DNA from: a virus
Lineage: Duplodnaviria > Caudoviricetes
Virus record (IMG/VR): IMGVR_UViG_3300045580_000309
Coordinates: 1 to 57,982 of that record
Reading direction: 5' to 3' (one strand)
Length of the DNA stretch: 57,982 nucleotides
Position numbers and translations under genes: made by a program
Shown here: positions 1 through 57,982 of the stretch, one piece after another
Position numbering within the stretch: the first letter of the stretch is position 1
How the letters are laid out: every line of letters begins with the position of its first letter
Notes under the pieces: generated by a model
What the model saw: only the letters and a program-made list of their open reading frames with translations
Database searches by the model: none
What the model was told of the DNA's origin: nothing

Positions 1-395
1 GGTTCGTCGTAGAGTGCTTCGGTTGACGATAGCGTACCGTTAGCAACATACTTCGAGCGCATGGCAAAGATGAGTCCTGTTGGACCACTCATTGGCTGCA
101 CCGAACCGATATCGTATGCAATGATGTTTGGCATTGCTCTACGAACGAGCGAGATCATCACAGGCGAGAAACCTGAGATGTTACCAAGCGAGGTAGCATC
201 TGAACCAGGTCCACCCTGTGCGTATGTTCCGCTCAGAGAGTTTACTGCAACTTCTCTTAGATCACGCTCGGTGTTCTCTAGAAGTACTGCGGTTACATTT
301 TTACGATAAGAGTCCTTGATTTCACCTGCTGATGGGTGGTCAAGTACTGGGGCCCACTTTTCCGTGAGCATGGATGCGTTTGCAATCTTTTCCAT
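1..395 (-). CDS. gp23: Major capsid protein, T4 gp23-like (5' part; runs off the window edge)
   Basis: Not in the ORF track. Manual translation from ATG at 395 (AAGGAG upstream): MEKIANASMLTEKWAPVLDH...YRKNVTAVLLEN...SPVMISLVRRAMPNIIAYDIGSVQPMSGPTGLIFAMRSKY, the characteristic gp23 N-terminal motifs; directly downstream of gp22. Confidence 0.97.
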   Translation of the reverse strand, partial: MEKIANASMLTEKWAPVLDHPSAGEIKDSYRKNVTAVLLENTERDLREVAVNSLSGTYAQGGPGSDATSLGNISGFSPVMISLVRRAMPNIIAYDIGSVQPMSGPTGLIFAMRSKYVANGTLSSTEALYDE

Positions 396-432
396 CTGAA
401 TTCTCCTTGTTATCCTCGGGTGAGGGAGTTAG

Positions 433-1407
433 TTAGTTACGAAACTTTGAAAGTGAGCGCGTGTATGCTTCCATCACAGGCGACAATGACGCTTGTGCTG
501 GCTTTGATTCTTCGATTAGTGTTTCTGCTTGAACTGGAGTCTTTAGGTAAGTCTCTTTCAGAACAGAGAGTTTGTTTTTGTATTCGTCAACCGAATCGAA
601 CTCTACACTCTCTGCAAGACCCTTTAGTTTTTCCACTTCTGATAGTGTAAGGCCTTCAATCGACTCGCTGAAAGCGATGCGTGCTTCCAGTTCACCAATC
701 TTCTTTGCCTTTTCCATGCTGTTCTTGATCTCTTCGTTAACCTGTGTGGTCAACTCTTCAATCTTGGTGTTTGCTGCTTCTAGCACATCCACCTTGTCTT
801 CAGGAATGGTAATGAAATTGTCGGTGAACAGATTGCGTAGACCTTCCATGAAGTTCTCTGCGATCTCTGCACGAAGACTGCGCTCTAGTGCAATCTTGTT
901 TTCCTTGTACCACTCTTCAACAACATACGACAGATACTCGTCAACCTTTTCTGCCAGATCGCTCTGTGTGGTTGCTACTGCTTCTGCGAGTGCTGCTTCA
1001 TAGTGACTCTTCATGTCTGCTTCGCGTTCTGCGATTACAGCACCAAAGATGGTTTCAGCCTTGGTCTTAAAGTCTTCGGATAGGTTCTGACCGTCAAAGA
1101 GAGGAGCAAGATGTTCCTTCATCTTCTTTGGTTCAGGCTTCTTGGCCTCTTCCATGTCGTCTTCCTCTTCGCAGTCATCACACCACGGAAGATCGTCGTC
1201 TTCGTTGCATGAGCATTCCTCTTCCTTCACAACTTTCTTGGCCTCTTCCATCTCTTCTTCGTCCTTCATTTTCTTGGCCTCTTCCATCTCTTCGTCCTTA
1301 CCCTTCTTGCCCTTCTTCTTGTCTTTCAGCCAAGGGGGAAGGCCTTCAGAAACAGGCGCCTTCTTCTCATCAAGTACTTCGTTGCTTTCGCTTTTAGGAT
1401 TGCTCAT
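433..1407 (-). CDS. gp22: Prohead core scaffolding protein, gp22-like
   Basis: LSEDFKTKAETIF, VDEYLSYVVEEW..EN..A.E..LR.EIAENFM.GL..LF motifs; lies between gp21 and gp23. Start moved from 1464 to ATG 1407 (MSNPK), which follows AAAGGAG and a late-promoter motif. Confidence 0.93.
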   Translation of the reverse strand: MSNPKSESNEVLDEKKAPVSEGLPPWLKDKKKGKKGKDEEMEEAKKMKDEEEMEEAKKVVKEEECSCNEDDDLPWCDDCEEEDDMEEAKKPEPKKMKEHLAPLFDGQNLSEDFKTKAETIFGAVIAEREADMKSHYEAALAEAVATTQSDLAEKVDEYLSYVVEEWYKENKIALERSLRAEIAENFMEGLRNLFTDNFITIPEDKVDVLEAANTKIEELTTQVNEEIKNSMEKAKKIGELEARIAFSESIEGLTLSEVEKLKGLAESVEFDSVDEYKNKLSVLKETYLKTPVQAETLIEESKPAQASLSPVMEAYTRSLSKFRN

Positions 1408-1439
1408 CTGTGTCTCCTTTTGAGGTAATGAAACCGATC

Positions 1440-1447
1440 TATTTATG
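1440..1447 (-). promoter_or_regulatory. T4-type late promoter-like motif CATAAATA upstream of gp22
   Basis: Matches the T4 late consensus TATAAATA / cyanophage ATAAATA; about 30 nt upstream of the proposed gp22 start. Confidence 0.7.
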
Positions 1448-1460
1448 CCTAATCTGATTT

Positions 1461-2099
1461 TCACAGACCCCGCAAGAAGGCATTGAATGCTTGCAGTTTT
1501 GCCTCTTCCAAATCACGCTTGGAAGTGCGCTTGATTACTTGTTTGATTGCTTCTACCTGTCTCCAGTTGCCATTTTCATAGACCCAATCCTTACCTTCCA
1601 TGACACCTTCAACGAAAGCGTCAGGAGCAGATGGGTCTGCTACAATGTCTACTGCGGCAAGATTAAAGTCGCTTTGCACTTCGTTGATGCCATCTTTGGT
1701 GGTTTTCAGAGAACCCACACCACGGGAAGACACACCAAACTTAACGCCTTCGTCAATCATGTTCTTGACGATTTTGCCGTATGGAGTGTCCATGACCTTT
1801 GCCTTGCCCCAAATGTTCTTACCGTCCACCTTCATCTCTTTGATGATATGGGAAACACGGTCGAGATTCAGTTGTGGGCCTTCAGGATGGCCTAGTTCAC
1901 CCATTGCGCGGTTCGCTTCTACGAACTCTTTGTTGTAGCGCATGGCTTCCTTAACAAGGACTCCGTTTGGGTACACGCGACCGTTGCGGTTTTTGATATC
2001 AGACTGCATGAAGACGCCTTCAATGAAGTACGCTTTCTTGCCATCACGCTCTTCGGTGATGATCTGAATGTCGTCTGTGTGTTCGGTTATGAGTTTCAT
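1461..2099 (-). CDS. gp21: Prohead core protease, gp21-like
   Basis: MKLITE start, IEGVFMQSDIKNRNGRVYP, GELGHP, GVSSRGVGS, DIVADPSAPDAFV. Confidence 0.97.
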   Translation of the reverse strand: MKLITEHTDDIQIITEERDGKKAYFIEGVFMQSDIKNRNGRVYPNGVLVKEAMRYNKEFVEANRAMGELGHPEGPQLNLDRVSHIIKEMKVDGKNIWGKAKVMDTPYGKIVKNMIDEGVKFGVSSRGVGSLKTTKDGINEVQSDFNLAAVDIVADPSAPDAFVEGVMEGKDWVYENGNWRQVEAIKQVIKRTSKRDLEEAKLQAFNAFLRGL

Positions 2100-2111
2100 T
2101 TGCGCTCCTGT

Positions 2112-2813
2112 TTACTTGCGTTTCATTGCCTTTTTACCTTCATCGCAACCTCTTTTGGTTGCTGTGGTAATCATTTTCTTTGCGTCACCTATGGTCATAA
2201 CATATCGTGGACCATCGGATGATCCACCCTTGAACATATCTTTGACATTCTGTATGAGGTCTGACAGAATTCCTTCTCGGATATCTGTGTTTTCTATCTC
2301 TGTGCTTTCTATCTGTGCAGTAATGGTTGCCTTGTACTTGCTGATGTCTTTGCCTTGCTTGCACAGTTCGTATGCTTTATTGTACGCAGAGCGAATCATG
2401 GTCTGAAAGTCTGCTTGCGTCATGTCGATATCGGTATCATCCGATGCTTCGTCCAATATCGCTCTTAACTCTTCCACAGATTCCACCTGTTTCTTCTTTT
2501 TACCGCGAAGAATCTTGAAGTCTTGACCGTCAAGTTTACCGTTGTGATTCTTGTCCAGTTTCTTCTGATTGGCGTTCATCTCTTCCACTTCAGAGCAACC
2601 GCAGTCTTCTGCCACTTGTTCATCGCATGAGCAGTTGCAGTCGCCCTTTGCTTCTGCTGTGGCGCAAGGGCCGTAAGTTACCGCTGCAATGCAACGCCGC
2701 TTGTCTTCCAAGTACACCTTGGCTTTCTGAGCAAGCAGAGCGTGAATGCTTTTCTTGGCGTCAATGATGTTTTCGTCAAGAATCTGAGATAGTACTGTTT
2801 CTGATGTAAGCAT
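2112..2813 (-). CDS. Prohead core / internal head protein with gp67-like N-terminus and an EF-hand-like loop
   Basis: N-terminal helix pattern (VLSQILDENIIDAKKSIHALLAQKAKVYLEDKR) resembles T4 gp67; position just upstream of gp21; DKNHNGKLDGQD loop. Confidence 0.6.
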   Translation of the reverse strand: MLTSETVLSQILDENIIDAKKSIHALLAQKAKVYLEDKRRCIAAVTYGPCATAEAKGDCNCSCDEQVAEDCGCSEVEEMNANQKKLDKNHNGKLDGQDFKILRGKKKKQVESVEELRAILDEASDDTDIDMTQADFQTMIRSAYNKAYELCKQGKDISKYKATITAQIESTEIENTDIREGILSDLIQNVKDMFKGGSSDGPRYVMTIGDAKKMITTATKRGCDEGKKAMKRK

Positions 2814-2825
2814 AGATGACCTCTA

Positions 2826-4601
2826 TTAGAATGTGCCTGCGTCAATTGTTTTGTTGGTCAGGGTTTCACTACCAGCAAGTGTAGCCAGAGTACCTGTGGT
2901 CGGTAGAGTGACATTGGTTGTGCCTGTTTGGGTAAGTGTCAGGGCAAACGCACCCGAGGTTATCAGGTTTCCACCAAGCGTAATGGTGCTTGAGCCGTTG
3001 TTTACACCTGTACCGCCATAGGTTCCAGTAATGATTGAACCGTTCCAAGTACCGCTAGTAACTGTTCCAACGGTTGTGATGGAAGATAGGTTGCCTGTGG
3101 TAATGAAAGTACCTGTAGCATTTGGAAGCGTTAGAGTTCCACCTGCCGATGCCGTGGACACTACAGTTACTGTTCCACTTGAAGAACCTGCAAAAGTTGC
3201 TCCACTTCCTCCGATTGCAGGAGTGGTTAGATTTGGAGAAGTCAAAGTCTTATTGGTGAAAGTTTCTGATCCTGCCAGTGTTGCAAGTGTACCTGTGGTC
3301 GGTAGGGTGACATTGGTTGTGGCCGTTTGCGTAAGCGTTAGCGCAAACGCACCCGAGGTTGTCAGGTTTCCACCTAGTGTAATGGTCTTTCCTGAGTTGT
3401 TTACACCTGTACCACCGTATTGTCCTGCAATCAACGAACCATTCCAAGTACCACTAGTAACCGTTCCAACGGTTGTGATGGAAGACAGGTTGCCTGTAGT
3501 GATTACTGTGCCTGTTGCATCGGGAAAAGTCCATGTGCGGGTATTAGAAAGTGTTGCAGTTTTGAGATCACCGCTGAATGGTCCTGCAACCAATCCTGCT
3601 GGATCAGATACTATTCGCAGGAATCCTTCCGTACCTAGTGGCGTTCCGTTTAGTTGCAACCATCCTGCATCAAGGTTAGCGTATGTGCTTGCTTGATTGC
3701 TTGCGTGACCGATCAGACTTAAATCTGCATCGTATGTGTTGTCGCCTTTCAGAACCAATGTACTAGCACTAACGCTCTTTAACAAGTTGGTCTTGATGGT
3801 TCCGAGAGTTCCTGAGAATACTTCTGATGTGTTTGTTGCATCAGGAATAAACATGAAAGTGCTGTCGGTATCATCGAATCCAAAGAAACCAACTTTAGCG
3901 GCGCTGCCGTTGTGCCAACGGAACTCAATACCACGGTCTTTGTTGTCGTCGCTGCCTGGAGCAGTATCTCCACCAAGAGTAAAGATAGGATCGTCTACAG
4001 TTGTGGTGGTACTGTTTACTGTGGTGGTTGTGCCGTTAACTATAAGGTTTCCTGTTACCGTCAGGACTCCACCGATGGTGACATTGTTTGGCAGGCCAAC
4101 TGTAATGGTTGTACCGCTTACAGATGTTTCTACTTCGTTTGCAGTACCTGCAACCGTAATGGTGCCGCTTGAAGTGATTGCGGTGCCTGTGCCCGAGTCT
4201 GCGGCGGGAGTAATACTGGTAACTGTACCGCCACCGAGAGTACTAGCGATAGTAACGCTATCGGTAGTGGCATTGGTTGTGATTTGAATACCAGTTCCCG
4301 CAACAAGGGTCAGCGTGTCACCTGAGATACTAGTGTCGGCAACCACATCGCTTTGACCGCTTACCGAGATGGTCTTAAAGTACGCCAGATTGTCTACTGC
4401 ATCGGTGTAGTACTTACCACCAACCGCAATAACATTTGTGCCAGCAACGCTGTTCTGAATGCCCAAATACACCTTGTTGGACGCACCGTTATTGGTGCTG
4501 TCCATTGTAGTGGCAAGTTCACCAATCGCTAGATCGGTTACTGCAACTGGAGCAGTTGTGCCTGTACTGCGCTTAATCTTAATGGTATTCGTGGTGGGCA
4601 T
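2826..4601 (-). CDS. Fibre-like virion protein (591 aa, Thr/Gly-rich)
   Basis: N-terminal IKIKRS...LAIGELA fibre-anchor motif; GNLIVNGTTTTVNSTTTTVDDPIFTLG...DRGIEFRW motif seen in T4-like phage fibres; internal duplication; C-terminal IDAGTF. Confidence 0.75.
   Translation of the reverse strand: MPTTNTIKIKRSTGTTAPVAVTDLAIGELATTMDSTNNGASNKVYLGIQNSVAGTNVIAVGGKYYTDAVDNLAYFKTISVSGQSDVVADTSISGDTLTLVAGTGIQITTNATTDSVTIASTLGGGTVTSITPAADSGTGTAITSSGTITVAGTANEVETSVSGTTITVGLPNNVTIGGVLTVTGNLIVNGTTTTVNSTTTTVDDPIFTLGGDTAPGSDDNKDRGIEFRWHNGSAAKVGFFGFDDTDSTFMFIPDATNTSEVFSGTLGTIKTNLLKSVSASTLVLKGDNTYDADLSLIGHASNQASTYANLDAGWLQLNGTPLGTEGFLRIVSDPAGLVAGPFSGDLKTATLSNTRTWTFPDATGTVITTGNLSSITTVGTVTSGTWNGSLIAGQYGGTGVNNSGKTITLGGNLTTSGAFALTLTQTATTNVTLPTTGTLATLAGSETFTNKTLTSPNLTTPAIGGSGATFAGSSSGTVTVVSTASAGGTLTLPNATGTFITTGNLSSITTVGTVTSGTWNGSIITGTYGGTGVNNGSSTITLGGNLITSGAFALTLTQTGTTNVTLPTTGTLATLAGSETLTNKTIDAGTF
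2860..3520 (-). repeat. Internal duplication (two copies ~405 bp apart) in the 591-aa fibre gene
   Basis: Peptide TGNLSSITTVGTVTSGTWNGS...YGGTGVNN...TITLGGNL.TSGAFALTLTQT.TTNVTLPTTGTLATLAGSET.TNKT occurs twice; DNA is also similar. Boundaries approximate. Confidence 0.9.
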
Positions 4602-4613
4602 TGCTTTCTCCTG

Positions 4614-4727
4614 TTAGAACCACACAACTCGTGATTCAGGTGCCTGTTGTCGTATCGTAATCCTATTTATGGACCTAACAATCACAACAGGAGTTCTGGC
4701 TACTGTTACGCGCACACGATACCTCAT
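4614..4727 (-). CDS. Small Arg/Val-rich hypothetical protein (37 aa)
   Basis: Manual translation MRYRVRVTVARTPVVIVRSINRITIRQQAPESRVVWF*; ATGA overlap with the upstream stop; fills the gap up to the RBS of the next gene. Confidence 0.6.
   Translation of the reverse strand: MRYRVRVTVARTPVVIVRSINRITIRQQAPESRVVWF
4664..4671 (-). promoter_or_regulatory. Late promoter-like motif CATAAATA upstream of the 591-aa fibre gene
   Basis: Same octamer as upstream of gp22 and gp18; lies inside the 37-aa ORF. Confidence 0.55.
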
Positions 4728-5125
4728 CGTATCGCTCCTGATTCCACTACAAACCGCCCGCGCACCAGTTTAAGTGGGTCTAGTGCGTTTACCAGTTTAA
4801 TCTCGTAGAAGTATTTGCCAGGAGGAACAGCAGACATGGTATCTGCTTCCACTTCTAGCAGAATATTACCTGTTATGCCACCGTATGTGAGGGTGAATCC
4901 ACCGTCGTATCCTGTTACACCTTCAACTGTAACATCCGAATCATCCACTTCCAATACCACTTCAGTATTGATTTCTTCGGTGGATCGGCGCACTTGCATT
5001 AGGGCATGGGTGTATCCTGATGCACCTGTTAGATTAACGCCAGTTTCATTAGAGTCTTCGTATAGAAACTCTATCTCCAGTTTGGCTCCCTGTTCGGTGT
5101 AGATGTCGTAGATTGGAGTTGGCAT
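4724..5125 (-). CDS. Small beta-sandwich virion protein (fibre adaptor; BppU-N/LtfC-like)
   Basis: Pattern IY.EQGA...NLTG..Y.A.MQVRRS...G.I.L......T..VPPGKYFYEIKL...LVRGRFVV is typical of this phage structural family. Confidence 0.6.
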   Translation of the reverse strand: MPTPIYDIYTEQGAKLEIEFLYEDSNETGVNLTGASGYTHALMQVRRSTEEINTEVVLEVDDSDVTVEGVTGYDGGFTLTYGGITGNILLEVEADTMSAVPPGKYFYEIKLVNALDPLKLVRGRFVVESGAIR

Positions 5126-5127
5126 CT

Positions 5128-7311
5128 TTACGCCTTGGGTTTGGGTGCGGGTTTAGCAGCAGGAGGTTTTGGTTTAGCGCCTGGAACTGCTGGCGCAGCA
5201 GGAACCACGGGTGGTGGATTCTTGTCTATTTCTATAGGATCGAATATAGCGTTAATCTGCTCGGGTGTTAGTGTTGGGAATGCGGCGTCTACTAGAGCCT
5301 TACCAACATCCTTTGGAAGCAGTCCCATCTTAACATTGGTAACAATGGTAAGCAGACTTTCTACCTGTGCGCCATTCAGAGCAGTATCCTGTACTGCTGT
5401 AGCGCCAGCAGCACCTACATTACCAGTTACAGCGCCTCCATCAGCAGGAACCTGTGCATTTGGATCGTTTGGTGTAGCACTCATGGCTGGGTCTTTCTCA
5501 GAACCAATGGTGTGTAGTCCACCGTCCATGTGGCGGGTAATGTCATCGGGTGCTTGATCGTATCCTGCACCGTATGCCTTAGCACCACCAAGAGCCTTGA
5601 TAAGGTCTGGGCGTGGTTCTGGCTTGATACCTGCTGCCTTCTCGGTTTCAATCTCTTTATCCATGGCAGCAATTTCTGATGGATTCTGCTGCAAGATGTT
5701 TCTGCGAATGTATCCGAGCGAGTAGTACTTGCCAATATACTTGTCAATGGTTTCAAGAGCGTCAATACGAGTCTTGATTTGCTGAGTGTCGCGCTCGCCG
5801 CTAATGATGCCTTCTTTCTTCTCGGCAGTCACTTGTGAATCCAATTCTGCAACCAACTCTTCAGGTTGCATAAGGATGTGCTTGCGTATCCACGCAGTAG
5901 AGAAGTATCTACCAACATAAGCGTCTACGCTTGTCAGCAACTCCAATCTGCTCTTCATAATCTCTGCGTTCTTGAGTTCTGTGAAATGAGAATCGCGCAG
6001 ATAGTCCAAGTGAATCTTGAACTCTATGTCAGGCCATTCTTCGGGACGAATGATTTTCTTGAGCAGCAACTGTCTACGCAGAATCTGCAAGAATAGACCG
6101 TTAAACTTGCTGCGTAGTTTGCTTACAAACTTGGAGAACTTTAGTTCGTCGCGGGTGATTTCGCTTGATCTGCCCAGATTGAATCCGTTGTTTGATTCAA
6201 GTCTAGAAATGGGGACATTCAACGATCTGTAGAGTTTCTTCTTGAAGTACTCCACATCCTGCATCTCGCTAAGATTCTGTCCGCCTGGTAGAGTTTGAAT
6301 CTCTGTGCCTTTTCCGCCTTCGCGTCTGGGCAACCAGTAGTCTTCAAGCATACTCAGGTGACGCTTTTCATCTCTGAGTTCGCCTGTGTTTGCATCGTAA
6401 ACCAGTTTGTTACGATACTTGTTCATCAGGCTTCTCATGTACTCTTCTGCCTTCATTTTGGGCAGAGAACCAATGTCGATGTAGAAGATTCTACGCTCAG
6501 GTGCGCGAGAGATTCGGTAGATTACTACCGCGTCTTCAATCATACGCAACTGGTTCAGCGGTTTAATTGCCTTGTGCAGGTAACTGATGATTAGTTTCTT
6601 GTTGGGATCAAACAGTCCTGAGTTAATGTACGCGATTGATTCGGTGCTGATCTTTACTGCTTGACCGCTGCTACCACCCATGCCTGGTTTAGCGGTATCA
6701 GGAGTAAACAGGAAGTACTCTTGAACCTCACCCACAAGATCAATGTTGGTGCCTGGTTGCTTTTCCTTCTTTACCTCTTGAACCTTACGGATGGTCAGAG
6801 GATCGACAAATCTGAGTTCTTGAATTCCCTTGCCTTGCTGTTGAGGATCAACAATCATGTGGAAGTAGATGCGGCCGTCCACATACCACTTTCTAAAGAT
6901 TTCGTATCCTCTGTCGTTGAAGTCTAGCATTCGTAGAATCTTGTCAAACTCTTCTCGAATGGCGTCCTTCACTTTGTCTGGCATTTCAACATCATCAAGC
7001 ACGATGCGAACTGTGGGTGTTCCTTCTTCAGTAACAATGGCTTCGTTAATGATATCATCCACGGCGCTTTCTATTTCGCCGTGGTTAATCATGCCTCTGT
7101 ACTGTATGATTTGGCTGTTATCGTCCCGTATTTGACCGTCTAGGTCAAGTGTGGATGCGTAAAAGCCTGACGGTGCAACTTCTAAAGATGCGGTTCCATC
7201 ATCGGTAGGGGCGACAACAGATTTTAGTCTGTTGCCGCCCCCGCTGTCCGATTCACCGTTATCTTTGCGCCGTCTTCCGAGTGGAAAGCCAAACAGATCG
7301 CTCAAAGCCAT
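5128..7311 (-). CDS. gp20: Portal vertex protein, gp20-like, with C-terminal extension (727 aa)
   Basis: FRKWYVDGRIYFH, SYLHKAIKPLNQLRMIEDAVVIYRISRAPERRIFYIDIG.LPK.KAE.Y, MLEDYWLPRREGGKGTEI.TLPGGQNL, EITRDELKF. Confidence 0.98.
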   Translation of the reverse strand: MALSDLFGFPLGRRRKDNGESDSGGGNRLKSVVAPTDDGTASLEVAPSGFYASTLDLDGQIRDDNSQIIQYRGMINHGEIESAVDDIINEAIVTEEGTPTVRIVLDDVEMPDKVKDAIREEFDKILRMLDFNDRGYEIFRKWYVDGRIYFHMIVDPQQQGKGIQELRFVDPLTIRKVQEVKKEKQPGTNIDLVGEVQEYFLFTPDTAKPGMGGSSGQAVKISTESIAYINSGLFDPNKKLIISYLHKAIKPLNQLRMIEDAVVIYRISRAPERRIFYIDIGSLPKMKAEEYMRSLMNKYRNKLVYDANTGELRDEKRHLSMLEDYWLPRREGGKGTEIQTLPGGQNLSEMQDVEYFKKKLYRSLNVPISRLESNNGFNLGRSSEITRDELKFSKFVSKLRSKFNGLFLQILRRQLLLKKIIRPEEWPDIEFKIHLDYLRDSHFTELKNAEIMKSRLELLTSVDAYVGRYFSTAWIRKHILMQPEELVAELDSQVTAEKKEGIISGERDTQQIKTRIDALETIDKYIGKYYSLGYIRRNILQQNPSEIAAMDKEIETEKAAGIKPEPRPDLIKALGGAKAYGAGYDQAPDDITRHMDGGLHTIGSEKDPAMSATPNDPNAQVPADGGAVTGNVGAAGATAVQDTALNGAQVESLLTIVTNVKMGLLPKDVGKALVDAAFPTLTPEQINAIFDPIEIDKNPPPVVPAAPAVPGAKPKPPAAKPAPKPKA

Positions 7312-7343
7312 AATTTAATCCTCTCACCTTTTGATGACTACTA

Positions 7344-7925
7344 TTAGGTAGTCGTGATCTCTGCTGCCTCGCCGTCACGGACGCTTGGATTCTGTGGAGT
7401 TTCGACCATCCACCACGAGTATGCCCATTGAATCTCGAACTCTTCGATAGCGTCGTTGCTGTCGGCTGCGAGTTCGATTGCTGCCACCTGTGAAGGCCAA
7501 GCGTGCTTGAACTTGTAAGTACGCAAGCCCTTGCCGTCAAGGTGGTGAAGTTGGGTAACTGTGATGTCTGTACTGTACAGAGTGATATCAGTTTCTCCAA
7601 TGTTTCCTTCGTGCGAGTGGATGGCATTTTGCCATGCTTCCATTGCACGACGAACCTTGAAGTCGGTATCGTTGATTACTGTGGTGTTCCATGTTTCTTC
7701 AAACTGGCGAACACCCGCAACATAGATGTTGCGTCCGCGATACGGAACAGCAATCTTGGTTACTTCTGACATTGGAAGCGATGCTGCCTTGCACAAGTAT
7801 GTGATCTTTGAGAGTTCCTGTGTGCCACCGATCTTTGGTTGGCTACCACAGAAAACCTCGAAGATGTTTGGACGAGCGCCGCCGCCCTTTAGATTTGCTG
7901 CGAAATCAGTTACTTTGATTGCCAT
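7344..7925 (-). CDS. gp19: Tail tube protein, gp19-like
   Basis: GGGARPNIFEV, CKAASLP, YRGR.I..AG.R.FE.W..TVINDTDF, AWPS.V.AI.L...SND.IEEF; follows the sheath gene. Confidence 0.96.
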   Translation of the reverse strand: MAIKVTDFAANLKGGGARPNIFEVFCGSQPKIGGTQELSKITYLCKAASLPMSEVTKIAVPYRGRNIYVAGVRQFEETWNTTVINDTDFKVRRAMEAWQNAIHSHEGNIGETDITLYSTDITVTQLHHLDGKGLRTYKFKHAWPSQVAAIELAADSNDAIEEFEIQWAYSWWMVETPQNPSVRDGEAAEITTT

Positions 7926-7947
7926 TGCTTTCTCCTTTTACGATTGA

Positions 7948-9831
7948 TTAGTTCTGAATTCTTCCGACGCCACCTGCAACCTCTGAGAAGTCAACACCTG
8001 TGCGTGTTGCTACGAAGTTGAGGGTCATAAAGTTAATCGAGCGTGCAGGCTTGATGAAGATGTCTGCAACGAAGCGATTGCTGTCGATGACCTCGGGGGT
8101 GTTGTTGGAAATATCGCAGATAACCTTGAAGTCAAAGATACCTCTGCGTCCCTGAACATCACGGAGGAACGGTTCAACCAGAGACACAAACGAAGCGCGT
8201 GTGAACTCGTCATTGAACTCGAACAACTGGAACTTGGAAGCAGTTGCGATTGCCTTCTCAAGCACGATGAACAGACGGCGCACATTGATGCGGTCGAATG
8301 CACTTGGCTTGGCGAGAGCAGTCTTGTCTCCGAAGAGTACGACGCCTTGGCCGGGGAAGGACACAATTGGGTTGATTCCTGCTTGATACAGTTCGTCACG
8401 CTGTGTCTTGTTGGGATTGAATGCCAACTTGACTACGCGATTGATCTGTCCACGGTTCAATCCTGCTGGCGAGTACCACGGATCGCGGTCAGAGTCAGTT
8501 CTTGCACACAGTCCTGCAATGTCACCGTTCAGAGGAATCCAACGGTAAACATCGTTGTACGGATCGTATTGCTTCTTCCAACCGCTATCCAGTACTGCGT
8601 ATGATGTTGACTTGTTGAAGCCATTGTTTCCGTTGATTGCTCCAACCGTGCAAACAGTCTTGTTTCTCCAATCAAGAAGAGCAGCGAGAATGTCTGCACC
8701 TGTTCCTGCGTCCATGATTCCACCGTAAGGAGGAGACACAAACACAACACAGTCCTTTCTCTTTTCTGCAATGTCTTCGATCAGATATTTGGCGAGATCG
8801 GTATGAACTGCTGGTTCTGCATCGTCGTTTGCCGCTCCGATTGGAGCGCCAAGAATGACTAGAGAGATATCAATTTGCTCGGCGTCAAGGAACAGTCCGT
8901 ATCCACGAGTACCGTCTGCATTGTAGAAATCTCCCAACTCTGGCGTTTCATCGCTTCCACCTGTGAGTCTGAACGCTCCACCTGTGGTGCCAACGCTAGT
9001 TTGTGTTATTGTTGTAGCGGTTGTTACAGTATCCAACGCAGTACCGTCTGGTGCCTCAAACAGATTTCCAAGATAGATGAACTCTGAACTTGTGTTGACA
9101 GCGGAAAGCAAGTTGTTGCTTGAACCGTCTGGCTTCTTTGCGCCAGGATATACCGAGTATCCCTCGTACACTTCCAGTATGCTGTTGGGAATACCAGAGA
9201 TTTCACCTGTGCGGTCAATCACGACGAGGTTGATTTCGTCATTGAACTTTGTCAGGTTTTCAAATGCCCATTGAGAACCACCTGTGACTTGTGTTTCTCC
9301 TAGACCTTCTGCTGCGTTTGGTGCGCGATTGAAGATATCCTTGAAGCGCAGGCCTGTATCTGTGTAGATTTGTGTTCCTGTGGTGGTGTGATCGTCCACA
9401 TCGTTGTACCAGTACACACCAATGGCGTTTCCAAGAGGTCCTGGGTAACGAGCAGCAACAGCAACAGAACCTTGAACTGTTCCAATATTGTCGTCCCATT
9501 GCTTTGTGTTCTTGATCTGTTCGCCTGTAACCGCAGTACCTGTTTCGTCTACTGCTGCGTTCCACGAATCAGTTGCGACAACACGAACACACTTCAGATT
9601 TCTGCCGTACGACAGGAAGTTTGCAGCAGCAAACCAACCTTCTGCGTTATTGTCGTTCGGCTTTCCGAAAATGGTCTTGAGTTCGTTTTCGCTGCTGATG
9701 GTTACTGGTTCATCGGCAGGACCCCACGCAAATCTTCCTGCATACGCGCCGGCAGATGCGGCAACAGCAGGAATGATGTTTGTAAAGTCAAACTCCTTGA
9801 TTTCTACGCCTGGACTGAGTTGGAATCCCAT
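7948..9831 (-). CDS. gp18: Tail sheath protein, gp18-like
   Basis: LSPGVEIKE, FAWGP, RKDCVVFVSP, WYSPAGLNRG, FGDKT...PSAFDRINVRRLF, FEFNDEFTR, IKPARSINF. Confidence 0.98.
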   Translation of the reverse strand: MGFQLSPGVEIKEFDFTNIIPAVAASAGAYAGRFAWGPADEPVTISSENELKTIFGKPNDNNAEGWFAAANFLSYGRNLKCVRVVATDSWNAAVDETGTAVTGEQIKNTKQWDDNIGTVQGSVAVAARYPGPLGNAIGVYWYNDVDDHTTTGTQIYTDTGLRFKDIFNRAPNAAEGLGETQVTGGSQWAFENLTKFNDEINLVVIDRTGEISGIPNSILEVYEGYSVYPGAKKPDGSSNNLLSAVNTSSEFIYLGNLFEAPDGTALDTVTTATTITQTSVGTTGGAFRLTGGSDETPELGDFYNADGTRGYGLFLDAEQIDISLVILGAPIGAANDDAEPAVHTDLAKYLIEDIAEKRKDCVVFVSPPYGGIMDAGTGADILAALLDWRNKTVCTVGAINGNNGFNKSTSYAVLDSGWKKQYDPYNDVYRWIPLNGDIAGLCARTDSDRDPWYSPAGLNRGQINRVVKLAFNPNKTQRDELYQAGINPIVSFPGQGVVLFGDKTALAKPSAFDRINVRRLFIVLEKAIATASKFQLFEFNDEFTRASFVSLVEPFLRDVQGRRGIFDFKVICDISNNTPEVIDSNRFVADIFIKPARSINFMTLNFVATRTGVDFSEVAGGVGRIQN

Positions 9832-9902
9832 GTTTATCTCCTTTAAGGAACTAGTGCCTTGCTTGTTCGTAAGAACTGCGGTCAGTTGATTGCGTTCGAC
9901 AG

Positions 9903-9910
9903 TATTTATG
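9903..9910 (-). promoter_or_regulatory. Late promoter-like motif CATAAATA upstream of gp18
   Basis: Located in the gp17-gp18 intergenic gap; followed by AAGGAG before the gp18 ATG. Confidence 0.72.
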
Positions 9911-9941
9911 CCTGCTCTGTTTTACAGATAGGCATTCACAA

Positions 9942-12034
<2,093 letters not shown>

Positions 12035-12042
12035 CTCTCACC

Positions 12043-12870
12043 TCATTCTGCTTGCCATGTAGGATCAATGTCCTCGAACAGTTCAACATCTGTCCAAACA
12101 TCGTATGAGGACCCAGTAACGGATAGTGGTGCATTTGGTCCTGTAGTTCCTTCCTCAACCGCTCTGTCCCATACTCTCAAGAAATCTCTTGTCTCTGCTC
12201 TTGACTTTCCTGCATCTACAAACTCGTGATATCCAGTTTGAGTTTCAAGAACAATCTTAGCGTCTTTGATTGGTCCTATGATATAGCCTTTCACTTCAAA
12301 TGTAAGCGTGTACATCATGGTGCGAAGACTGTCAAGAGAACCTTCGTATTCGTCTTCCCATGAAACCGAACTCAAGGTAACAGGCAAGTCAATCTTCTTG
12401 TCTATGTCTGTGAAGTTTATGCTTACGGTATACGATGGAGTAAAGTATGGGAGTATTTGCTCTACGATTCGCAAGCCGTTGTCCATAGTATCTGGCATGA
12501 TATACAACTCGAAAGTAAAGTTGTACGGCACCTCTGCGAATCTGAAGTCAACCTTTTTGGTTACACTATCTGCGTTGGCCGAACCAACCTTTTTGGTCAT
12601 GGTGATTCGTTTTCTAGTGTTGTCGTATTGCCAGTTTGTCAGAGCAAACCCAAGTCTAGGTAGTGTCAGTTGAACTGCACTGCCTGTTTCCATTCTACTT
12701 TCTGCTATTCTTCGTAACCATTTCTGCTTAGGAGAGTATGTGAGAGGCAGTCTAGTAGGATCGGCATTCACATCGGGACTACCGATATAGATGTTGTTAA
12801 ACAGAGAACCGAAAGCAACAACTGTCTTTCGTACACATTGATGATAGAATGGATTATCTCCGCTAAACAT
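12043..12870 (-). CDS. gp15: Tail sheath stabiliser / tail terminator, gp15-like
   Basis: FYH..VRKTVVAFGSLFNNI, LPL.YSPKQKW, LPRLGF, VPYNF.FELYI, IVEQILPYFTP. Confidence 0.95.
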   Translation of the reverse strand: MFSGDNPFYHQCVRKTVVAFGSLFNNIYIGSPDVNADPTRLPLTYSPKQKWLRRIAESRMETGSAVQLTLPRLGFALTNWQYDNTRKRITMTKKVGSANADSVTKKVDFRFAEVPYNFTFELYIMPDTMDNGLRIVEQILPYFTPSYTVSINFTDIDKKIDLPVTLSSVSWEDEYEGSLDSLRTMMYTLTFEVKGYIIGPIKDAKIVLETQTGYHEFVDAGKSRAETRDFLRVWDRAVEEGTTGPNAPLSVTGSSYDVWTDVELFEDIDPTWQAE

Positions 12871-12873
12871 GGA

Positions 12874-13773
12874 TTACTCGCTGAATGGATTGTTCTCTGT
12901 AAAGTCAACAATACGATCAAGTTCAATATCGAAGTCTGGATTCTGAGTCACCGTAGAGTCTGTAGGACCAACAGAAACTCCAGTTGTGGTCTGTGATGAG
13001 TATGCCCAAGACGCTCCCGAGTCTGCACCAACTATAGGAGTTGGACTTGCTGTAAATACGCCAATCACCTTTTCCAATCGCAGTACTGCAAGAGTTAGAC
13101 CTGATGGTGGTGTCCACTTTAGCACTCTTGCGGTAGCAGAACCCTGCGTCACCTTCTCTCCGATGGCATAGGTTCCTGATCCAGTTACAAGAGTGACATC
13201 CAAGGCAAATTCGGTGTATCCTTGTTCCACTCCTGCACCTGCTGTGTCGATTTCGGTGTTGTCTGTCTCGAAAGAATCGCCAGCGTTTACTGCAAGTTCG
13301 CAAGTCAGAGTGTAGATGTAGTTTTTGCCAAACTGATAGAAGGGGTTTTCGTGTTCGACAAACTTGATTTCAAACAGACCCTTAGACATCGGGAAGTAGA
13401 TCAAATCTCCTTCGCGTGGTCTTTCTGCATTGTTGGCCGGTGGTTCTCCGCCAGTGATACCGCTAAACTCTTGTTTCCATCTGGTTTTGCTTACCACGAC
13501 TTTCATGCTGTCGCGCACTTCTAGTCCAAACTTAGAGATGAAATCTCCGTCACCTTCAAAACCATCTACCGATTGAATGTACATCTCTATTGGTTTACCA
13601 ATCTTATAGACCGATGGTAAACTGTCTTCTCCGAATACCAAATCAATTTCGGGCGACTCTCTGAACAGATACACCAACTCGTGACCGTGCATCTTGATGG
13701 TTTCCACCACCAAGTCATCTACGAGATTCTGCTCGCTCCGTTCGTATTTGGTGAAGTACGGATTTAGTGCCAT
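12874..13773 (-). CDS. gp14: Neck / head-completion protein, gp14-like
   Basis: MALNPYF, EQNLVDDLVVETIK..G, FEGDGDFISKFGLEVRD, RPREGDLIYFP, FEIKFVEHE.PFYQ.GK, DFTENNPF. Confidence 0.95.
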   Translation of the reverse strand: MALNPYFTKYERSEQNLVDDLVVETIKMHGHELVYLFRESPEIDLVFGEDSLPSVYKIGKPIEMYIQSVDGFEGDGDFISKFGLEVRDSMKVVVSKTRWKQEFSGITGGEPPANNAERPREGDLIYFPMSKGLFEIKFVEHENPFYQFGKNYIYTLTCELAVNAGDSFETDNTEIDTAGAGVEQGYTEFALDVTLVTGSGTYAIGEKVTQGSATARVLKWTPPSGLTLAVLRLEKVIGVFTASPTPIVGADSGASWAYSSQTTTGVSVGPTDSTVTQNPDFDIELDRIVDFTENNPFSE

Positions 13774-14526
13774 TTATCCCACCAAGAAGTCAGGAGGAAG
13801 TTCAAACGAAGCACGCATTTCTGTTTCTAGTTTTTCAGATTCTGCTTTTGCTTCCTCGTAAATTGCTTTACCGTCAAATGTAACACCACCAGGCAATTGA
13901 ATTCCGCTGTACTTGGACAGATTCTGTCCCCATTGCATTTTGACGAGTGCAGTTGCGTACTTCTTTAAGAAGTGATTGTCGTAGATATCAGGATAGTCTG
14001 CGGGATTTACTTGCGACCAAACCTCGAATATTATGTTGGTGCCTACTGGAAAGTCAACATCCCACTCTGCGTCAATAAACAACTGGTTGGTGATTCTGTT
14101 CCAACGCAGTTGTTTTTCTGGCTCTAGTAGAAGTTGTATCAGAGCAAGTCTTTGCTGAACTATGGTCCAGTCGGTTAAATCCATACCAATCAAACCACCC
14201 GCGTCTTGTAGTGTGATTTGGAATCGCGTACCAAACACATTGTCTGTGCTTGTGCCAGATTCTCCACCAACAGGGTACATATTCACAATGGACAGAATGT
14301 TTGGATTGGAGATATTGATGTATCCCTGATCCATGTCAGTCTGTGTAATGGTGTACGGAAGGTATATCTTCTCTACCCCGTCAAAGTGATACTCTCCCAA
14401 AAACTGAATAGCGTCGTCAATACGATCTTCTACCTGAGCGTCGTCTACATTTATCTCTATGACGGGCGCACCCAGTTTGCGGTAGATGTAGTCTTTGAGT
14501 TTCTTCCGAGAATTGACTGTTGGCAT
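13774..14526 (-). CDS. gp13: Neck protein, gp13-like
   Basis: LGAPVIEINVDD.QVEDRIDDA, YHFDG, LKKYATALVK.QWGQNLSKY.GIQLPGGVT.DG. Confidence 0.96.
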   Translation of the reverse strand: MPTVNSRKKLKDYIYRKLGAPVIEINVDDAQVEDRIDDAIQFLGEYHFDGVEKIYLPYTITQTDMDQGYINISNPNILSIVNMYPVGGESGTSTDNVFGTRFQITLQDAGGLIGMDLTDWTIVQQRLALIQLLLEPEKQLRWNRITNQLFIDAEWDVDFPVGTNIIFEVWSQVNPADYPDIYDNHFLKKYATALVKMQWGQNLSKYSGIQLPGGVTFDGKAIYEEAKAESEKLETEMRASFELPPDFLVG

Positions 14527-14574
14527 GGCATATCTCCCTGAGTATGTATAGTTCGATTGTCATGCCAAATGGCA

Positions 14575-14910
14575 TTACTTAGAGAACATGAACCGCACAG
14601 ACGCCATCTCTCTCAGAGTGAATGCAAGACCTGCCTGATCTGCTTCCTCAGAAGTGATCGGAGCAAAGTTCAATTCTGCGGCAGTCTCGTTCAAATACTG
14701 AAGAAAGGCCTTGTTTAGTTCTTCCGCTGACTTGTCGGTTTGTCCGCTGAGTGTGTCGCGGAACCTATCAATAGCGACAAGGTGCGGATTTAGTTGCTCT
14801 ACGATATCTACCAATTTGATTGCCAATTTTGCTGAAAATGGTTTCTGCGATAGTGCATCTAGTGCGGGCGCGGCCTGGAACATCTGTGCATAGTTTACTT
14901 TCATGGTCAT
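14575..14910 (-). CDS. Small helical hypothetical protein, possibly a DUF1617-like fibre chaperone
   Basis: ALDALSQKPFSAKLAIKL...L...L pattern; last gene of the fibre block. Confidence 0.45.
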   Translation of the reverse strand: MTMKVNYAQMFQAAPALDALSQKPFSAKLAIKLVDIVEQLNPHLVAIDRFRDTLSGQTDKSAEELNKAFLQYLNETAAELNFAPITSEEADQAGLAFTLREMASVRFMFSK

Positions 14911-14919
14911 CCTTTCAGT

Positions 14920-15390
14920 TCACGATTTGGGATACTTACGCTTGGTATTTAGTCTGCGAGATTGAATGTCCTGTACTGCGTTGGTGTCTTTGCCTTCTAT
15001 AAGCATTTCCCATAACGCAACCACCAGTTCGTCTATTTTTGGATACTCTTGTTTTCGCTTATCCGCATAAGACTTGGTTACAGACTCCAGTATCGAATCT
15101 ATCTCTTTGCTTTCCTCTGCTATGCTTTTGGCTATTTCTTGTATGCCTTGCAGATTCTGTATGTACCTGTCTAGTTGAGGACACGGATGCTCTGCACGGA
15201 GATTTCGTATACCGTTGTGCTGAAAGTGGTATCCGCTGCCAGTTTTAGAATCTACTGTATAGCGAACAGAGCGTATTCCTGTTGGCAGGGTATACGATGG
15301 ATCGTAGGCAAGCAATGCTGCCAGCGGTATTTCGGTATCGTTGATTACAATTACACCGTCAATGCGGTGAACAAATGACTTGTGTTGCAT
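14920..15390 (-). CDS. Putative tail-fibre assembly / chaperone-like protein
   Basis: C-terminal YADKRKQEYPKIDELVVALW...KRKYPK motif, commonly found in small genes next to fibre genes; TAATG overlap with the upstream gene. Confidence 0.6.
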   Translation of the reverse strand: MQHKSFVHRIDGVIVINDTEIPLAALLAYDPSYTLPTGIRSVRYTVDSKTGSGYHFQHNGIRNLRAEHPCPQLDRYIQNLQGIQEIAKSIAEESKEIDSILESVTKSYADKRKQEYPKIDELVVALWEMLIEGKDTNAVQDIQSRRLNTKRKYPKS

Positions 15391-17261
15391 TAGTCAGAAT
15401 CGTTCCAACGAGAAGTTATTCCACCTAGAGCGTGGTTTCTGATAGAAGTACCCTTCTTTACAATCTTCAGTTGTCCCGCAGCATTGCAGTATACTGTTCC
15501 TTTTGGAAGAGTATATGATGCAGTAATAGACCATGTTCCAGTACCTGTAGAGAAAGTCCATCTTCGCATGGTTACTCCACCTACACCGCCAGCAACATCC
15601 GCTGCTTCTGTGCTTGGTCCTCCTAGTGGGTCGGGAACAGCACTAGTTGTAGTATTCTCGAAGCATTGGTATACATGAGTGCCGTCGGCAGCAGCACCGC
15701 TTGGCATAGAATCTGTATCCGCTTCCATGCCTGGAATGAACGGCATAGACAAGAATCCGCGAATGAAGGTATCACCCGACGCTGCTCTAATGGTAAACAC
15801 AGGAGCGTTTGCAAACACCTGATTCTTGTAGTTGTCTGTTCCGATACTTCCAGTATCGAATCCAAATGCTGTGTTTCTTCCGCTCAGTCCGCGAGATATG
15901 TCGTCTAGACTTCCTGTAACTCCACCGTAGAAAGCAGAATCAATCTCTCCATTTTCTACAAACACCGCAAACTCGTCGTTGTTTGTGTCTCCTGTCTTAA
16001 CTTTGATTCCACCTGAATCGGGATGCTTGCTTAGGAATGCTGCTACAAATGAGCCTGGATTTGCTGCACCGTGATTGCCGCTATTCATGTTTGCAACTGC
16101 GGGCAAGAATCCAAATCTACCGTTGAATGAAGGATTATCAATGTCTAATCCATTGATTGTATCGCGGTATTTGTAAGAGTTGGTGTCTCCGTCTGTACCA
16201 GTAAGAACCGTGTGTTCTCCTGCCTTCGGAACTGGTCCAAACAAGCGAGCAAATCGTAGACCAACTGGACTTGTATTGCTGAAATAGCCATCACCTTCCA
16301 AGTAATCAACACCAACTGGTTCTCCGTCTTCAACTAGGAGTCCAGACGGCAGAAGTCGATTTCCAGTACCAACACCCATCTTCACCGTAGGCCAAGATTG
16401 ATTGGAGCCTGATCCTAAAGTCCATCCAGTTCCGCTCCACACCATTTGATCGCCGTGAGCGCGAACAAGAGTAAGTAGTGGTTGATCTCCAGTTAGACCT
16501 CCTGTTACCGAGTCTACACCTTCTACTACTTGGAAGGCTTCAATTTCTCCACCAGTACTGTTGGAGTCCACTCTGATTTTCATTCCAGTTGGACTACTGA
16601 TTTCTGTGGTTGTTGCTAGACTGATGGTGTTATCCGAGATGGTGATACCATTGCCTGCTGTTATGCAGTCTTCCAGTTGCACCATATACGATGCGCGAGA
16701 AACCGTATCTACTGCCAAGAATCTTCCGCTGCTACCCTTCAGTCTTCCAAGAACAGTAGTATCTGTTGGAGCGTCAGCACTTACTGGAGTAAAGAACAGA
16801 AGATTATCTGTAGTTTCTCCTCTTGGAGTGCCAGATGGAACTTTATAGAATGCAAGTCTACCAAGTACCGATCCTGCATCTCCGCCAGCATTACCCCATA
16901 CTTTCAAGTCTCCAACCACTTCAAGATTTCTGCTTGGTATTGATGAGGTTCCAAGATTAATACCGAGTCGAATATCGTTTGCTTTAAACTGACCCGAAGT
17001 ATCTGTTGCCGCAGCAAGAACCATTCCTAGTTGCGCTGCACTTTCCCATACAGTTGTTTCAGTCTGATCCTTTAGAGAAACGCTAAACTCCAGTTTGCCT
17101 TGCTTGGTAAAGGCAAACATATCCGTTACTAGTGGTTTGAAATTGACAAATGCACCACCGCTACCTGATTGTGCGTCGAAGCGCAGCAACTCTCCGCTAA
17201 CGGCATCTGCCGCGCTGATTATACTGCCTGGGATAGGAATACGAATTGCGCTATTTGCCAT
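15390..17261 (-). CDS. Fibre/adhesin-like virion protein (623 aa)
   Basis: Gly/Thr/Ser-rich; LGINLGTSSIPSRNLEVVGDLKV and ITAGNGITISDNTIS fibre-type motifs; N-terminus MANSA resembles those of the neighbouring collar proteins. Confidence 0.55.
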   Translation of the reverse strand: MANSAIRIPIPGSIISAADAVSGELLRFDAQSGSGGAFVNFKPLVTDMFAFTKQGKLEFSVSLKDQTETTVWESAAQLGMVLAAATDTSGQFKANDIRLGINLGTSSIPSRNLEVVGDLKVWGNAGGDAGSVLGRLAFYKVPSGTPRGETTDNLLFFTPVSADAPTDTTVLGRLKGSSGRFLAVDTVSRASYMVQLEDCITAGNGITISDNTISLATTTEISSPTGMKIRVDSNSTGGEIEAFQVVEGVDSVTGGLTGDQPLLTLVRAHGDQMVWSGTGWTLGSGSNQSWPTVKMGVGTGNRLLPSGLLVEDGEPVGVDYLEGDGYFSNTSPVGLRFARLFGPVPKAGEHTVLTGTDGDTNSYKYRDTINGLDIDNPSFNGRFGFLPAVANMNSGNHGAANPGSFVAAFLSKHPDSGGIKVKTGDTNNDEFAVFVENGEIDSAFYGGVTGSLDDISRGLSGRNTAFGFDTGSIGTDNYKNQVFANAPVFTIRAASGDTFIRGFLSMPFIPGMEADTDSMPSGAAADGTHVYQCFENTTTSAVPDPLGGPSTEAADVAGGVGGVTMRRWTFSTGTGTWSITASYTLPKGTVYCNAAGQLKIVKKGTSIRNHALGGITSRWNDSD

Positions 17262-17287
17262 CTTTGCTCCTTACCTTATGTATGCCT

Positions 17288-20200
17288 TTACATGGAACCC
17301 ACATCAGGAATCCAATTTAGCGGATCTAGTCTGATCTGCTCCAGTATTGCATCGAATGCAACCTGACCACCGAATGCAGTAACTTCGTTCCACTCTGCTG
17401 CGTATGTGCGCGTTTCTGCGTACTGCTTTGCTGCCTTTGCGTAGTGCAGAGCAAACTTAGACCAAGCAACCTTCAGGAATCTGTGAAGACTTGGAGAATA
17501 CCAACCAACACCTGCAAGTCTTCCAGTTGGACTAGACACTCCTCCTGCTGCGGGGTCTGCACCGTCCAAGAGATACGCCTTGATAAACATTCTGTGTCCG
17601 TTGCGAGCGTTATAGATTTGCTGTCTAGAAGCAACCAGCCACTTCTGACCTGTATTGGGATTGGTAGTGAATGAGTTTAGCCATCCAGTAATGGAAGCGT
17701 TGCTCATACCAAGTCTGTCTATTTCTGCCTTAACTTCGGTTGGATGGTTGTCTATCACATTCCACCATCTTGCTATGCGAGAACCTACTGGTACATCTGT
17801 GTCGTTTCTCTTTAGGCGAATTAGTACACCGTTTGCGTCTGTGTTTGTGCCTGTGATTTCAACTGGGAAGTGGTCAATATTCCATTGTGTCAGGTCTGGA
17901 TTAATGTCTGTTGTAGAGTTCCACCATGCGTTTCCACCACCGCTTGGTCCGGGCCATGCAGGACTGATGGTTTCCGATACCTGTGCAGTTGCCAACTTGG
18001 TGCTGTAGGTGGGCGACCACCAGAAAACAACACCATCTCCGTTGTTCTGTAGTACTGGATCAAGTTGAGTGCGGCAGAAGTCTTCAATACCCATGTATAC
18101 ATCCCAACATCTCCAATCGCCTTCGTAGCAAGAGCCAGGTGTGGTTCCAGTTACACCGCTTGGAGAAGTTGATTCTGTAGTGGTTCCACGGCAAGACGGA
18201 TTACACATGGTCGTGTAGTGCCAGCCAGTATATTCAGAACCCCATGAGATGATATGCCCTGCTCCGTAGAACATAGGTCCAACTGCGGGATACGAAGGAA
18301 CAGGATACAGTTTACTGAGTTTAACCTTGTCGTAGTTGTTTCTTTCCCATGCTGTCTGAATGGTACTTGCGCCGTTCCATGGCGTACCACCGCGTCCACC
18401 CCGTGACATGAATGGCGAGTAGTACGGTGCAGATGGATTTCCGTTGTTAACATTGCCAGGAACACCAGTTCCAAGTACTGTGCTGCTGTACAGATTGTAC
18501 AGACTTGGTTGCGTGTAATCTGCTTGACCTGTTGCAGTTCCAAATAGAGGCAACCAACGATTGTAGTAGTAGGTGATTAGTTGATCTCTTTGTGCATCCG
18601 TGAGGTTTTCGTATCCGAGTGAAATTGGATTGTTGTTTGCATCGCGGATCAGAGGTCTGCTCCAGTTATCAATATACGGCAGTCCGTACCATCCCACAGG
18701 GGTTCCTGAGAATCCATAATCACTTACTGGTGCGGTCTGGCAGAAGCGCACAAGTTGTTGTGAGTTTTCTACCACAGAGTTGTATGTAACTTCTATGGTT
18801 TGTCCTGTAGGACCAGTCAATCTGGCGTAGATATAGTTCACAGACTCAGAAAGCATTGGGTCTTGACGAAGAGCGCCAGGGCACGGACCAGCAATCTGCG
18901 GAGGACCAGAACATCCTCTGTACTCCCAATCGTAGAAGTTCGCCCACCCGTAGTTGAAGTAATTTGGAGCAAGTGCTTCAAAAGTCTTGGTTTCAAAGTC
19001 TAGATTTGTCAGGCTAAAGTCGGATACAGTTCTTGCGTCCTGCAAGTTGCTGCTTCCGTCTGGCATTCCCCATCCCCATCTTCCACGGAACGACTTGTTT
19101 GCGTTTGCTCCGCTATACGCTGCACCAGGCGCCCACACTCGTCCAGTTCCATCAGATGCCAACGGGCAGTTTGGATCGTTGTCAACCGCAGAACCGTTGG
19201 TATCAAACCTAGGACCAGTTACGAGCATATAGTATCTGCTCTTGTCGTCAGATACATTCGGCCATGTCTCTACCGAGTTTTCGTAGAAGTAGTGACACAA
19301 ACCACCCCATGTGTCGCCCAGTTCGGTTGCGAACTCGCTGTCAACCTCACTCGACGGTATCTCTGAGAAGAATACCTTGAACGATGTTGGGAACGCTCCG
19401 TTCTCAACAAACGAACGCTGCGGGAAATATCCTGGCACACAAGACGGTGCATCGGCATTCGCCTTGCAGGATTCTGCCAGAGTACACGCAGTTTCTGAGT
19501 CACAGACTACGGTGGTTCTACCAACTTCGCCCTGTTCGTCTAGTTGAAGATTGTTGTACAGAGGCAGTTCAGAATCAGCAACCCAACGCAGTTTCAGTTT
19601 GTGTAGACCGATTATGCCACCAGTTGTGTTGACTTGCACGGTAAACTTACGAGTATCAGAGTATCCAACCTCGGCTGTAGCCAAATCAATTCCACCTGAA
19701 GTCTCATCGACGGTAACAAAGATGTCTGACTTGTTTCTCTTGGTTCTCTTCATCTGTACGGTCTTGAATGCAGCAGGTGCCATATCGGTTCCATCCGTTA
19801 CCACAGCAATGGTTGCTGTACCTGTCTCGTAGAATCTCTGGCACTTTTCTAGAGTCTTGTTATAGTCTTCGTACACAAATGGAGATGCTTCAGCAGACTC
19901 TTCCAGTTGAACGCTTGTCAGGCTTACCACTCCAGTATACGAGAACGCTTCCCATGCTCCCAAGCACGGAGCAAGATTTGGTGGAACTACACGCGGAGAT
20001 GCCGTCACCGTCATTGTCGGTGTTATGCTTGGTGTTATGCTTGGTGTTGGTGTTGTTGTTTTTGTTACTGAAGGAGTTACAGTTACTGAAGGAGTTGCTG
20101 ATGGAGTTGCTGTTCCAGTTGCAGTTGCTGTGGTAACTGGACTGCTTGTAGCGGTTGGCGTTGCAGTTGCTGTAGGAGTTGCAGTAGCAGTTGCAGTTGG

Positions 20201-23200
20201 TGTAGCAGTCGCCGTAGCGGATGCGCTTGCCGTTGGTGTGGCAGTAGATGTAGCAGTCGCAGTTGGTGTAGCAGTTGCACTTGCTGTCGCAGTCGCCGTT
20301 GGTGTGGCGGTCGCCGTAGATGTTACTGAGGGAGTTACAGAGGCTGTCGCAGTCGCCGTTGGTGTGGCAGTTGCACTTGCTGTTGCAGTATTAGTGGGAT
20401 TTGCAGTAATGGTTGCTGTTTGAGTGGGTGTTGCTGTAGAAGTGCTTGTGGCAGTCGGTGTTGCAGTTGCCGTAGCAGAGGCAGTTGCTGTGGCAGAAGC
20501 AGTTGCAGATGCTGTTGCTGTTGGTGTAGTAGTGCTAGTTGCAGTTGCTGTTGCAGACGGTGTTGCTGTTACTGTCGCAGTTGCAGAAGCAGTAGCAGTT
20601 GCTGTGGGTGTAGCGGTTGCGGTGGCACTTGCGGTGGCAGTCGCTGTAGGTGTAGCAGTTTCTGTTGCTGTTGCTGTTGGAGTTGCTGTTGCGGTTGCTG
20701 TAACCGATACGGTTGCTGTTGGAGTTGCCGTAGCAGAAGCAGTTGCAGACGGTGTTGCCGTTACTGTCGCTGTTGCAGAAGCAGTAGCAGATGGTGTAGC
20801 AGTCTCAGTTGCAGTCGCTGTGGGTGTAGCAGTTTGAGTTGAACCCGCAGTTGGAGTGGCTGTTGCTGTTGGTGTTGCTGTTGCCGTAGCAGAAGCAGTT
20901 GCCGTGGCAGAGGCAGTTGCAGACGGTGTAGCAGTTTCAGTTGCAGTTGCAGACGGTGTTGCCGTTGCCGTTGCAGAAGCAGTTGCCGTTGCAGAAGCAG
21001 TTGCAGACGGTGTAGCAGTTTCAGTTGCAGTTGCTGTGGGTGTTGCTGTTGCTGTGGGTGTTGCTGTAGCCGTAGGTGTGGCTGTTGCTGTTGCAGAAGT
21101 GGTCGGTGTCGGCGTAGCGGTTCTTGTTGCAGTTTCTGTAGGCTTTGCAGTTGAAGTGGCAGTTGCCGTTGGAGTTGCTGTTTGAGTTGCTTTAGCAGAA
21201 GTAGTAGCAGTCGCTGTTGGTGTAGGAGTTGCAGTTACAGTTGCAGTTGCAGTTTCCGTAGGTGTTGCTGTGGGTGTTGCAGTCGTGGTTGCCGTTGCAG
21301 AAGCAGTTGCAGACGGTGTAGCAGTTTCAGTTGCAGTCGCCGTGGGTGTAGCGGTTTGAGTAGATACTGCCGTTGGTGTTGCAGTTGGAGTAGCAGTTGC
21401 CGAGGCCGTTGCTGTAGGTGTGGCTGTTGCTGTGGGTGTTGCAGTCGAAGTTGCTGTTGCAGACGGAGTTGCAGTCGCTGTTGCTGTTGCAGAAGCGGTT
21501 GCTGTGGCAGAGGCAGTTGCTGTTGCAGACGGAGTTGCAGTCGCTGTTGCTGTTGCAGAAGCGGTTGCTGTGGGTGTTGCTGTCGCTGTAGATGTAGCAG
21601 TCGCTGTTGGTGTAGCGGTTGATGTTGCTGTTGGAGAAGGAGTGGGTGTTGGTGTTGCTGTTGCAGTTGCTGTAAGCGATACTGTTGCCGTTGGTGTTGC
21701 TGTTGCGCTTGCCGTTGCAGTTTCTGTTGGAGTTGGTGTTACAGTAACACAGACTTCATTGAATCCATCGTACAAGCAAGGTGCCGGTGGAGGTGGACAC
21801 TCGTAGTCTGCACAAGTGCGGTCGAATCTTCCTTCACCGTAAGACTCATCGCCAGTCCATGTATAGCAATAGATAGTTGTTCCTGCGGTCAACGCCGCAC
21901 CTATTGCCAAACCAAGACATTCGCCTGCACTCTTTGCTTCTCCTACACACAGATAGGTTTGATTTTCTTGACCGCAATTTATACACACCAAGCACGGAGC
22001 GGTTGGAGAATTTTGCGATGGAGTGGGTGACGGGGTTGCCGTTGTGGTTGCTGTTGCGGTTGGTGTGGCAGTAGTAGTTGCTGTTGCTGTTGGAGTAGCA
22101 GTCGCAGTTGCCGTAGGTGTTGCTGTTGCGGTTGCTGTGGCAGAGGCAGTTGCCGTTGCAGAAGCAGTTGCCGTAGGTGTTGCTGTTGCGGTTGCTGTGG
22201 CAGAGGCAGTTGCTGTTGGTGTTGCAGTTGAAGTTGCAGTTGCTGTTGGTGTTGCAGTCGAAGTTGCAGTTGCCGTTGGAGTAGCGGTTGCCGAGGCCGT
22301 TGCTGTTGGTGTAGCGGTTCGTGTTGCTGTGGCAGAAGCGGTTGCTGTGGGTGTAGCGGTTGCAGTCGCAGTAGCAGAAGCAGTTGCCGTAGCAGTAGCA
22401 GAAGCAGTTGCAGACGGTGTTGCAGTCGAAGTTGCAGTCGCCGTGGGTGTAGCGGTTTGAGTAGATACTGCCGTTGGTGTTGCAGTTGGTGTTCCTGTTA
22501 CAGTAGCAGTCGCTGTGGGTGTAGCAGTAGCCGTCGCAGATGCTGTTGCTGTTGCAGATGCTGTTGCTGTGACAGAAACTGTCGGAGTTGGGGTTGCAGT
22601 AGATGTGGCAGTCGCTGTGGGTGTAGCGGTTTGAGTAGATACTGCTGTTGGAGTTGCCGTTGGAGTTGCAGTAGCAGACGCAGTTGCAGATGGTGTAGCG
22701 GTAGAAGTACTTGTAGCAGTCGGTGTTGCAGTTGCTGTGGCAGAGGCAGTTGCTGTTGCTGTGGCAGAGGCAGTTGCAGTTGCTGTGGCAGAGGCAGTTG
22801 CTGTTGCTGTTGCAGAGGCAGTTGCTGTTGCTGTTGCAGTCGCTGTTGGTGTTGCTGTAGCCGTAGGTGTTGCAGTTGCTGTTGCTGTGGCAGAATTAGT
22901 TGGAGACGGCGTAGCGGTTCTTGTTGCAGTTTCTGTAGGCTTTGCAGTTGAAGTGGCAGTTGCCGTTGGAGTTGCTGTTTGAGTTGCTTTAGCAGAAGTA
23001 GTAGCAGTCGCTGTTGGTGTAGGAGTTGCCGTAGATGTGGCAGTTGCCGTTGCAGAAGCAGTTGCCGTTGCAGAAGCAGTTGCAGTAGGTGTGGCAGTAT
23101 TCGTGGCAGTCGCCGTTGGTGTAGCAGTTGCTGTGGCAGAAGCAGTTGCAGACGGTGTAGCAGTAGCGGTAGCAGAGGCAGTCGCCGTAGCAGAGGCAGT

Positions 23201-26200
23201 TGCGGTAGCGGAGGTAGTTGGTGACGGTGTAGCGGTTCTTGTTGCAGTCGCTGATGGGGTTGCAGTTCCTGTTGCAGTTGCAGTTGGTGTTGCAGTCGAA
23301 GTTGCAGTCGCTGTGGGTGTAGCAGTTTGAGTAGATACTGCCGTTGGTGTTGCCGTTGGTGTTGCCGTAGAGGAGGCTGTTGCCGTGGGTGTAGCGGTTC
23401 GTGTTGCTGTGGCAGAGGCAGTTGCAGTTGCTGTGGCAGAAGCGGTAGCAGAAGCAGTTGCTGTTGCAGACGGTGTAGCAGTACCTGTAGCAGTTGCTGT
23501 CGGTGTTGCTGTTTTGGTTGCTGTTGCAGACGGTGTAGCAGTACCTGTAGCAGTTGCTGTCGGTGTTGCTGTTTTGGTTGCTGTGGCGGAAGCGGTTGCC
23601 GTCGGTGTTGCAGTTCCTGTTGCAGTTGCCGTTGGTGTAGCAGTCAGCGTAGGTGTGGCTGTAGCGGTAGCAGAAGCAGTTGCCGTTGGAGTTGCTGTTG
23701 CTGTGGCAGTTGCTGTTGCCACCGAACAAACTCTTCCTGCACACAATGAAGGAGTCTCGTCTGTTCCATTGAGCCTCGCCAATTCACACCAATCTGGCTG
23801 AGCATTTGAAGGGCAGCCAGGGCAGAGACAAATATCACAATCCCCTGTTCCGAACAGACCACAGCAATTCGGAGAGCCTGGACACAGTACTCTGAGAATA
23901 TCTCCACCAGTAAATGTTATCGTGATCGGTGGCCCATTGCACGCATCGGTGCTGCACGGATTGTTTGGTGTAATTATTCCACCATTTTGGGCGTCGTAGC
24001 CACAGCAGCCAGAACTTAGTACAATTTGCTGAACACAGCAATTACATCCTGCTCCCAAACACTCGCAGTTGTATGTGACCGACACATTGCAGGTTGCTAT
24101 CAATGATTGTTGGTCACTCGAATCACCTGATGTATTGTCCGTACTTATTCCAGCGTTTAATGCCCTGAACTGAAACTCTGGGCAGTCGGCGTTGCTGCGT
24201 TCCATATGGGTCCAGAAATAGACCCCCAAGTAATCATCGCTATTGTTACCGATTACTTTGCCATCAATGTCAGGGACATCTAAGGTTATTTCGTACTTTT
24301 TCCAGTAGTTCTCCAACTCCACAGGAACCAACGGAGAGTAAACTGGATCACTAGTACCAGAACCAACATTATAGTCTAGACCGTCACACCCCGATATACC
24401 GCTTGTATCGGTGGCTTCAAGTTCAATCCCGTAGTTCTCTGAACACAGACCTACGGTGTATACTGGCCGACAAGTTGCCGATTCTTCTTCTCCCTGATAG
24501 AATCCAACGCATACACTATCCACATAACTTTCGTCCATTGGAAGCGTACCAACACCACATCCTGTACATGGGAATGGGGTAGGAGTCACAGATGGTTGTG
24601 GGGTTGGGCATGGAGTTCTAGACGGACTTGGAGAAGGAACAATCCCACCACTACTTGTTGGAGTCGGAGAATTTGTAGGAGTCGGTGTAAGTGATGCTGT
24701 TACTGTAGCAGTTGCTGTCGGTGTTGCTGTTGCAGTTGTGGTTGCTGTTGCAGTAGCCGTCGCGGTTGGGGTAGCAGTAGCAGAAGCAGTTGCTGTTGGT
24801 GTCGCAGTAGAAGTTGCTGTGAGAGAAACTGTTGCCGTTGGTGTTGCAGTTGCAGTTGCAGAAGCAGTCGCGGTTGGTGTTTCAGCAGCAGTTGGTGTCG
24901 GTGTTGAGGTTGCTGTTGCAGAAGCAGTCGCTGAAGGTGTAGCGGTTTCTGTTGCGGTAAGTGTAGGTGTTGCCGTTGCTGTTGCCGTTGCCGAAGGTGT
25001 AGCGGTTTCGGTGGATGTAGGTGTAGGAGTTGCAGTTGCTGTAGCAGTAGCAGAAGCAGTTGCTGTGGGTGTGGCAGTCGAAGTTGCAGTCGCCGTGGGT
25101 GTGGCAGTTCCTGTTGCAGTCGCTGATGGAGTTGCCGTAGCAGAAGCAGTTGCCGTAGGTGTGGCAGTTGCAGAAGCAGTTGCAGATGGAGTCGCCGTTG
25201 CTGTTTCTGTTGCAGTCGCCGTAGGAACAGGTGTACTTGTTGCCGTAGGTGTAGCAGTAGCAGAAGCAGTCGCAGACGGTGTAGCAGTTGCTGTTGCTGT
25301 GGCGGTTGGACATGGCGCTCCAGAGCAAGTCACAAACTCAGCGATAAGTGTAGGAGTAAGACCACCTCCGTTGCAGGCTAGGCATAGGCAGCATCCTGCG
25401 GGATCGGTCGCTACTCCACCAGTTGAACACAACTGAGTTGGATTACCAAAACAAGTTGCTGCCGTTCCACCACAACCCTTGGCTTGAGCCTCTGCAAATG
25501 GAACTATAACTGTTCCGCGATCACAGGCATTAACATTCTCAGGTTCAAGTCCTGTTCCAATCACATAAATTGGAGCAGTATTGCCTGGATTAGTGCAGTC
25601 TACGCATCCTTCCCATCGCGCCCACAGTATAGTTTTCTCACTACATCTTGCACTAGCACCGCAAAGGCACTCGTATGCAATGACCAAATTACATCCTGGC
25701 GCCGCCGCTGCTCGGAGAGAGACAGTAGCGTTTGCAGCATCGGCATCAATGACTGATCCTGTTATGGGTTCGCGCTTTGAAAAGTTTGTGCCAAAGTCTT
25801 GCTTTAGGCCCACATAGATCAGATTGTTGTCTTCTGAACCATGAGAACCTTTTGCCCAGAACGAAAGCGTCGCTTTCTTGCCAGATAGAGTGTTTACGCC
25901 TGGAATTTTCTGATGCAGATTAAAGTAGGTACTGGTATCGGGTGTAACCCCGTCTGCGTGACCCTCAAACTCCACATAGTGCTTGCTGCCGTTGTTACCT
26001 ACTACCGTAGAACTGCGAGGATTAAACTCTGTTTGTCGTACACCACCGTAAACCGTTGCTCGTGTATCGTATGAGGTTTCCCATACCCAACGATCAGCGG
26101 TGTGTCGTGTGCAGCATCCTAAAAACTCTTTGCCTCTTTGCCAAACTGCAAAGTTTCCGTTGATGATGTGATTCTTTACCTTGCGTTCGTAAGAAGCATC

Positions 26201-27082
26201 ACAGCAAGCACCTTCAATATCCGCAGGTGAAGTGGAAAATGCTCTGATTAGAAATCTAACTTTGGTGTACGGTTCTCTTGGGTCCAGATCAGAAGAAAAT
26301 ACGCTGCCCGCGGCGATATCAGAACCTGCTTGTAGATCGGTGGAAGTGTATGTGCCTATGGAGTCTGTGAATCTCTCGATACCAAACAATGTTTTCTGAT
26401 CCATGTTTGGTACGCGAAACACGGTGGGATCATCCGAAACTTCATTAAACAGATATCCAATCTTCTGAAACAGATCAGGATAGTCACCTGTCAGATACGA
26501 AGAGCCGTCGCAGAGCAACCATCCTGCAATATCATCGTATGGAATAGCGCCCGCTTGTCGAGCGTAAGGCTTAATCGTACCAACAGGAACAATGCTGCTG
26601 ATATCAACATTGCAGTCAGCATCGTATGTGTATCCAAGATAGTTGGTAACAACACCAGTAGTGCTAGTTTTTGCAACCAAGACTGCCTTGATTACTGAAG
26701 ATACACCATTAGGGACAGTTCTAGTAATTCTTCCTGCAACGGCATTCGATAGAAAGTACACTTCACCTGGCACAAGATACGGTGTAGTGATGCCGTTAAT
26801 TTCACCGCCTAGCACAACATCGTAGTACACAACATTGTCAGGAGCATCGCACGGAGGAGTCTGTAGTTCCACTACACCCAATGCTTCTGCTGTTTCTATT
26901 GAAGACGCAATGGCTTTTACCCAAGTTTGGGTTGCGTCATCCCACTTAACAACCGCTCCAGTAAAGAACGGACTTGAACCACTAGGTCCAATGTCCTCTG
27001 CTGGCCCAGTTATACCTCGCAGACGAACGCTGCGTCCACCCAATGAGGTATCGTATAGGATGCCGTTTGCGCTTTTACCCAT
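17288..27082 (-). CDS. Giant modular virion adhesin (3264 aa): shared N-terminal domain, tail collar, split CBM-like scaffold, Cys-rich knobs, Thr/Ala/Pro stalks, C-terminal GH56-like domain
   Basis: Tail-collar motif PVGTI...GWLLCDGSSY...YPDLF..IG...FRVPNM; NGNFAVWQRG...ADRW...TLSFWAKG...VQLE...CQRFYE scaffold; low-complexity blocks; C-terminal DWE/GWYGLP/PSLY/DGVVFW motifs. Confidence 0.8.
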   Translation of the reverse strand: MGKSANGILYDTSLGGRSVRLRGITGPAEDIGPSGSSPFFTGAVVKWDDATQTWVKAIASSIETAEALGVVELQTPPCDAPDNVVYYDVVLGGEINGITTPYLVPGEVYFLSNAVAGRITRTVPNGVSSVIKAVLVAKTSTTGVVTNYLGYTYDADCNVDISSIVPVGTIKPYARQAGAIPYDDIAGWLLCDGSSYLTGDYPDLFQKIGYLFNEVSDDPTVFRVPNMDQKTLFGIERFTDSIGTYTSTDLQAGSDIAAGSVFSSDLDPREPYTKVRFLIRAFSTSPADIEGACCDASYERKVKNHIINGNFAVWQRGKEFLGCCTRHTADRWVWETSYDTRATVYGGVRQTEFNPRSSTVVGNNGSKHYVEFEGHADGVTPDTSTYFNLHQKIPGVNTLSGKKATLSFWAKGSHGSEDNNLIYVGLKQDFGTNFSKREPITGSVIDADAANATVSLRAAAAPGCNLVIAYECLCGASARCSEKTILWARWEGCVDCTNPGNTAPIYVIGTGLEPENVNACDRGTVIVPFAEAQAKGCGGTAATCFGNPTQLCSTGGVATDPAGCCLCLACNGGGLTPTLIAEFVTCSGAPCPTATATATATPSATASATATPTATSTPVPTATATETATATPSATASATATPTATASATATPSATATGTATPTATATSTATPTATASATATATATPTPTSTETATPSATATATATPTLTATETATPSATASATATSTPTPTAAETPTATASATATATPTATVSLTATSTATPTATASATATPTATATATATTTATATPTATATVTASLTPTPTNSPTPTSSGGIVPSPSPSRTPCPTPQPSVTPTPFPCTGCGVGTLPMDESYVDSVCVGFYQGEEESATCRPVYTVGLCSENYGIELEATDTSGISGCDGLDYNVGSGTSDPVYSPLVPVELENYWKKYEITLDVPDIDGKVIGNNSDDYLGVYFWTHMERSNADCPEFQFRALNAGISTDNTSGDSSDQQSLIATCNVSVTYNCECLGAGCNCCVQQIVLSSGCCGYDAQNGGIITPNNPCSTDACNGPPITITFTGGDILRVLCPGSPNCCGLFGTGDCDICLCPGCPSNAQPDWCELARLNGTDETPSLCAGRVCSVATATATATATPTATASATATATPTLTATPTATATGTATPTATASATATKTATPTATATGTATPSATATKTATPTATATGTATPSATATASATASATATATASATATRTATPTATASSTATPTATPTAVSTQTATPTATATSTATPTATATGTATPSATATRTATPSPTTSATATASATATASATATATPSATASATATATPTATATNTATPTATASATATASATATATSTATPTPTATATTSAKATQTATPTATATSTAKPTETATRTATPSPTNSATATATATPTATATPTATATATATASATATATASATATATASATATATASATATATPTATSTSTATPSATASATATPTATPTAVSTQTATPTATATSTATPTPTVSVTATASATATASATATATPTATATVTGTPTATPTAVSTQTATPTATATSTATPSATASATATATASATATATATPTATASATATRTATPTATASATATPTATATSTATPTATATSTATPTATASATATATATPTATASATATASATATATATPTATATATPTATATTTATPTATATTTATPSPTPSQNSPTAPCLVCINCGQENQTYLCVGEAKSAGECLGLAIGAALTAGTTIYCYTWTGDESYGEGRFDRTCADYECPPPPAPCLYDGFNEVCVTVTPTPTETATASATATPTATVSLTATATATPTPTPSPTATSTATPTATATSTATATPTATASATATATATPSATATASATATASATATATATPSATATSTATPTATATPTATASATATPTATPTAVSTQTATPTATATETATPSATASATATTTATPTATPTETATATVTATPTPTATATTSAKATQTATPTATATSTAKPTETATRTATPTPTTSATATATPTATATPTATATPTATATETATPSATASATATASATATATPSATATETATPSATASATATASATATATPTATATPTAGSTQTATPTATATETATPSATASATATVTATPSATASATATPTATVSVTATATATPTATATETATPTATATASATATATPTATATASATATVTATPSATATATSTTTPTATASATASATATASATATATPTATSTSTATPTQTATITANPTNTATASATATPTATATASVTPSVTSTATATPTATATASATATPTATATSTATPTASASATATATPTATATATPTATATPTATSSPVTTATATGTATPSATPSVTVTPSVTKTTTPTPSITPSITPTMTVTASPRVVPPNLAPCLGAWEAFSYTGVVSLTSVQLEESAEASPFVYEDYNKTLEKCQRFYETGTATIAVVTDGTDMAPAAFKTVQMKRTKRNKSDIFVTVDETSGGIDLATAEVGYSDTRKFTVQVNTTGGIIGLHKLKLRWVADSELPLYNNLQLDEQGEVGRTTVVCDSETACTLAESCKANADAPSCVPGYFPQRSFVENGAFPTSFKVFFSEIPSSEVDSEFATELGDTWGGLCHYFYENSVETWPNVSDDKSRYYMLVTGPRFDTNGSAVDNDPNCPLASDGTGRVWAPGAAYSGANANKSFRGRWGWGMPDGSSNLQDARTVSDFSLTNLDFETKTFEALAPNYFNYGWANFYDWEYRGCSGPPQIAGPCPGALRQDPMLSESVNYIYARLTGPTGQTIEVTYNSVVENSQQLVRFCQTAPVSDYGFSGTPVGWYGLPYIDNWSRPLIRDANNNPISLGYENLTDAQRDQLITYYYNRWLPLFGTATGQADYTQPSLYNLYSSTVLGTGVPGNVNNGNPSAPYYSPFMSRGGRGGTPWNGASTIQTAWERNNYDKVKLSKLYPVPSYPAVGPMFYGAGHIISWGSEYTGWHYTTMCNPSCRGTTTESTSPSGVTGTTPGSCYEGDWRCWDVYMGIEDFCRTQLDPVLQNNGDGVVFWWSPTYSTKLATAQVSETISPAWPGPSGGGNAWWNSTTDINPDLTQWNIDHFPVEITGTNTDANGVLIRLKRNDTDVPVGSRIARWWNVIDNHPTEVKAEIDRLGMSNASITGWLNSFTTNPNTGQKWLVASRQQIYNARNGHRMFIKAYLLDGADPAAGGVSSPTGRLAGVGWYSPSLHRFLKVAWSKFALHYAKAAKQYAETRTYAAEWNEVTAFGGQVAFDAILEQIRLDPLNWIPDVGSM
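20000..21745 (-). repeat. Thr-X low-complexity coding repeat, arm 2 (~580 aa)
   Basis: (T-A/P/S/E)n such as TATPTATASATA; boundaries approximate. Confidence 0.95.
22015..23720 (-). repeat. Thr-X low-complexity coding repeat, arm 1 (~570 aa)
   Basis: Same composition; includes an exact 60-bp tandem duplication (23461-23520 = 23521-23580) and a 123-bp segment (22907-23029) identical to 21110-21232. Confidence 0.95.
24600..25310 (-). repeat. Thr-X low-complexity coding repeat, short block (~240 aa)
   Basis: TATPSATASATATPT-type repeats flanked by Cys-rich segments; boundaries approximate. Confidence 0.95.
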
Positions 27083-27094
27083 GTATGGTTGCTC

Positions 27095-30000
27095 TTATAC
27101 CGCGTCCCATTCCAATTGACGGTTCAGATACTGTAGTTCTTCTGGCCTGTAAATATCGCAATCACAGTCATAGGTAAATGCCAAGTATGCTGAGTTTTCG
27201 TCCACGGTGTCTATGTTCACAGTAAATCCCTTTGCTGTAATGGATGTTGTGTCGATATCTATGCCACTAAATCCTGTATTTCCAGTTCGGAATGATGAGA
27301 TAATTGCCCGTGGTTGCTTGCAGATCTTTTCGCGCTTGAAAGCAGTTTCGTAGACAAATGACCCGCCGCGATCTCCCAAAAACTCTCCGCGACCCACACA
27401 TGAGTTTGTCTCGTAGTACGCTTGGCATTGCTCTACCAGTTCTATACGATCTGGCTTAACGAAACCAGTAAACTCGCTACCTGTCTGTAACTGAAACTGA
27501 GCAAGGTGCAGCATATCGGTATTGCTGAACGAGAACGGGAACACAGACACGCACGGTTCGCACATGGAGTTTTCTGTACACTCTACTGTTCCAAAGTCTT
27601 CTCCAAGACGATCACGGGGAGGAATTTCTGCTTGACTGTACGCACGGCAGTATCCGTTGCTGAGATGTGTCCACAACTGCAATGCCAGATAGTCTGTTCC
27701 GCTGTTTCCAATGTATCTGTTGTTAACGCTAGGTACTCTGAACACAACTTCATACTGTTGCCATTCGGGAGTTAGTTGTATAGCAACAAACTCAGAGCAT
27801 TGGTCTTCAGTAACTCCACATTGGGTAGTTTCAAACTGACTAAAATACTCTATGGCACCGTATGAAATGAACTGACCACCCGCTGCCGCACAGTCGTGAA
27901 CTGTTGAATTCTCTGTACGGGTATGCGAGACATAGAAAGCACCACTTTCTCCTACAGTTGTTGAACCGATGGTTACTGTACAGCAAATACCCAAAGTGTT
28001 TGTTGGGTCGTAGTTTTGAGGAACGCTCATACCGTTGCAGGCTTCTGTTACTGTTCCAACTCTAAACGAAACTTCCTCGCATCTACAGGCTGGACTAGCA
28101 GACAAGTCAGAGAGAATGTGGTTGTATATTGCAGCAATAACATCTGAATTAAGAGTAGAAACTGCTCCAGTAGAGTACTCCTCGAACATAGAGAAGTGGG
28201 ACGCAGAAAGAGGAACTGCTACTCTAGTTGTGCTTGATGTGCTTCCAGGCGCAACGGCATAGTGTCCAGTACTGGTCTGGGTTGCTTCGCATGGATCAAT
28301 TGGTTCAGAACTATAGATTTCAGAATCAGCGACTGCTATGGACTTGATTATGCCAGTACAGTTTGTGCAATACGGTGACGGTACGCAGTCTACGGTCACG
28401 ATTACTGAAACGCTCTGATTTGTTTCTGAGTTTACAGTATCTGTTCCTGCCACAACAATATCAGCAGCAACTGCTCGGAATGCCTCTGCTTTAGTGTTTG
28501 CGGTGGTTTGCGTGTTTTTCAAAAACACATCAGGAGACAGAACTTCTAGACCGCTTTCGTCTGCAAGAGTTGCAGCAACTGGATATTTGCCTGGAGGAGC
28601 AGACACAACAGGAAGACCAATTGCAGGAGTGTCATCAATGTAAGTGATACTTTTGCCTAGTACCTCTGCAACCTGTTTGGTATCTGGCGCATTTATGAAA
28701 TCGCTGACTGCACCAACAGAACCCTTTGCAGATGAGTCTGCGCTGAATGTTTCGCTTGACGCTGTTCCGCTGACTCCTTCGTATCCGTGGTTCCACCCAA
28801 CATACGGTCTTGGTACATCAGGAACACCTACGAAAAGACTGCCAGATATAGCAGGATACGACAACTCATCACTAATCTTTGAGTTTATAGCAGCAATGCC
28901 TATGGGTGCTTGATTCTCTTCACCAACATACCAGGCAACTTCTGACGAACCCACCGCTGCTGATCGTAAAAGATTCGGAGTAGACTCAGGAACATCGTAT
29001 CCAAAATGCTGCTTCAGATTCAGATAAACCGTACTGGTTCTTCCCAATCCTGAGCGTGCCCAAAATGATAGACATACCGTTTCGCCAGACAATGACTTAA
29101 CATCACCTATGCGATTTTCAAGAACGCAATACTCTAGTGAGGTGTCTGCTCCAGGACCGCTGATATACGATTGGTATTCCATGTAATGCGATGGAAACTG
29201 CTTCAGCAATGAATCTGGCAGAGATGCATCAATCTGAGCAAACGATTTGCGCTTGCATACGCCAACATACGCAGAAGGAGAATCTTCTCCTGTACCAGTT
29301 GCTCCGAATGGGTCTGGACAGTATCCAACTTTTCTAAACCATCTGTCTGCTGTATAGCGATTCAAGTCTGCAAGTTGATCTGATCCAGTTAGTTGTTGTG
29401 GAGCAAAATCAGTTCCTCTTTGCCATACATCGAATGATCCATTAACTGCCCAGTTTCGGATTGCTCCACCTGCACCATTGCAGGTTTCTATGTTCACATA
29501 TCGTTCTACTGCTTTGTATCGGATGTAGAAGTTTGCATGGTATGCTGCTTGTCTGTTCTTGTCCGCAGATACGCTTGCAAATCCAGTTCCTGCTCCAACA
29601 TCTGCACCTTCTCCAGGCAGCAACTCAACATCTGCATCGCCTCCTGTAGGAGAGATTGGATATCCAAATCCTGCGGAAGACCCCAACAGAATATTTCTCT
29701 GTGTGGAGAAATCGGGAACTTTGAATGTGCTTGTGCCTCCAGTTCCTATACCGTAAGAGTATCCAATCACTCTAAACAGATCAGGATATTCAGAAGCAGA
29801 ATACGAGGAACCGTCACACAGCAGCCAGCCTTCCAAGTCAGTTGGTTGAGGCAATCCACCTGGCACTATTTCTATAGTGCCTACAGGAATGATGTTTTGT
29901 ACAAATGCAACGCATCCTTCCGTATCCTCGACATATCCTCTGTAATTCACTACTAGAGCGTCGATCTCGCCCGAAGCATTAGTACCGAGAGTTACCAGTA

Positions 30001-30385
30001 TTGGTTTTCTTACCTTTGGTTCGTCTAGGTCTAGTTCTGGCGGAGTTTCAGTCAGAACGCCTGGAGTATCGCTGATAAAGTAAACTGTGTTTTCTGCAAC
30101 AGTTCCAACAGGACCAGTAACCGCAGTTGCGATTGGTAGAGATATCGTGCCTCTATACACAACATCGAATCTGTAAGCATCTTTTACATCTACCACACCA
30201 ACTGCTTCAGAAGAGCCAGTTAGATTCAGATACAGCCAATCCGAAAGTTTCCACTCGGATTCAGTACCGTCAAAGTACACTACCTGACCTGTAGTAAATC
30301 CGTGCCCGCGACGACGATAGTTGTCTCTAGAACGAATAGTATCAGGAGCAAATCCTTTGGATAACTGAAATGCGCTCTTATCCAT
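27095..30385 (-). CDS. Tail-collar adhesin paralogue B (~1096 aa)
   Basis: Collar motif IPVGTI...GWLLCDGSSYSASEYPDLFRVIG...FKVPDF; NGSFDVWQRG...YTADRW...LSFWAR...CQAYYE. Start moved from 30427 to 30385 (MDKSAF): TAATG overlap, upstream GGAGG, and the MxxSA start shared with paralogues. Confidence 0.8.
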   Translation of the reverse strand: MDKSAFQLSKGFAPDTIRSRDNYRRRGHGFTTGQVVYFDGTESEWKLSDWLYLNLTGSSEAVGVVDVKDAYRFDVVYRGTISLPIATAVTGPVGTVAENTVYFISDTPGVLTETPPELDLDEPKVRKPILVTLGTNASGEIDALVVNYRGYVEDTEGCVAFVQNIIPVGTIEIVPGGLPQPTDLEGWLLCDGSSYSASEYPDLFRVIGYSYGIGTGGTSTFKVPDFSTQRNILLGSSAGFGYPISPTGGDADVELLPGEGADVGAGTGFASVSADKNRQAAYHANFYIRYKAVERYVNIETCNGAGGAIRNWAVNGSFDVWQRGTDFAPQQLTGSDQLADLNRYTADRWFRKVGYCPDPFGATGTGEDSPSAYVGVCKRKSFAQIDASLPDSLLKQFPSHYMEYQSYISGPGADTSLEYCVLENRIGDVKSLSGETVCLSFWARSGLGRTSTVYLNLKQHFGYDVPESTPNLLRSAAVGSSEVAWYVGEENQAPIGIAAINSKISDELSYPAISGSLFVGVPDVPRPYVGWNHGYEGVSGTASSETFSADSSAKGSVGAVSDFINAPDTKQVAEVLGKSITYIDDTPAIGLPVVSAPPGKYPVAATLADESGLEVLSPDVFLKNTQTTANTKAEAFRAVAADIVVAGTDTVNSETNQSVSVIVTVDCVPSPYCTNCTGIIKSIAVADSEIYSSEPIDPCEATQTSTGHYAVAPGSTSSTTRVAVPLSASHFSMFEEYSTGAVSTLNSDVIAAIYNHILSDLSASPACRCEEVSFRVGTVTEACNGMSVPQNYDPTNTLGICCTVTIGSTTVGESGAFYVSHTRTENSTVHDCAAAGGQFISYGAIEYFSQFETTQCGVTEDQCSEFVAIQLTPEWQQYEVVFRVPSVNNRYIGNSGTDYLALQLWTHLSNGYCRAYSQAEIPPRDRLGEDFGTVECTENSMCEPCVSVFPFSFSNTDMLHLAQFQLQTGSEFTGFVKPDRIELVEQCQAYYETNSCVGRGEFLGDRGGSFVYETAFKREKICKQPRAIISSFRTGNTGFSGIDIDTTSITAKGFTVNIDTVDENSAYLAFTYDCDCDIYRPEELQYLNRQLEWDAV

Positions 30386-33300
30386 TACGGTACTTCCTCC
30401 CAAGCGCATACCCAACTGGTTCCGCAATACGGATCATTTGGACAATCTGTTTCATACAGATCGCAGTCCATCTCGTATTCGATGTACGCAGCGCAAACGC
30501 TCTGTTCTACCGTGGTTGGAGTCACTTCCAAATTTAACACCGCGCTTTCCTGATTGAAACAGTCTACTGTAAGTGTATCTAGGGTGCATCCTGTTACTCC
30601 GTCAGTATCGTAGTAACCTTGAATCTTCACGCACGGTTCTCTGAGAGTACGCTTTGGAACCATGTATGTAAGAGAATCGTAGAAATTTGTCGGAGATGAT
30701 GTGGTATTTGTACTACCACCCATAGCAAAGTATCCGTCTTTTTCAAAGAATCGCTGACACTTCTTTAACTCTTCCAAGTAGTCGGTTTCCTGAAACGGTA
30801 CTGAAGTTTTGCCACGGATCAGTTGCACTCCTGTAAGATGAACAACACCTTCGTAGTTAAAGTCTGCGTCAAACAGTACAGGCAAGCAGCAGTTGGTTAC
30901 ACACTCAAATGGCTCTCTTGGAGTCGGGGACGGAGTTGGTGTAACTGGACTAGAAGTTGGTGTTGGTGTAACTGGACTAGAAGTTGGTGTTGGTTGTGGA
31001 GTTCTACTACTAGTTACAGATGGAACAGGCGTTGTAGATTCACTTGGACTAGGACTTGGTGGTGTAGATTCTGGCGGTGGAGTTTCTGTTGCTGTTGGAG
31101 TTGGTGTTTCTCCTCCACCACCTAAACCACCCCATTCTCCATGAGTGCAGGCGCCAGTTACTGGATCGCGTGTCTGACAGCACGCGCAAAGTGCATCAAT
31201 AACTTCTGCATCTGTTGGATTTCCAGGCATTGCACCTTGACATCCACAACTTCCAAGTTTAATACAGTCTGGATCATTTCCATTTTGTGCTGCACAGGTT
31301 AGATTTGATGGTGCGGGATCGTATTGTTGCCCTCCTAACGGGGCAGGATAGCAACCGATTGGAGGACTGTTGAGATTGCAGCAACTATTTCCAGATGCAG
31401 GAGGTGTCGATGAATTTGCTTCACCAAAGCATAGATTTCCGCACCGATTTGTGTCTAGTTGAGCAACAGCGTTTCCTGCGCCTGGATCGGTTTCGCAACT
31501 ACCCACATGATTTGTGTCCTTTTCCCATACTATCCATTTTAGTCCGCTACAGCAAGAAATATTACTGGCGCAAGCGCCAGTTGCTCCGCATGGAGAACAT
31601 CCTGCACTAGCACAGCAAGTTGGTGCTTGAACTATGCAATACCTGACTACTGTTCCTCCGCCACCTCCGCCACCTCCTCCAGTTCCAGGTCCTCCTGGAC
31701 CCAAAGGCAGGATATCTGATTCTGGCGGAGGAGTAGCAATCACATCCCATACTTCAGGATTTGGAGTACCTGTACACGCTCCTGCAAAGTACATGGTCCA
31801 AAACTGAACACCCAAGAAACTGTTTGCGCCAATGTATCCGTCTGCTGGCTTTGATTCCTGTACTGGAGGAATGTCCAGTTCAATTTCATATTTGCGCCAG
31901 TTGGCACTAGAGTCTAATCCTATCTGCACAGGAGCAGAGTACGCATCATCCAAGATGCCTCTGTTTCCTGCAAAGTGTTGACGAAGTGTTAGGTAGATTG
32001 ATCCAGTTACAGTTCCTCTTGCCCAAAAACTCAGAGTAACCGTTTCTCCGCTGAGAGTTCTTACATCTTCAATTCTGTTTTCCAGATAGTGATAGGTTTC
32101 TCTATCTTCTATCAATCCTGTGGACGGATCAGTTACTTCGTAAGTCACATCACCAACGACATTTTCTGCACTCATCAAGGTTCCTTGAAACTGTGCGTAA
32201 GATGTAATGTCGTCTTGCAGATCAATGGCAAGATTGTCTTGACCTGTTGATTGACCAGGCGCTAGAGGAACAGGAAACGAGCCAGGATTATAGCGTCCGT
32301 ACTTGACACCCTTTTTCAACAGATGGTATGAGCCTAATGTGGGAGGCTCAATAGGAGCAGACACGCTGAAATCTTGAAACCACCTGTCTGCTGTGTATTG
32401 TGGTTGTACTGATGCCGATTGGATGGTTCTAGAGAATTCTTTTCCTCTCTGCCACACCAAAAACGCACCGTTTACAACCACATTGTCGTTTAGACCAACA
32501 GGAACAACTGGAGAGCAACATTCGTTTATGAAACTACCGCAATCAACTGCCTTGGTCTTTATGGCAAACACAACCTTAGTTGCGTCTGCACGGACATCTA
32601 CGGTTGCGCTGAAGTCTGTACCGCTGGCAACATCAGAACCAGTATTCAGTTCTGCTGTATTTGATCCGCTGTAGTCACCCAACTCATACTGTACCTGTGG
32701 ATTTGAGTCCCAAACTTCGATGGTTCCTGCGCCCTTTACTGTTCTGTTTCTCAGGTTAGGAACAAAGAACAGCGAGTCCACGCCTGGTAGAAACGGCGCT
32801 CTTACCTTTACAGAGTACTCAACGCCTTCTGTATAACTGGTAACGCCTGGAATCGGATTAGAGATATCGTGAATGACTCGCAGAGTGTTTTCGTCTACAA
32901 TCGCGTCAATGATTACTGCTCGTTCTTGACGAGAAGTGCTAGACTCCAACTTAATGTTGAGCGGTTCGCCTATGATTGCAACGCTAACATCAATGCCTTC
33001 ATCCGAAAAGTCGAGAAGAAAGTAACCATCGTTTGCTCTGCCGTCTCCTGAAGGTGCATCGGTATCAACTGAAAACTTTGCAGGCACACGAACGCTACCG
33101 CCAATGGCATTACCCAACTGAGAGTACTGTGCAGTTGTGCATAGTCTTCCGTCACAGACAATCCAAGACTCGGGAACGCTCTCTTGCATGAAAGCACCGA
33201 TAGCACCAACCTTCTGCACATCCTGTATACGAATAAACTCGTCTGGCAAACTTTCCATTGTGCTACCGATGTAGTTAACCACTACTGCACGGGTGCTGTC

Positions 33301-33834
33301 CAAGCCAATCAACATTGGCTTTACCACGGTCATTTGCTGCTTGCCTCCAAACTCTAGAGGACTTTTAGCAATGAGTTTGCCTTCTTCGCCTGGAAACGGA
33401 CTCAGGTAATACACACCACCTGGCGTGTATGTCTGTGGTACTGAGTCGGTTCCCGTGAGAAACGAATTCTGATCGTAGTCTAGATCAGTTGTATCGGGGA
33501 TAGTGATTTCTCCACGAAACACCACGCTGAAGAAATGCCTAGGATCGTTGCATTCTGTTTCTGTTTGGGTTCTGTGATCGAAAGCATACGATGGAATTGC
33601 TCTGCGCTGATAGTCAGCGGATGCCAGGGTGTCATCGCTGCCTCTGTAGCCAGTATGACTGATTACACCAATCGCTTCTGCATTAATGGTATCGCTTGCA
33701 GATGCCAAGACCCATTCTGTACCATTCCAACGCACAACATCTCCAAACTGGAATGTGTGATCCCGTTGGTAAATCTTGGTGCGTCGGTATGCTCTACCGT
33801 CCCAGTATGCTCTATGAAACGCGCTTACACCCAT
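30385..33834 (-). CDS. Tail-collar adhesin paralogue A (1149 aa)
   Basis: Collar motif VGAIGAF...PESWIVCDG...YSQL..AIG...FFVPNLR; NGAFLVWQRG...YTADRW...TLSFWARG...VQL...CQRFFE; Gly run, Cys-rich insert and PT linker. Confidence 0.8.
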   Translation of the reverse strand: MGVSAFHRAYWDGRAYRRTKIYQRDHTFQFGDVVRWNGTEWVLASASDTINAEAIGVISHTGYRGSDDTLASADYQRRAIPSYAFDHRTQTETECNDPRHFFSVVFRGEITIPDTTDLDYDQNSFLTGTDSVPQTYTPGGVYYLSPFPGEEGKLIAKSPLEFGGKQQMTVVKPMLIGLDSTRAVVVNYIGSTMESLPDEFIRIQDVQKVGAIGAFMQESVPESWIVCDGRLCTTAQYSQLGNAIGGSVRVPAKFSVDTDAPSGDGRANDGYFLLDFSDEGIDVSVAIIGEPLNIKLESSTSRQERAVIIDAIVDENTLRVIHDISNPIPGVTSYTEGVEYSVKVRAPFLPGVDSLFFVPNLRNRTVKGAGTIEVWDSNPQVQYELGDYSGSNTAELNTGSDVASGTDFSATVDVRADATKVVFAIKTKAVDCGSFINECCSPVVPVGLNDNVVVNGAFLVWQRGKEFSRTIQSASVQPQYTADRWFQDFSVSAPIEPPTLGSYHLLKKGVKYGRYNPGSFPVPLAPGQSTGQDNLAIDLQDDITSYAQFQGTLMSAENVVGDVTYEVTDPSTGLIEDRETYHYLENRIEDVRTLSGETVTLSFWARGTVTGSIYLTLRQHFAGNRGILDDAYSAPVQIGLDSSANWRKYEIELDIPPVQESKPADGYIGANSFLGVQFWTMYFAGACTGTPNPEVWDVIATPPPESDILPLGPGGPGTGGGGGGGGGTVVRYCIVQAPTCCASAGCSPCGATGACASNISCCSGLKWIVWEKDTNHVGSCETDPGAGNAVAQLDTNRCGNLCFGEANSSTPPASGNSCCNLNSPPIGCYPAPLGGQQYDPAPSNLTCAAQNGNDPDCIKLGSCGCQGAMPGNPTDAEVIDALCACCQTRDPVTGACTHGEWGGLGGGGETPTPTATETPPPESTPPSPSPSESTTPVPSVTSSRTPQPTPTSSPVTPTPTSSPVTPTPSPTPREPFECVTNCCLPVLFDADFNYEGVVHLTGVQLIRGKTSVPFQETDYLEELKKCQRFFEKDGYFAMGGSTNTTSSPTNFYDSLTYMVPKRTLREPCVKIQGYYDTDGVTGCTLDTLTVDCFNQESAVLNLEVTPTTVEQSVCAAYIEYEMDCDLYETDCPNDPYCGTSWVCAWEEVP

Positions 33835-33856
33835 ATTGGAAACCTCACTCTATCTA

Positions 33857-36856
33857 TTATGGCCAAGTCGATAGTGCTACGCGCTTCCAACTGTTTGTAC
33901 CGATGCAGATGTAAAGATGTGTACTGTCTGCTCTGATTTCGCCTGCTACTCCAGTACTTGTGGTAGTGGCAGGAACTGCTGTACTAGGCAATCTCAGCGC
34001 GGAGTTTTCCCACATCTGTGTTGTGGCATTCCAATGAAGCACTTGTCTGTCTGTGACCTGATCTACACCTGTGATGGGAGCATCAACATCGCGGAGATCG
34101 TCAATACGAAGTACTGGATTCTCTTGGAAGTAGTCTCCATTCACCACGCCCTCGTAGTTGGTGACTAGCAACTGAGAAGCGTTGACTGCCAGAGCAATAG
34201 GCTTACGAATGTATCCCACATCAAGTGGTTCGCAATCCACTAGCGTTCCACCTGTGATTGGATTCAAGAAGTATACCGATCCTGGCGTAATTGCTGCTAG
34301 ACCGCACATTCCTGAGGTCCAATCAATCAGATTGCCAGTTGCAACTAGCCATCCTTCTGAGGAAGGAGAACCACCGCCGATGCTGCAAGCACTTCCTCCA
34401 CCAGTAACCAGTTGTACGATGATTCCTAGTACTTCTGCGTTGTCTCGGGTATCTGCACTGGCAAGGAAAACCTCTCCAGTAGAGTCAATACCAACAACAT
34501 CACCAACATCAAAATCTGTGTAGTTTTGAGCGCCTGTTACAGGTACAAAGATTCTGTCTTGCTGAGAATGATCTATTACACCAAACTCATTGCTTATGAC
34601 AACGCTGTTTGGAGAAGTTCCACCGTTCGCAGAGAACTGCGGCGAGCAAGACAGATTGTGAATGTAGATGCCACCGCATGGAAGAATGCTGAGAGCAGGC
34701 ACATAACCAGTACTACCGTCTACAACTCCACCTGTAACAAATCCAAAGTTCAACAGTCCGTTGTCAGAAGCGTCTAAGCAATGTGATCCAGTAACAGTAG
34801 TTGCGTCTGTAAACTGGTTAAGTCTCCAGTAGTTGTGTGATCCACTAGAATTGTTTGCGTAGTTTGTGCTTGCAGCAATATTCAGAGGAGTCAGAGCATG
34901 GTAGTTGCTGTCTATAGTAAGGTTCTGATTCAAAGTCCATGAATCTGTTCCATTCGCCCATAGGATTGTTTTGTCTCCCTCAGAAGACTTCAGGATGATT
35001 CCACCGCCGTTTACATCAATATCGGTGCCTGCTTGTCCGCGAATAGCAGTAATAGTAAAGGTTACACCGCTGCGAGTAGTGTATGCCGCTCCCACTTCAA
35101 ACGGAACATCGTTGAATGCTCGTAGTTTAAGAGTTGCTGTGCTACCAACAATGTTGCTGACCTGTAGTAGCGTTGCGCGAGAATATTCGGTGCCTGTTAG
35201 TTCTGGCTGTAGCGAGGTTCCTACATCGTCGTTGTGGATCAGTTGTCCACCGCCATCGGTGTCTGCTGAATTGTATCCAGGACCTCTGTTCAGATAGTCG
35301 CCAGTAACAAAGTCATACGCTTCAGTACTGTATGTGGTGTCTCTTGCGTATGTGTTGTATACCGTGTGGTTCTGAACTACCAGTTCGCCGGTTATTCCAA
35401 AGTAAGAATTACCAGGCGATGTGCCGTCTGTTTCACTACCGCTGACTTCATAGTAGTACGAGTCTCCATCAGGATCGTGACTCATACCAGTTACTAGATT
35501 TGCAGCAGTACCCGACACAAGAGTGATATCAAACTCCATGAATGGAGTTGCGCCCAGTTCAATAGCCTTGTCGTCTATGGTGAGTTTGGTTGCATTGATC
35601 TCCATTGCGGGAGATTCAAAGTAAACCTTACCAGTAAAGCGGTGGTCGCCCGCGACCGTAAACGGCAGCAGATTTTCTGCCTTTACCTTGAAGAGACTTG
35701 CTGCCGTATTGTCAGGATCAATGCCTCTGCGAGATGGAGTGCCGTCTTCGTTGACGAACCGCTCAAACACAAACAAGTCGGTTTCTTTAACTTGATTCCT
35801 AGATTTTCTGTCTTCAAACTGATCTAGTGTACCTGTGACTTCTACTTCAGGTAAACCAAAGATATCAAGTACAATCTTTCCGTCAGCGCAGTCTTGTGGT
35901 AGACCTCCGCTTGGTACGGTTGGTGGGAAGATTCTTAGACCAGGACCAACATCCGCTTCAAGATACAGGATTCCATTGGAGTTTGGAATCAGTTCCTTGA
36001 TGCCTCCAAGTGGCTTTATGTCGTACACGCGCAGAGGATCAACAGCAGCAATGATGTTGTTTGTTGCTGTATACCATTCGTAGAAGGTATCACCAAGAGA
36101 CAGAGGACTTAGCGGAGTTTGCCACGGTCTTTCTCTTGGACCGCACGCTCCCGTGACTTCGCAATCAAAACCTTCCAATGAACCAACAATGACAATCTTT
36201 CCACCAATGATCTCTGTATCAGGATCATCTGTCTTATGACGATAGTACAGAACATCTGGTCCGCAAGCGGGAACACGGAATGCTAGATTCGGACAAGGAC
36301 TGCATCCACCTCCTCCGCACGGAGAGTTTAGACAACTGCCTACTGCACCAAGTGCTGGCAAATATTCGGCAGAGTATCCAATCGAAGTTGCATCTCTGTA
36401 GACTATAGCACCGTCTTCGGGGTCTGAACCTGTAAGCACATATTCAGATTCGCCGTTTGGTGAAGTTGAAATAACGATTGGATACGCTGCGTTAGATGAG
36501 TCTTGCTGTCTGAATACAACCCATTGTCCGCGTAACACATAAAGCGTGCTTCCAAATCCACAAGAAATAGTATCTGAAGTGTCGTAGTGATCGCCAGAGA
36601 TTGGAGCAGGCCATCTGATAAAGAAAGAATCTTCTAGAGTGGTTCCTGAGTTGGATGTGTCTTTGCGAACAAAGACATCAACCAAGAAAGCATTGCCTGT
36701 AACATAGTTGTCAAATGTCGCTACTCCTGTCAGACCAGTAGTAGAATCATCACACCTGCAAAGTTGAAGTGGAGCGCCTGGTTCAGGTGTTGGTGTTGGT
36801 GGCGGAAACGGAGGTTCGCAGTTTCCTGTTATGTTAATATCTGGGCAGGTTGACAT
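33857..36856 (-). CDS. Modular fibre-like virion protein (999 aa)
   Basis: DTFYEWYTATN.II motif; IDDKAIELG...GGGIILK...DKTILW fibre motif; one copy of the domain that starts the collar paralogues; IDDLRDVD repeat; C-terminal G.AGEIR.D...LYIC...NSWKRVALSTW. Confidence 0.7.
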   Translation of the reverse strand: MSTCPDINITGNCEPPFPPPTPTPEPGAPLQLCRCDDSTTGLTGVATFDNYVTGNAFLVDVFVRKDTSNSGTTLEDSFFIRWPAPISGDHYDTSDTISCGFGSTLYVLRGQWVVFRQQDSSNAAYPIVISTSPNGESEYVLTGSDPEDGAIVYRDATSIGYSAEYLPALGAVGSCLNSPCGGGGCSPCPNLAFRVPACGPDVLYYRHKTDDPDTEIIGGKIVIVGSLEGFDCEVTGACGPRERPWQTPLSPLSLGDTFYEWYTATNNIIAAVDPLRVYDIKPLGGIKELIPNSNGILYLEADVGPGLRIFPPTVPSGGLPQDCADGKIVLDIFGLPEVEVTGTLDQFEDRKSRNQVKETDLFVFERFVNEDGTPSRRGIDPDNTAASLFKVKAENLLPFTVAGDHRFTGKVYFESPAMEINATKLTIDDKAIELGATPFMEFDITLVSGTAANLVTGMSHDPDGDSYYYEVSGSETDGTSPGNSYFGITGELVVQNHTVYNTYARDTTYSTEAYDFVTGDYLNRGPGYNSADTDGGGQLIHNDDVGTSLQPELTGTEYSRATLLQVSNIVGSTATLKLRAFNDVPFEVGAAYTTRSGVTFTITAIRGQAGTDIDVNGGGIILKSSEGDKTILWANGTDSWTLNQNLTIDSNYHALTPLNIAASTNYANNSSGSHNYWRLNQFTDATTVTGSHCLDASDNGLLNFGFVTGGVVDGSTGYVPALSILPCGGIYIHNLSCSPQFSANGGTSPNSVVISNEFGVIDHSQQDRIFVPVTGAQNYTDFDVGDVVGIDSTGEVFLASADTRDNAEVLGIIVQLVTGGGSACSIGGGSPSSEGWLVATGNLIDWTSGMCGLAAITPGSVYFLNPITGGTLVDCEPLDVGYIRKPIALAVNASQLLVTNYEGVVNGDYFQENPVLRIDDLRDVDAPITGVDQVTDRQVLHWNATTQMWENSALRLPSTAVPATTTSTGVAGEIRADSTHLYICIGTNSWKRVALSTWP

Positions 36857-36894
36857 CGGGTATTCCTATGCTATGCGGCTATGAATTAGGATTC

Positions 36895-37473
36895 TCAAAG
36901 ATTCGATGGTGAAGGTGTTACTGTTGGAGTTGGTGTCTTTGTCGCCGTAGGTGTTGGAGTCGGAGTCGCAGCAGCAGACTGAGAAACTTCAAATATGCGT
37001 GTTGGTGTAGGTGTAACCGAGCGAGTTACTGAAGGAGTTACTGTCTTTGTAGGTGTTGGAGTTACTGTTCTAGTAGGTGTTGGTGTTGGTGAGCAGATTG
37101 GATAGCATCCAACCAATCTTGCAACAGTTGCTTCTAGTTCTGCTACTCTTGCCGTGAGATTTTCTATGGTGTCTACAGATAGTCTACTTGATGTCTTTGC
37201 TGCTCGTTTCGCTGCAATGGCAGCGACTGTTGCAGTATCTGGCACACTCTGTAATCCAGTACCAGTATCCAATCTTACAAAACCGCTCTCTTCGGCAACT
37301 GCTAGTGTTGCTTGAGTGGCATTTGATGCCGATGCAATGTGATCGCTTACTGTTACTACTGAACCAGTTTCATCTGATACAGCAACTACCACGGAAACAG
37401 TAGCGGTAGACTCCACGCCAAGAGTGGTTGTGGTGGTTTGTTGGGTTAGTTTTGGGTTTGTCGATGCTGCCAT
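36895..37473 (-). CDS. Hypothetical virion protein (192 aa) with short coiled coil and Thr-Pro tail
   Basis: IENLTARVAELEATVARL heptads, then CYPIC and (TP)n repeats. Confidence 0.7.
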   Translation of the reverse strand: MAASTNPKLTQQTTTTTLGVESTATVSVVVAVSDETGSVVTVSDHIASASNATQATLAVAEESGFVRLDTGTGLQSVPDTATVAAIAAKRAAKTSSRLSVDTIENLTARVAELEATVARLVGCYPICSPTPTPTRTVTPTPTKTVTPSVTRSVTPTPTRIFEVSQSAAATPTPTPTATKTPTPTVTPSPSNL

Positions 37474-37476
37474 GTG

Positions 37477-40400
37477 TTACACCACCCCTATTACTCTTAG
37501 GTCTTTAACTTTCGGAACAACAGTACCTGTGTTGCTGTACAGCACAATCTTGATGGCATATCTAGCAAACGGTGTGGCAAACTGCTGATACAACTTGGTG
37601 TATCCTGTAGACGGAACCGTGGACGGTGCGCCTGGATAGTAAACTTCTGGCAAACTGAACGAATATTCTGAGAATGTAACCTCGTCTGTTGCGGTTTGGT
37701 TCACTTGCAGGGGATTCATTTCCATCTTCATCCAGTTCAAGTCATCAAACGGAACATCCGAGTCTGGTGTTTGAATCTTTGCCCATACTTCAACTTTGGT
37801 TTTCACAATACCACCGTCTACGCCAACAATCTCGTAGTTTGGAAGATTGGCACTCAAATACACCTTTAGATCATCACATTCCAATCCGCTGTTCAGATCG
37901 ACTCTACGAGAAATGTAACGGCTAACGGGTCGCGCAGGATCGTCTACTTCGTACAGCGGTCGCGCAGAGAACTCTTCTGTGTAGTTGTCGGTGGCGTCAG
38001 GATCACCAATCAGGTTGTCAATGCAGATCATGCTCAACCGCTCGCTGTCAACGCAGGGAGAAAGGGTAGCATCGGTGTTGGTGAACTCCATTACAAGTTT
38101 ACTGTTGGCGCCCATAGTTACTGCTCTAGGTCTAAACGAGAAGTTTTCGTTTAGAGGAACGACTATTTCTGCCGATGTTGCTGTTTCTTTCACATACGCT
38201 GTAACTGTTCCTGTTTCAAACTTCAGCAACTGTGCTATGATCTTTGCGTTATCTGTCTCGAAGGTTTCTCCTGTTGCGAATCCTTCCACACCTGACACGG
38301 GATTGAACACGATTTGCAGAGGCTCCGTTGTTGTCTTGAACACGCAAGTATTCAAAGCAAACATCAGGTCTGCATTCTGATCTGCACTCCATGTGCTTGC
38401 GTTCTGTGACTTGAAGAACACACCTGCATACGGTTGCTGCGTGATTCTTGCTCCACCAGCACCCAATGCAGTTTCTCCCATTTCTGCAATGTAGCATTCA
38501 TACTCGTTGCTGTTGCTCATTACCACAATCGAATACTCGCCTGGAATCAAGTACACAGGTGAAGAGAACTTGAATCTAGTGTATGTTGCCTGATTGTTGA
38601 TATTGGGAGCGTCTGATCCATCAGATGCCAATGCTTCTGTTATGCTGACATCCTCTGCATTCATCAATACCTCTGCAAAGGGAAGTATCGCAGACGAGTG
38701 CGGATAGCCATTAACCGTTGGTCTGATTTGAACACGAACTGGCGGAGCAGATTCTCCAGTTGGCTTGTTCTTGAAGAACAAATCAACGCTGTGCAACCAT
38801 ACTCCGTTTGGATTCTTAGCAACATCTACCAAGAAGGTCTGTGCTAGTGGGTCTGCCCAACGGATGCTGCTAGTCGAATCTGTCTGAACTCTAGTAACCA
38901 CATCTCTTACTACACGATCTTCTGTCACAGTCTGTCGCGTGATCTTTGGAACGCGAGTAGAGACTATGGTATTTTCCTTAGTCTGTAGCAGTCCTTGAGC
39001 AAAGTAACTTGCATCTCCCGATGTATTGCTCTTTGAAAGATCGTTGGTTGGATCGTCTGTTAGTCTGAACTGTCTTTCGCCAGTCTTGAACACTCCGCCA
39101 GGCAGTCTAAACTCAATCTCTATTTCACCAGCCGAGTTGGTTCTAATAGGATTTGATGGAGTAATTGCGTTACCAACAGAGTCGTAGCAATACTTGTTTA
39201 CTAGGGTGTTATCAAAGAAAGCATAGAGAACTGTGTTTGGTTTCAGTCCCTTACCGACGATAGTGATGGTTCTTTCTCGGATGAAAGGTATCACACTAAC
39301 ATCGACAATTCTATCTCCAAGTTCTTTGGTAACGCGCTGCGGTGTAATGGTTAACTTTACACCCTCTCTAGTTTGCTTTCTGTCGATTGTTTCTGTTACT
39401 AGACTTGTGCGGGTAGTGGTTGTTTCTCTTCTTCTACGCATCACTCTATCCGGCGCGCGTCGAGAGTGAGGAGCATCCAAGAATCTACTGCTTGTCTTTT
39501 CTGCAAGCGTTTCTGTAGTTGAAGCGCGAACACCAGACCATGTGGTTTCCCAATCATTCCATTGGGTTCCAAATGCATTTTGCATTCCTAACCATGCGTC
39601 ATTTTCGCCTTCTAGATTGATGTTCACCGCAGGACGAGTATTTGTGTCTACCCAAGTATCGCTACTTGGAGCAAGGTTTACAGTTCCTAGCCAACTAACC
39701 ACATCGAACGGATTTACGCTGATTGCTCTGCTTGCCAGCGGTTGTACAATGTAGCGATTTGGAGCAGAATCATCGTAAGCCAGGGTAACTACACCATCGG
39801 GTGAAACGCTAAAGTTTGTGTTACCTGTTAGATTGGGAACGAAAGCAACATTCTTGGTTGCAAATCGTGGGCGAAGATGCCCATTTGCAAAATCCATAGA
39901 GCATGAGTAATACGGACTGAATACATTGCCAACTCCGTGTCCCTTAAAGTTGTCAACGAAGATTCCATTCTTGATTCTCTCTGCTCCTCCAAGAGCAGGA
40001 TCAGGAATAGAAAGTTCTGCTGCTTCTTTCTCTAGCAAAGTGAGTGTGGTGTAGTACTCTACCCGTTCGATACGCTTTTCTAGTTTGGCGATATCGCTCA
40101 TGGTGTATCGCTTGTTGTCAATGTAATCCACCGTTACATCTTCTGGACCAAAGGTGTACTGAGGAAGCAAAATGTTGTAGAGAGACATTGACTCAGGAAC
40201 ATCCTTTGGAGACTCAGGGCGAATGCTCGGAATACCCGAAACAATATCGAATGTTCTGTTCTTGAGCAGAACCAGTTTGTCTCTTCTAGAAGTATAGAAC
40301 TGATATGTTATGGTTGGTCGTATTCCACTTGCTCCCAATCTAGGCAGAATGGTTGCAGAGTCTCCGCGTTGAGCAGCAGGAACCATGTTTCCGTTACTTT

Positions 40401-43400
40401 CTGCAATCAGCGAGTTGTCTCGGAATGGGCAGTCTGTATCCAATGCGTGTGGTCTGTTTGTTGTGCCTGGAATTGTAGGATCAACGGTTTCGACCGACTC
40501 AGCAATAGCATACGCAACTCTGGCTGGAGTGCAGTTTTCTCTAGAAGGTCTGTAGTCGATGCAGTTTCTTAGTTCGTATGTTGAACCGTAAACTGGACTA
40601 GTATACAGCGGAATGTCTTCGTACTCGTTAAAGAACGGATGATGGTCTTCGTGAGTGTATGAGTTTATCGTGAATGGTCCGCTTCCGCTGTGCTTGAAGA
40701 ACTTGAAGCGCACAAACAGAGTGTAATCAACAAATCCGCCAGAGTTTCTAAAGAGATTTGGTAGTTCTGTCTTTAGTTTTCTGAGTGTTGCTTTGCTTAT
40801 TACTATCTTTCCGTGGTCATAGAAGTTGTCGGTTGCCCCACTTATAGACTCGAAGTATGCCGTGATGTCTCGCTTTCCGTTGTGAACCATACCAGTAGTA
40901 TCGTTCACCGTGTTGTCCCAAGCAAGAACCTCATCAACCGAGATGATATCTGAGAATCCTAGACTAGTGATATACTGTTCTGGCAAAGAACTACCGTTGA
41001 AACCATTCTGATTATTGGTGTCATCGTCGTCGCCTGTCCAATCGTTCCAAACATTAGTTCCTTCCGAGAATCCGTCTTCTACATTGAAAGGATCGAACGA
41101 GGTGCTGTTGTTTTGAGCAAACAGTCCGTCCCAGTTTTGTAGTGGAACGCGGAAGTATCCGTCCGAGTCAAAGTACTTTTCCCATTCTTCCTTGTACTGA
41201 TATTCGTTTACTGTAGTTGCCGTTTTCTTTCTGAAGTTTGTAGTTGTTACTCCAGTTCCAACGCTCTGGCAGCGCACGGGTGCCTCTAGGCTGAATGTTC
41301 CTGTGGGCGCTGCACCCTGATAGATCACATACATGGTCTTTCCATCTGAACTGGTTGCTGCCTGTATATCAGACGGTGGAATGTACTGGTTTGTGTTTGT
41401 GTTAAAGATCAGCAGATCGTTTAGCGTATCGACGCTTACATCGTAGTAGGTGCCTGCACCCAATGCGGTGGACAGTTGCGAACTAAGACTAGTTGTGGTT
41501 CCACGGTTGAAGGTATACAGCGTTTTGTTTTCGCTTGCTGTGTTTGTGGATTGAGCATTTGCCACAACACCAGGCAGCGTAGTGGTATTGCAGAGAACTA
41601 CAAGAGTACCGTAGTTCTTCCATGTAAGGCCTGGTGTATTGATTGCTGCTGTTCCATCTCCTGCAATGCTCAGGGTGTTTGCAAATGTTTTCTTGCAGTC
41701 GTACTGCGTTGTTGCAAAGGCATCAATGCCCTTAACCGAGCATAGTGTTGGTAGATCAAACAAGGCGATATTTGCTTTGGGAGCAAACAGAATCGTATCG
41801 TAGTAGTAGATTGGTGTTTCTGAAGGTGGTTGGTTTGTTACTGGATCAATCACCTCGTACTTGATGGTTCCTCCAGTTCCTGCAGGACCGCCAGTCAGAG
41901 AGATATTGAAGAGTTCAATAGACCCTCCCATTTCATCTCCAGTAATTACCGTGTCTTCTACATTTGCATAGCGATAGCGGATTTGGTCAAAGTCTGTGAA
42001 GTATCTGCCTGGAATCACATCAACATCGCACAGGAACACATTAATATTGTCAGACTCTCCTGTATTTGTAACTCCTCGTACTCTTGCAGTACCGATCAAT
42101 ACATTTCCAGGACCAGTAATAGGATCGTTTGGTTCCAATCCGTCTGGGCGCAAGGTGTTCCACAACTCAACCTTTGGTAGAGAACTCCACGAAGGCAGCA
42201 CCAAACTATCGGGGCCTGTAACATCTCCCGTGATTGGCGCTTGGCAAATCACATAGTTTCCTATTGCGAATTGAACAGTTTCACCAACAGAAGACTCTGT
42301 ATCTCTTGCCTTGTCTACGGTCAGATACTTTGTGTTCTGATTGTCAAACTCGTATCCGTAGATGTAGGCCTTTCCAGTACCAACACCGATGGAGAGTTTG
42401 CTCTTGGCATCATTAACTGCCGCTCGTATCTCTTCAGAGGTTGGGTCTTGCTGCGGATTTGCACTAGCCCACTCGGGATGGAGTCTTCCCAATGAGTACT
42501 TTCCTGCAAATCTGCTGTCTGTGTAGGTTCCAACATGAGGAAACTGGGTCTTGTACAGTACTTTACTGCCTCCCTGTTGAGGCAATACTGTTCTAGGAGT
42601 CGATCCTTCAGTTGGAGTTATTACTGTATACAGAGATGGCTCTACATCTTCAACTGTCGGAATTTCTGAGGTGTAGAACGCGAGGCCTCCGCTTTGTGAA
42701 ACCGATTCTGATACGATGATATCGCCCTCTGCGGGAGTTCCCCAAAGAACATACAGCAAGGTTGTCCCGTAACCTTCTTCCTTGAAATCAATTTCACCTT
42801 GTCTTGCCAAGAAAGCGTCTGAGTCAGAAACAATACCCTTCCACGCCAATGCCCCGCCGCGGTATCCGTACACACTCAAATCCTGTGCATACGAATTCTG
42901 TGAACCTGCTCCGCCTGGAGAAGAAACTGTATACTGAACCGTATCAATTCCAACATACTGCTTGTAGATTGAGAACGGAGTTTCTTGCTGATTTACAGTC
43001 AATAGTTTGTCGGGATTCAGTCTTAGGATACAAACCTTTTCATCGTTGAAATACTCTTGAATATCGACTTCAAATGGCTTAACTGTGTACGATCCTGATT
43101 CGTCGTAGGTTCTTCTAGCAAGAGTTTCTTCCAACTCGCTATAGACGGGATACTTCACAGAATAGCGAACGACTCCATCGACAACTCGTGTTAGTTCGAT
43201 GAAGTTTTCTGTCTTGTACTGGTCAGAGTCTGACAAAGAATCAAGATTGGTAAACGGAATCTGATCCAGTATCAGATCAACTTTGTAGCGATCTGCGCCT
43301 GGTGCAGCGTAGTTGTACGATCCGTATGCAGGATCAAGAAGAGTTTTGTCGTCGTCTGCATTGATTACTTCGCGGTTAATGGTAAAGCCAACACGGACAG

Positions 43401-44370
43401 ACGGATACTGGAACAGTCTTACACCAGTAAGAGCATTCAGCACCGTTGAATCTGATCCAGTTACAAATGTCCATCCGATGCTGTTTGAATCTGGTCCTGG
43501 AGCAGAAGACCATTCTGCCTCGACAGCATCAGTTCCTTGCCAGTCTCCACCAAACACAGTACTTCCAAGTCTTGCTGACCTGTATAGTGCTTTGGTTTGA
43601 GAACTTGCTAGAACAAAAGCACCGTCCACATAGTAGATACCATCTCTGTTGGAAATGAGTTGTGCTTTTCCAAATGTTGCTATTGCTCTTTCTACTTCTG
43701 CTTCTGTGCCTTCTCCATCAACATCTTCTCCGAAGTTCTTGATGCGGCAGCGAATGTCCGTAGCAACCTCTTGGTTGGAGTCGTCCACCACAGAGTACAC
43801 GGTAAGCACTTTGCCAGCGCCTGTTACCAGTTCGTATAGGTCTTGTAGTGTGGAAACATTTTGCAATTCACCTGTTGATGGGTTTATCACGGTTGCAGTA
43901 TTCAGATACTCAACAAACAGCACATGGTAGTTGTCGGGATACAGACCGTCATTGGTTCCGTCTGCGTCTAGGTCCGTGTTTGCAGCGATTGATGCTTCAG
44001 CGTGCAACACCTTCATTTTGAGTTGTGGGGAACCGCTTACTCCACCAGTATTGGCAATAACCTTTCCAATAAACTTGGTAGGATCGACTGCAACCTGATC
44101 CGTGGTTTCCGTTCCAGTAATGGTTGTGTACACGCGAATAAAGTTTGAGTCGATCAGAGCCAACTGACCGTCAACAACAGGACTTCCATCCTTAAACACA
44201 TGATTGGCAAATCTACTGATTTGCTTCTGTAGAACCGTTTGCAGTTGAGTCAGTTCTCTTGCCTGTAGAGCGTATCCAGGCTTGAACAGCATCTTGATGA
44301 ACTTCTTTGCATCTGAGTAGTCATCGTAATACGGAAAGCCTGCAAATTGTGTTGGATCTATTTCTGCCAT
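37477..44370 (-). CDS. Large baseplate-associated structural protein (DUF4815/VrlC-like, 2297 aa)
   Basis: PYYDDY...LFKPGYALQARELTQLQT.LQ.QI, APGADRYK, LARRTYDESG.Y.V.PF, KRYTM.DI.KLEKRI..VEYYT.L.LLE, KNGIFVDNF, DPLAQTF; follows gp8 as in cyanophage-type genomes. Confidence 0.85.
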   Translation of the reverse strand: MAEIDPTQFAGFPYYDDYSDAKKFIKMLFKPGYALQARELTQLQTVLQKQISRFANHVFKDGSPVVDGQLALIDSNFIRVYTTITGTETTDQVAVDPTKFIGKVIANTGGVSGSPQLKMKVLHAEASIAANTDLDADGTNDGLYPDNYHVLFVEYLNTATVINPSTGELQNVSTLQDLYELVTGAGKVLTVYSVVDDSNQEVATDIRCRIKNFGEDVDGEGTEAEVERAIATFGKAQLISNRDGIYYVDGAFVLASSQTKALYRSARLGSTVFGGDWQGTDAVEAEWSSAPGPDSNSIGWTFVTGSDSTVLNALTGVRLFQYPSVRVGFTINREVINADDDKTLLDPAYGSYNYAAPGADRYKVDLILDQIPFTNLDSLSDSDQYKTENFIELTRVVDGVVRYSVKYPVYSELEETLARRTYDESGSYTVKPFEVDIQEYFNDEKVCILRLNPDKLLTVNQQETPFSIYKQYVGIDTVQYTVSSPGGAGSQNSYAQDLSVYGYRGGALAWKGIVSDSDAFLARQGEIDFKEEGYGTTLLYVLWGTPAEGDIIVSESVSQSGGLAFYTSEIPTVEDVEPSLYTVITPTEGSTPRTVLPQQGGSKVLYKTQFPHVGTYTDSRFAGKYSLGRLHPEWASANPQQDPTSEEIRAAVNDAKSKLSIGVGTGKAYIYGYEFDNQNTKYLTVDKARDTESSVGETVQFAIGNYVICQAPITGDVTGPDSLVLPSWSSLPKVELWNTLRPDGLEPNDPITGPGNVLIGTARVRGVTNTGESDNINVFLCDVDVIPGRYFTDFDQIRYRYANVEDTVITGDEMGGSIELFNISLTGGPAGTGGTIKYEVIDPVTNQPPSETPIYYYDTILFAPKANIALFDLPTLCSVKGIDAFATTQYDCKKTFANTLSIAGDGTAAINTPGLTWKNYGTLVVLCNTTTLPGVVANAQSTNTASENKTLYTFNRGTTTSLSSQLSTALGAGTYYDVSVDTLNDLLIFNTNTNQYIPPSDIQAATSSDGKTMYVIYQGAAPTGTFSLEAPVRCQSVGTGVTTTNFRKKTATTVNEYQYKEEWEKYFDSDGYFRVPLQNWDGLFAQNNSTSFDPFNVEDGFSEGTNVWNDWTGDDDDTNNQNGFNGSSLPEQYITSLGFSDIISVDEVLAWDNTVNDTTGMVHNGKRDITAYFESISGATDNFYDHGKIVISKATLRKLKTELPNLFRNSGGFVDYTLFVRFKFFKHSGSGPFTINSYTHEDHHPFFNEYEDIPLYTSPVYGSTYELRNCIDYRPSRENCTPARVAYAIAESVETVDPTIPGTTNRPHALDTDCPFRDNSLIAESNGNMVPAAQRGDSATILPRLGASGIRPTITYQFYTSRRDKLVLLKNRTFDIVSGIPSIRPESPKDVPESMSLYNILLPQYTFGPEDVTVDYIDNKRYTMSDIAKLEKRIERVEYYTTLTLLEKEAAELSIPDPALGGAERIKNGIFVDNFKGHGVGNVFSPYYSCSMDFANGHLRPRFATKNVAFVPNLTGNTNFSVSPDGVVTLAYDDSAPNRYIVQPLASRAISVNPFDVVSWLGTVNLAPSSDTWVDTNTRPAVNINLEGENDAWLGMQNAFGTQWNDWETTWSGVRASTTETLAEKTSSRFLDAPHSRRAPDRVMRRRRETTTTRTSLVTETIDRKQTREGVKLTITPQRVTKELGDRIVDVSVIPFIRERTITIVGKGLKPNTVLYAFFDNTLVNKYCYDSVGNAITPSNPIRTNSAGEIEIEFRLPGGVFKTGERQFRLTDDPTNDLSKSNTSGDASYFAQGLLQTKENTIVSTRVPKITRQTVTEDRVVRDVVTRVQTDSTSSIRWADPLAQTFLVDVAKNPNGVWLHSVDLFFKNKPTGESAPPVRVQIRPTVNGYPHSSAILPFAEVLMNAEDVSITEALASDGSDAPNINNQATYTRFKFSSPVYLIPGEYSIVVMSNSNEYECYIAEMGETALGAGGARITQQPYAGVFFKSQNASTWSADQNADLMFALNTCVFKTTTEPLQIVFNPVSGVEGFATGETFETDNAKIIAQLLKFETGTVTAYVKETATSAEIVVPLNENFSFRPRAVTMGANSKLVMEFTNTDATLSPCVDSERLSMICIDNLIGDPDATDNYTEEFSARPLYEVDDPARPVSRYISRRVDLNSGLECDDLKVYLSANLPNYEIVGVDGGIVKTKVEVWAKIQTPDSDVPFDDLNWMKMEMNPLQVNQTATDEVTFSEYSFSLPEVYYPGAPSTVPSTGYTKLYQQFATPFARYAIKIVLYSNTGTVVPKVKDLRVIGVV

Positions 44371-44380
44371 TCTTAGTCCT

Positions 44381-46897
44381 TTAGAACCTTAGAATCAACT
44401 TGAATTCCTCAAGTCGCTCAGGATTACGGATAATTGCCCTTGTGTTGTCTATGTATACCACTTCTCCGCTGCCTATTTTGAGATCAGGCTTGGTAACATC
44501 GGGAGTTGGTGAAGCGTAATCGGGGTTCTCTGCAACCTCAAACAAAAACTGCGGTTGTCCGTTTTCATCGCTTCCAAATCCAATCAGAATGCCTTGTTTA
44601 GTGGATTGGTCAAACAGAGGGAATGTGCGATTCCATCCACGGGCGGAAGTGAGTTCCAAATACACTTCTTGGGTTCCTCCGCCTTCTTGTACTGTGTAGT
44701 TAACCACAGAAGCAGTACCAATATCCGAGTATTCTGCGTTTGTTGCTCCAGCCGTTCCTGTTACCAGTTGCAGGATGCGAAGAGTGCTGTCTAGAGACAG
44801 ATACGACACGCTATTTTCATCAAACAGGGATGGATTGCTGTCTATGCCTACGGTGTTCACGCGGAAAGTTTGGTTGTATGTGGTTCTGTTTACTGTTTCT
44901 CTCTGAGGATCGCCAGAAACTACTCCAACATTGAGTTCTCTTACTCCAGTTGAACTTACATTGGAGTCTGTTAGCAATCCCGAATATCCGTTTGCTGTTC
45001 CTACCTGAATCACTCTTTCACCTGGCACAAAGTTTCCATCGGAATCAATGGTTGCTCCACGGAATCTTCCGTTAACATCACTCAGAATCAGATATCCGTC
45101 TATACCAAGCGGACCAACTTCCCATCCAATTATTCTGGCAGTTGCCAACGATTCCACACCAACGATGAACTTGCCAGCGTCGAATGTTTCGTCGGTATAC
45201 CCCAATGTTGGTACAAAGTTGTCGTCTTCTTGGAACCAGTTGTACTGTGGTCCAATATACTGACCGTTTGCGTCCAATCCAGAGATTGCCTTGGTGGAAT
45301 CGTTGATAAACACAGAATCGTCTATGGGTTCTAGGTACAGATAGCCAGTTGGATCGCCTCCAGTTACTGAATCACAGCATTCTCCCTGCGATACGGATAC
45401 TGGAGGTAGCCATCGCACAACAATACCCTTTGCTCCACCAACCTGACTAACCAGTTGTCCTGGCTTGAAGTCTCCACCTATTGCTGTATAGGTGTGTCTG
45501 TCTGCAACAGCAGAAGATGAGAACTTGATCTTTACCACAATGACTTCTGGCTTAGAAATTCTCAAACGGTATCCGTCAATATCAGCAGTTCCTGCGAGTT
45601 GTCCCACAAGATCGCCTCTGCCTATTAGTGGATTTCTGATAAGGCCAAACTGCCTAAAGTTGTTAATGCTTGGCAAATCGCCTGCGATTCCTGCCCGTGT
45701 TGAACAGAAAATCATCAACTCGCTGTTGCCTAGTTCAGTTACTGCATTCGATCCATGTCCACCAGGCGGGGAAATTACAGCACGCACAACTGGTCTTCTC
45801 ACCGCAGGTCCTACTCGAATCGTAGCGTTTGTGTAGTTTTTGCCACCACGAAGTATCTGAATGTCTTCTATCTGATAGGTGACATCGCAATTAGCACCAG
45901 TTACCTCTTCCATTTTGCATAGTAGTTGACAACCAGTTCCATCTCCGTACACCTTTGCTGTTGGCAGCAACTGGAATCCTGTTCTACTCACACCAGACGC
46001 TTCTTCAGAAACAGAAGATATTGGGCGTATCAGAGGATCTTTTAGAGTCAGTTTTAGCAAACCTCCGACGAATTCCGAACCAAGTATCTCACATATTTGT
46101 CCTGCACCCATACCTTCCGAGAAATAGATGCTGTAACCAACCAACGAGTTTGCTTGACTGATGCGAAGGCCTGCGGGATTGATAAGCACTTCGGTTGCTC
46201 CAATGTAGGCAGGAGCAGACACATATTGGTTCAGAGCAATGCTAGTGAACGGGAAACTGTCTCCAAGAGACTCTAGAATTACATTCTCTATGCTACCAGG
46301 CACAGCAGAGTTCTGTACAGCAAGTTGTAAAGACCGCACATTGGAAGTTCCACCGCTGAAGCCAAATCCCTCTTCTACAAACTCTACTGGAATCTTGGTA
46401 TCGGTTGCAAACTTGTAATACAGATCATCAGGAATCTGATACATGAACTTCCAACGGTATCCGTCAGAAGTGCAAAAGGTGCTTGTTGAAGTGGATGTTG
46501 GTTGAACGGTCGATGGTGAGTCGTTTCCGTTCGAGATACACTTGTAAACTTTGTTTTCTGATGTACACACATAGAACTGCTTGGGACTAAATGGATTTGC
46601 CAAGTTTATTGAGTCGTCATACTGGGTGTATACGACACCGCTTTGCCATTGATTTCTTGGAATAACCAAGCAAACATCCGATCTACCGATACGAATGCAT
46701 CCCATCATGTCCAACCAGGCGTCCAAGTCGCTTCTAACGCAGTCCACCACCAAGTTTGGTCTATTCTCGTTTTCCCACTCTGTATTCTTTCCAAAGAACA
46801 AGAAGTAGCGAGATGGTGATAGGGCGTCAAAGTCATCAAGAAGACTTTGAGCCATGGTTGATCTGAATGCGTTTCTGATGCGTGTATCGAATGCCAT
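44381..46897 (-). CDS. gp8: Baseplate wedge protein, gp8-like (expanded, 838 aa)
   Basis: IPRNQWQSG.VY..YDD, FYV.TSE.KVYKCISN, DGYRWKFMY, ISPPGGHG.NA..EL, FRQFGLI.NP, SGEVVYIDN...I.R...R.EEFKLIL.F. Confidence 0.9.
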   Translation of the reverse strand: MAFDTRIRNAFRSTMAQSLLDDFDALSPSRYFLFFGKNTEWENENRPNLVVDCVRSDLDAWLDMMGCIRIGRSDVCLVIPRNQWQSGVVYTQYDDSINLANPFSPKQFYVCTSENKVYKCISNGNDSPSTVQPTSTSTSTFCTSDGYRWKFMYQIPDDLYYKFATDTKIPVEFVEEGFGFSGGTSNVRSLQLAVQNSAVPGSIENVILESLGDSFPFTSIALNQYVSAPAYIGATEVLINPAGLRISQANSLVGYSIYFSEGMGAGQICEILGSEFVGGLLKLTLKDPLIRPISSVSEEASGVSRTGFQLLPTAKVYGDGTGCQLLCKMEEVTGANCDVTYQIEDIQILRGGKNYTNATIRVGPAVRRPVVRAVISPPGGHGSNAVTELGNSELMIFCSTRAGIAGDLPSINNFRQFGLIRNPLIGRGDLVGQLAGTADIDGYRLRISKPEVIVVKIKFSSSAVADRHTYTAIGGDFKPGQLVSQVGGAKGIVVRWLPPVSVSQGECCDSVTGGDPTGYLYLEPIDDSVFINDSTKAISGLDANGQYIGPQYNWFQEDDNFVPTLGYTDETFDAGKFIVGVESLATARIIGWEVGPLGIDGYLILSDVNGRFRGATIDSDGNFVPGERVIQVGTANGYSGLLTDSNVSSTGVRELNVGVVSGDPQRETVNRTTYNQTFRVNTVGIDSNPSLFDENSVSYLSLDSTLRILQLVTGTAGATNAEYSDIGTASVVNYTVQEGGGTQEVYLELTSARGWNRTFPLFDQSTKQGILIGFGSDENGQPQFLFEVAENPDYASPTPDVTKPDLKIGSGEVVYIDNTRAIIRNPERLEEFKLILRF

Positions 46898-46925
46898 CTA
46901 GTTCTGCCCTCTGTGTATCTATGCT

Positions 46926-48881
46926 CTATTGCGTTGTGGTTGATGTCGAAGCACCAGTTTGGCCAGGAGCATTGTTTGTTTCGGCATCACCTGCTGTTGG
47001 CCCTCCTAACGGAATAACATCTCTAGGCACTCCGCTAGGACTTGCGTACTGCGCTTCCTCTGGCACAAAGTCATCTGCCTCAAAACCATCAAACTTGTTA
47101 ATGTCTGGAGTAAATGTGTGGAAATAGCGGCCGTCTTCCATGTGGAAGAAGTCGTTCAGCACTATACATCCGAAGCGTGTAAAGGCAGGAACTAGAGTAC
47201 CGTTGCTGTTGTAGCATCCTGATAGCGGGATGTTTGTGTATCCTCTGCTGTTTGGATGGCTATAGATTATCCAGTACGGTGCGCTCAAGCAGCAACCAGG
47301 ACCAGTTCCTGTGCATCCTTCCCAAACCTCGTGTTTTGCCTGCAACTCTTCTGTTCCTGTACACCCACCAGTAATATTGTTGGTGAAGATTTGCTCTTCA
47401 TCTGTCAGGTTATGATCTTGCGGCAAGCACCATATATTGTGTACGCCTTGAATCAGACCTTCCGATAGAGGATTGCCAGCAGGGTCATGTGGAACTTGTC
47501 CCCATTCAATTGCAGGTCCGATACTCGGATTGTATCCTTCGGGATACAAGTCTATTCCTGCACTATTGTTTCTCAAGTTCTCGTAGGTCTTTACTCGGTA
47601 AGGAGTGTAGTGACCAATGATGGGGTCTTCGTATGTTAGTACGAAGGTTCTGTCGTCTACTCTGTATCCCGAAATTCTGTACAGGTACTGCTGTGCAAAC
47701 ACGGCCATTCCTGCGGGGTGGATGAGTTTCTTGATGGTTTCTACCCATCTATCAAATGACTCTTCTGTTTTAACAACATACGAAAAGTCCTGATAGAAAT
47801 AGTTGTCTTGCAGTTTCTTTTTGGATGACGGATGCCCGTCATCGTTCACATAGTATCCGTAGTCTGTAAGAACTGCTCCGAATACGGGAGTAACCCGTAG
47901 TCCTCTTCCGATTTCTGAGCGCACTACTGCTTTCCAATCTGATGGATTGTAGTTGACTCCTGTATCAAGCACTCTGAATTTTCTAGCAGGTCCTCGAGCG
48001 TCGCTTTCTCCAGTTTTGCTGAAGAATGGACTGTTGATGTAGTCGATCTCTGCAATTTCTGCCTTGGCACCTCCACCTTCGGCGAATCCATACGCCTTGG
48101 TAGGAACAAGTGTCACGGAATCACCTATGCGATACAGGTTCCATCTCTGCGGGAATGTGGTTTCTCCAGTATCGCAGATTTCAAATCCAGTTAGGATGGT
48201 GTAGATGGTTTCTATTACGCTTTCGTAGCCAGATACTTGTATATCTGCTTGTTCATTTGCAGCAAACGAACCAAACAGACCTTGTAAAACGAGTTCTGTT
48301 ACTTCGTAGCCGTTTTGCGTGTATTGGATGATGTCTTTGATTGTGGCATACGCACGAAGTTTTCCAGCACTATCTCTTTGCGAAATAGTACCTCCGTTGT
48401 ACTGAAACAACTTTCTGCCGTTTCTAGATGTCACTTTCATCTTGTAGAGCGTGTTCCACTTTCCGTCAGAGAGTCTGAGGATATCTGTCTTTGGATAGTA
48501 GATTTCTGCGTAAGTGTTGTACAAGATCGTGAACAGGAACTTGTAAGCCTTTTCTGTTCCTTTGGCCTTGTAAAACGAACGAATGTGCTTCATCAGTTTT
48601 CGTTCGTCAAGTACAGCACCAGTTGTTTGATCGAATGCCAGTTCTTTTGGAAAGTTCTTCAGATACTCTTCTCTGAAAAGAGACACAAACGAACTTAGGC
48701 TGTTGTCAATGTCTCTTTGATCCAACAAGGTAAGAGGAGACAGTCTACGGCCTTCTTCCTGTGTCTGCAACCATTCAAAGTACGCTTCCATGAATGCAAC
48801 AAACATCGGGTGATCCGATGCAACAAACTCTGGAACTTGTCCCGAAACAAAGTGTTTCAGTACGCTATCGTAGCCTTGCAT
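46926..48881 (-). CDS. gp7: Baseplate wedge protein, gp7-like
   Basis: QVPEFV..DHP.FV.F..AYFEWL, FYKAKGT, LRLSDGKW, LQDNYFYQDFSYVVK, KKLIHPAGM; between gp6 and gp8. Confidence 0.85.
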   Translation of the reverse strand: MQGYDSVLKHFVSGQVPEFVASDHPMFVAFMEAYFEWLQTQEEGRRLSPLTLLDQRDIDNSLSSFVSLFREEYLKNFPKELAFDQTTGAVLDERKLMKHIRSFYKAKGTEKAYKFLFTILYNTYAEIYYPKTDILRLSDGKWNTLYKMKVTSRNGRKLFQYNGGTISQRDSAGKLRAYATIKDIIQYTQNGYEVTELVLQGLFGSFAANEQADIQVSGYESVIETIYTILTGFEICDTGETTFPQRWNLYRIGDSVTLVPTKAYGFAEGGGAKAEIAEIDYINSPFFSKTGESDARGPARKFRVLDTGVNYNPSDWKAVVRSEIGRGLRVTPVFGAVLTDYGYYVNDDGHPSSKKKLQDNYFYQDFSYVVKTEESFDRWVETIKKLIHPAGMAVFAQQYLYRISGYRVDDRTFVLTYEDPIIGHYTPYRVKTYENLRNNSAGIDLYPEGYNPSIGPAIEWGQVPHDPAGNPLSEGLIQGVHNIWCLPQDHNLTDEEQIFTNNITGGCTGTEELQAKHEVWEGCTGTGPGCCLSAPYWIIYSHPNSRGYTNIPLSGCYNSNGTLVPAFTRFGCIVLNDFFHMEDGRYFHTFTPDINKFDGFEADDFVPEEAQYASPSGVPRDVIPLGGPTAGDAETNNAPGQTGASTSTTTQ

Positions 48882-48889
48882 TAGTTACC

Positions 48890-50926
48890 TCAACAGTTGT
48901 TTTTCTTTGCCGGTTGAGCAATGTTGTTCGTTTGTGATGCTACTGGGGTAGATGTTGTGGTTGTCTGCGATGGTGTGATCTTCGGAGGATTCTTAGCAAC
49001 AGCAGGAGACTTCAATGCGTTTGTAGATGTCTGCACATCTACAGTATTTGCCGTTGGGTCTTCTGTGTTTGTCGTGAACAATTGATTCTTACTAGCGGCC
49101 AACTCTCCGTAATTCGATGGTTGTCCGAAAATCTTGAACAGGGGATTTTCGCCAGCAAGACCTGAAATGTTGAAGTTTGGAAGATCAACTTGACCACTAC
49201 TGTAGTTTACTTTGCCTGCATTCTTCTTAAGAACTCTAGTCTTTTGAGTAGTTGTCGTTCCTCCCGATGTATTTGGTAGAGATTCGTATGTTACTACGCT
49301 TACTCCTCCAACCTTATCGTCAACAAGATACGCTACCGAATACGGAGAATCAAAGTTGACTTTGGCTGGATCAAAATGCAAGAATGCATTGGTACTCAAT
49401 GTGCCTGGTTGCAGGGGGTTTGAAAATGCTACTGTGTAGTTACTGTCTGTTCCGTATACAGGATTGACCTGCTTTTCTAGAGTTACAAGAACGCTACTTC
49501 CTTGAATGCTAGGATCAGTTGCGTCTATAACAGAAGTCAGTCTCGACAGCAGTAGATTTCCTCCGAACTTTCCTAGATTCTGTGTTACATACGATTCGAT
49601 TACGCTCTTCACCAACTGCTTAATCTCCGTTATGGATTTGGCAGTTTTTGCTGTGTTCATCTTTAGTGTGGTTTGGAATCTGAGATAGGTGTAATCGGGA
49701 TCGACTATCTCGGGTATAACACCAACCACATTGTACTTTTTCAGAATACCGCTCTTGATTGCTTCTTTTTCTTGATTGGTTAGTGTTGTTCCCTTGACAG
49801 GCTTTATGGAAACAAACACTCTTCCGTATACTGGTGGTGTGTTGTCCTCTCCACCCCAAACATAGATGGACTCTGCAAACGGATAGTCTTTTGCAAGTGT
49901 AAAGGCGTAGTCTTCTACTGTTACTGCTCTGTCTTGTGCCTGGAATCCTCTAGGTGCGTAGTACTTGATAGACTGCACGGACTCTCTAGTTGCTCCACCC
50001 AAAGCAGGAGAAACTACTACAGTTTCGGTACTAGCAGGGAAAGATGCCCCTTCCAATACAAACGCTCGTAGGTTCTCTGTTTCGTTTGCACCGATATCGT
50101 TTGCCTCTGCGGGATTGTTGGAAGTCACCAAGTACTCTAGAATAACAACATTGCCGTTTTTCAAACCCTTGCCTACGATATCATCTCCAAAGTAGATTTC
50201 AAACTTTCGGTTTTCGGTTTCTTGTACGAAGTAAACCTTGCTATCCGATCCTAACTGTAGAGGATCAGTAACCAAGGTCCAATACTCGTCGTATCCTGAT
50301 ATATCGGTGGTTGCAGCCTGAACTCTAACTTTCAGCGTACTGATATCAACATTTTCCTGTGGTATTACAAACTTCTGTGCAGGTTTGTTTGTTCGATCAA
50401 CGATGAAAGTAGATACTGTTGCTCTTCCTTCTATGACCTCTAGTTCAGGAATCCAATAGGATGTGGTGATGCCGTTGACATCGTATTCCTTTGGTTCAAG
50501 TTTGTACATTTGAGTGGTTAGAAAGTTGTATGTGTTTGCTCCAGTTCCTGCGTTTGCCGAAAACACAGAGTACTTTGGAAGAAACTCATCGTCTACACTA
50601 CCGTCTGCATTTGCAGGAACAGTCACCGACAGTATTGCTCTTGCACCTCGGTTGGAAGTGGGAGTGTACCCAAGCAGTTTTGCATGAGAAACCACAGAGT
50701 CTCTGACTGTAGCACTATCCAAGAACATTTCATTGGCAACCATGTTGCTGTAGTAGTTAATGTAATGGGTGTTGTAGGCCAAAAGATCTAGCAGTATTCC
50801 CAATCCCGATCCTTCAAAGTTGTAGTCCTTGAATTTGTCTTGGGAACTGAGAAAGTCTTTGAGTCTAGATTTGATCTCATAGAACTCTAGACCGTCAACT
50901 GCTATTTTGTAACTCGGGTCTGCCAT
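48890..50926 (-). CDS. gp6: Baseplate wedge protein, gp6-like
   Basis: FKDYNFEGSGL..LLDLLAYNTHY...NM..NEMFLDSA..RDSVVSHAK.LGYTP, EIYFGD..VGK, QDRAVT.EDY, VWGGEDN.PP.YG.VF.SIKP. Confidence 0.97.
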   Translation of the reverse strand: MADPSYKIAVDGLEFYEIKSRLKDFLSSQDKFKDYNFEGSGLGILLDLLAYNTHYINYYSNMVANEMFLDSATVRDSVVSHAKLLGYTPTSNRGARAILSVTVPANADGSVDDEFLPKYSVFSANAGTGANTYNFLTTQMYKLEPKEYDVNGITTSYWIPELEVIEGRATVSTFIVDRTNKPAQKFVIPQENVDISTLKVRVQAATTDISGYDEYWTLVTDPLQLGSDSKVYFVQETENRKFEIYFGDDIVGKGLKNGNVVILEYLVTSNNPAEANDIGANETENLRAFVLEGASFPASTETVVVSPALGGATRESVQSIKYYAPRGFQAQDRAVTVEDYAFTLAKDYPFAESIYVWGGEDNTPPVYGRVFVSIKPVKGTTLTNQEKEAIKSGILKKYNVVGVIPEIVDPDYTYLRFQTTLKMNTAKTAKSITEIKQLVKSVIESYVTQNLGKFGGNLLLSRLTSVIDATDPSIQGSSVLVTLEKQVNPVYGTDSNYTVAFSNPLQPGTLSTNAFLHFDPAKVNFDSPYSVAYLVDDKVGGVSVVTYESLPNTSGGTTTTQKTRVLKKNAGKVNYSSGQVDLPNFNISGLAGENPLFKIFGQPSNYGELAASKNQLFTTNTEDPTANTVDVQTSTNALKSPAVAKNPPKITPSQTTTTSTPVASQTNNIAQPAKKNNC

Positions 50927-51321
50927 TAGCGAAGCCTCTCTAGGTAAAACTGAAACTCAGAAACCTTTGGTTTGTTCTTGATCTGAAATCTGATCGTAAC
51001 ATCAAACCTGTTGTAGTCAGGATTGCCAATAACAACCACATCATTTAGAGTTACACGAGGCTCAAACGAAGTAACGGTGTCTCGTATTCCCTTTTCGATT
51101 CTTGCTTCCGTTAGCGGAGTAAAGTTCTCAAAAAGGTGAGAAGTGATATTGCTTTGTATGCCTGGTTGAAACGGACGCTCGTATTTATTGGTAAGCAGCA
51201 AATTCTTCAAAGAGCGTTTTATCGCCGATTCGTCCAGTACTGTGTTTATGTCTTTGGTCACAGGATTCATGGCAAAATTCAGATCAATGTCTGTGAACTG
51301 ATTTTTTGGTGCTGTTGCCAT
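50926..51321 (-). CDS. gp25: Baseplate wedge / sheath initiator, gp25-like
   Basis: DIDLNF..NPVT.D, AIKRSLKNL.LT..YERPFQP, FEPRV, C-terminal LERLR. Confidence 0.95.
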   Translation of the reverse strand: MATAPKNQFTDIDLNFAMNPVTKDINTVLDESAIKRSLKNLLLTNKYERPFQPGIQSNITSHLFENFTPLTEARIEKGIRDTVTSFEPRVTLNDVVVIGNPDYNRFDVTIRFQIKNKPKVSEFQFYLERLR

Positions 51322-51364
51322 TATTGCCCTCCTGTTCCTGTCTATGTAGCATCAAATAGCCATG

Positions 51365-52798
51365 TTATACAGAAACTTCTGGCGTGTCACCCTCATCTAG
51401 AGGATTGTACCATTCGGAGTCACTAGGAATCACACCGTCTGGACCTCCGAGCGAATCCTCGCTGAAGTAACCTCCATCCACGCCACCAGTAATAGGTGTT
51501 GGTCCTGGGCCTGGAGTTGGGGTTGGGAGTACTGCAATTCTATAACCCAAATAGTATGTTCTGCTTTCTAGCAGAGCAAGTCTTTCTTGAATCAGCGCGG
51601 CGGTCTGTGAGTCTACTGGCGGTGCTTCTCCAGTTATGACGCCTTCTAGAACAAGTTCATCTGAAACTGGTTCATAGAATACCTCTTTATCCACTTCCTC
51701 TTGCTTGGCTCTCTTTATTCTCTTATCTTTGCCAGTTTCATTAACTCCTGCACGGGCCTGTGCTGCTGTGTCCTCTGTTGCTGCGGCAGCGGCCGCTTGC
51801 TTTTTGTCCTCTTTGTCCTTTTCTAGTCTGATCTGCGATATGGACTCTCTGAGACTTTCACCACCTGTGAACTCTTCCATCATTGCTCGCATGATGCAGT
51901 TTCCTCTACCGTCACCTCTTGCTATTGCTGCTAGGAATTGTCCGAGAGTAAACTTGGATATGTACGCTTGTGCCAGATTGAATCTAGACAGATCAAGCGA
52001 CACAAGGTAGTTCAAGTACTCAAAGAAACTGGCAAGTACTCCAAACATCTCGTTTAGTTTGTTGAAAAAGTCATCAAGACTTCGCCCACCGAGAATGCCA
52101 TTGAGTGCGTCCAAGTTCAATGGTAAGAGACTAGCAATGAGAGATAGCAAGTCTCTTAGTATTCTTCCTATGGAGTCTGGCTCACACAGTAGTTTTTTCA
52201 TCTGATCTATGATTACTGGTCCCTGAATCGTAGAGTTAAAGAATCCAGTAAAGTTGTCCTGATCCTTACCTTCCATTTGCTGTTTTGCAGAATCGTATGC
52301 GCTTGCCGTGCCCATAGTTCTCATAAAGGTATTGGGATCACCCACACCGCTCTGCTGATCGGTGTGGTTTTTGAATTGGGTAATGCTACCTTGTTGTGTT
52401 GTTAGATTGTCTGTTAGGGTTGGAGAAGTACCCAACGCTGCCTCTGGACCAAACTGTAGTGTTCGTAGTCGAGTCAGCAGATCAGAACCGTCTGCACCTA
52501 ATCCGGCCAGTCTTCCGTAGAAATACTGTTGTTCAGGAGTAACTTCCTCTTGAGGATTGTTTGGATTGGTTGTAGATGTTCCATCGTACCACCACGGGGG
52601 AATTTGACTTACGAGGCCCTTTAGTTCGTCAGAACACAGTAACCATTGTAGGATTCCTAGCGCAGAGGCATTCTCGAAAATGTCCCCTCGCATAATCTTG
52701 TCTATCAAAGCCTTAACTGCATTGGATAGTCTATCTGCATTGTTGGTGCATTTTCCAATTGCTTTCTTGGTTAAGTCTTGTGTTCTTTCTATAGACAT
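51365..52798 (-). CDS. Hypothetical, mostly helical protein (477 aa), probably baseplate/virion-associated
   Basis: Long ORF between PAAR and gp25; C-terminal coiled coil, PTPTPGPGPTP and VDGGYF. Confidence 0.6.
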   Translation of the reverse strand: MSIERTQDLTKKAIGKCTNNADRLSNAVKALIDKIMRGDIFENASALGILQWLLCSDELKGLVSQIPPWWYDGTSTTNPNNPQEEVTPEQQYFYGRLAGLGADGSDLLTRLRTLQFGPEAALGTSPTLTDNLTTQQGSITQFKNHTDQQSGVGDPNTFMRTMGTASAYDSAKQQMEGKDQDNFTGFFNSTIQGPVIIDQMKKLLCEPDSIGRILRDLLSLIASLLPLNLDALNGILGGRSLDDFFNKLNEMFGVLASFFEYLNYLVSLDLSRFNLAQAYISKFTLGQFLAAIARGDGRGNCIMRAMMEEFTGGESLRESISQIRLEKDKEDKKQAAAAAATEDTAAQARAGVNETGKDKRIKRAKQEEVDKEVFYEPVSDELVLEGVITGEAPPVDSQTAALIQERLALLESRTYYLGYRIAVLPTPTPGPGPTPITGGVDGGYFSEDSLGGPDGVIPSDSEWYNPLDEGDTPEVSV

Positions 52799-52802
52799 TT
52801 GC

Positions 52803-53093
52803 TTATCCTGCTACCACATTTGCACTTCCTGTTTGGTTTCTAGAACCACATGATACAGAGTCTCCTATTCTGGCTATAGGTAGACCGTTTGCAAACACAG
52901 TACCTGAACCGCTATCTTGCACGGCGCCATGACATCCATTACTAGGACAGCAATGTGTTTGCCATGGATCGCCCACGCGGTGTACTCCCAATCCATTAAC
53001 CAAGACATTTCCAGACGCACCAGCGTTTGGTCTAGAACCAAAACAACCGTGCCCCGTGCATAAGTCTCCGAGTCTGTGTACTGGTAGTCCCAT
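52803..53093 (-). CDS. PAAR spike-tip protein (gp5.4-like)
   Basis: RLGDLCTGH, VNGLGVHRVGD.W..H, VFANGLPIARIGD.VSCGS....GSANV; directly follows gp5. Confidence 0.95.
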   Translation of the reverse strand: MGLPVHRLGDLCTGHGCFGSRPNAGASGNVLVNGLGVHRVGDPWQTHCCPSNGCHGAVQDSGSGTVFANGLPIARIGDSVSCGSRNQTGSANVVAG

Positions 53094-53094
53094 G

Positions 53095-54444
53095 TTAGTT
53101 CAACTGGATGGTTGCACCGCGTATGATTGTGTCTGCTTTGCTTGTGAAACGATGGAACTGGCCAGACTGCAACGCGGTATGCAATCCTACAGTCATGTCT
53201 CTGAATCCTCCGCAGGACTCTAGAATATTCTTGCTTGCTTCCAGTATGTAACTCTTGTTGGTCTTGATGTGAGTGTCTTGACCCGAGTGAGAAAATCGTT
53301 TCTTGCCGATTCTTTCTGTCATGTTACCCGTTACATCAAGCGTATAGTTTCCGTTCACATAGGCATTGTAGTCTCCGTCGTGCAAGGTAAGGTTTACACT
53401 ACCTTGCATGACTTCAACATTTACATTTGCTCCCTGTCCAACCTGTACATCAAAGTTCTTGCCACTTTCCTGATCCGTATTCTGAAGAATGCGTAGAGCC
53501 TTGTCAACGGTGATGTAAGCATTCCCGTCAATCTGAACATGATTGTCTTTCAGGATGACGGTATAGTTGTCTTTAACAATCCGCTCTACCTTGCTTCCGT
53601 CAGGAAACACTTCGTAGTTGGTTCCACTACGGTGGTACTCTGATATGCGCTCTGCCCCAGGCGTATCATCTACTTCCCATGTGTGTCCTGATTCAGACTC
53701 ACGGACATGGTTGTAGGGATATCGTGCATCGTAATCAGATTCTCTTTCATCCCATACTGGACCATCAGAACCTTGAGTTCTTACCGATCCACCTTCACAT
53801 GGTGGTGCAGACGGCACAGATTTGTTTCTGTCTGCTGCTAATGCAGTCTTTACTTGCTTCTTTGCGTTTCTGCGCTTTAGACCTATGATGGTTTCGTCTA
53901 TCTTGCAGTTACGAGCAAGTCTATTGGTGTCTGCTTCATTGAGTTCAGACCTGTGTGGACCACCACCGATATGCTTTGGATAACTCTTGCCTGTTTCTTC
54001 GTTCTGAAGAATTGCTCCAGTTCCGTCTTCGGGATACACTTGAACGATAAACTCGTCTTTGGGAGCGCACGACAACTCATCCGTGGTTCGTGGATCGTTA
54101 AAGCCTTTACGGTTGTTTGCTTTGTCTTCGGGTATTCCACCAATGCTGCCAATTATTACAGGTTCCTGAGCGTTCGCGCCGTCTCTGAAAAATCCAATCA
54201 CCCACGATCCAGGCACCAATCCTGTTGGAGAGTGTCCTATTCCGCTGATTGCTGCACTTGTAATGGGTTGAACTGGAAATGCCCACGGTAGACTATCGGT
54301 TGGAATCTGCTTTTTGTCGTCTGTGTGGAAACCGAGGATGCGAACCCTGCATCTTCCAAGTTTCAGAGGGTCGTTATTGTCCTCTACAACTCCCTGCCAC
54401 CATATGAAGGAATGGCCTAAAAAGTCACGATGCAGAATATCCAT
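53095..54444 (-). CDS. gp5: Baseplate central spike gp5-like (OB fold plus beta-helix; no lysozyme domain visible)
   Basis: WWQGVVED..DPLKLGRCRVRILGFHT, LPWA.P..P.TSA..SGIG, GSWVIGFFRDG..AQEP, YPYNHV.ESESGH..E.DDTPG.ERI..YHRSGT. Confidence 0.94.
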   Translation of the reverse strand: MDILHRDFLGHSFIWWQGVVEDNNDPLKLGRCRVRILGFHTDDKKQIPTDSLPWAFPVQPITSAAISGIGHSPTGLVPGSWVIGFFRDGANAQEPVIIGSIGGIPEDKANNRKGFNDPRTTDELSCAPKDEFIVQVYPEDGTGAILQNEETGKSYPKHIGGGPHRSELNEADTNRLARNCKIDETIIGLKRRNAKKQVKTALAADRNKSVPSAPPCEGGSVRTQGSDGPVWDERESDYDARYPYNHVRESESGHTWEVDDTPGAERISEYHRSGTNYEVFPDGSKVERIVKDNYTVILKDNHVQIDGNAYITVDKALRILQNTDQESGKNFDVQVGQGANVNVEVMQGSVNLTLHDGDYNAYVNGNYTLDVTGNMTERIGKKRFSHSGQDTHIKTNKSYILEASKNILESCGGFRDMTVGLHTALQSGQFHRFTSKADTIIRGATIQLN

Positions 54445-54761
54445 TACGGTTTACTCCTAGGCATACCCTTCTTGATGTAACTCATTTCACCTGTAGCGGG
54501 ATTGTGTACAATGATATGCCTACCTGGCGTCTTGTACGAATAGTCTCGGATTGCACTTCCGATTGGACTGTCTGTATCGACAAATCGCTTCCAACGCTGA
54601 TGTGGTGTTTTCGCTCCACGGATGCACTTATGGAATGTGTCTCCGTCTACATCAAAGACTGCACACCCTGCAAATGTACCGCGCACAACAGTTGGGCCTT
54701 CTGGCTGAATGCCTTGAATGTTGTCTGATCCGATGCTATTTACTGGAGTTTGTTCACTCAT
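54444..54761 (-). CDS. Conserved hypothetical protein of T4-like phages (105 aa)
   Basis: FAG..VFDVD...F..C..G.K....RW..FV....IG.AIRDY....P...II.....TG.M.YI pattern; overlaps the gp5 start. Confidence 0.7.
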   Translation of the reverse strand: MSEQTPVNSIGSDNIQGIQPEGPTVVRGTFAGCAVFDVDGDTFHKCIRGAKTPHQRWKRFVDTDSPIGSAIRDYSYKTPGRHIIVHNPATGEMSYIKKGMPRSKP

Positions 54762-54776
54762 AATGGCGCCTCTGAT

Positions 54777-55163
54777 TTATGTAGATTGTGTGCTTCTGAG
54801 AACCTTTACTATTTGCTGATTCAGGGGTATACCGATCAGATCAACTTCGGGAATGGATTTGGGTAAACTCTCCAAGTACACCATGAAGGTCTTGATATCG
54901 GGGTGAAGATCGGGTTCCACTTTGAAAAACAGGAGCCTAGCGGCTCCTACTGTTCCAAACACATTCTTGAGTATGATAAAGTGATTCAGTAGTAGTTGTT
55001 CTCGTATTTCGCCGGTTTTCTTGTATCTCCTGAGCAACCGCTTAATGTACTTGATTCTACTAAGGTCTTCAATGAATTCCTTCATACCTGTACACGAAGG
55101 ATTCGCGTACACGCTCATGGCATACTGCATAAAATTGGACTCGTTCAATATGACAATATCCAT
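54777..55163 (-). CDS. Conserved hypothetical protein of T4-like cyanophage type (~128 aa)
   Basis: LNE.NF..YAM..Y.NP.C....EF.EDL.RIKYIKRLL..Y...GE....L.LNH.I.L.NVFG...A.RLLFFK; start moved from 55205 to 55163 to avoid overlap with the upstream gene. Confidence 0.75.
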   Translation of the reverse strand: MDIVILNESNFMQYAMSVYANPSCTGMKEFIEDLSRIKYIKRLLRRYKKTGEIREQLLLNHFIILKNVFGTVGAARLLFFKVEPDLHPDIKTFMVYLESLPKSIPEVDLIGIPLNQQIVKVLRSTQST

Positions 55164-55179
55164 AGCAAAACCGCATAGG

Positions 55180-55446
55180 TTAACCCCTGCGTACTTGTCT
55201 TTCAAAGTTAATCATGTCTTGGTTGGTGTATACCGCACCAGTTTGCTTGGAAGCATTCGATACTGCTGATTTGAGTATATCTGCTGCTTCCTCGGATGTT
55301 CGTGCAGAAGCAACTCGCTCCCGTACTGCATCCGCTGCTTGTATGAGTTCTGTGGGTAGTGGGTTAGTTTCTGCCGCTTGCATCTTTTGTAAGATGCCAG
55401 CGATGTCTTTGGTTAGAGCATCAGGGTTTGAAAATGGGTTTGACAT
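55180..55446 (-). CDS. Hypothetical protein (88 aa)
   Basis: AAAGGA upstream; fits the operon spacing; helical composition. Confidence 0.65.
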   Translation of the reverse strand: MSNPFSNPDALTKDIAGILQKMQAAETNPLPTELIQAADAVRERVASARTSEEAADILKSAVSNASKQTGAVYTNQDMINFERQVRRG

Positions 55447-55458
55447 GGTATCCTTTCA

Positions 55459-56757
55459 TCATGCAGGACCAGCAATCAACAACGCAGCAACTTGTGGTTG
55501 TAGTCTTAGGTCTTTGTTGTTTCTACACAGAAATGCCTGTGCTTTTTTCCAATCGCTTTCTTTCTTGGATTTCATAGCGGTCTTGAACAGTTCAAAGAAC
55601 TCATAGAACAACTTGTCTACTCCTTTTTTCCAAGAAGTATCGGTATCGCTCTCGAACTCTTTCTTTAGTTCGTATTGCTGTTGCAATGCATCGTAGGCAG
55701 TTTTGACTACGCTTGGTGTGTTTAGTGCTGCTAATGGTAGCACTCTTTTCTCACAAGGAGTCTTCATCATGTACTGCATGGAAGCGATGACTCCCCAGCC
55801 ACTTTCTTTCAGAGATTGTAGTTGAAGCATCCATTGCTTTAGCGAAGCAGATTCTGCAACAGAACCGTCTTCGTCACCATCTACTCGTCTTGCGTGAGCG
55901 CGCCTACTGACGATTGTTCTTAGTTGTCCTTTCAGGACATTCCACGAGCCAGGATACATGGAAAGCATGGTTTCGATGCTTCCGTATCCACCTTCTGTGC
56001 TGTTTCCTGTGGAATCTGTTTCAACCGCGTAGTAGATTTCGTCTGCTTCATCTAGCCAGAAGCGAACTGTTGATTCACGATACTGCATTTCTCCAACCTC
56101 AATCAATGAGTCTGGAGTGTATTCTACGCTTTCCTTTACGCTCATTCCTCGTCTTAGTTCTTTGAACAAGGCTTGTGCATCGGACTCAGAAACTCCTTCG
56201 GGTATACCACCCATGAAGGCTTTGAAGTCGTTGTTGACAGCGGCAGCGCGCATCTTGCTCGCGGACATACCAACTACACCTTCAGCATCAGGATCGCGCT
56301 CACCTGCACTAACAATCTCAAACTCAAATGTGTAGCGTTTGTTGGGGTCTTTGTGTGTTAGGTACGGCTTGATTGCGTTTTTCATTTCTGCTACGCGATC
56401 TCCACCGACCACCATTATGACTTTCTTTACGCCAGAGTTCTGAAACTTGTTCAGAACATCAAACATGGTCTTTGCGCCAGCGTCGTCAACAACCTTTACC
56501 TTGCTGCCAAAGAACTTACGCAACCACTTAACTTTCAGACTAGGTGTTAGCGGATTCTTCTTTGCGTCATTTGTGCGCGAAGGATACAGATACGCTTCTG
56601 CTCCAGCCTTGTTTGCTGCTTCTGCTAATGCGTCTACTAATCGTTGGTGCCCAGAGGTAGGGGGTTGAAAACGACCGAAAGTGAATGCAACAGTTTTGCC
56701 CCCTAACGCTTCGTTTAGGGAACTGATGCTCTTTGCCTTCCAATCGCTGTACTTCAT
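55459..56757 (-). CDS. HIGH-motif nucleotidyltransferase (cytidylyltransferase-like superfamily) with unknown C-terminal region
   Basis: AFTFGRFQPPTSGH (HxGH-like), KNPL, MVVGGDRV, SAGERDPDAEGV.GMSASKMR. Confidence 0.85.
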   Translation of the reverse strand: MKYSDWKAKSISSLNEALGGKTVAFTFGRFQPPTSGHQRLVDALAEAANKAGAEAYLYPSRTNDAKKNPLTPSLKVKWLRKFFGSKVKVVDDAGAKTMFDVLNKFQNSGVKKVIMVVGGDRVAEMKNAIKPYLTHKDPNKRYTFEFEIVSAGERDPDAEGVVGMSASKMRAAAVNNDFKAFMGGIPEGVSESDAQALFKELRRGMSVKESVEYTPDSLIEVGEMQYRESTVRFWLDEADEIYYAVETDSTGNSTEGGYGSIETMLSMYPGSWNVLKGQLRTIVSRRAHARRVDGDEDGSVAESASLKQWMLQLQSLKESGWGVIASMQYMMKTPCEKRVLPLAALNTPSVVKTAYDALQQQYELKKEFESDTDTSWKKGVDKLFYEFFELFKTAMKSKKESDWKKAQAFLCRNNKDLRLQPQVAALLIAGPA

Positions 56758-56773
56758 GGCTGGATCACCTCCT
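56758..56773 (-). promoter_or_regulatory. Extended Shine-Dalgarno AGGAGGTGATCCAGCC, a 16-nt complement of the 16S rRNA 3' end
   Basis: Plus strand reads GGCTGGATCACCTCCT, the conserved bacterial 16S 3' terminus; abuts the ATG at 56757. Confidence 0.85.
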
Positions 56774-56802
56774 ACCCCCTACCTCGCAGGGCAGTCAAAC
56801 GA

Positions 56803-56925
56803 TTACTTGTTCCACGGGAACTTCTTCGATGCCCAATCCCAAAGTGGCTTGCCGATAAATGCACCAGCAACGAACACCACTACGGTATAAAAGAATGTAC
56901 CCAATGCGTTATGAATTGCTTCCAT
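56803..56925 (-). CDS. Small single-pass membrane peptide (40 aa)
   Basis: Manual translation MEAIHNALGTFFYTVVVFVAGAFIGKPLWDWASKKFPWNK*; AAGGAG upstream; CATAGATA motif at 56954-56961. Confidence 0.75.
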   Translation of the reverse strand: MEAIHNALGTFFYTVVVFVAGAFIGKPLWDWASKKFPWNK

Positions 56926-56956
56926 AAGTTGACTCTCCTTTCTAAGAGTGTAGTAT

Positions 56957-57982
56957 CTATGCCCAATTCTTTATCGCTGTGAAGTTCTGACGAGAGAACT
57001 CCAAGCGGTCTACCAGTTTGTAGACACCCTTTGCGGCAACTGCCACAAATCCTTCGGGATTCGCAACGCGGAATCCACTATCAGTTGGATAGAAAGCACC
57101 AACAGTCTTGACCTGATTCATCTTTCCGATGATGATGTTTTTGGCAACAGCAATCCGCTTGTGCAGATCAAATGCCTTCTTCAGACCGCTAGCCTGCGTT
57201 CGTATGCGCTGTATGAGTGCCTGGTCTGGTTTTGGTTGTGCTGCTGCAAACTGTATCAGGCCTGGCACCGATCCTTTGTCCACACCTGTACGGATACTGT
57301 TGTTGAAGTATCTCGTAAGTGTTTCTTTCATGGCGGAGTCCTTTTGTAAGTGATTTAAGGAATCCGTAACTGTTTTATCAGCCTTGAATGCCAGTATATC
57401 TGCCAGTAGTTTCTCCAGTTGATTTGATTCGGCAGCACCGAGAGTTGCCACACCAGTAGCGTCTACGAACGATGCGTCTTCTACCCAGGCCTTGCTGTTG
57501 CCCTTTAGAGAAGAAACATTCGGATTGAAAGACGCAGACAGATTCTTTAGATCGGTTCCTTTGTATTGTGTGTGGAACACTATACCGATTTGTGATTTGG
57601 CTATACGCTTTCCAAGATCGCTCTTGGTTGGTACAGCATACATGATGGTGTTTGGTTGGAAGGTATAGAATGACTCTCCATCTATGGTCTGAGTCTTAAG
57701 ATCGCCTGGTGTAAACATCAAATCACCTTGCAAGATTCCACTTATCCCTGCGTCCTTTAGAGCATCAAACGCAGCGTGTAACTTGGCAGCAACTCCTGAT
57801 CCACCGTGATTAGTGTCGATGTCTGAGTGCGAGTAGTTTACCTTTGGTGTCTTGTTGAATAGACTTTTGGTTGCAACAAAGAACTGCTTGGTCTGTGGGT
57901 CTTGCCCGCATATCACAGCAGGCGCACCGTCCCACTTTACAGACACAAAAGCGGCACCCTTGCCTCCACCGCCCAATGTTTT
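56957..57982 (-). CDS. Conserved T4-like phage protein (DUF6267-like) with ligase-type nucleotidyltransferase motifs; 5' end outside the window
   Basis: VKWDGAPA..CG, FFVATKS.FNK.PK, LQGDLMF, FQPNTI.YAVP, PEGFVA, KLVDRLEFS..NF; reading frame stays open to the window edge. Confidence 0.75.
   Translation of the reverse strand, partial: KTLGGGGKGAAFVSVKWDGAPAVICGQDPQTKQFFVATKSLFNKTPKVNYSHSDIDTNHGGSGVAAKLHAAFDALKDAGISGILQGDLMFTPGDLKTQTIDGESFYTFQPNTIMYAVPTKSDLGKRIAKSQIGIVFHTQYKGTDLKNLSASFNPNVSSLKGNSKAWVEDASFVDATGVATLGAAESNQLEKLLADILAFKADKTVTDSLNHLQKDSAMKETLTRYFNNSIRTGVDKGSVPGLIQFAAAQPKPDQALIQRIRTQASGLKKAFDLHKRIAVAKNIIIGKMNQVKTVGAFYPTDSGFRVANPEGFVAVAAKGVYKLVDRLEFSRQNFTAIKNWA

What the first reader, a model, noticed from the sequence alone, without database searches (positions are those of the whole stretch)
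19820..33834. Three paralogous adhesins use one scaffold with two variable insertion loops (antibody-like loop display)
Seen: all three proteins share N-domain, tail collar, then NG.F.VWQRG...ADRW...LSFWA...Y..L.Q.F [site 1] W..YE....P...IG....L....WT [site 2] ...QL......F......CQ.(F/Y)(F/Y)E. Site 1 is nearly empty in the 1149-aa protein, holds ~400 aa ending in Cys-rich sequence in paralogue B, and holds Cys knob + ~240-aa Thr stalk + Cys segment in the giant. Site 2 holds ~50 aa (B), ~320 aa of Gly run + Cys-rich + PT linker (A) and ~1,400 aa (giant). Known: the uninterrupted NG.F..WQRG...CQRY module is a CBM-like jelly-roll common in phage tail proteins. Inference: a diversifying display system in which a fixed scaffold presents exchangeable disulfide- or metal-stapled knobs, comparable to knob-and-stalk ultralong antibody CDRs. 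This is the best candidate for an undescribed system in the window.
Basis: partly seen in the sequence, partly recalled or inferred. Interest (0 to 1): 0.85.

Follow-up and report, generated by a model that had tools for sequence, protein, structure and literature searches.

The report
Swappable cysteine knobs nested in phage tail fibres
Three related tail-fibre proteins of an uncultured freshwater T4-like phage carry cysteine-rich knob domains on threonine-rich tethers inside loops of one sugar-binding-type fold, and related phages have swapped these knobs between sites and genes, probably to change which host surface they bind.

Summary
Three adjacent minus-strand genes encode paralogues: A (30385..33834), B (27095..30385) and a 3264-aa giant G (17288..27082). 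All share an N-domain, a tail-collar domain and a tip module that is split by inserts of very different size at the same two loops. That module is uninterrupted in most relatives seen (1970 hits in all; 86 of 93 anchor-bearing top hits). AlphaFold models of A and B place the separated segments in one CBM4-like jelly-roll (Z 13.4 and 13.6 to 4bj0_A).

The inserts are knobs with 11.6-13.2% Cys, followed by Thr/Pro/Ala linkers. No Pfam or PHROG family matches them.

Exchange is real. A 99%-identical phage (L009) has a 568-nt knob block replaced by 610 unrelated nt, and both alleles occur in independent freshwater metagenomes. One knob family sits at site 2 of A and at a post-collar site of B. Another sits at site 2 of A and at site 1 of G.

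No reverse transcriptase or template copy was found. I read this as recombinational mosaicism of receptor-binding proteins, not an active diversifier. The knob fold, the stapling chemistry and the binding are untested. It is a new variant of a known kind.

The parts
30385..33834 (-). Paralogue A, 1149 aa (P0003): N-domain, split collar, CBM-like tip with site-2 insert, C-terminal beta domain
32776..33099 (-). A residues 246-353: 108-aa Cys-free insert inside the collar domain, conserved in A orthologues (46-78% identity)
   Evidence: Pfam Collar matches A 210-245 to profile 1-36 only. The F.VPN motif resumes at 356. BLAST shows no counterpart in B or G.
30838..31785 (-). A site-2 insert (residues 684-999): spacer with a Gly9 run, a Cys-rich knob (716-904, 22 Cys, 11.6%), and a PT linker (905-975)
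   Evidence: pLDDT about 30
31123..31690 (-). The 568-nt knob block. In the 99%-identical phage L009 and in two metagenome runs it is replaced by 610 unrelated nt.
27095..30385 (-). Paralogue B (1096 aa from the ATG at 30385; listed as 1110 aa from the TTG at 30427, P0002)
   Evidence: P0019 aligns from B residue 15
27764..28999 (-). B site-1 insert (P0002 residues 477-888, 412 aa; 9 of its 12 Cys lie in the last 188 aa). It is conserved in B orthologues and includes a confidently modelled beta/alpha sub-domain (about residues 671-777).
27506..27658 (-). B site-2 mini-insert (residues 924-974, 4 Cys)
17288..27082 (-). Giant paralogue G, 3264 aa (P0001)
24323..25789 (-). G site-1 insert (residues 432-920): K-beta knob 455-592 (16 Cys), Thr/Ala/Pro linker 593-824 (0 Cys), Cys segment 825-900 (7 Cys)
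19967..24199 (-). G site-2 insert (residues 962-2372): knob 962-1120 (21 Cys), linker 1121-1693 (573 aa), mini-knob 1694-1778 (10 Cys), linker 1779-2365 (587 aa). The DNA is degenerate tandem repeats of period 6/12/18/30 and longer.
19553..19966 (-). G residues 2373-2510: last jelly-roll strand, the CQRFYE motif and the C-terminal beta domain shared with A and B
17291..19552 (-). G residues 2511-3264: extra C-terminal region unique to the giant. No family or relative found.

Best explanation
The window is a fragment of an uncultured freshwater T4-like myovirus. A, B and G are three paralogous tail-fibre (receptor-binding) proteins. They share an N-terminal anchoring domain, a tail-collar domain and a distal tip. 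The tip consists of a CBM4-like beta-jelly-roll plus a small C-terminal beta domain.

Shown:
- The jelly-roll tolerates nested domains in two inter-strand loops. Two further points take inserts: one inside the collar (A) and one after it (B in relatives).
- The guests are units of a Cys-framework knob followed by a Thr/Pro/Ala/Ser linker.
- Knob units have been exchanged by recombination between phages, between paralogues and between sites.
- Linkers evolve by repeat expansion and replacement.

Inferred:
- The knobs are autonomous binding modules that set or widen host-surface specificity. They would be held in shape by their conserved cysteines, through disulfides formed after lysis or through bound metal.
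- The linkers give the chain the slack it needs to return to the scaffold. In G they let a small knob reach far from the fibre.
- Three paralogues with different knob sets give one virion several specificities.
For: Context:
- Portal, sheath, terminase and baseplate genes flank the region.
- The record is a 32%-complete virus fragment.
- The portal is 47-53% identical to those of cyanomyoviruses and Methylophilales phage Melnitz.
- All 20 runs that hold the stretch are freshwater metagenomes, from 11 studies.

Scaffold:
- PHROG tail-fibre families 4492 and 25042 match.
- phmmer finds 1970 relatives at E<=1e-3.
- 86 of 93 anchor-bearing top hits have an uninterrupted module of 175-249 aa.
- AF2 scaffold pLDDT is 85-97 on both sides of the inserts.
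- The best solved match for both models is CBM4-2 4bj0_A. For A: Z 13.4, rmsd 2.7, 159 of 166 residues, model range 11..569. For B: Z 13.6, rmsd 2.8, 161 of 166, range 25..684. Phage fibres 5w6h, 9b45, 7xyc, 9euf and 5e7t also match.
- BFVD matches are to tail fibres, including ones annotated 'CenC-like' carbohydrate-binding.

Knobs:
- Knobs hold 11.6-13.2% Cys, against 0.84% in 24 other ORFs and 0% in the linkers.
- In each knob family 11 Cys are invariant, among 20 (K-alpha) and 23 (K-beta) invariant columns.

Exchange:
- Window and L009 are 98.9-99.2% identical in nucleotides on both sides of window 31123-31690. That block is replaced by 610 nt with no similarity.
- 259 of 478 mismatches and 150 of 156 gap columns over 11,678 aligned columns fall in 31038-31787.
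- Contigs of runs X13 and X16, from two studies, join 31122 to 31691 with 610 other letters. A contig of X7 spans the block with the window allele and 0 differences.
- A of L012 against P0004: scaffold 98-99% identical, knob 63%.
- A_win's knob groups with that of P0156 (100/100 support), although the scaffold is 99% identical to L009 and 63% to P0156.

Same knob family at different sites:
- A_L009 site 2 against B_L017 post-collar site: 43% over 203 aa, E 1e-36.
- A_L012 site 2 against G_L013 site 1: 42% over 157 aa, E 1e-31.
Against: - No binding, fold or metal/disulfide evidence exists for any knob. AF2 gave pLDDT about 30, and Pfam, PHROGs and the ESM Atlas gave nothing.
- The AF2 models were built with alignments of uninterrupted relatives. 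Their jelly-roll is therefore not independent of the sequence evidence.
- VIA reports only the first and last aligned residue.
- Only two haplotypes of the A knob were seen in the four runs laid, and not within one sample, so population hypervariability is not shown.
- B's large site-1 insert is conserved rather than exchanged.
- Virions assemble in a reducing cytoplasm, which argues against disulfides forming during assembly (general knowledge).
- Host, virion location and copy number are unknown.
- Knob relatives were found only in this clade: 3 hits with the K-alpha profile and 1 with the K-beta profile. The comparative base is therefore about 10 genomes.
Confidence: 0.65

Rival explanations
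1. The inserts are passive decoration. Mucin-like Thr-rich bristles and Cys-rich spacers would stabilise, shield or lengthen the fibre, or stick weakly to exopolysaccharide. Specific receptor recognition would lie in the CBM-like domain and the C-terminal beta domain. Knob turnover would reflect weak constraint.
For: - The uninterrupted module alone is the whole tip in most relatives.
- Linkers make up about 1400 residues of G and change repeat type freely between near-identical phages.
- The scaffold just before site 2 is the best-conserved part of A (72-80% identity).
Against: - A conserved framework of 11 Cys with variable loops between them points to a folded, selected domain, not filler.
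- Knob units are retained after transfer to other sites and paralogues.
- The replacement in A is precise and in frame, with both alleles persisting in nature.
Confidence: 0.22
2. An active, programmed diversification system acts on the knobs. This could be a diversity-generating retroelement or a silent-cassette gene-conversion system, making the arrangement mechanistically antibody-like.
For: - Divergence is extremely localised inside 99%-identical flanks.
- Gly-rich boundaries lie on both sides of the swapped block.
- Only 32% of the genome is in hand, so an element elsewhere is not excluded.
Against: - No RVT_1 match in the window.
- No second copy or template of either knob allele in the window or in L009.
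- The two alleles share no detectable nucleotide similarity, so they do not differ by point substitutions.
- The same two alleles recur with identical breakpoints in different studies, which means stable haplotypes.
Confidence: 0.04
3. The giant ORF and the inserts are artefacts of assembling low-complexity repeats, or they are decaying genes.
For: - Contigs of all four runs break at 30964/30965 in A's PT linker, and a linker-length variant exists.
- G's linkers are degenerate tandem repeats.
Against: - The frames stay open over 3264 aa here. They also stay open over at least 1469, at least 1333 and at least 656 aa in independent assemblies with different repeat types.
- Knobs on both sides of the linkers are conserved in order.
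- A and B orthologues from at least 8 independent contigs or clusters keep the architecture.
Confidence: 0.03

Closest known systems
gp38 adhesins of T2/T6-type phages, with hypervariable segments between glycine-rich motifs (PMC3157838, abstract read)
   Same: - A conserved structural core carries several independent, easily interchanged specificity segments on a T4-type tail-fibre tip.
- Here too the swapped block in A is bounded by Gly-rich stretches.
   Different: - No gp38 family appears in the Pfam results for these proteins.
- The core here is a CBM4-like jelly-roll, not a glycine-rich core.
- The variable units are whole Cys-rich domains of 85-190 aa plus linkers, not short loops.
- The units also move between paralogues and between sites.
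[quoted passage not shown]
   Same: Binding modules are nested in loops of a beta-sandwich of a phage adhesion device, as an optional and lineage-variable decoration.
   Different: - Roles are reversed. Here the CBM-like fold is the host scaffold and the guests are unannotated Cys-rich knobs.
- The proteins are myovirus fibres, not Dit or Tal.
- The guests carry long Thr-rich tethers.
Uninterrupted CBM-like (CenC/CBM4-type) tail-fibre tips of many phages, e.g. BFVD models of Synechococcus phage S-B28, S-H34 and S-N03 fibres, and PDB 5w6h, 9b45, 7xyc
   Same: Same module by sequence profile and fold.
   Different: Those are continuous, with 175-249 aa from the NGxF motif to the CQRY motif. Of the top 150 hits, only 6 were seen to be interrupted, and all 6 are A or B orthologues of this clade.
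Ultralong bovine CDR H3 knob-and-stalk antibodies (recalled knowledge; no call)
   Same: A Cys-framework mini-domain with variable loops is displayed away from a beta-sandwich scaffold.
   Different: - The stalk there is a rigid two-stranded ribbon and diversity is somatic.
- Here the tethers are low-complexity and mostly one-sided.
- Diversity is germ-line recombination between phages.
- There is no homology.
DGR variable proteins such as Mtd-type C-type-lectin receptor binders (recalled knowledge)
   Same: A phage receptor-binding protein with localised variability on a static scaffold.
   Different: - No reverse transcriptase or template repeat was found.
- Variation is whole-block replacement, not adenine-directed substitution.

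Membership tests
Phage tail collar domain (Pfam PF07484) | Match above Pfam's gathering score | tested here: met
   G 36.7, B 56.9 and A 25.9 bits against a cut-off of 24. In A only profile positions 1-36 match before a 108-aa insert.
PHROG tail-fibre families 4492 / 25042 | Significant profile match | tested here: met
   phrog_4492: A 3.2e-25, B 1.1e-20. phrog_25042: A 5.4e-12, B 1.9e-08, G 2.2e-05.
CBM4/CBM_4_9-type carbohydrate-binding module | Pfam PF02018 match above the gathering score | tested here: not met
   Not listed for A, B or G. 4 of 7 short relatives score 21.4-24.3 bits against a cut-off of 25.9.
CBM4/CBM_4_9-type carbohydrate-binding module | Beta-jelly-roll fold superposable on solved CBM4 | tested here: met
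   4bj0_A: Z 13.4 with 159 of 166 residues (A model) and Z 13.6 with 161 of 166 (B model). 1gui_A: Z 11.6 and 11.2. The models were made with alignments of uninterrupted relatives.
CBM4/CBM_4_9-type carbohydrate-binding module | Binds a carbohydrate ligand | not testable with these tools
   No assay is available. A shared fold does not show function.
Diversity-generating retroelement target | Reverse transcriptase nearby | tested here: inconclusive
   No PF00078 match in the 57,982-base record. The record is only 32% complete.
Diversity-generating retroelement target | A template repeat nearly identical to the variable region, with differences at adenines | tested here: not met
   tblastn of both knob alleles finds only the knob itself in the window and in L009. 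The alleles share no nucleotide similarity.
gp38-type adhesin (GRM/HVS design) | Sequence homology to gp38 | tested here: not met
   No such family appears among the Pfam hits of A, B, G or their inserts.
gp38-type adhesin (GRM/HVS design) | Conserved core with interchangeable variable segments | tested here: met
   This is a functional resemblance only.
Knob-and-stalk (ultralong CDR-like) display | Knob held at the end of a paired ascending and descending stalk | tested here: inconclusive
   In A and in G site 1 the long linker lies on one side of the knob only. In G site 2 a mini-knob lies between linkers of 573 and 587 aa. No structure is available.
Knob-and-stalk (ultralong CDR-like) display | Disulfide-stapled knob | not testable with these tools
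   Eleven invariant Cys per family. Whether they form disulfides or bind metal is unknown.

The most novel reading that the evidence does not exclude
This phage clade has a natural loop-display platform. A CBM-like jelly-roll and its collar accept portable units of Cys-framework knob plus linker at up to four positions. The knobs are autonomous binders of a fold family not yet described. They are shuffled among three paralogous fibres within and between genomes. In the giant fibre, a mini-knob is cast out on paired tethers of about 580 residues each, giving long-range capture of the host.
Probability: 0.3. Interest if true: 0.8.

Novelty: new variant of a known kind. Interest (0 to 1): 0.6.

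Why it matters
Receptor-binding proteins set phage host range.

Known designs vary short loops (gp38), whole C-terminal tips, or add CBMs to baseplate proteins. Here whole Cys-rich domains with their own tethers are nested inside the tip fold itself. They have demonstrably moved between sites, between paralogues and between phages.

If the knobs bind receptors, this gives three things:
- a new family of small binding domains;
- a natural scaffold with mapped permissive loops for engineering phage specificity;
- a tractable marker (knob alleles on near-identical backbones) for following phage-host arms races in lakes.

The 3264-aa fibre, with about 1400 residues of Thr/Ala linker, is also an extreme case of low-complexity sequence kept in frame.

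Tried and rejected
The natural pieces A 440-1149 and B 300-1110 were folded instead.
- **Cultured-phage searches.** Megablast of the A+B DNA and tblastn of whole A found no match. The scaffold piece found only 7 distant fibre hits. G's C-terminal 775 aa and B's site-1 insert found no match.
- **Family scans.** Pfam and PHROGs on 8 insert or extension pieces gave nothing meaningful.
- **PDB sequence searches.** A short relative and G's C-terminus gave only chance-level hits.
- **ESM Atlas.** G's C-terminus scored at most 0.84, with a hyaluronidase-like cluster at 0.83, which is a lead only. The A knob gave no usable hit.
- **Large protein database.** The single-sequence A knob search found 0 hits. 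The K-alpha profile found 3 and the K-beta profile 1, all in this clade. The tool warns that finding few is weak evidence.
- **IMG/VR scans with the knob profiles** found no new contigs.
- **Nested inserts elsewhere in the family.** 5 of 7 long NG-to-CQ spacings, and 7 of the 19 long hits examined, turned out to be tandem double modules rather than nested inserts. Only 19 of the 150 listed hits, plus the 74 short ones, were examined by HMM. The other 1820 hits were not seen.
- **K-alpha tree.** Apart from the A_win+P0156 pair it is unresolved, so no donor or direction can be named.
- **Full-length giants.** Fetching them from two metagenome contigs failed because the records are not held.
- **Literature.** Four full-text searches found no paper describing this arrangement. 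Supplements were not consulted.
- **Loop positions.** Whether the two loops face the CBM4 ligand cleft could not be checked.
Full report
**What the window is.** All long ORFs lie on the minus strand. PHROG scans identify portal, sheath, large terminase, baseplate wedge and hub proteins around the region. The record is a 57,982-base IMG/VR virus fragment estimated at 32% complete. Its portal is 47-53% identical to those of cyanomyoviruses (S-SRM01, S-B64) and Methylophilales phage Melnitz. All 20 public runs that hold the A gene are freshwater metagenomes, from 11 studies. The phage is therefore an uncultured freshwater T4-like myovirus with an unknown host.

**The observation.** Three adjacent genes are involved:
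- A: 30385..33834, 1149 aa.
- B: 1110 aa from the TTG at 30427. The better start is the ATG at 30385, which overlaps A's stop as TAATG behind GGGAGG.
- G: 17288..27082, 3264 aa.

All three have a tail-collar domain above Pfam's cut-off and match tail-fibre PHROGs. BLASTP between them gives three colinear shared blocks separated by unshared stretches. Motif anchors give 29, 418 and 501 aa at site 1 for A, B and G, and 324, 59 and 1434 aa at site 2. A profile built from 74 uninterrupted short relatives matches each protein in colinear pieces. E-values run from 1e-09 to 1e-30, and the breaks fall at the same profile positions: about 122-131 for site 1 and about 166-177 for site 2. No other ORF in the window matches the profile.

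**The scaffold is one common domain.**
- phmmer with A 440-700 against 1.84 billion representatives finds 1970 proteins at E<=1e-3.
- Of the 150 listed, 93 carry both the NGxF and CQRY anchors by regex. In 86 of those 93 the anchors are 175-249 aa apart, so the module is continuous.
- Short relatives score just below the CBM_4_9 cut-off.
- AlphaFold2 models of A 440-1149 and B 300-1110 were made with alignments of 107 sequences. Scaffold pLDDT is 85-97 on both sides of the inserts.
- In an all-against-48,161-chain structural search, both models match CBM4-2 (4bj0_A) best. A: Z 13.4, rmsd 2.7 Å, 159 of 166 residues, model range 11..569. B: Z 13.6, rmsd 2.8 Å, 161 of 166, range 25..684. Other CBMs and phage fibres or tailspikes follow (5w6h, 9b45, 7xyc, 9euf, 5e7t).
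- BFVD matches are phage tail fibres, some annotated CenC-like carbohydrate-binding.
- In both models the sites are loops between consecutive strands. Site 1 lies after the strand ending ...LxQxF and before WxxYE. Site 2 lies after ...FWT and before the last strand ...VQL.

Two caveats apply. The models were guided by uninterrupted relatives, and the aligner reports only the ends of the aligned range. The in-silico deletion test itself could not be run.

**The guests.**
- G's composition map shows three elements at site 1: a knob at 455-592, a Thr/Ala/Pro linker at 593-824 and a Cys segment at 825-900.
- At site 2 it shows four: a knob at 962-1120, a 573-aa linker, a mini-knob at 1694-1778 and a 587-aa linker.
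- A's site 2 holds a Gly9 run, a 189-aa knob and a 71-aa PT linker.
- Knobs hold 11.6-13.2% Cys, against 0.84% in 24 other ORFs of the window and 0% in the linkers.
- The linker DNA is degenerate tandem repeats with a few perfect recent duplications.
- None of eight insert or extension pieces matches Pfam or PHROGs.
- The A knob was not predicted (pLDDT about 30).

**Variation concentrates in the inserts.** Related contigs keep the gene order: large protein, then a roughly 1000-aa protein, then A, B and G.
- A against L009 is about 100% identical over residues 1-710 and 921-1149, but 22-37% over 721-880.
- At the DNA level the two phages are 98.9-99.2% identical on both sides of window 31123-31690. 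In L009 that block is replaced by 610 nt with no detectable similarity.
- 259 of 478 mismatches and 150 of 156 gap columns over 11,678 aligned columns fall in 31038-31787. A second patch of 39 mismatches in 300 nt lies at B's post-collar site.
- A second near-identical pair, L012 and P0004, has a 98-99% identical scaffold and a 63% identical knob.
- Contigs from runs X13 and X16, from different studies, join 31122 to 31691 with 610 other letters. A contig from X7 spans the block with the window allele and no differences. Both alleles are therefore natural and stable haplotypes.
- Between window and L009, G's knobs are 92% and 81% identical. Its site-1 Cys segment is 99% identical. The site-1 linker has changed repeat type entirely.

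**Knobs move between sites and paralogues.** An all-against-all BLASTP of 30 insert segments defines two families.
- K-alpha is at site 2 of A in the window, L009, L014, L010 and P0156. It is also at the post-collar site of B in L012, L017 and P0155. Example: A_L009 against B_L017, 43% over 203 aa, E 1e-36.
- K-beta is at site 2 of A in L012, P0004, L017 and L018, and at site 1 of G in all three lineages. Example: A_L012 against G_L013, 42% over 157 aa, E 1e-31.

Each family keeps 11 invariant cysteines with variable loops between them. In a K-alpha tree the window's knob pairs with that of P0156 with 100/100 support, although the A scaffold is 99% identical to L009 and 63% to P0156. The rest of the tree is unresolved. 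Within L013 the linkers of A and G share 75% nucleotide identity over 556 nt. This suggests that linker types homogenise within a genome.

**Not everything varies.** B's 412-aa site-1 insert is present and alignable in all B orthologues seen: 35-48% identity among loci, and 47-97% over the whole protein for 5 database proteins. It contains a confidently modelled sub-domain.

**Rarity.**
- Six of the 150 listed phmmer hits are known to be interrupted, and all six are A or B orthologues. P0004 is known from its sequence. P0019, P0007, P0012, P0014 and P0092 were among the 19 long hits examined by HMM.
- 7 of those 19 long hits are tandem double modules.
- Profile searches with the knob families found only clade members: 3 hits and 1 hit.
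- IMG/VR scans added no new contigs.
- These tools warn that few hits is weak evidence.

**Mechanism.** No reverse transcriptase is present in the fragment. No second copy of either knob allele exists in the window or in L009. The alleles differ by whole-block replacement. I therefore read this as recombinational mosaicism of receptor-binding proteins, not as a programmed diversifier.

The closest described designs are two:
- gp38 adhesins, in which hypervariable segments lie between conserved glycine-rich motifs and are 'easily interchanged' (PMC3157838, abstract).
- 'Evolved' Dit proteins, with CBMs inserted in loops of a galectin domain (PMC7291167, passages).

Neither is homologous to these proteins. 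Four full-text searches found no description of Cys-rich knobs nested in a CBM-like fibre tip.

Three things remain inference: that the knobs bind receptors, that their cysteines are stapled by disulfide or metal, and that the linkers act as slack or as long-reach tethers.

**Verdict.** This is a new variant of a known kind, of moderate to high interest.

Noticed in passing
Pfam, PHROG, PDB-sequence and cultured-phage searches found nothing. The ESM Atlas scored at most 0.84, including a weak hyaluronidase-like lead at 0.83.
   Followed up: partly
window 30383..30387: A's stop codon and B's ATG overlap as TAATG, with GGGAGG a few bases upstream. This suggests translational coupling. The TTG start in the ORF list is probably not used.
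   Followed up: yes
window 37477..44370 (-): A 2297-aa protein matches phrog_358 (E reported as 0) and phrog_877. It is conserved upstream in all related loci and has no annotated function.
   Followed up: no
window 36888..36957 vs L009 6757..6947: A second break in the otherwise 99% identical alignment with L009: 70 nt here against 191 nt there, at the end of the 192-aa ORF 36895..37473.
   Followed up: no
window 29538..29837 (-), B residues about 200-280: A localised divergent patch between window and L009 (39 mismatches and 6 gap columns in 300 nt). It lies at the post-collar point where B of L012, L014, L017 and P0007 carry a knob+linker insert. Runs X13 and X16 show small deletions at 29653-29675.
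   Followed up: partly
window 30935..31110 (-), A's PT linker: A perfect 27-nt x 2.2 repeat. Contigs of all four runs break at 30964/30965. Run X16 has a shorter linker variant, with 30970-31087 replaced by 32 letters. Linker length is polymorphic.
   Followed up: partly
window 20000..24000: GC skew of +0.33 to +0.35 and GC of 0.53-0.54, against about 0.46 elsewhere. The cause is the Thr/Ala codon repeats of G's linkers on the minus strand.
   Followed up: yes
proteins P0006, P0009, P0016, P0018, P0020, P0032, P0039: Other phage proteins carry two complete copies of the CBM-like tip module in tandem. This is a different way of multiplying the same module.
   Followed up: partly
window 27764..28999 (-), B residues about 671-777: Inside B's site-1 insert, AF2 predicts a confident beta/alpha sub-domain (pLDDT 80-94). 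It was not searched on its own, so its fold is unassigned.
   Followed up: no
window 55459..56757 (-): A cytidyltransferase-like gene (phrog_3041, E 5e-54) lies next to the baseplate hub gene.
   Followed up: no

Follow-up and report, generated by a model that had tools for sequence, protein, structure and literature searches.

The leader of a phage gene contains a perfect 16-nt complement of the 3′ end of bacterial 16S rRNA, placed directly against the start codon. Shine-Dalgarno (SD) sequences longer than ~8 nt are rare, and rreB/rreR, the only studied natural case of 16–17 nt, has a function that is still unknown. The locus raises the question whether the match is authentic, whether it is under selection beyond the SD core, and what such a sequence would do at the start of an ordinary gene. 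A literature search that covered text of the rreB paper, whose supplements may hold further cases, found no phage SD of at least 15 nt.

Results

Genomic context of the enzyme gene

The window (the whole stretch of DNA analysed, 57,982 b) is a linear, whole IMG/VR record with a CheckV completeness of 32% and a G+C content of 46.9%, and its long gene-like ORFs are carried on the minus strand. A domain search identified T4-type baseplate genes (gp5 OB and C-terminal repeat domains), and the baseplate wedge protein shows 36% identity to Methylophilales phage Melnitz and 34–35% identity to Pelagibacter phages. Two very large ORFs lie among the baseplate and tail genes: 17288–27082 (minus strand, 3,264 aa) and 37477–44370 (minus strand, 2,297 aa). 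A tRNA search of the window found none, and a host search in bacterial genomes found no close relative, the best matches having 40% identity to cyanobacterial or assorted MAG records.

The gene that follows the block encodes a 432-aa protein (Table 1) that matches Pfam PF01467 (E 1.4e-4) and the PHROG families phrog_3041 and phrog_395, "cytidyltransferase" (E 5e-54 and 7e-48), and that has homologues with 40–48% identity in cyanophage, Methylophilales phage Melnitz, and Pelagibacter phage HTVC008M. Its C-terminal half is variable among aligned relatives and has no assigned function. The N-terminus MKY(S/D)DWKAKS is kept in 6 aligned full-length proteins, and the start-proximal residues are MKY in 11 of the 12 distinct relatives described below and MNY in the twelfth (L118). 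The ATG is separated by 45 non-coding nt from the stop of a conserved 40-aa ORF. A scan of the minus strand from 55300 to 57982 revealed no sigma-70-like promoter, inspection of the 45-nt leader by eye revealed no T4 late-type TATAAATA, and the enzyme gene is probably inside a polycistronic message.

The first half of phrog_455 (764 positions) matches the DUF6267 protein encoded further upstream and its second half matches the nucleotidyltransferase, indicating that the two are probably one fused protein in some phages; in the window the two genes are separate, with the 40-aa membrane-like ORF in between. A K-W-D-G stretch in the DUF6267 protein resembles the ligase KxDG motif.

Table 1. Positions of the features discussed in the text (window coordinates unless a contig is named)
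Feature	Position	Strand	Description
16-nt block AGGAGGTGATCCAGCC	56758..56773	−	Perfect complement of bacterial 16S 3′ end; abuts ATG
15-nt core GGAGGTGATCCAGCC	56758–56772	−	Conserved part of the 16-nt block
ATG start codon	56755..56757	−	U, G, and next two A predicted to pair with UUCA
Helix P1, 5′ strand GAGGUAGGGGGU	56774..56785	−	Exact reverse complement of 56654–56665; from RNAalifold and pair counts
Outer P1 (UGCCC)	56789..56793	−	95% of cells paired
Helix P2, 5′ strand AGCGAUUGGAAG	56737..56748	−	CDS +10..+21, codons 4–7
3′ strand of P2, P1b, and P1	56648..56681	−	Continuous 34 nt; CDS +77..+110
432-aa protein gene	55459..56757	−	ATG at 56757–56755; N-terminal half is a cytidylyltransferase-like nucleotidyltransferase
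40-aa hydrophobic ORF, conserved	56803..56925	−	Upstream of enzyme gene; ordinary SD AAAGGAG, spacing 9
DUF6267 gene	56957–57982	−	Upstream of enzyme gene and 40-aa ORF
HNH-family block	L063:831–846		Also in L028, L030, L031, L059, L062, L091, and L095

A perfect 16-nt complement of the 16S 3′ end

The plus strand at 56755–56790 reads CATGGCTGGATCACCTCCTACCCCCTACCTC, and the minus strand, from 56790 to 56755, reads GAGGT-AGGGGGT-AGGAGGTGATCCAGCC-ATG, exactly as given in an earlier note made from the letters of this DNA. The claim of that note that the 16 nt before the ATG are a perfect complement of the 16S 3′ end is borne out by the sequence and by a pattern search, which found the exact 16-mer once in the window. 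By our own arithmetic, ~3e-5 exact 16-mers are expected in 58 kb on both strands; a shuffle expectation of 0.41 covers matches with ≤3 mismatches only, not the exact 16-mer. The match is thus far beyond chance, in support of the note's view that the block is not just a strong ribosome-binding site.

As the 16S reference we used the bacterial SSU rRNA present in viral-collection contig L082, which may not equal the 16S of the host. The Rfam SSU model ends at position 6900 of L082 and the 16-mer lies at 6902–6917 on the opposite strand, so that the complement of the 16-mer is 2 nt from the 3′ end of the model. The SSU match at L082:6900–7949 spans model positions 1–1533 in only 1,050 nt; the 16S there has been shortened internally, or else the virus bin contains host DNA. 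Contigs L071 and L092 likewise end in 16S-like sequence.

The last 48–60 nt of the L082 rRNA fold into a terminal 10-bp hairpin, which we take to be helix 45 (1506–1529 in E. coli numbering). In this 16S end, the free tail lies opposite 11 letters of the block, AGGAGGTGATC, and the 3′ strand of the hairpin lies opposite the other 5, CAGCC. The earlier note had the complementarity reach into the 3′ strand of helix 45: the position of CAGCC opposite that strand in the 16S fold agrees with this, and CAGCC may pair there. GGAGG, complementary to the CCUCC core, is inside the 16-nt match and ends 10 nt before the ATG; the block thus has two properties of an SD sequence, complementarity to the anti-SD core and a position shortly upstream of a genuine start.

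Among the 37 ORF starts surveyed in the window, the enzyme-gene start has by far the strongest match to 16S (16 nt, duplex energy −33.5 kcal/mol). The other 36 match perfectly over 0–7 nt, with duplex energies between +0.8 and −14.6 kcal/mol; the remark that other genes here use short SDs accordingly holds at every one of them. The GGC variant in the block, said by the earlier note to constrain the host weakly, is a very weak constraint, since a 16S of the GGU type could also pair with the block here, by G:U.

Authenticity of the block

That the block is an artefact (a 16S primer or a chimeric assembly) or a chance match is extremely improbable. The concern was raised by the earlier note, since a common 16S reverse primer has this same 16-mer as its core. 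Five observations stand against it: the flanks of the block are ordinary phage sequence, whereas true 16S matches continue differently; an Rfam search at the site gave no family at E up to 1; contigs from independent runs bridge the junction without differences (X4, 2,883 nt, 56589–57400; X11, 162 nt, 56644–56805); the stretch is present in 20 public runs from 16 studies, mostly freshwater; and 12 distinct relatives carry the block in surrounding sequence that varies. The bridging contigs from other studies and the relatives dispose of the primer or chimera worry, and artefact and chance are excluded.

Two contigs from RNA libraries also bridge the leader: X16 (56657–56919) without differences, and X15 (56644–57122), from a relative with 38 differences, none of which, among the differences listed, is within 56727–56785. 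X15 and X16 (one contig in each of two RNA-library runs) each span both the 40-aa ORF and the leader, and transcription is likely rather than proven, because RNA libraries can contain DNA. X11 (DNA), X15, and X16 each begin or end in a 30-nt overlap at 56644–56673, in the 3′ strand of the helix described below; these contig ends are most likely an assembly junction from strain variation.

Conservation of the block among relatives

Full-length relatives were collected by protein searches blind to the leader (viral contigs L002–L008 and metagenome contigs L107–L118), and a 16-mer scan added L021, L032, and L083. The resulting alignment comprises 12 distinct sequences from −55 to +150, with protein identities to the window of 46–99%. 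That relatives keep only AGGAGG, which the earlier note listed among outcomes that would refute its reading, proves false, and the reading is not refuted on this count: 10 of the 12 distinct relatives have the 15-nt core GGAGGTGATCCAGCC without any change, and the full 16 nt are kept in the window and in 6 of the 12, the first A of the 16-mer being variable (A, G, T, or C). The block of L117 differs by a single A to C within CAGCC. In L118, the most distant of the relatives, it differs by three transitions. At two of these, G:U pairing with 16S would be retained; the third could pair with 16S of the GGU type but also improves a small local stem, and so is not readable as host tracking.

When L118 is set aside, the remaining 11 sequences have a single change in the 15 columns of the block (0.07 per column); the comparison rates are ~1.05–1.33 per column in unpaired leader and 1.08 in unpaired third-codon positions. 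The difference (0.07 versus ~1.1–1.3) indicates that the ten letters from GGAGG to the ATG, normally a free spacer, are under strong selection, and the alignment as a whole points to strong purifying selection on the 15-nt core in the relatives. Before the distant homologues from cultured phages (Methylophilales phage Melnitz, Pelagibacter phage HTVC008M) there is either an ordinary SD or no SD.

Other occurrences of the 16-mer in viral contigs

A scan of other viral contigs returned 86 matches to the 16-mer: 9 are in the enzyme-leader family, 9 are in a family at an HNH locus, 3 are true 16S ends, and ~23 are singletons or pairs, near a rough chance estimate. Matches of two further kinds, ~28 of "QGGDPA" type (e.g. 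L025:12899–12914) and 14 of "RGGDPA" type (e.g. L022:1762–1777), were rejected as leaders, being inside coding regions, where the 16-mer encodes Gly-Gly-Asp-Pro-Ala.

In the nine contigs of the HNH-locus family, an identical 16-mer lies in a non-coding spacer beside HNH-endonuclease genes. Behind it come ATA, then a perfect 6-bp hairpin (CCGCTG/CAGCGG), then a second SD, GGGAGGTGA, and finally the next gene's start; a frame of ~19 codons opens directly after the block. The block of this family occurs in two upstream and two downstream contexts, like a portable cassette, and has no match in cultured phages.

A predicted long-range fold with covariation support

The predicted fold of the leader and the first part of the coding region comprises, in order, helix P1, an 18-nt bulge holding the SD block, helix P1b, a 4-nt bulge, helix P2, and inner hairpins. 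P1 (5 + 12 bp) joins leader positions −36..−17 to CDS +93..+110 (QPPTSGH codons). In particular, leader GAGGTAGGGGGT (56785..56774) is the exact reverse complement of coding ACCCCCTACCTC (56665..56654), part of the QPPTSGH motif, and a variable 3-nt internal loop (56786–56788) parts outer P1 from main P1. P1b (5′ strand 56753–56756) consists of 4 bp, UGAA of AUGAA with UUCA of codons 30–31, and is invariant in all 12 sequences. P2 (12 bp) joins CDS +10..+21 to +77..+88 (TFGRF codons). The continuous 34-nt 3′ strand of the three helices lies in the codons for TFGRFQPPTSGH (T-F-G-R-F-Q-P-P-T-S-G-H), the region of the nucleotidyltransferase HxGH motif.

The 211-nt fold has an MFE of −79.2 kcal/mol, compared with −58.6 ± 4.2 kcal/mol for shuffled sequences, none of 200 being equally stable (z = −4.96). 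The same architecture was obtained by RNAalifold on 8 and on 12 sequences and in all 12 single-sequence folds, and 95.8% of cells across the 12 sequences are paired. Seven pairs are changed on both sides, versus 2.5 ± 1.1 in shuffles (0 of 500 reach 7) and 0–1 in slid controls, a signal drawn from few sequences, and of the three main-helix compensations, in P1 and P2, two come from L118 alone. Most clearly, P1 changes from G:C to U:A in L118 (ACC to ACA, synonymous) and, at its inner end, from U:A through U:G (L004, L113) to C:G (L109, L117; CAA to CAG); P2 changes from G:C to A:U in L118 (TTC to TTT). Synonymous changes in the 3′ strand are thus matched in the partner strand at all three places. 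Of the 12 pairs of P2, 1 is changed on both sides and 4 on one side, and 98.6% of cells are paired. A few cells speak against the fold by breaking a pair: an A:C in L021 and L110, another A:C shared by L109 and L113, and a single break in L117. Compensatory changes in the alignment support both P1 and P2.

The fold also bears on the two SD-like words upstream of the block, which the earlier note had read as additional SDs. Because these words pair with the coding region in a covarying helix, they appear to be a helix strand, the 5′ strand of P1, rather than ribosome sites.

No conserved complement of ≥6 nt to the loop holding the block was found within +600 nt of the mRNA, and a partner in trans is therefore the simplest explanation of the loop's conservation. 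A GGCUGGA at CDS +150 that is complementary to the loop was rejected as chance, being present there only in the window.

Energetics of the start region

The enzyme-gene start is predicted to be heavily structured. The MFE of a 170-nt segment is −69.6 at this start versus −39.9 ± 8.4 at 33 other starts. The predicted cost of opening is 4.1 kcal/mol for the whole block, 14.7 kcal/mol for −15..+13, and 23.2 kcal/mol for −20..+15; for −20..+15, the 33 other starts of the window need 9.2 ± 3.4 kcal/mol, and at most 17.7 kcal/mol. In the ensemble, the unpaired probability is 0.76 for the UGAUC part of the block and averages 0.28 for the GGAGG core. On sequestration the picture is mixed: the predictions pair part of GGAGG and the UG of the start codon, but the SD loop opens at the low cost given above for the block.

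A duplex of 11 bp with the 16S tail, leaving helix 45 intact, has a predicted energy of −17.4 kcal/mol; forming all 16 bp, which displaces the lower half of helix 45, gives −18.7 kcal/mol. Pairing of CAGCC with the helix 45 strand thus adds only about −1.3 kcal/mol in the secondary-structure model, and helix 45 invasion is predicted to be close to neutral, in a simple model that ignores ribosome tertiary structure. By the sum of opening and duplex energies, docking on the bulge would be favourable by about −13 kcal/mol. Opening −20..+15 costs more than the 11-bp duplex returns, so that efficient initiation does not follow from the simple sum. Taken together, the opening costs and duplex energies indicate that the enzyme gene joins the most closed start of the 34 with the strongest SD.

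Opening energy plus duplex energy was used in place of co-folding. Co-folds of the 170-nt mRNA gave no SD duplex with the 15-nt 16S tail, and with the 48-nt 16S end gave the duplex only with P1 lost. They say nothing either way, since the co-folding model treats any pairing with the P1-enclosed loop as a pseudoknot.

Discussion

From the observed sequence, conservation, fold, covariation, and outlier status of this start in the window, we infer 30S binding, an order of events, and a direction of the effect on expression. The reading we favour, to which we give about an even chance of being right, is that the block is a selected, extended SD that would serve as a high-affinity 30S docking site on a locked start, giving gated and probably low translation. 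The leader and the first 110 coding nt would form a long irregular helix that displays the SD in a single 18-nt bulge, with the UGAUCCA part most exposed. The 30S subunit would pair its 16S tail with the exposed part, maybe co-transcriptionally, before the 3′ strand has been made; the duplex would then grow to at least 11 bp, possibly 15; and the subunit would be held until P1b and P2 open and the AUG enters the P site. The nucleotidyltransferase would be translated in a gated and probably modest way, rather than expressed at a high level.

The main rival, unlikely in our judgement, is that the over-long SD works as a throttle or retention device like the rre sites, holding the 30S subunit or the 70S ribosome at the start, with the fold secondary; translation of the enzyme would then be very low, and the bound ribosome would shield the mRNA or trigger its decay. 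It is the main rival because the rreB/rreR SDs bind 30S strongly and translate weakly, with start-codon-dependent stability (PMC5711450). The anatomy described there is the same, a match of 16–17 nt reaching the first base of the start codon (PMC5711450), and the phage complementarity likewise leaves no unpaired spacer. A throttle by itself leaves unexplained both the covarying long-range helix around the site and the fact that this is the most structured start in the window, and the rre genes are 14–18-codon sORFs with GTG, unlike a 432-aa enzyme gene with ATG. The docking and throttle readings overlap: as the extended SD of rreB suppressed translation, the phage element, too, may throttle rather than enable.

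A processing or decay signal is improbable as the chief role of the helix. Cleavage by a nuclease specific for double strands, e.g. RNase III, would separate or inactivate the message, and the strong SD would be needed only for ribosomes to outcompete the nuclease. Stacked P1, P1b, and P2 span ~33 bp with two bulges on one strand, an irregular helix that resembles phage RNase III sites, and in two studies the ends of RNA-library contigs fall at 56644–56673, inside the 3′ strand. DNA contigs also break there, as in run X11, so the contig ends are a hint at most, and they fit strain-variation junctions; the 15 invariant nt that match 16S would have no explanation. We think it quite improbable that the bulge binds some other partner, a phage or host protein or a small RNA, with the 16S match beyond the SD core incidental. 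Conservation of a loop by itself names no partner, and T4-type repressors such as RegA bind start regions; however, RegA sites are (PMC3014915) A+U-rich and unstructured, whereas the bulge loop here is G+C-rich. Also against another partner are the ten further perfect 16S matches beyond GGAGG, for which our own arithmetic gives a chance of ~1e-6, and the lack of a conserved complement elsewhere in the mRNA.

CAGCC might even pair with 16S positions 1525–1529 by opening the base of helix 45, so that the mRNA–16S helix would reach the P-site codon with no spacer, a distinct "zero-spacer" mode of holding or capturing 30S. We consider this improbable. If true, the zero-spacer mode would be common to the alpha-proteobacterial rre mRNAs and the phage, which would hold host ribosomes on one message.

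The phage element is a second, independent, evolutionarily conserved case of an extended SD, and differs from rreB/rreR in being in a virus, before a normal enzyme gene, and inside a fold with covariation support. Being conserved and structured, it is notable as a natural test of the extent of mRNA pairing with the 16S 3′ end: it offers a natural system for the reach of that pairing, for the role of the base of helix 45, and for the trade-off between docking strength and mRNA structure. It also illustrates how SD-like words that look like extra ribosome sites close to a start can instead form one side of an mRNA helix.

Among known systems, the standby model of de Smit and van Duin is said to have a 30S subunit held at an accessible site beside a stable structure until this opens, and, in the compensation of SD strength and structure described by the same authors, a stronger SD reportedly makes up for what unfolding costs. 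In classical standby the site is a single-stranded flank without sequence specificity, whereas the phage holding site would be the sequence-specific SD itself. In the STAB-SD of Bacillus, an SD-like sequence binds 16S and in this way protects the mRNA; it lies far upstream and does not serve initiation, whereas the phage block abuts the start codon.

In phage T4, as in the T4-like phage here (by prediction), mRNA helices at the SD and AUG set the rate of initiation. Structured starts are inhibitory in e, soc, 49, and I-TevI and activating in 38 and 25; a local hairpin either hides the SD or AUG or brings the two closer together (PMC3014915). The phage here differs in that the SD is in the bulge of a helix whose other strand is ~100 nt into the coding region. 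A promoter-like site between the two strands, which would give a shortened, open transcript, was not found on the phage gene strand in 55300–57982.

In S. aureus, as in the phage, the SD helix is extended on the start-codon side, and this extended helix stiffens the mRNA and fixes the placement of the start codon (Kohl et al. 2026, PMC13009471). The S. aureus extension amounts to two extra bp, seen by cryo-EM and genome-wide; the phage extension amounts to 10 extra complementary nt, at one gene only.

The closest parallel is with rreB/rreR (Hahn et al. 2016, PMC5711450). Both there and in the phage, a perfect match of 16–17 nt runs up to the start codon, is conserved in its clade, and is partly base-paired in prediction with a short seed exposed. 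The 17-nt SD of rreB binds 30S strongly with only a short single-stranded seed, its extended SD suppressed translation, and artificial SDs of 8–10 nt lowered efficiency in E. coli (PMC5711450). From the text of that report, the rreB match also appears to enter ~3 nt into the helix 45 strand, and the phage match goes 2 nt deeper. The two differ in that the rre match extends 5′ of AGGAGG and the phage match only towards the start codon, in that the rre genes are chromosomal alpha-proteobacterial sORFs on small transcripts, and in that only the phage element sits in a covarying long-range leader–CDS helix. The phage site thus has the complementarity of at least 16 nt that marks rre sites, in the setting of a phage enzyme gene with ATG in place of an sORF with GTG on an alpha-proteobacterial chromosome, and so would work like an rre site without being a member of that family.
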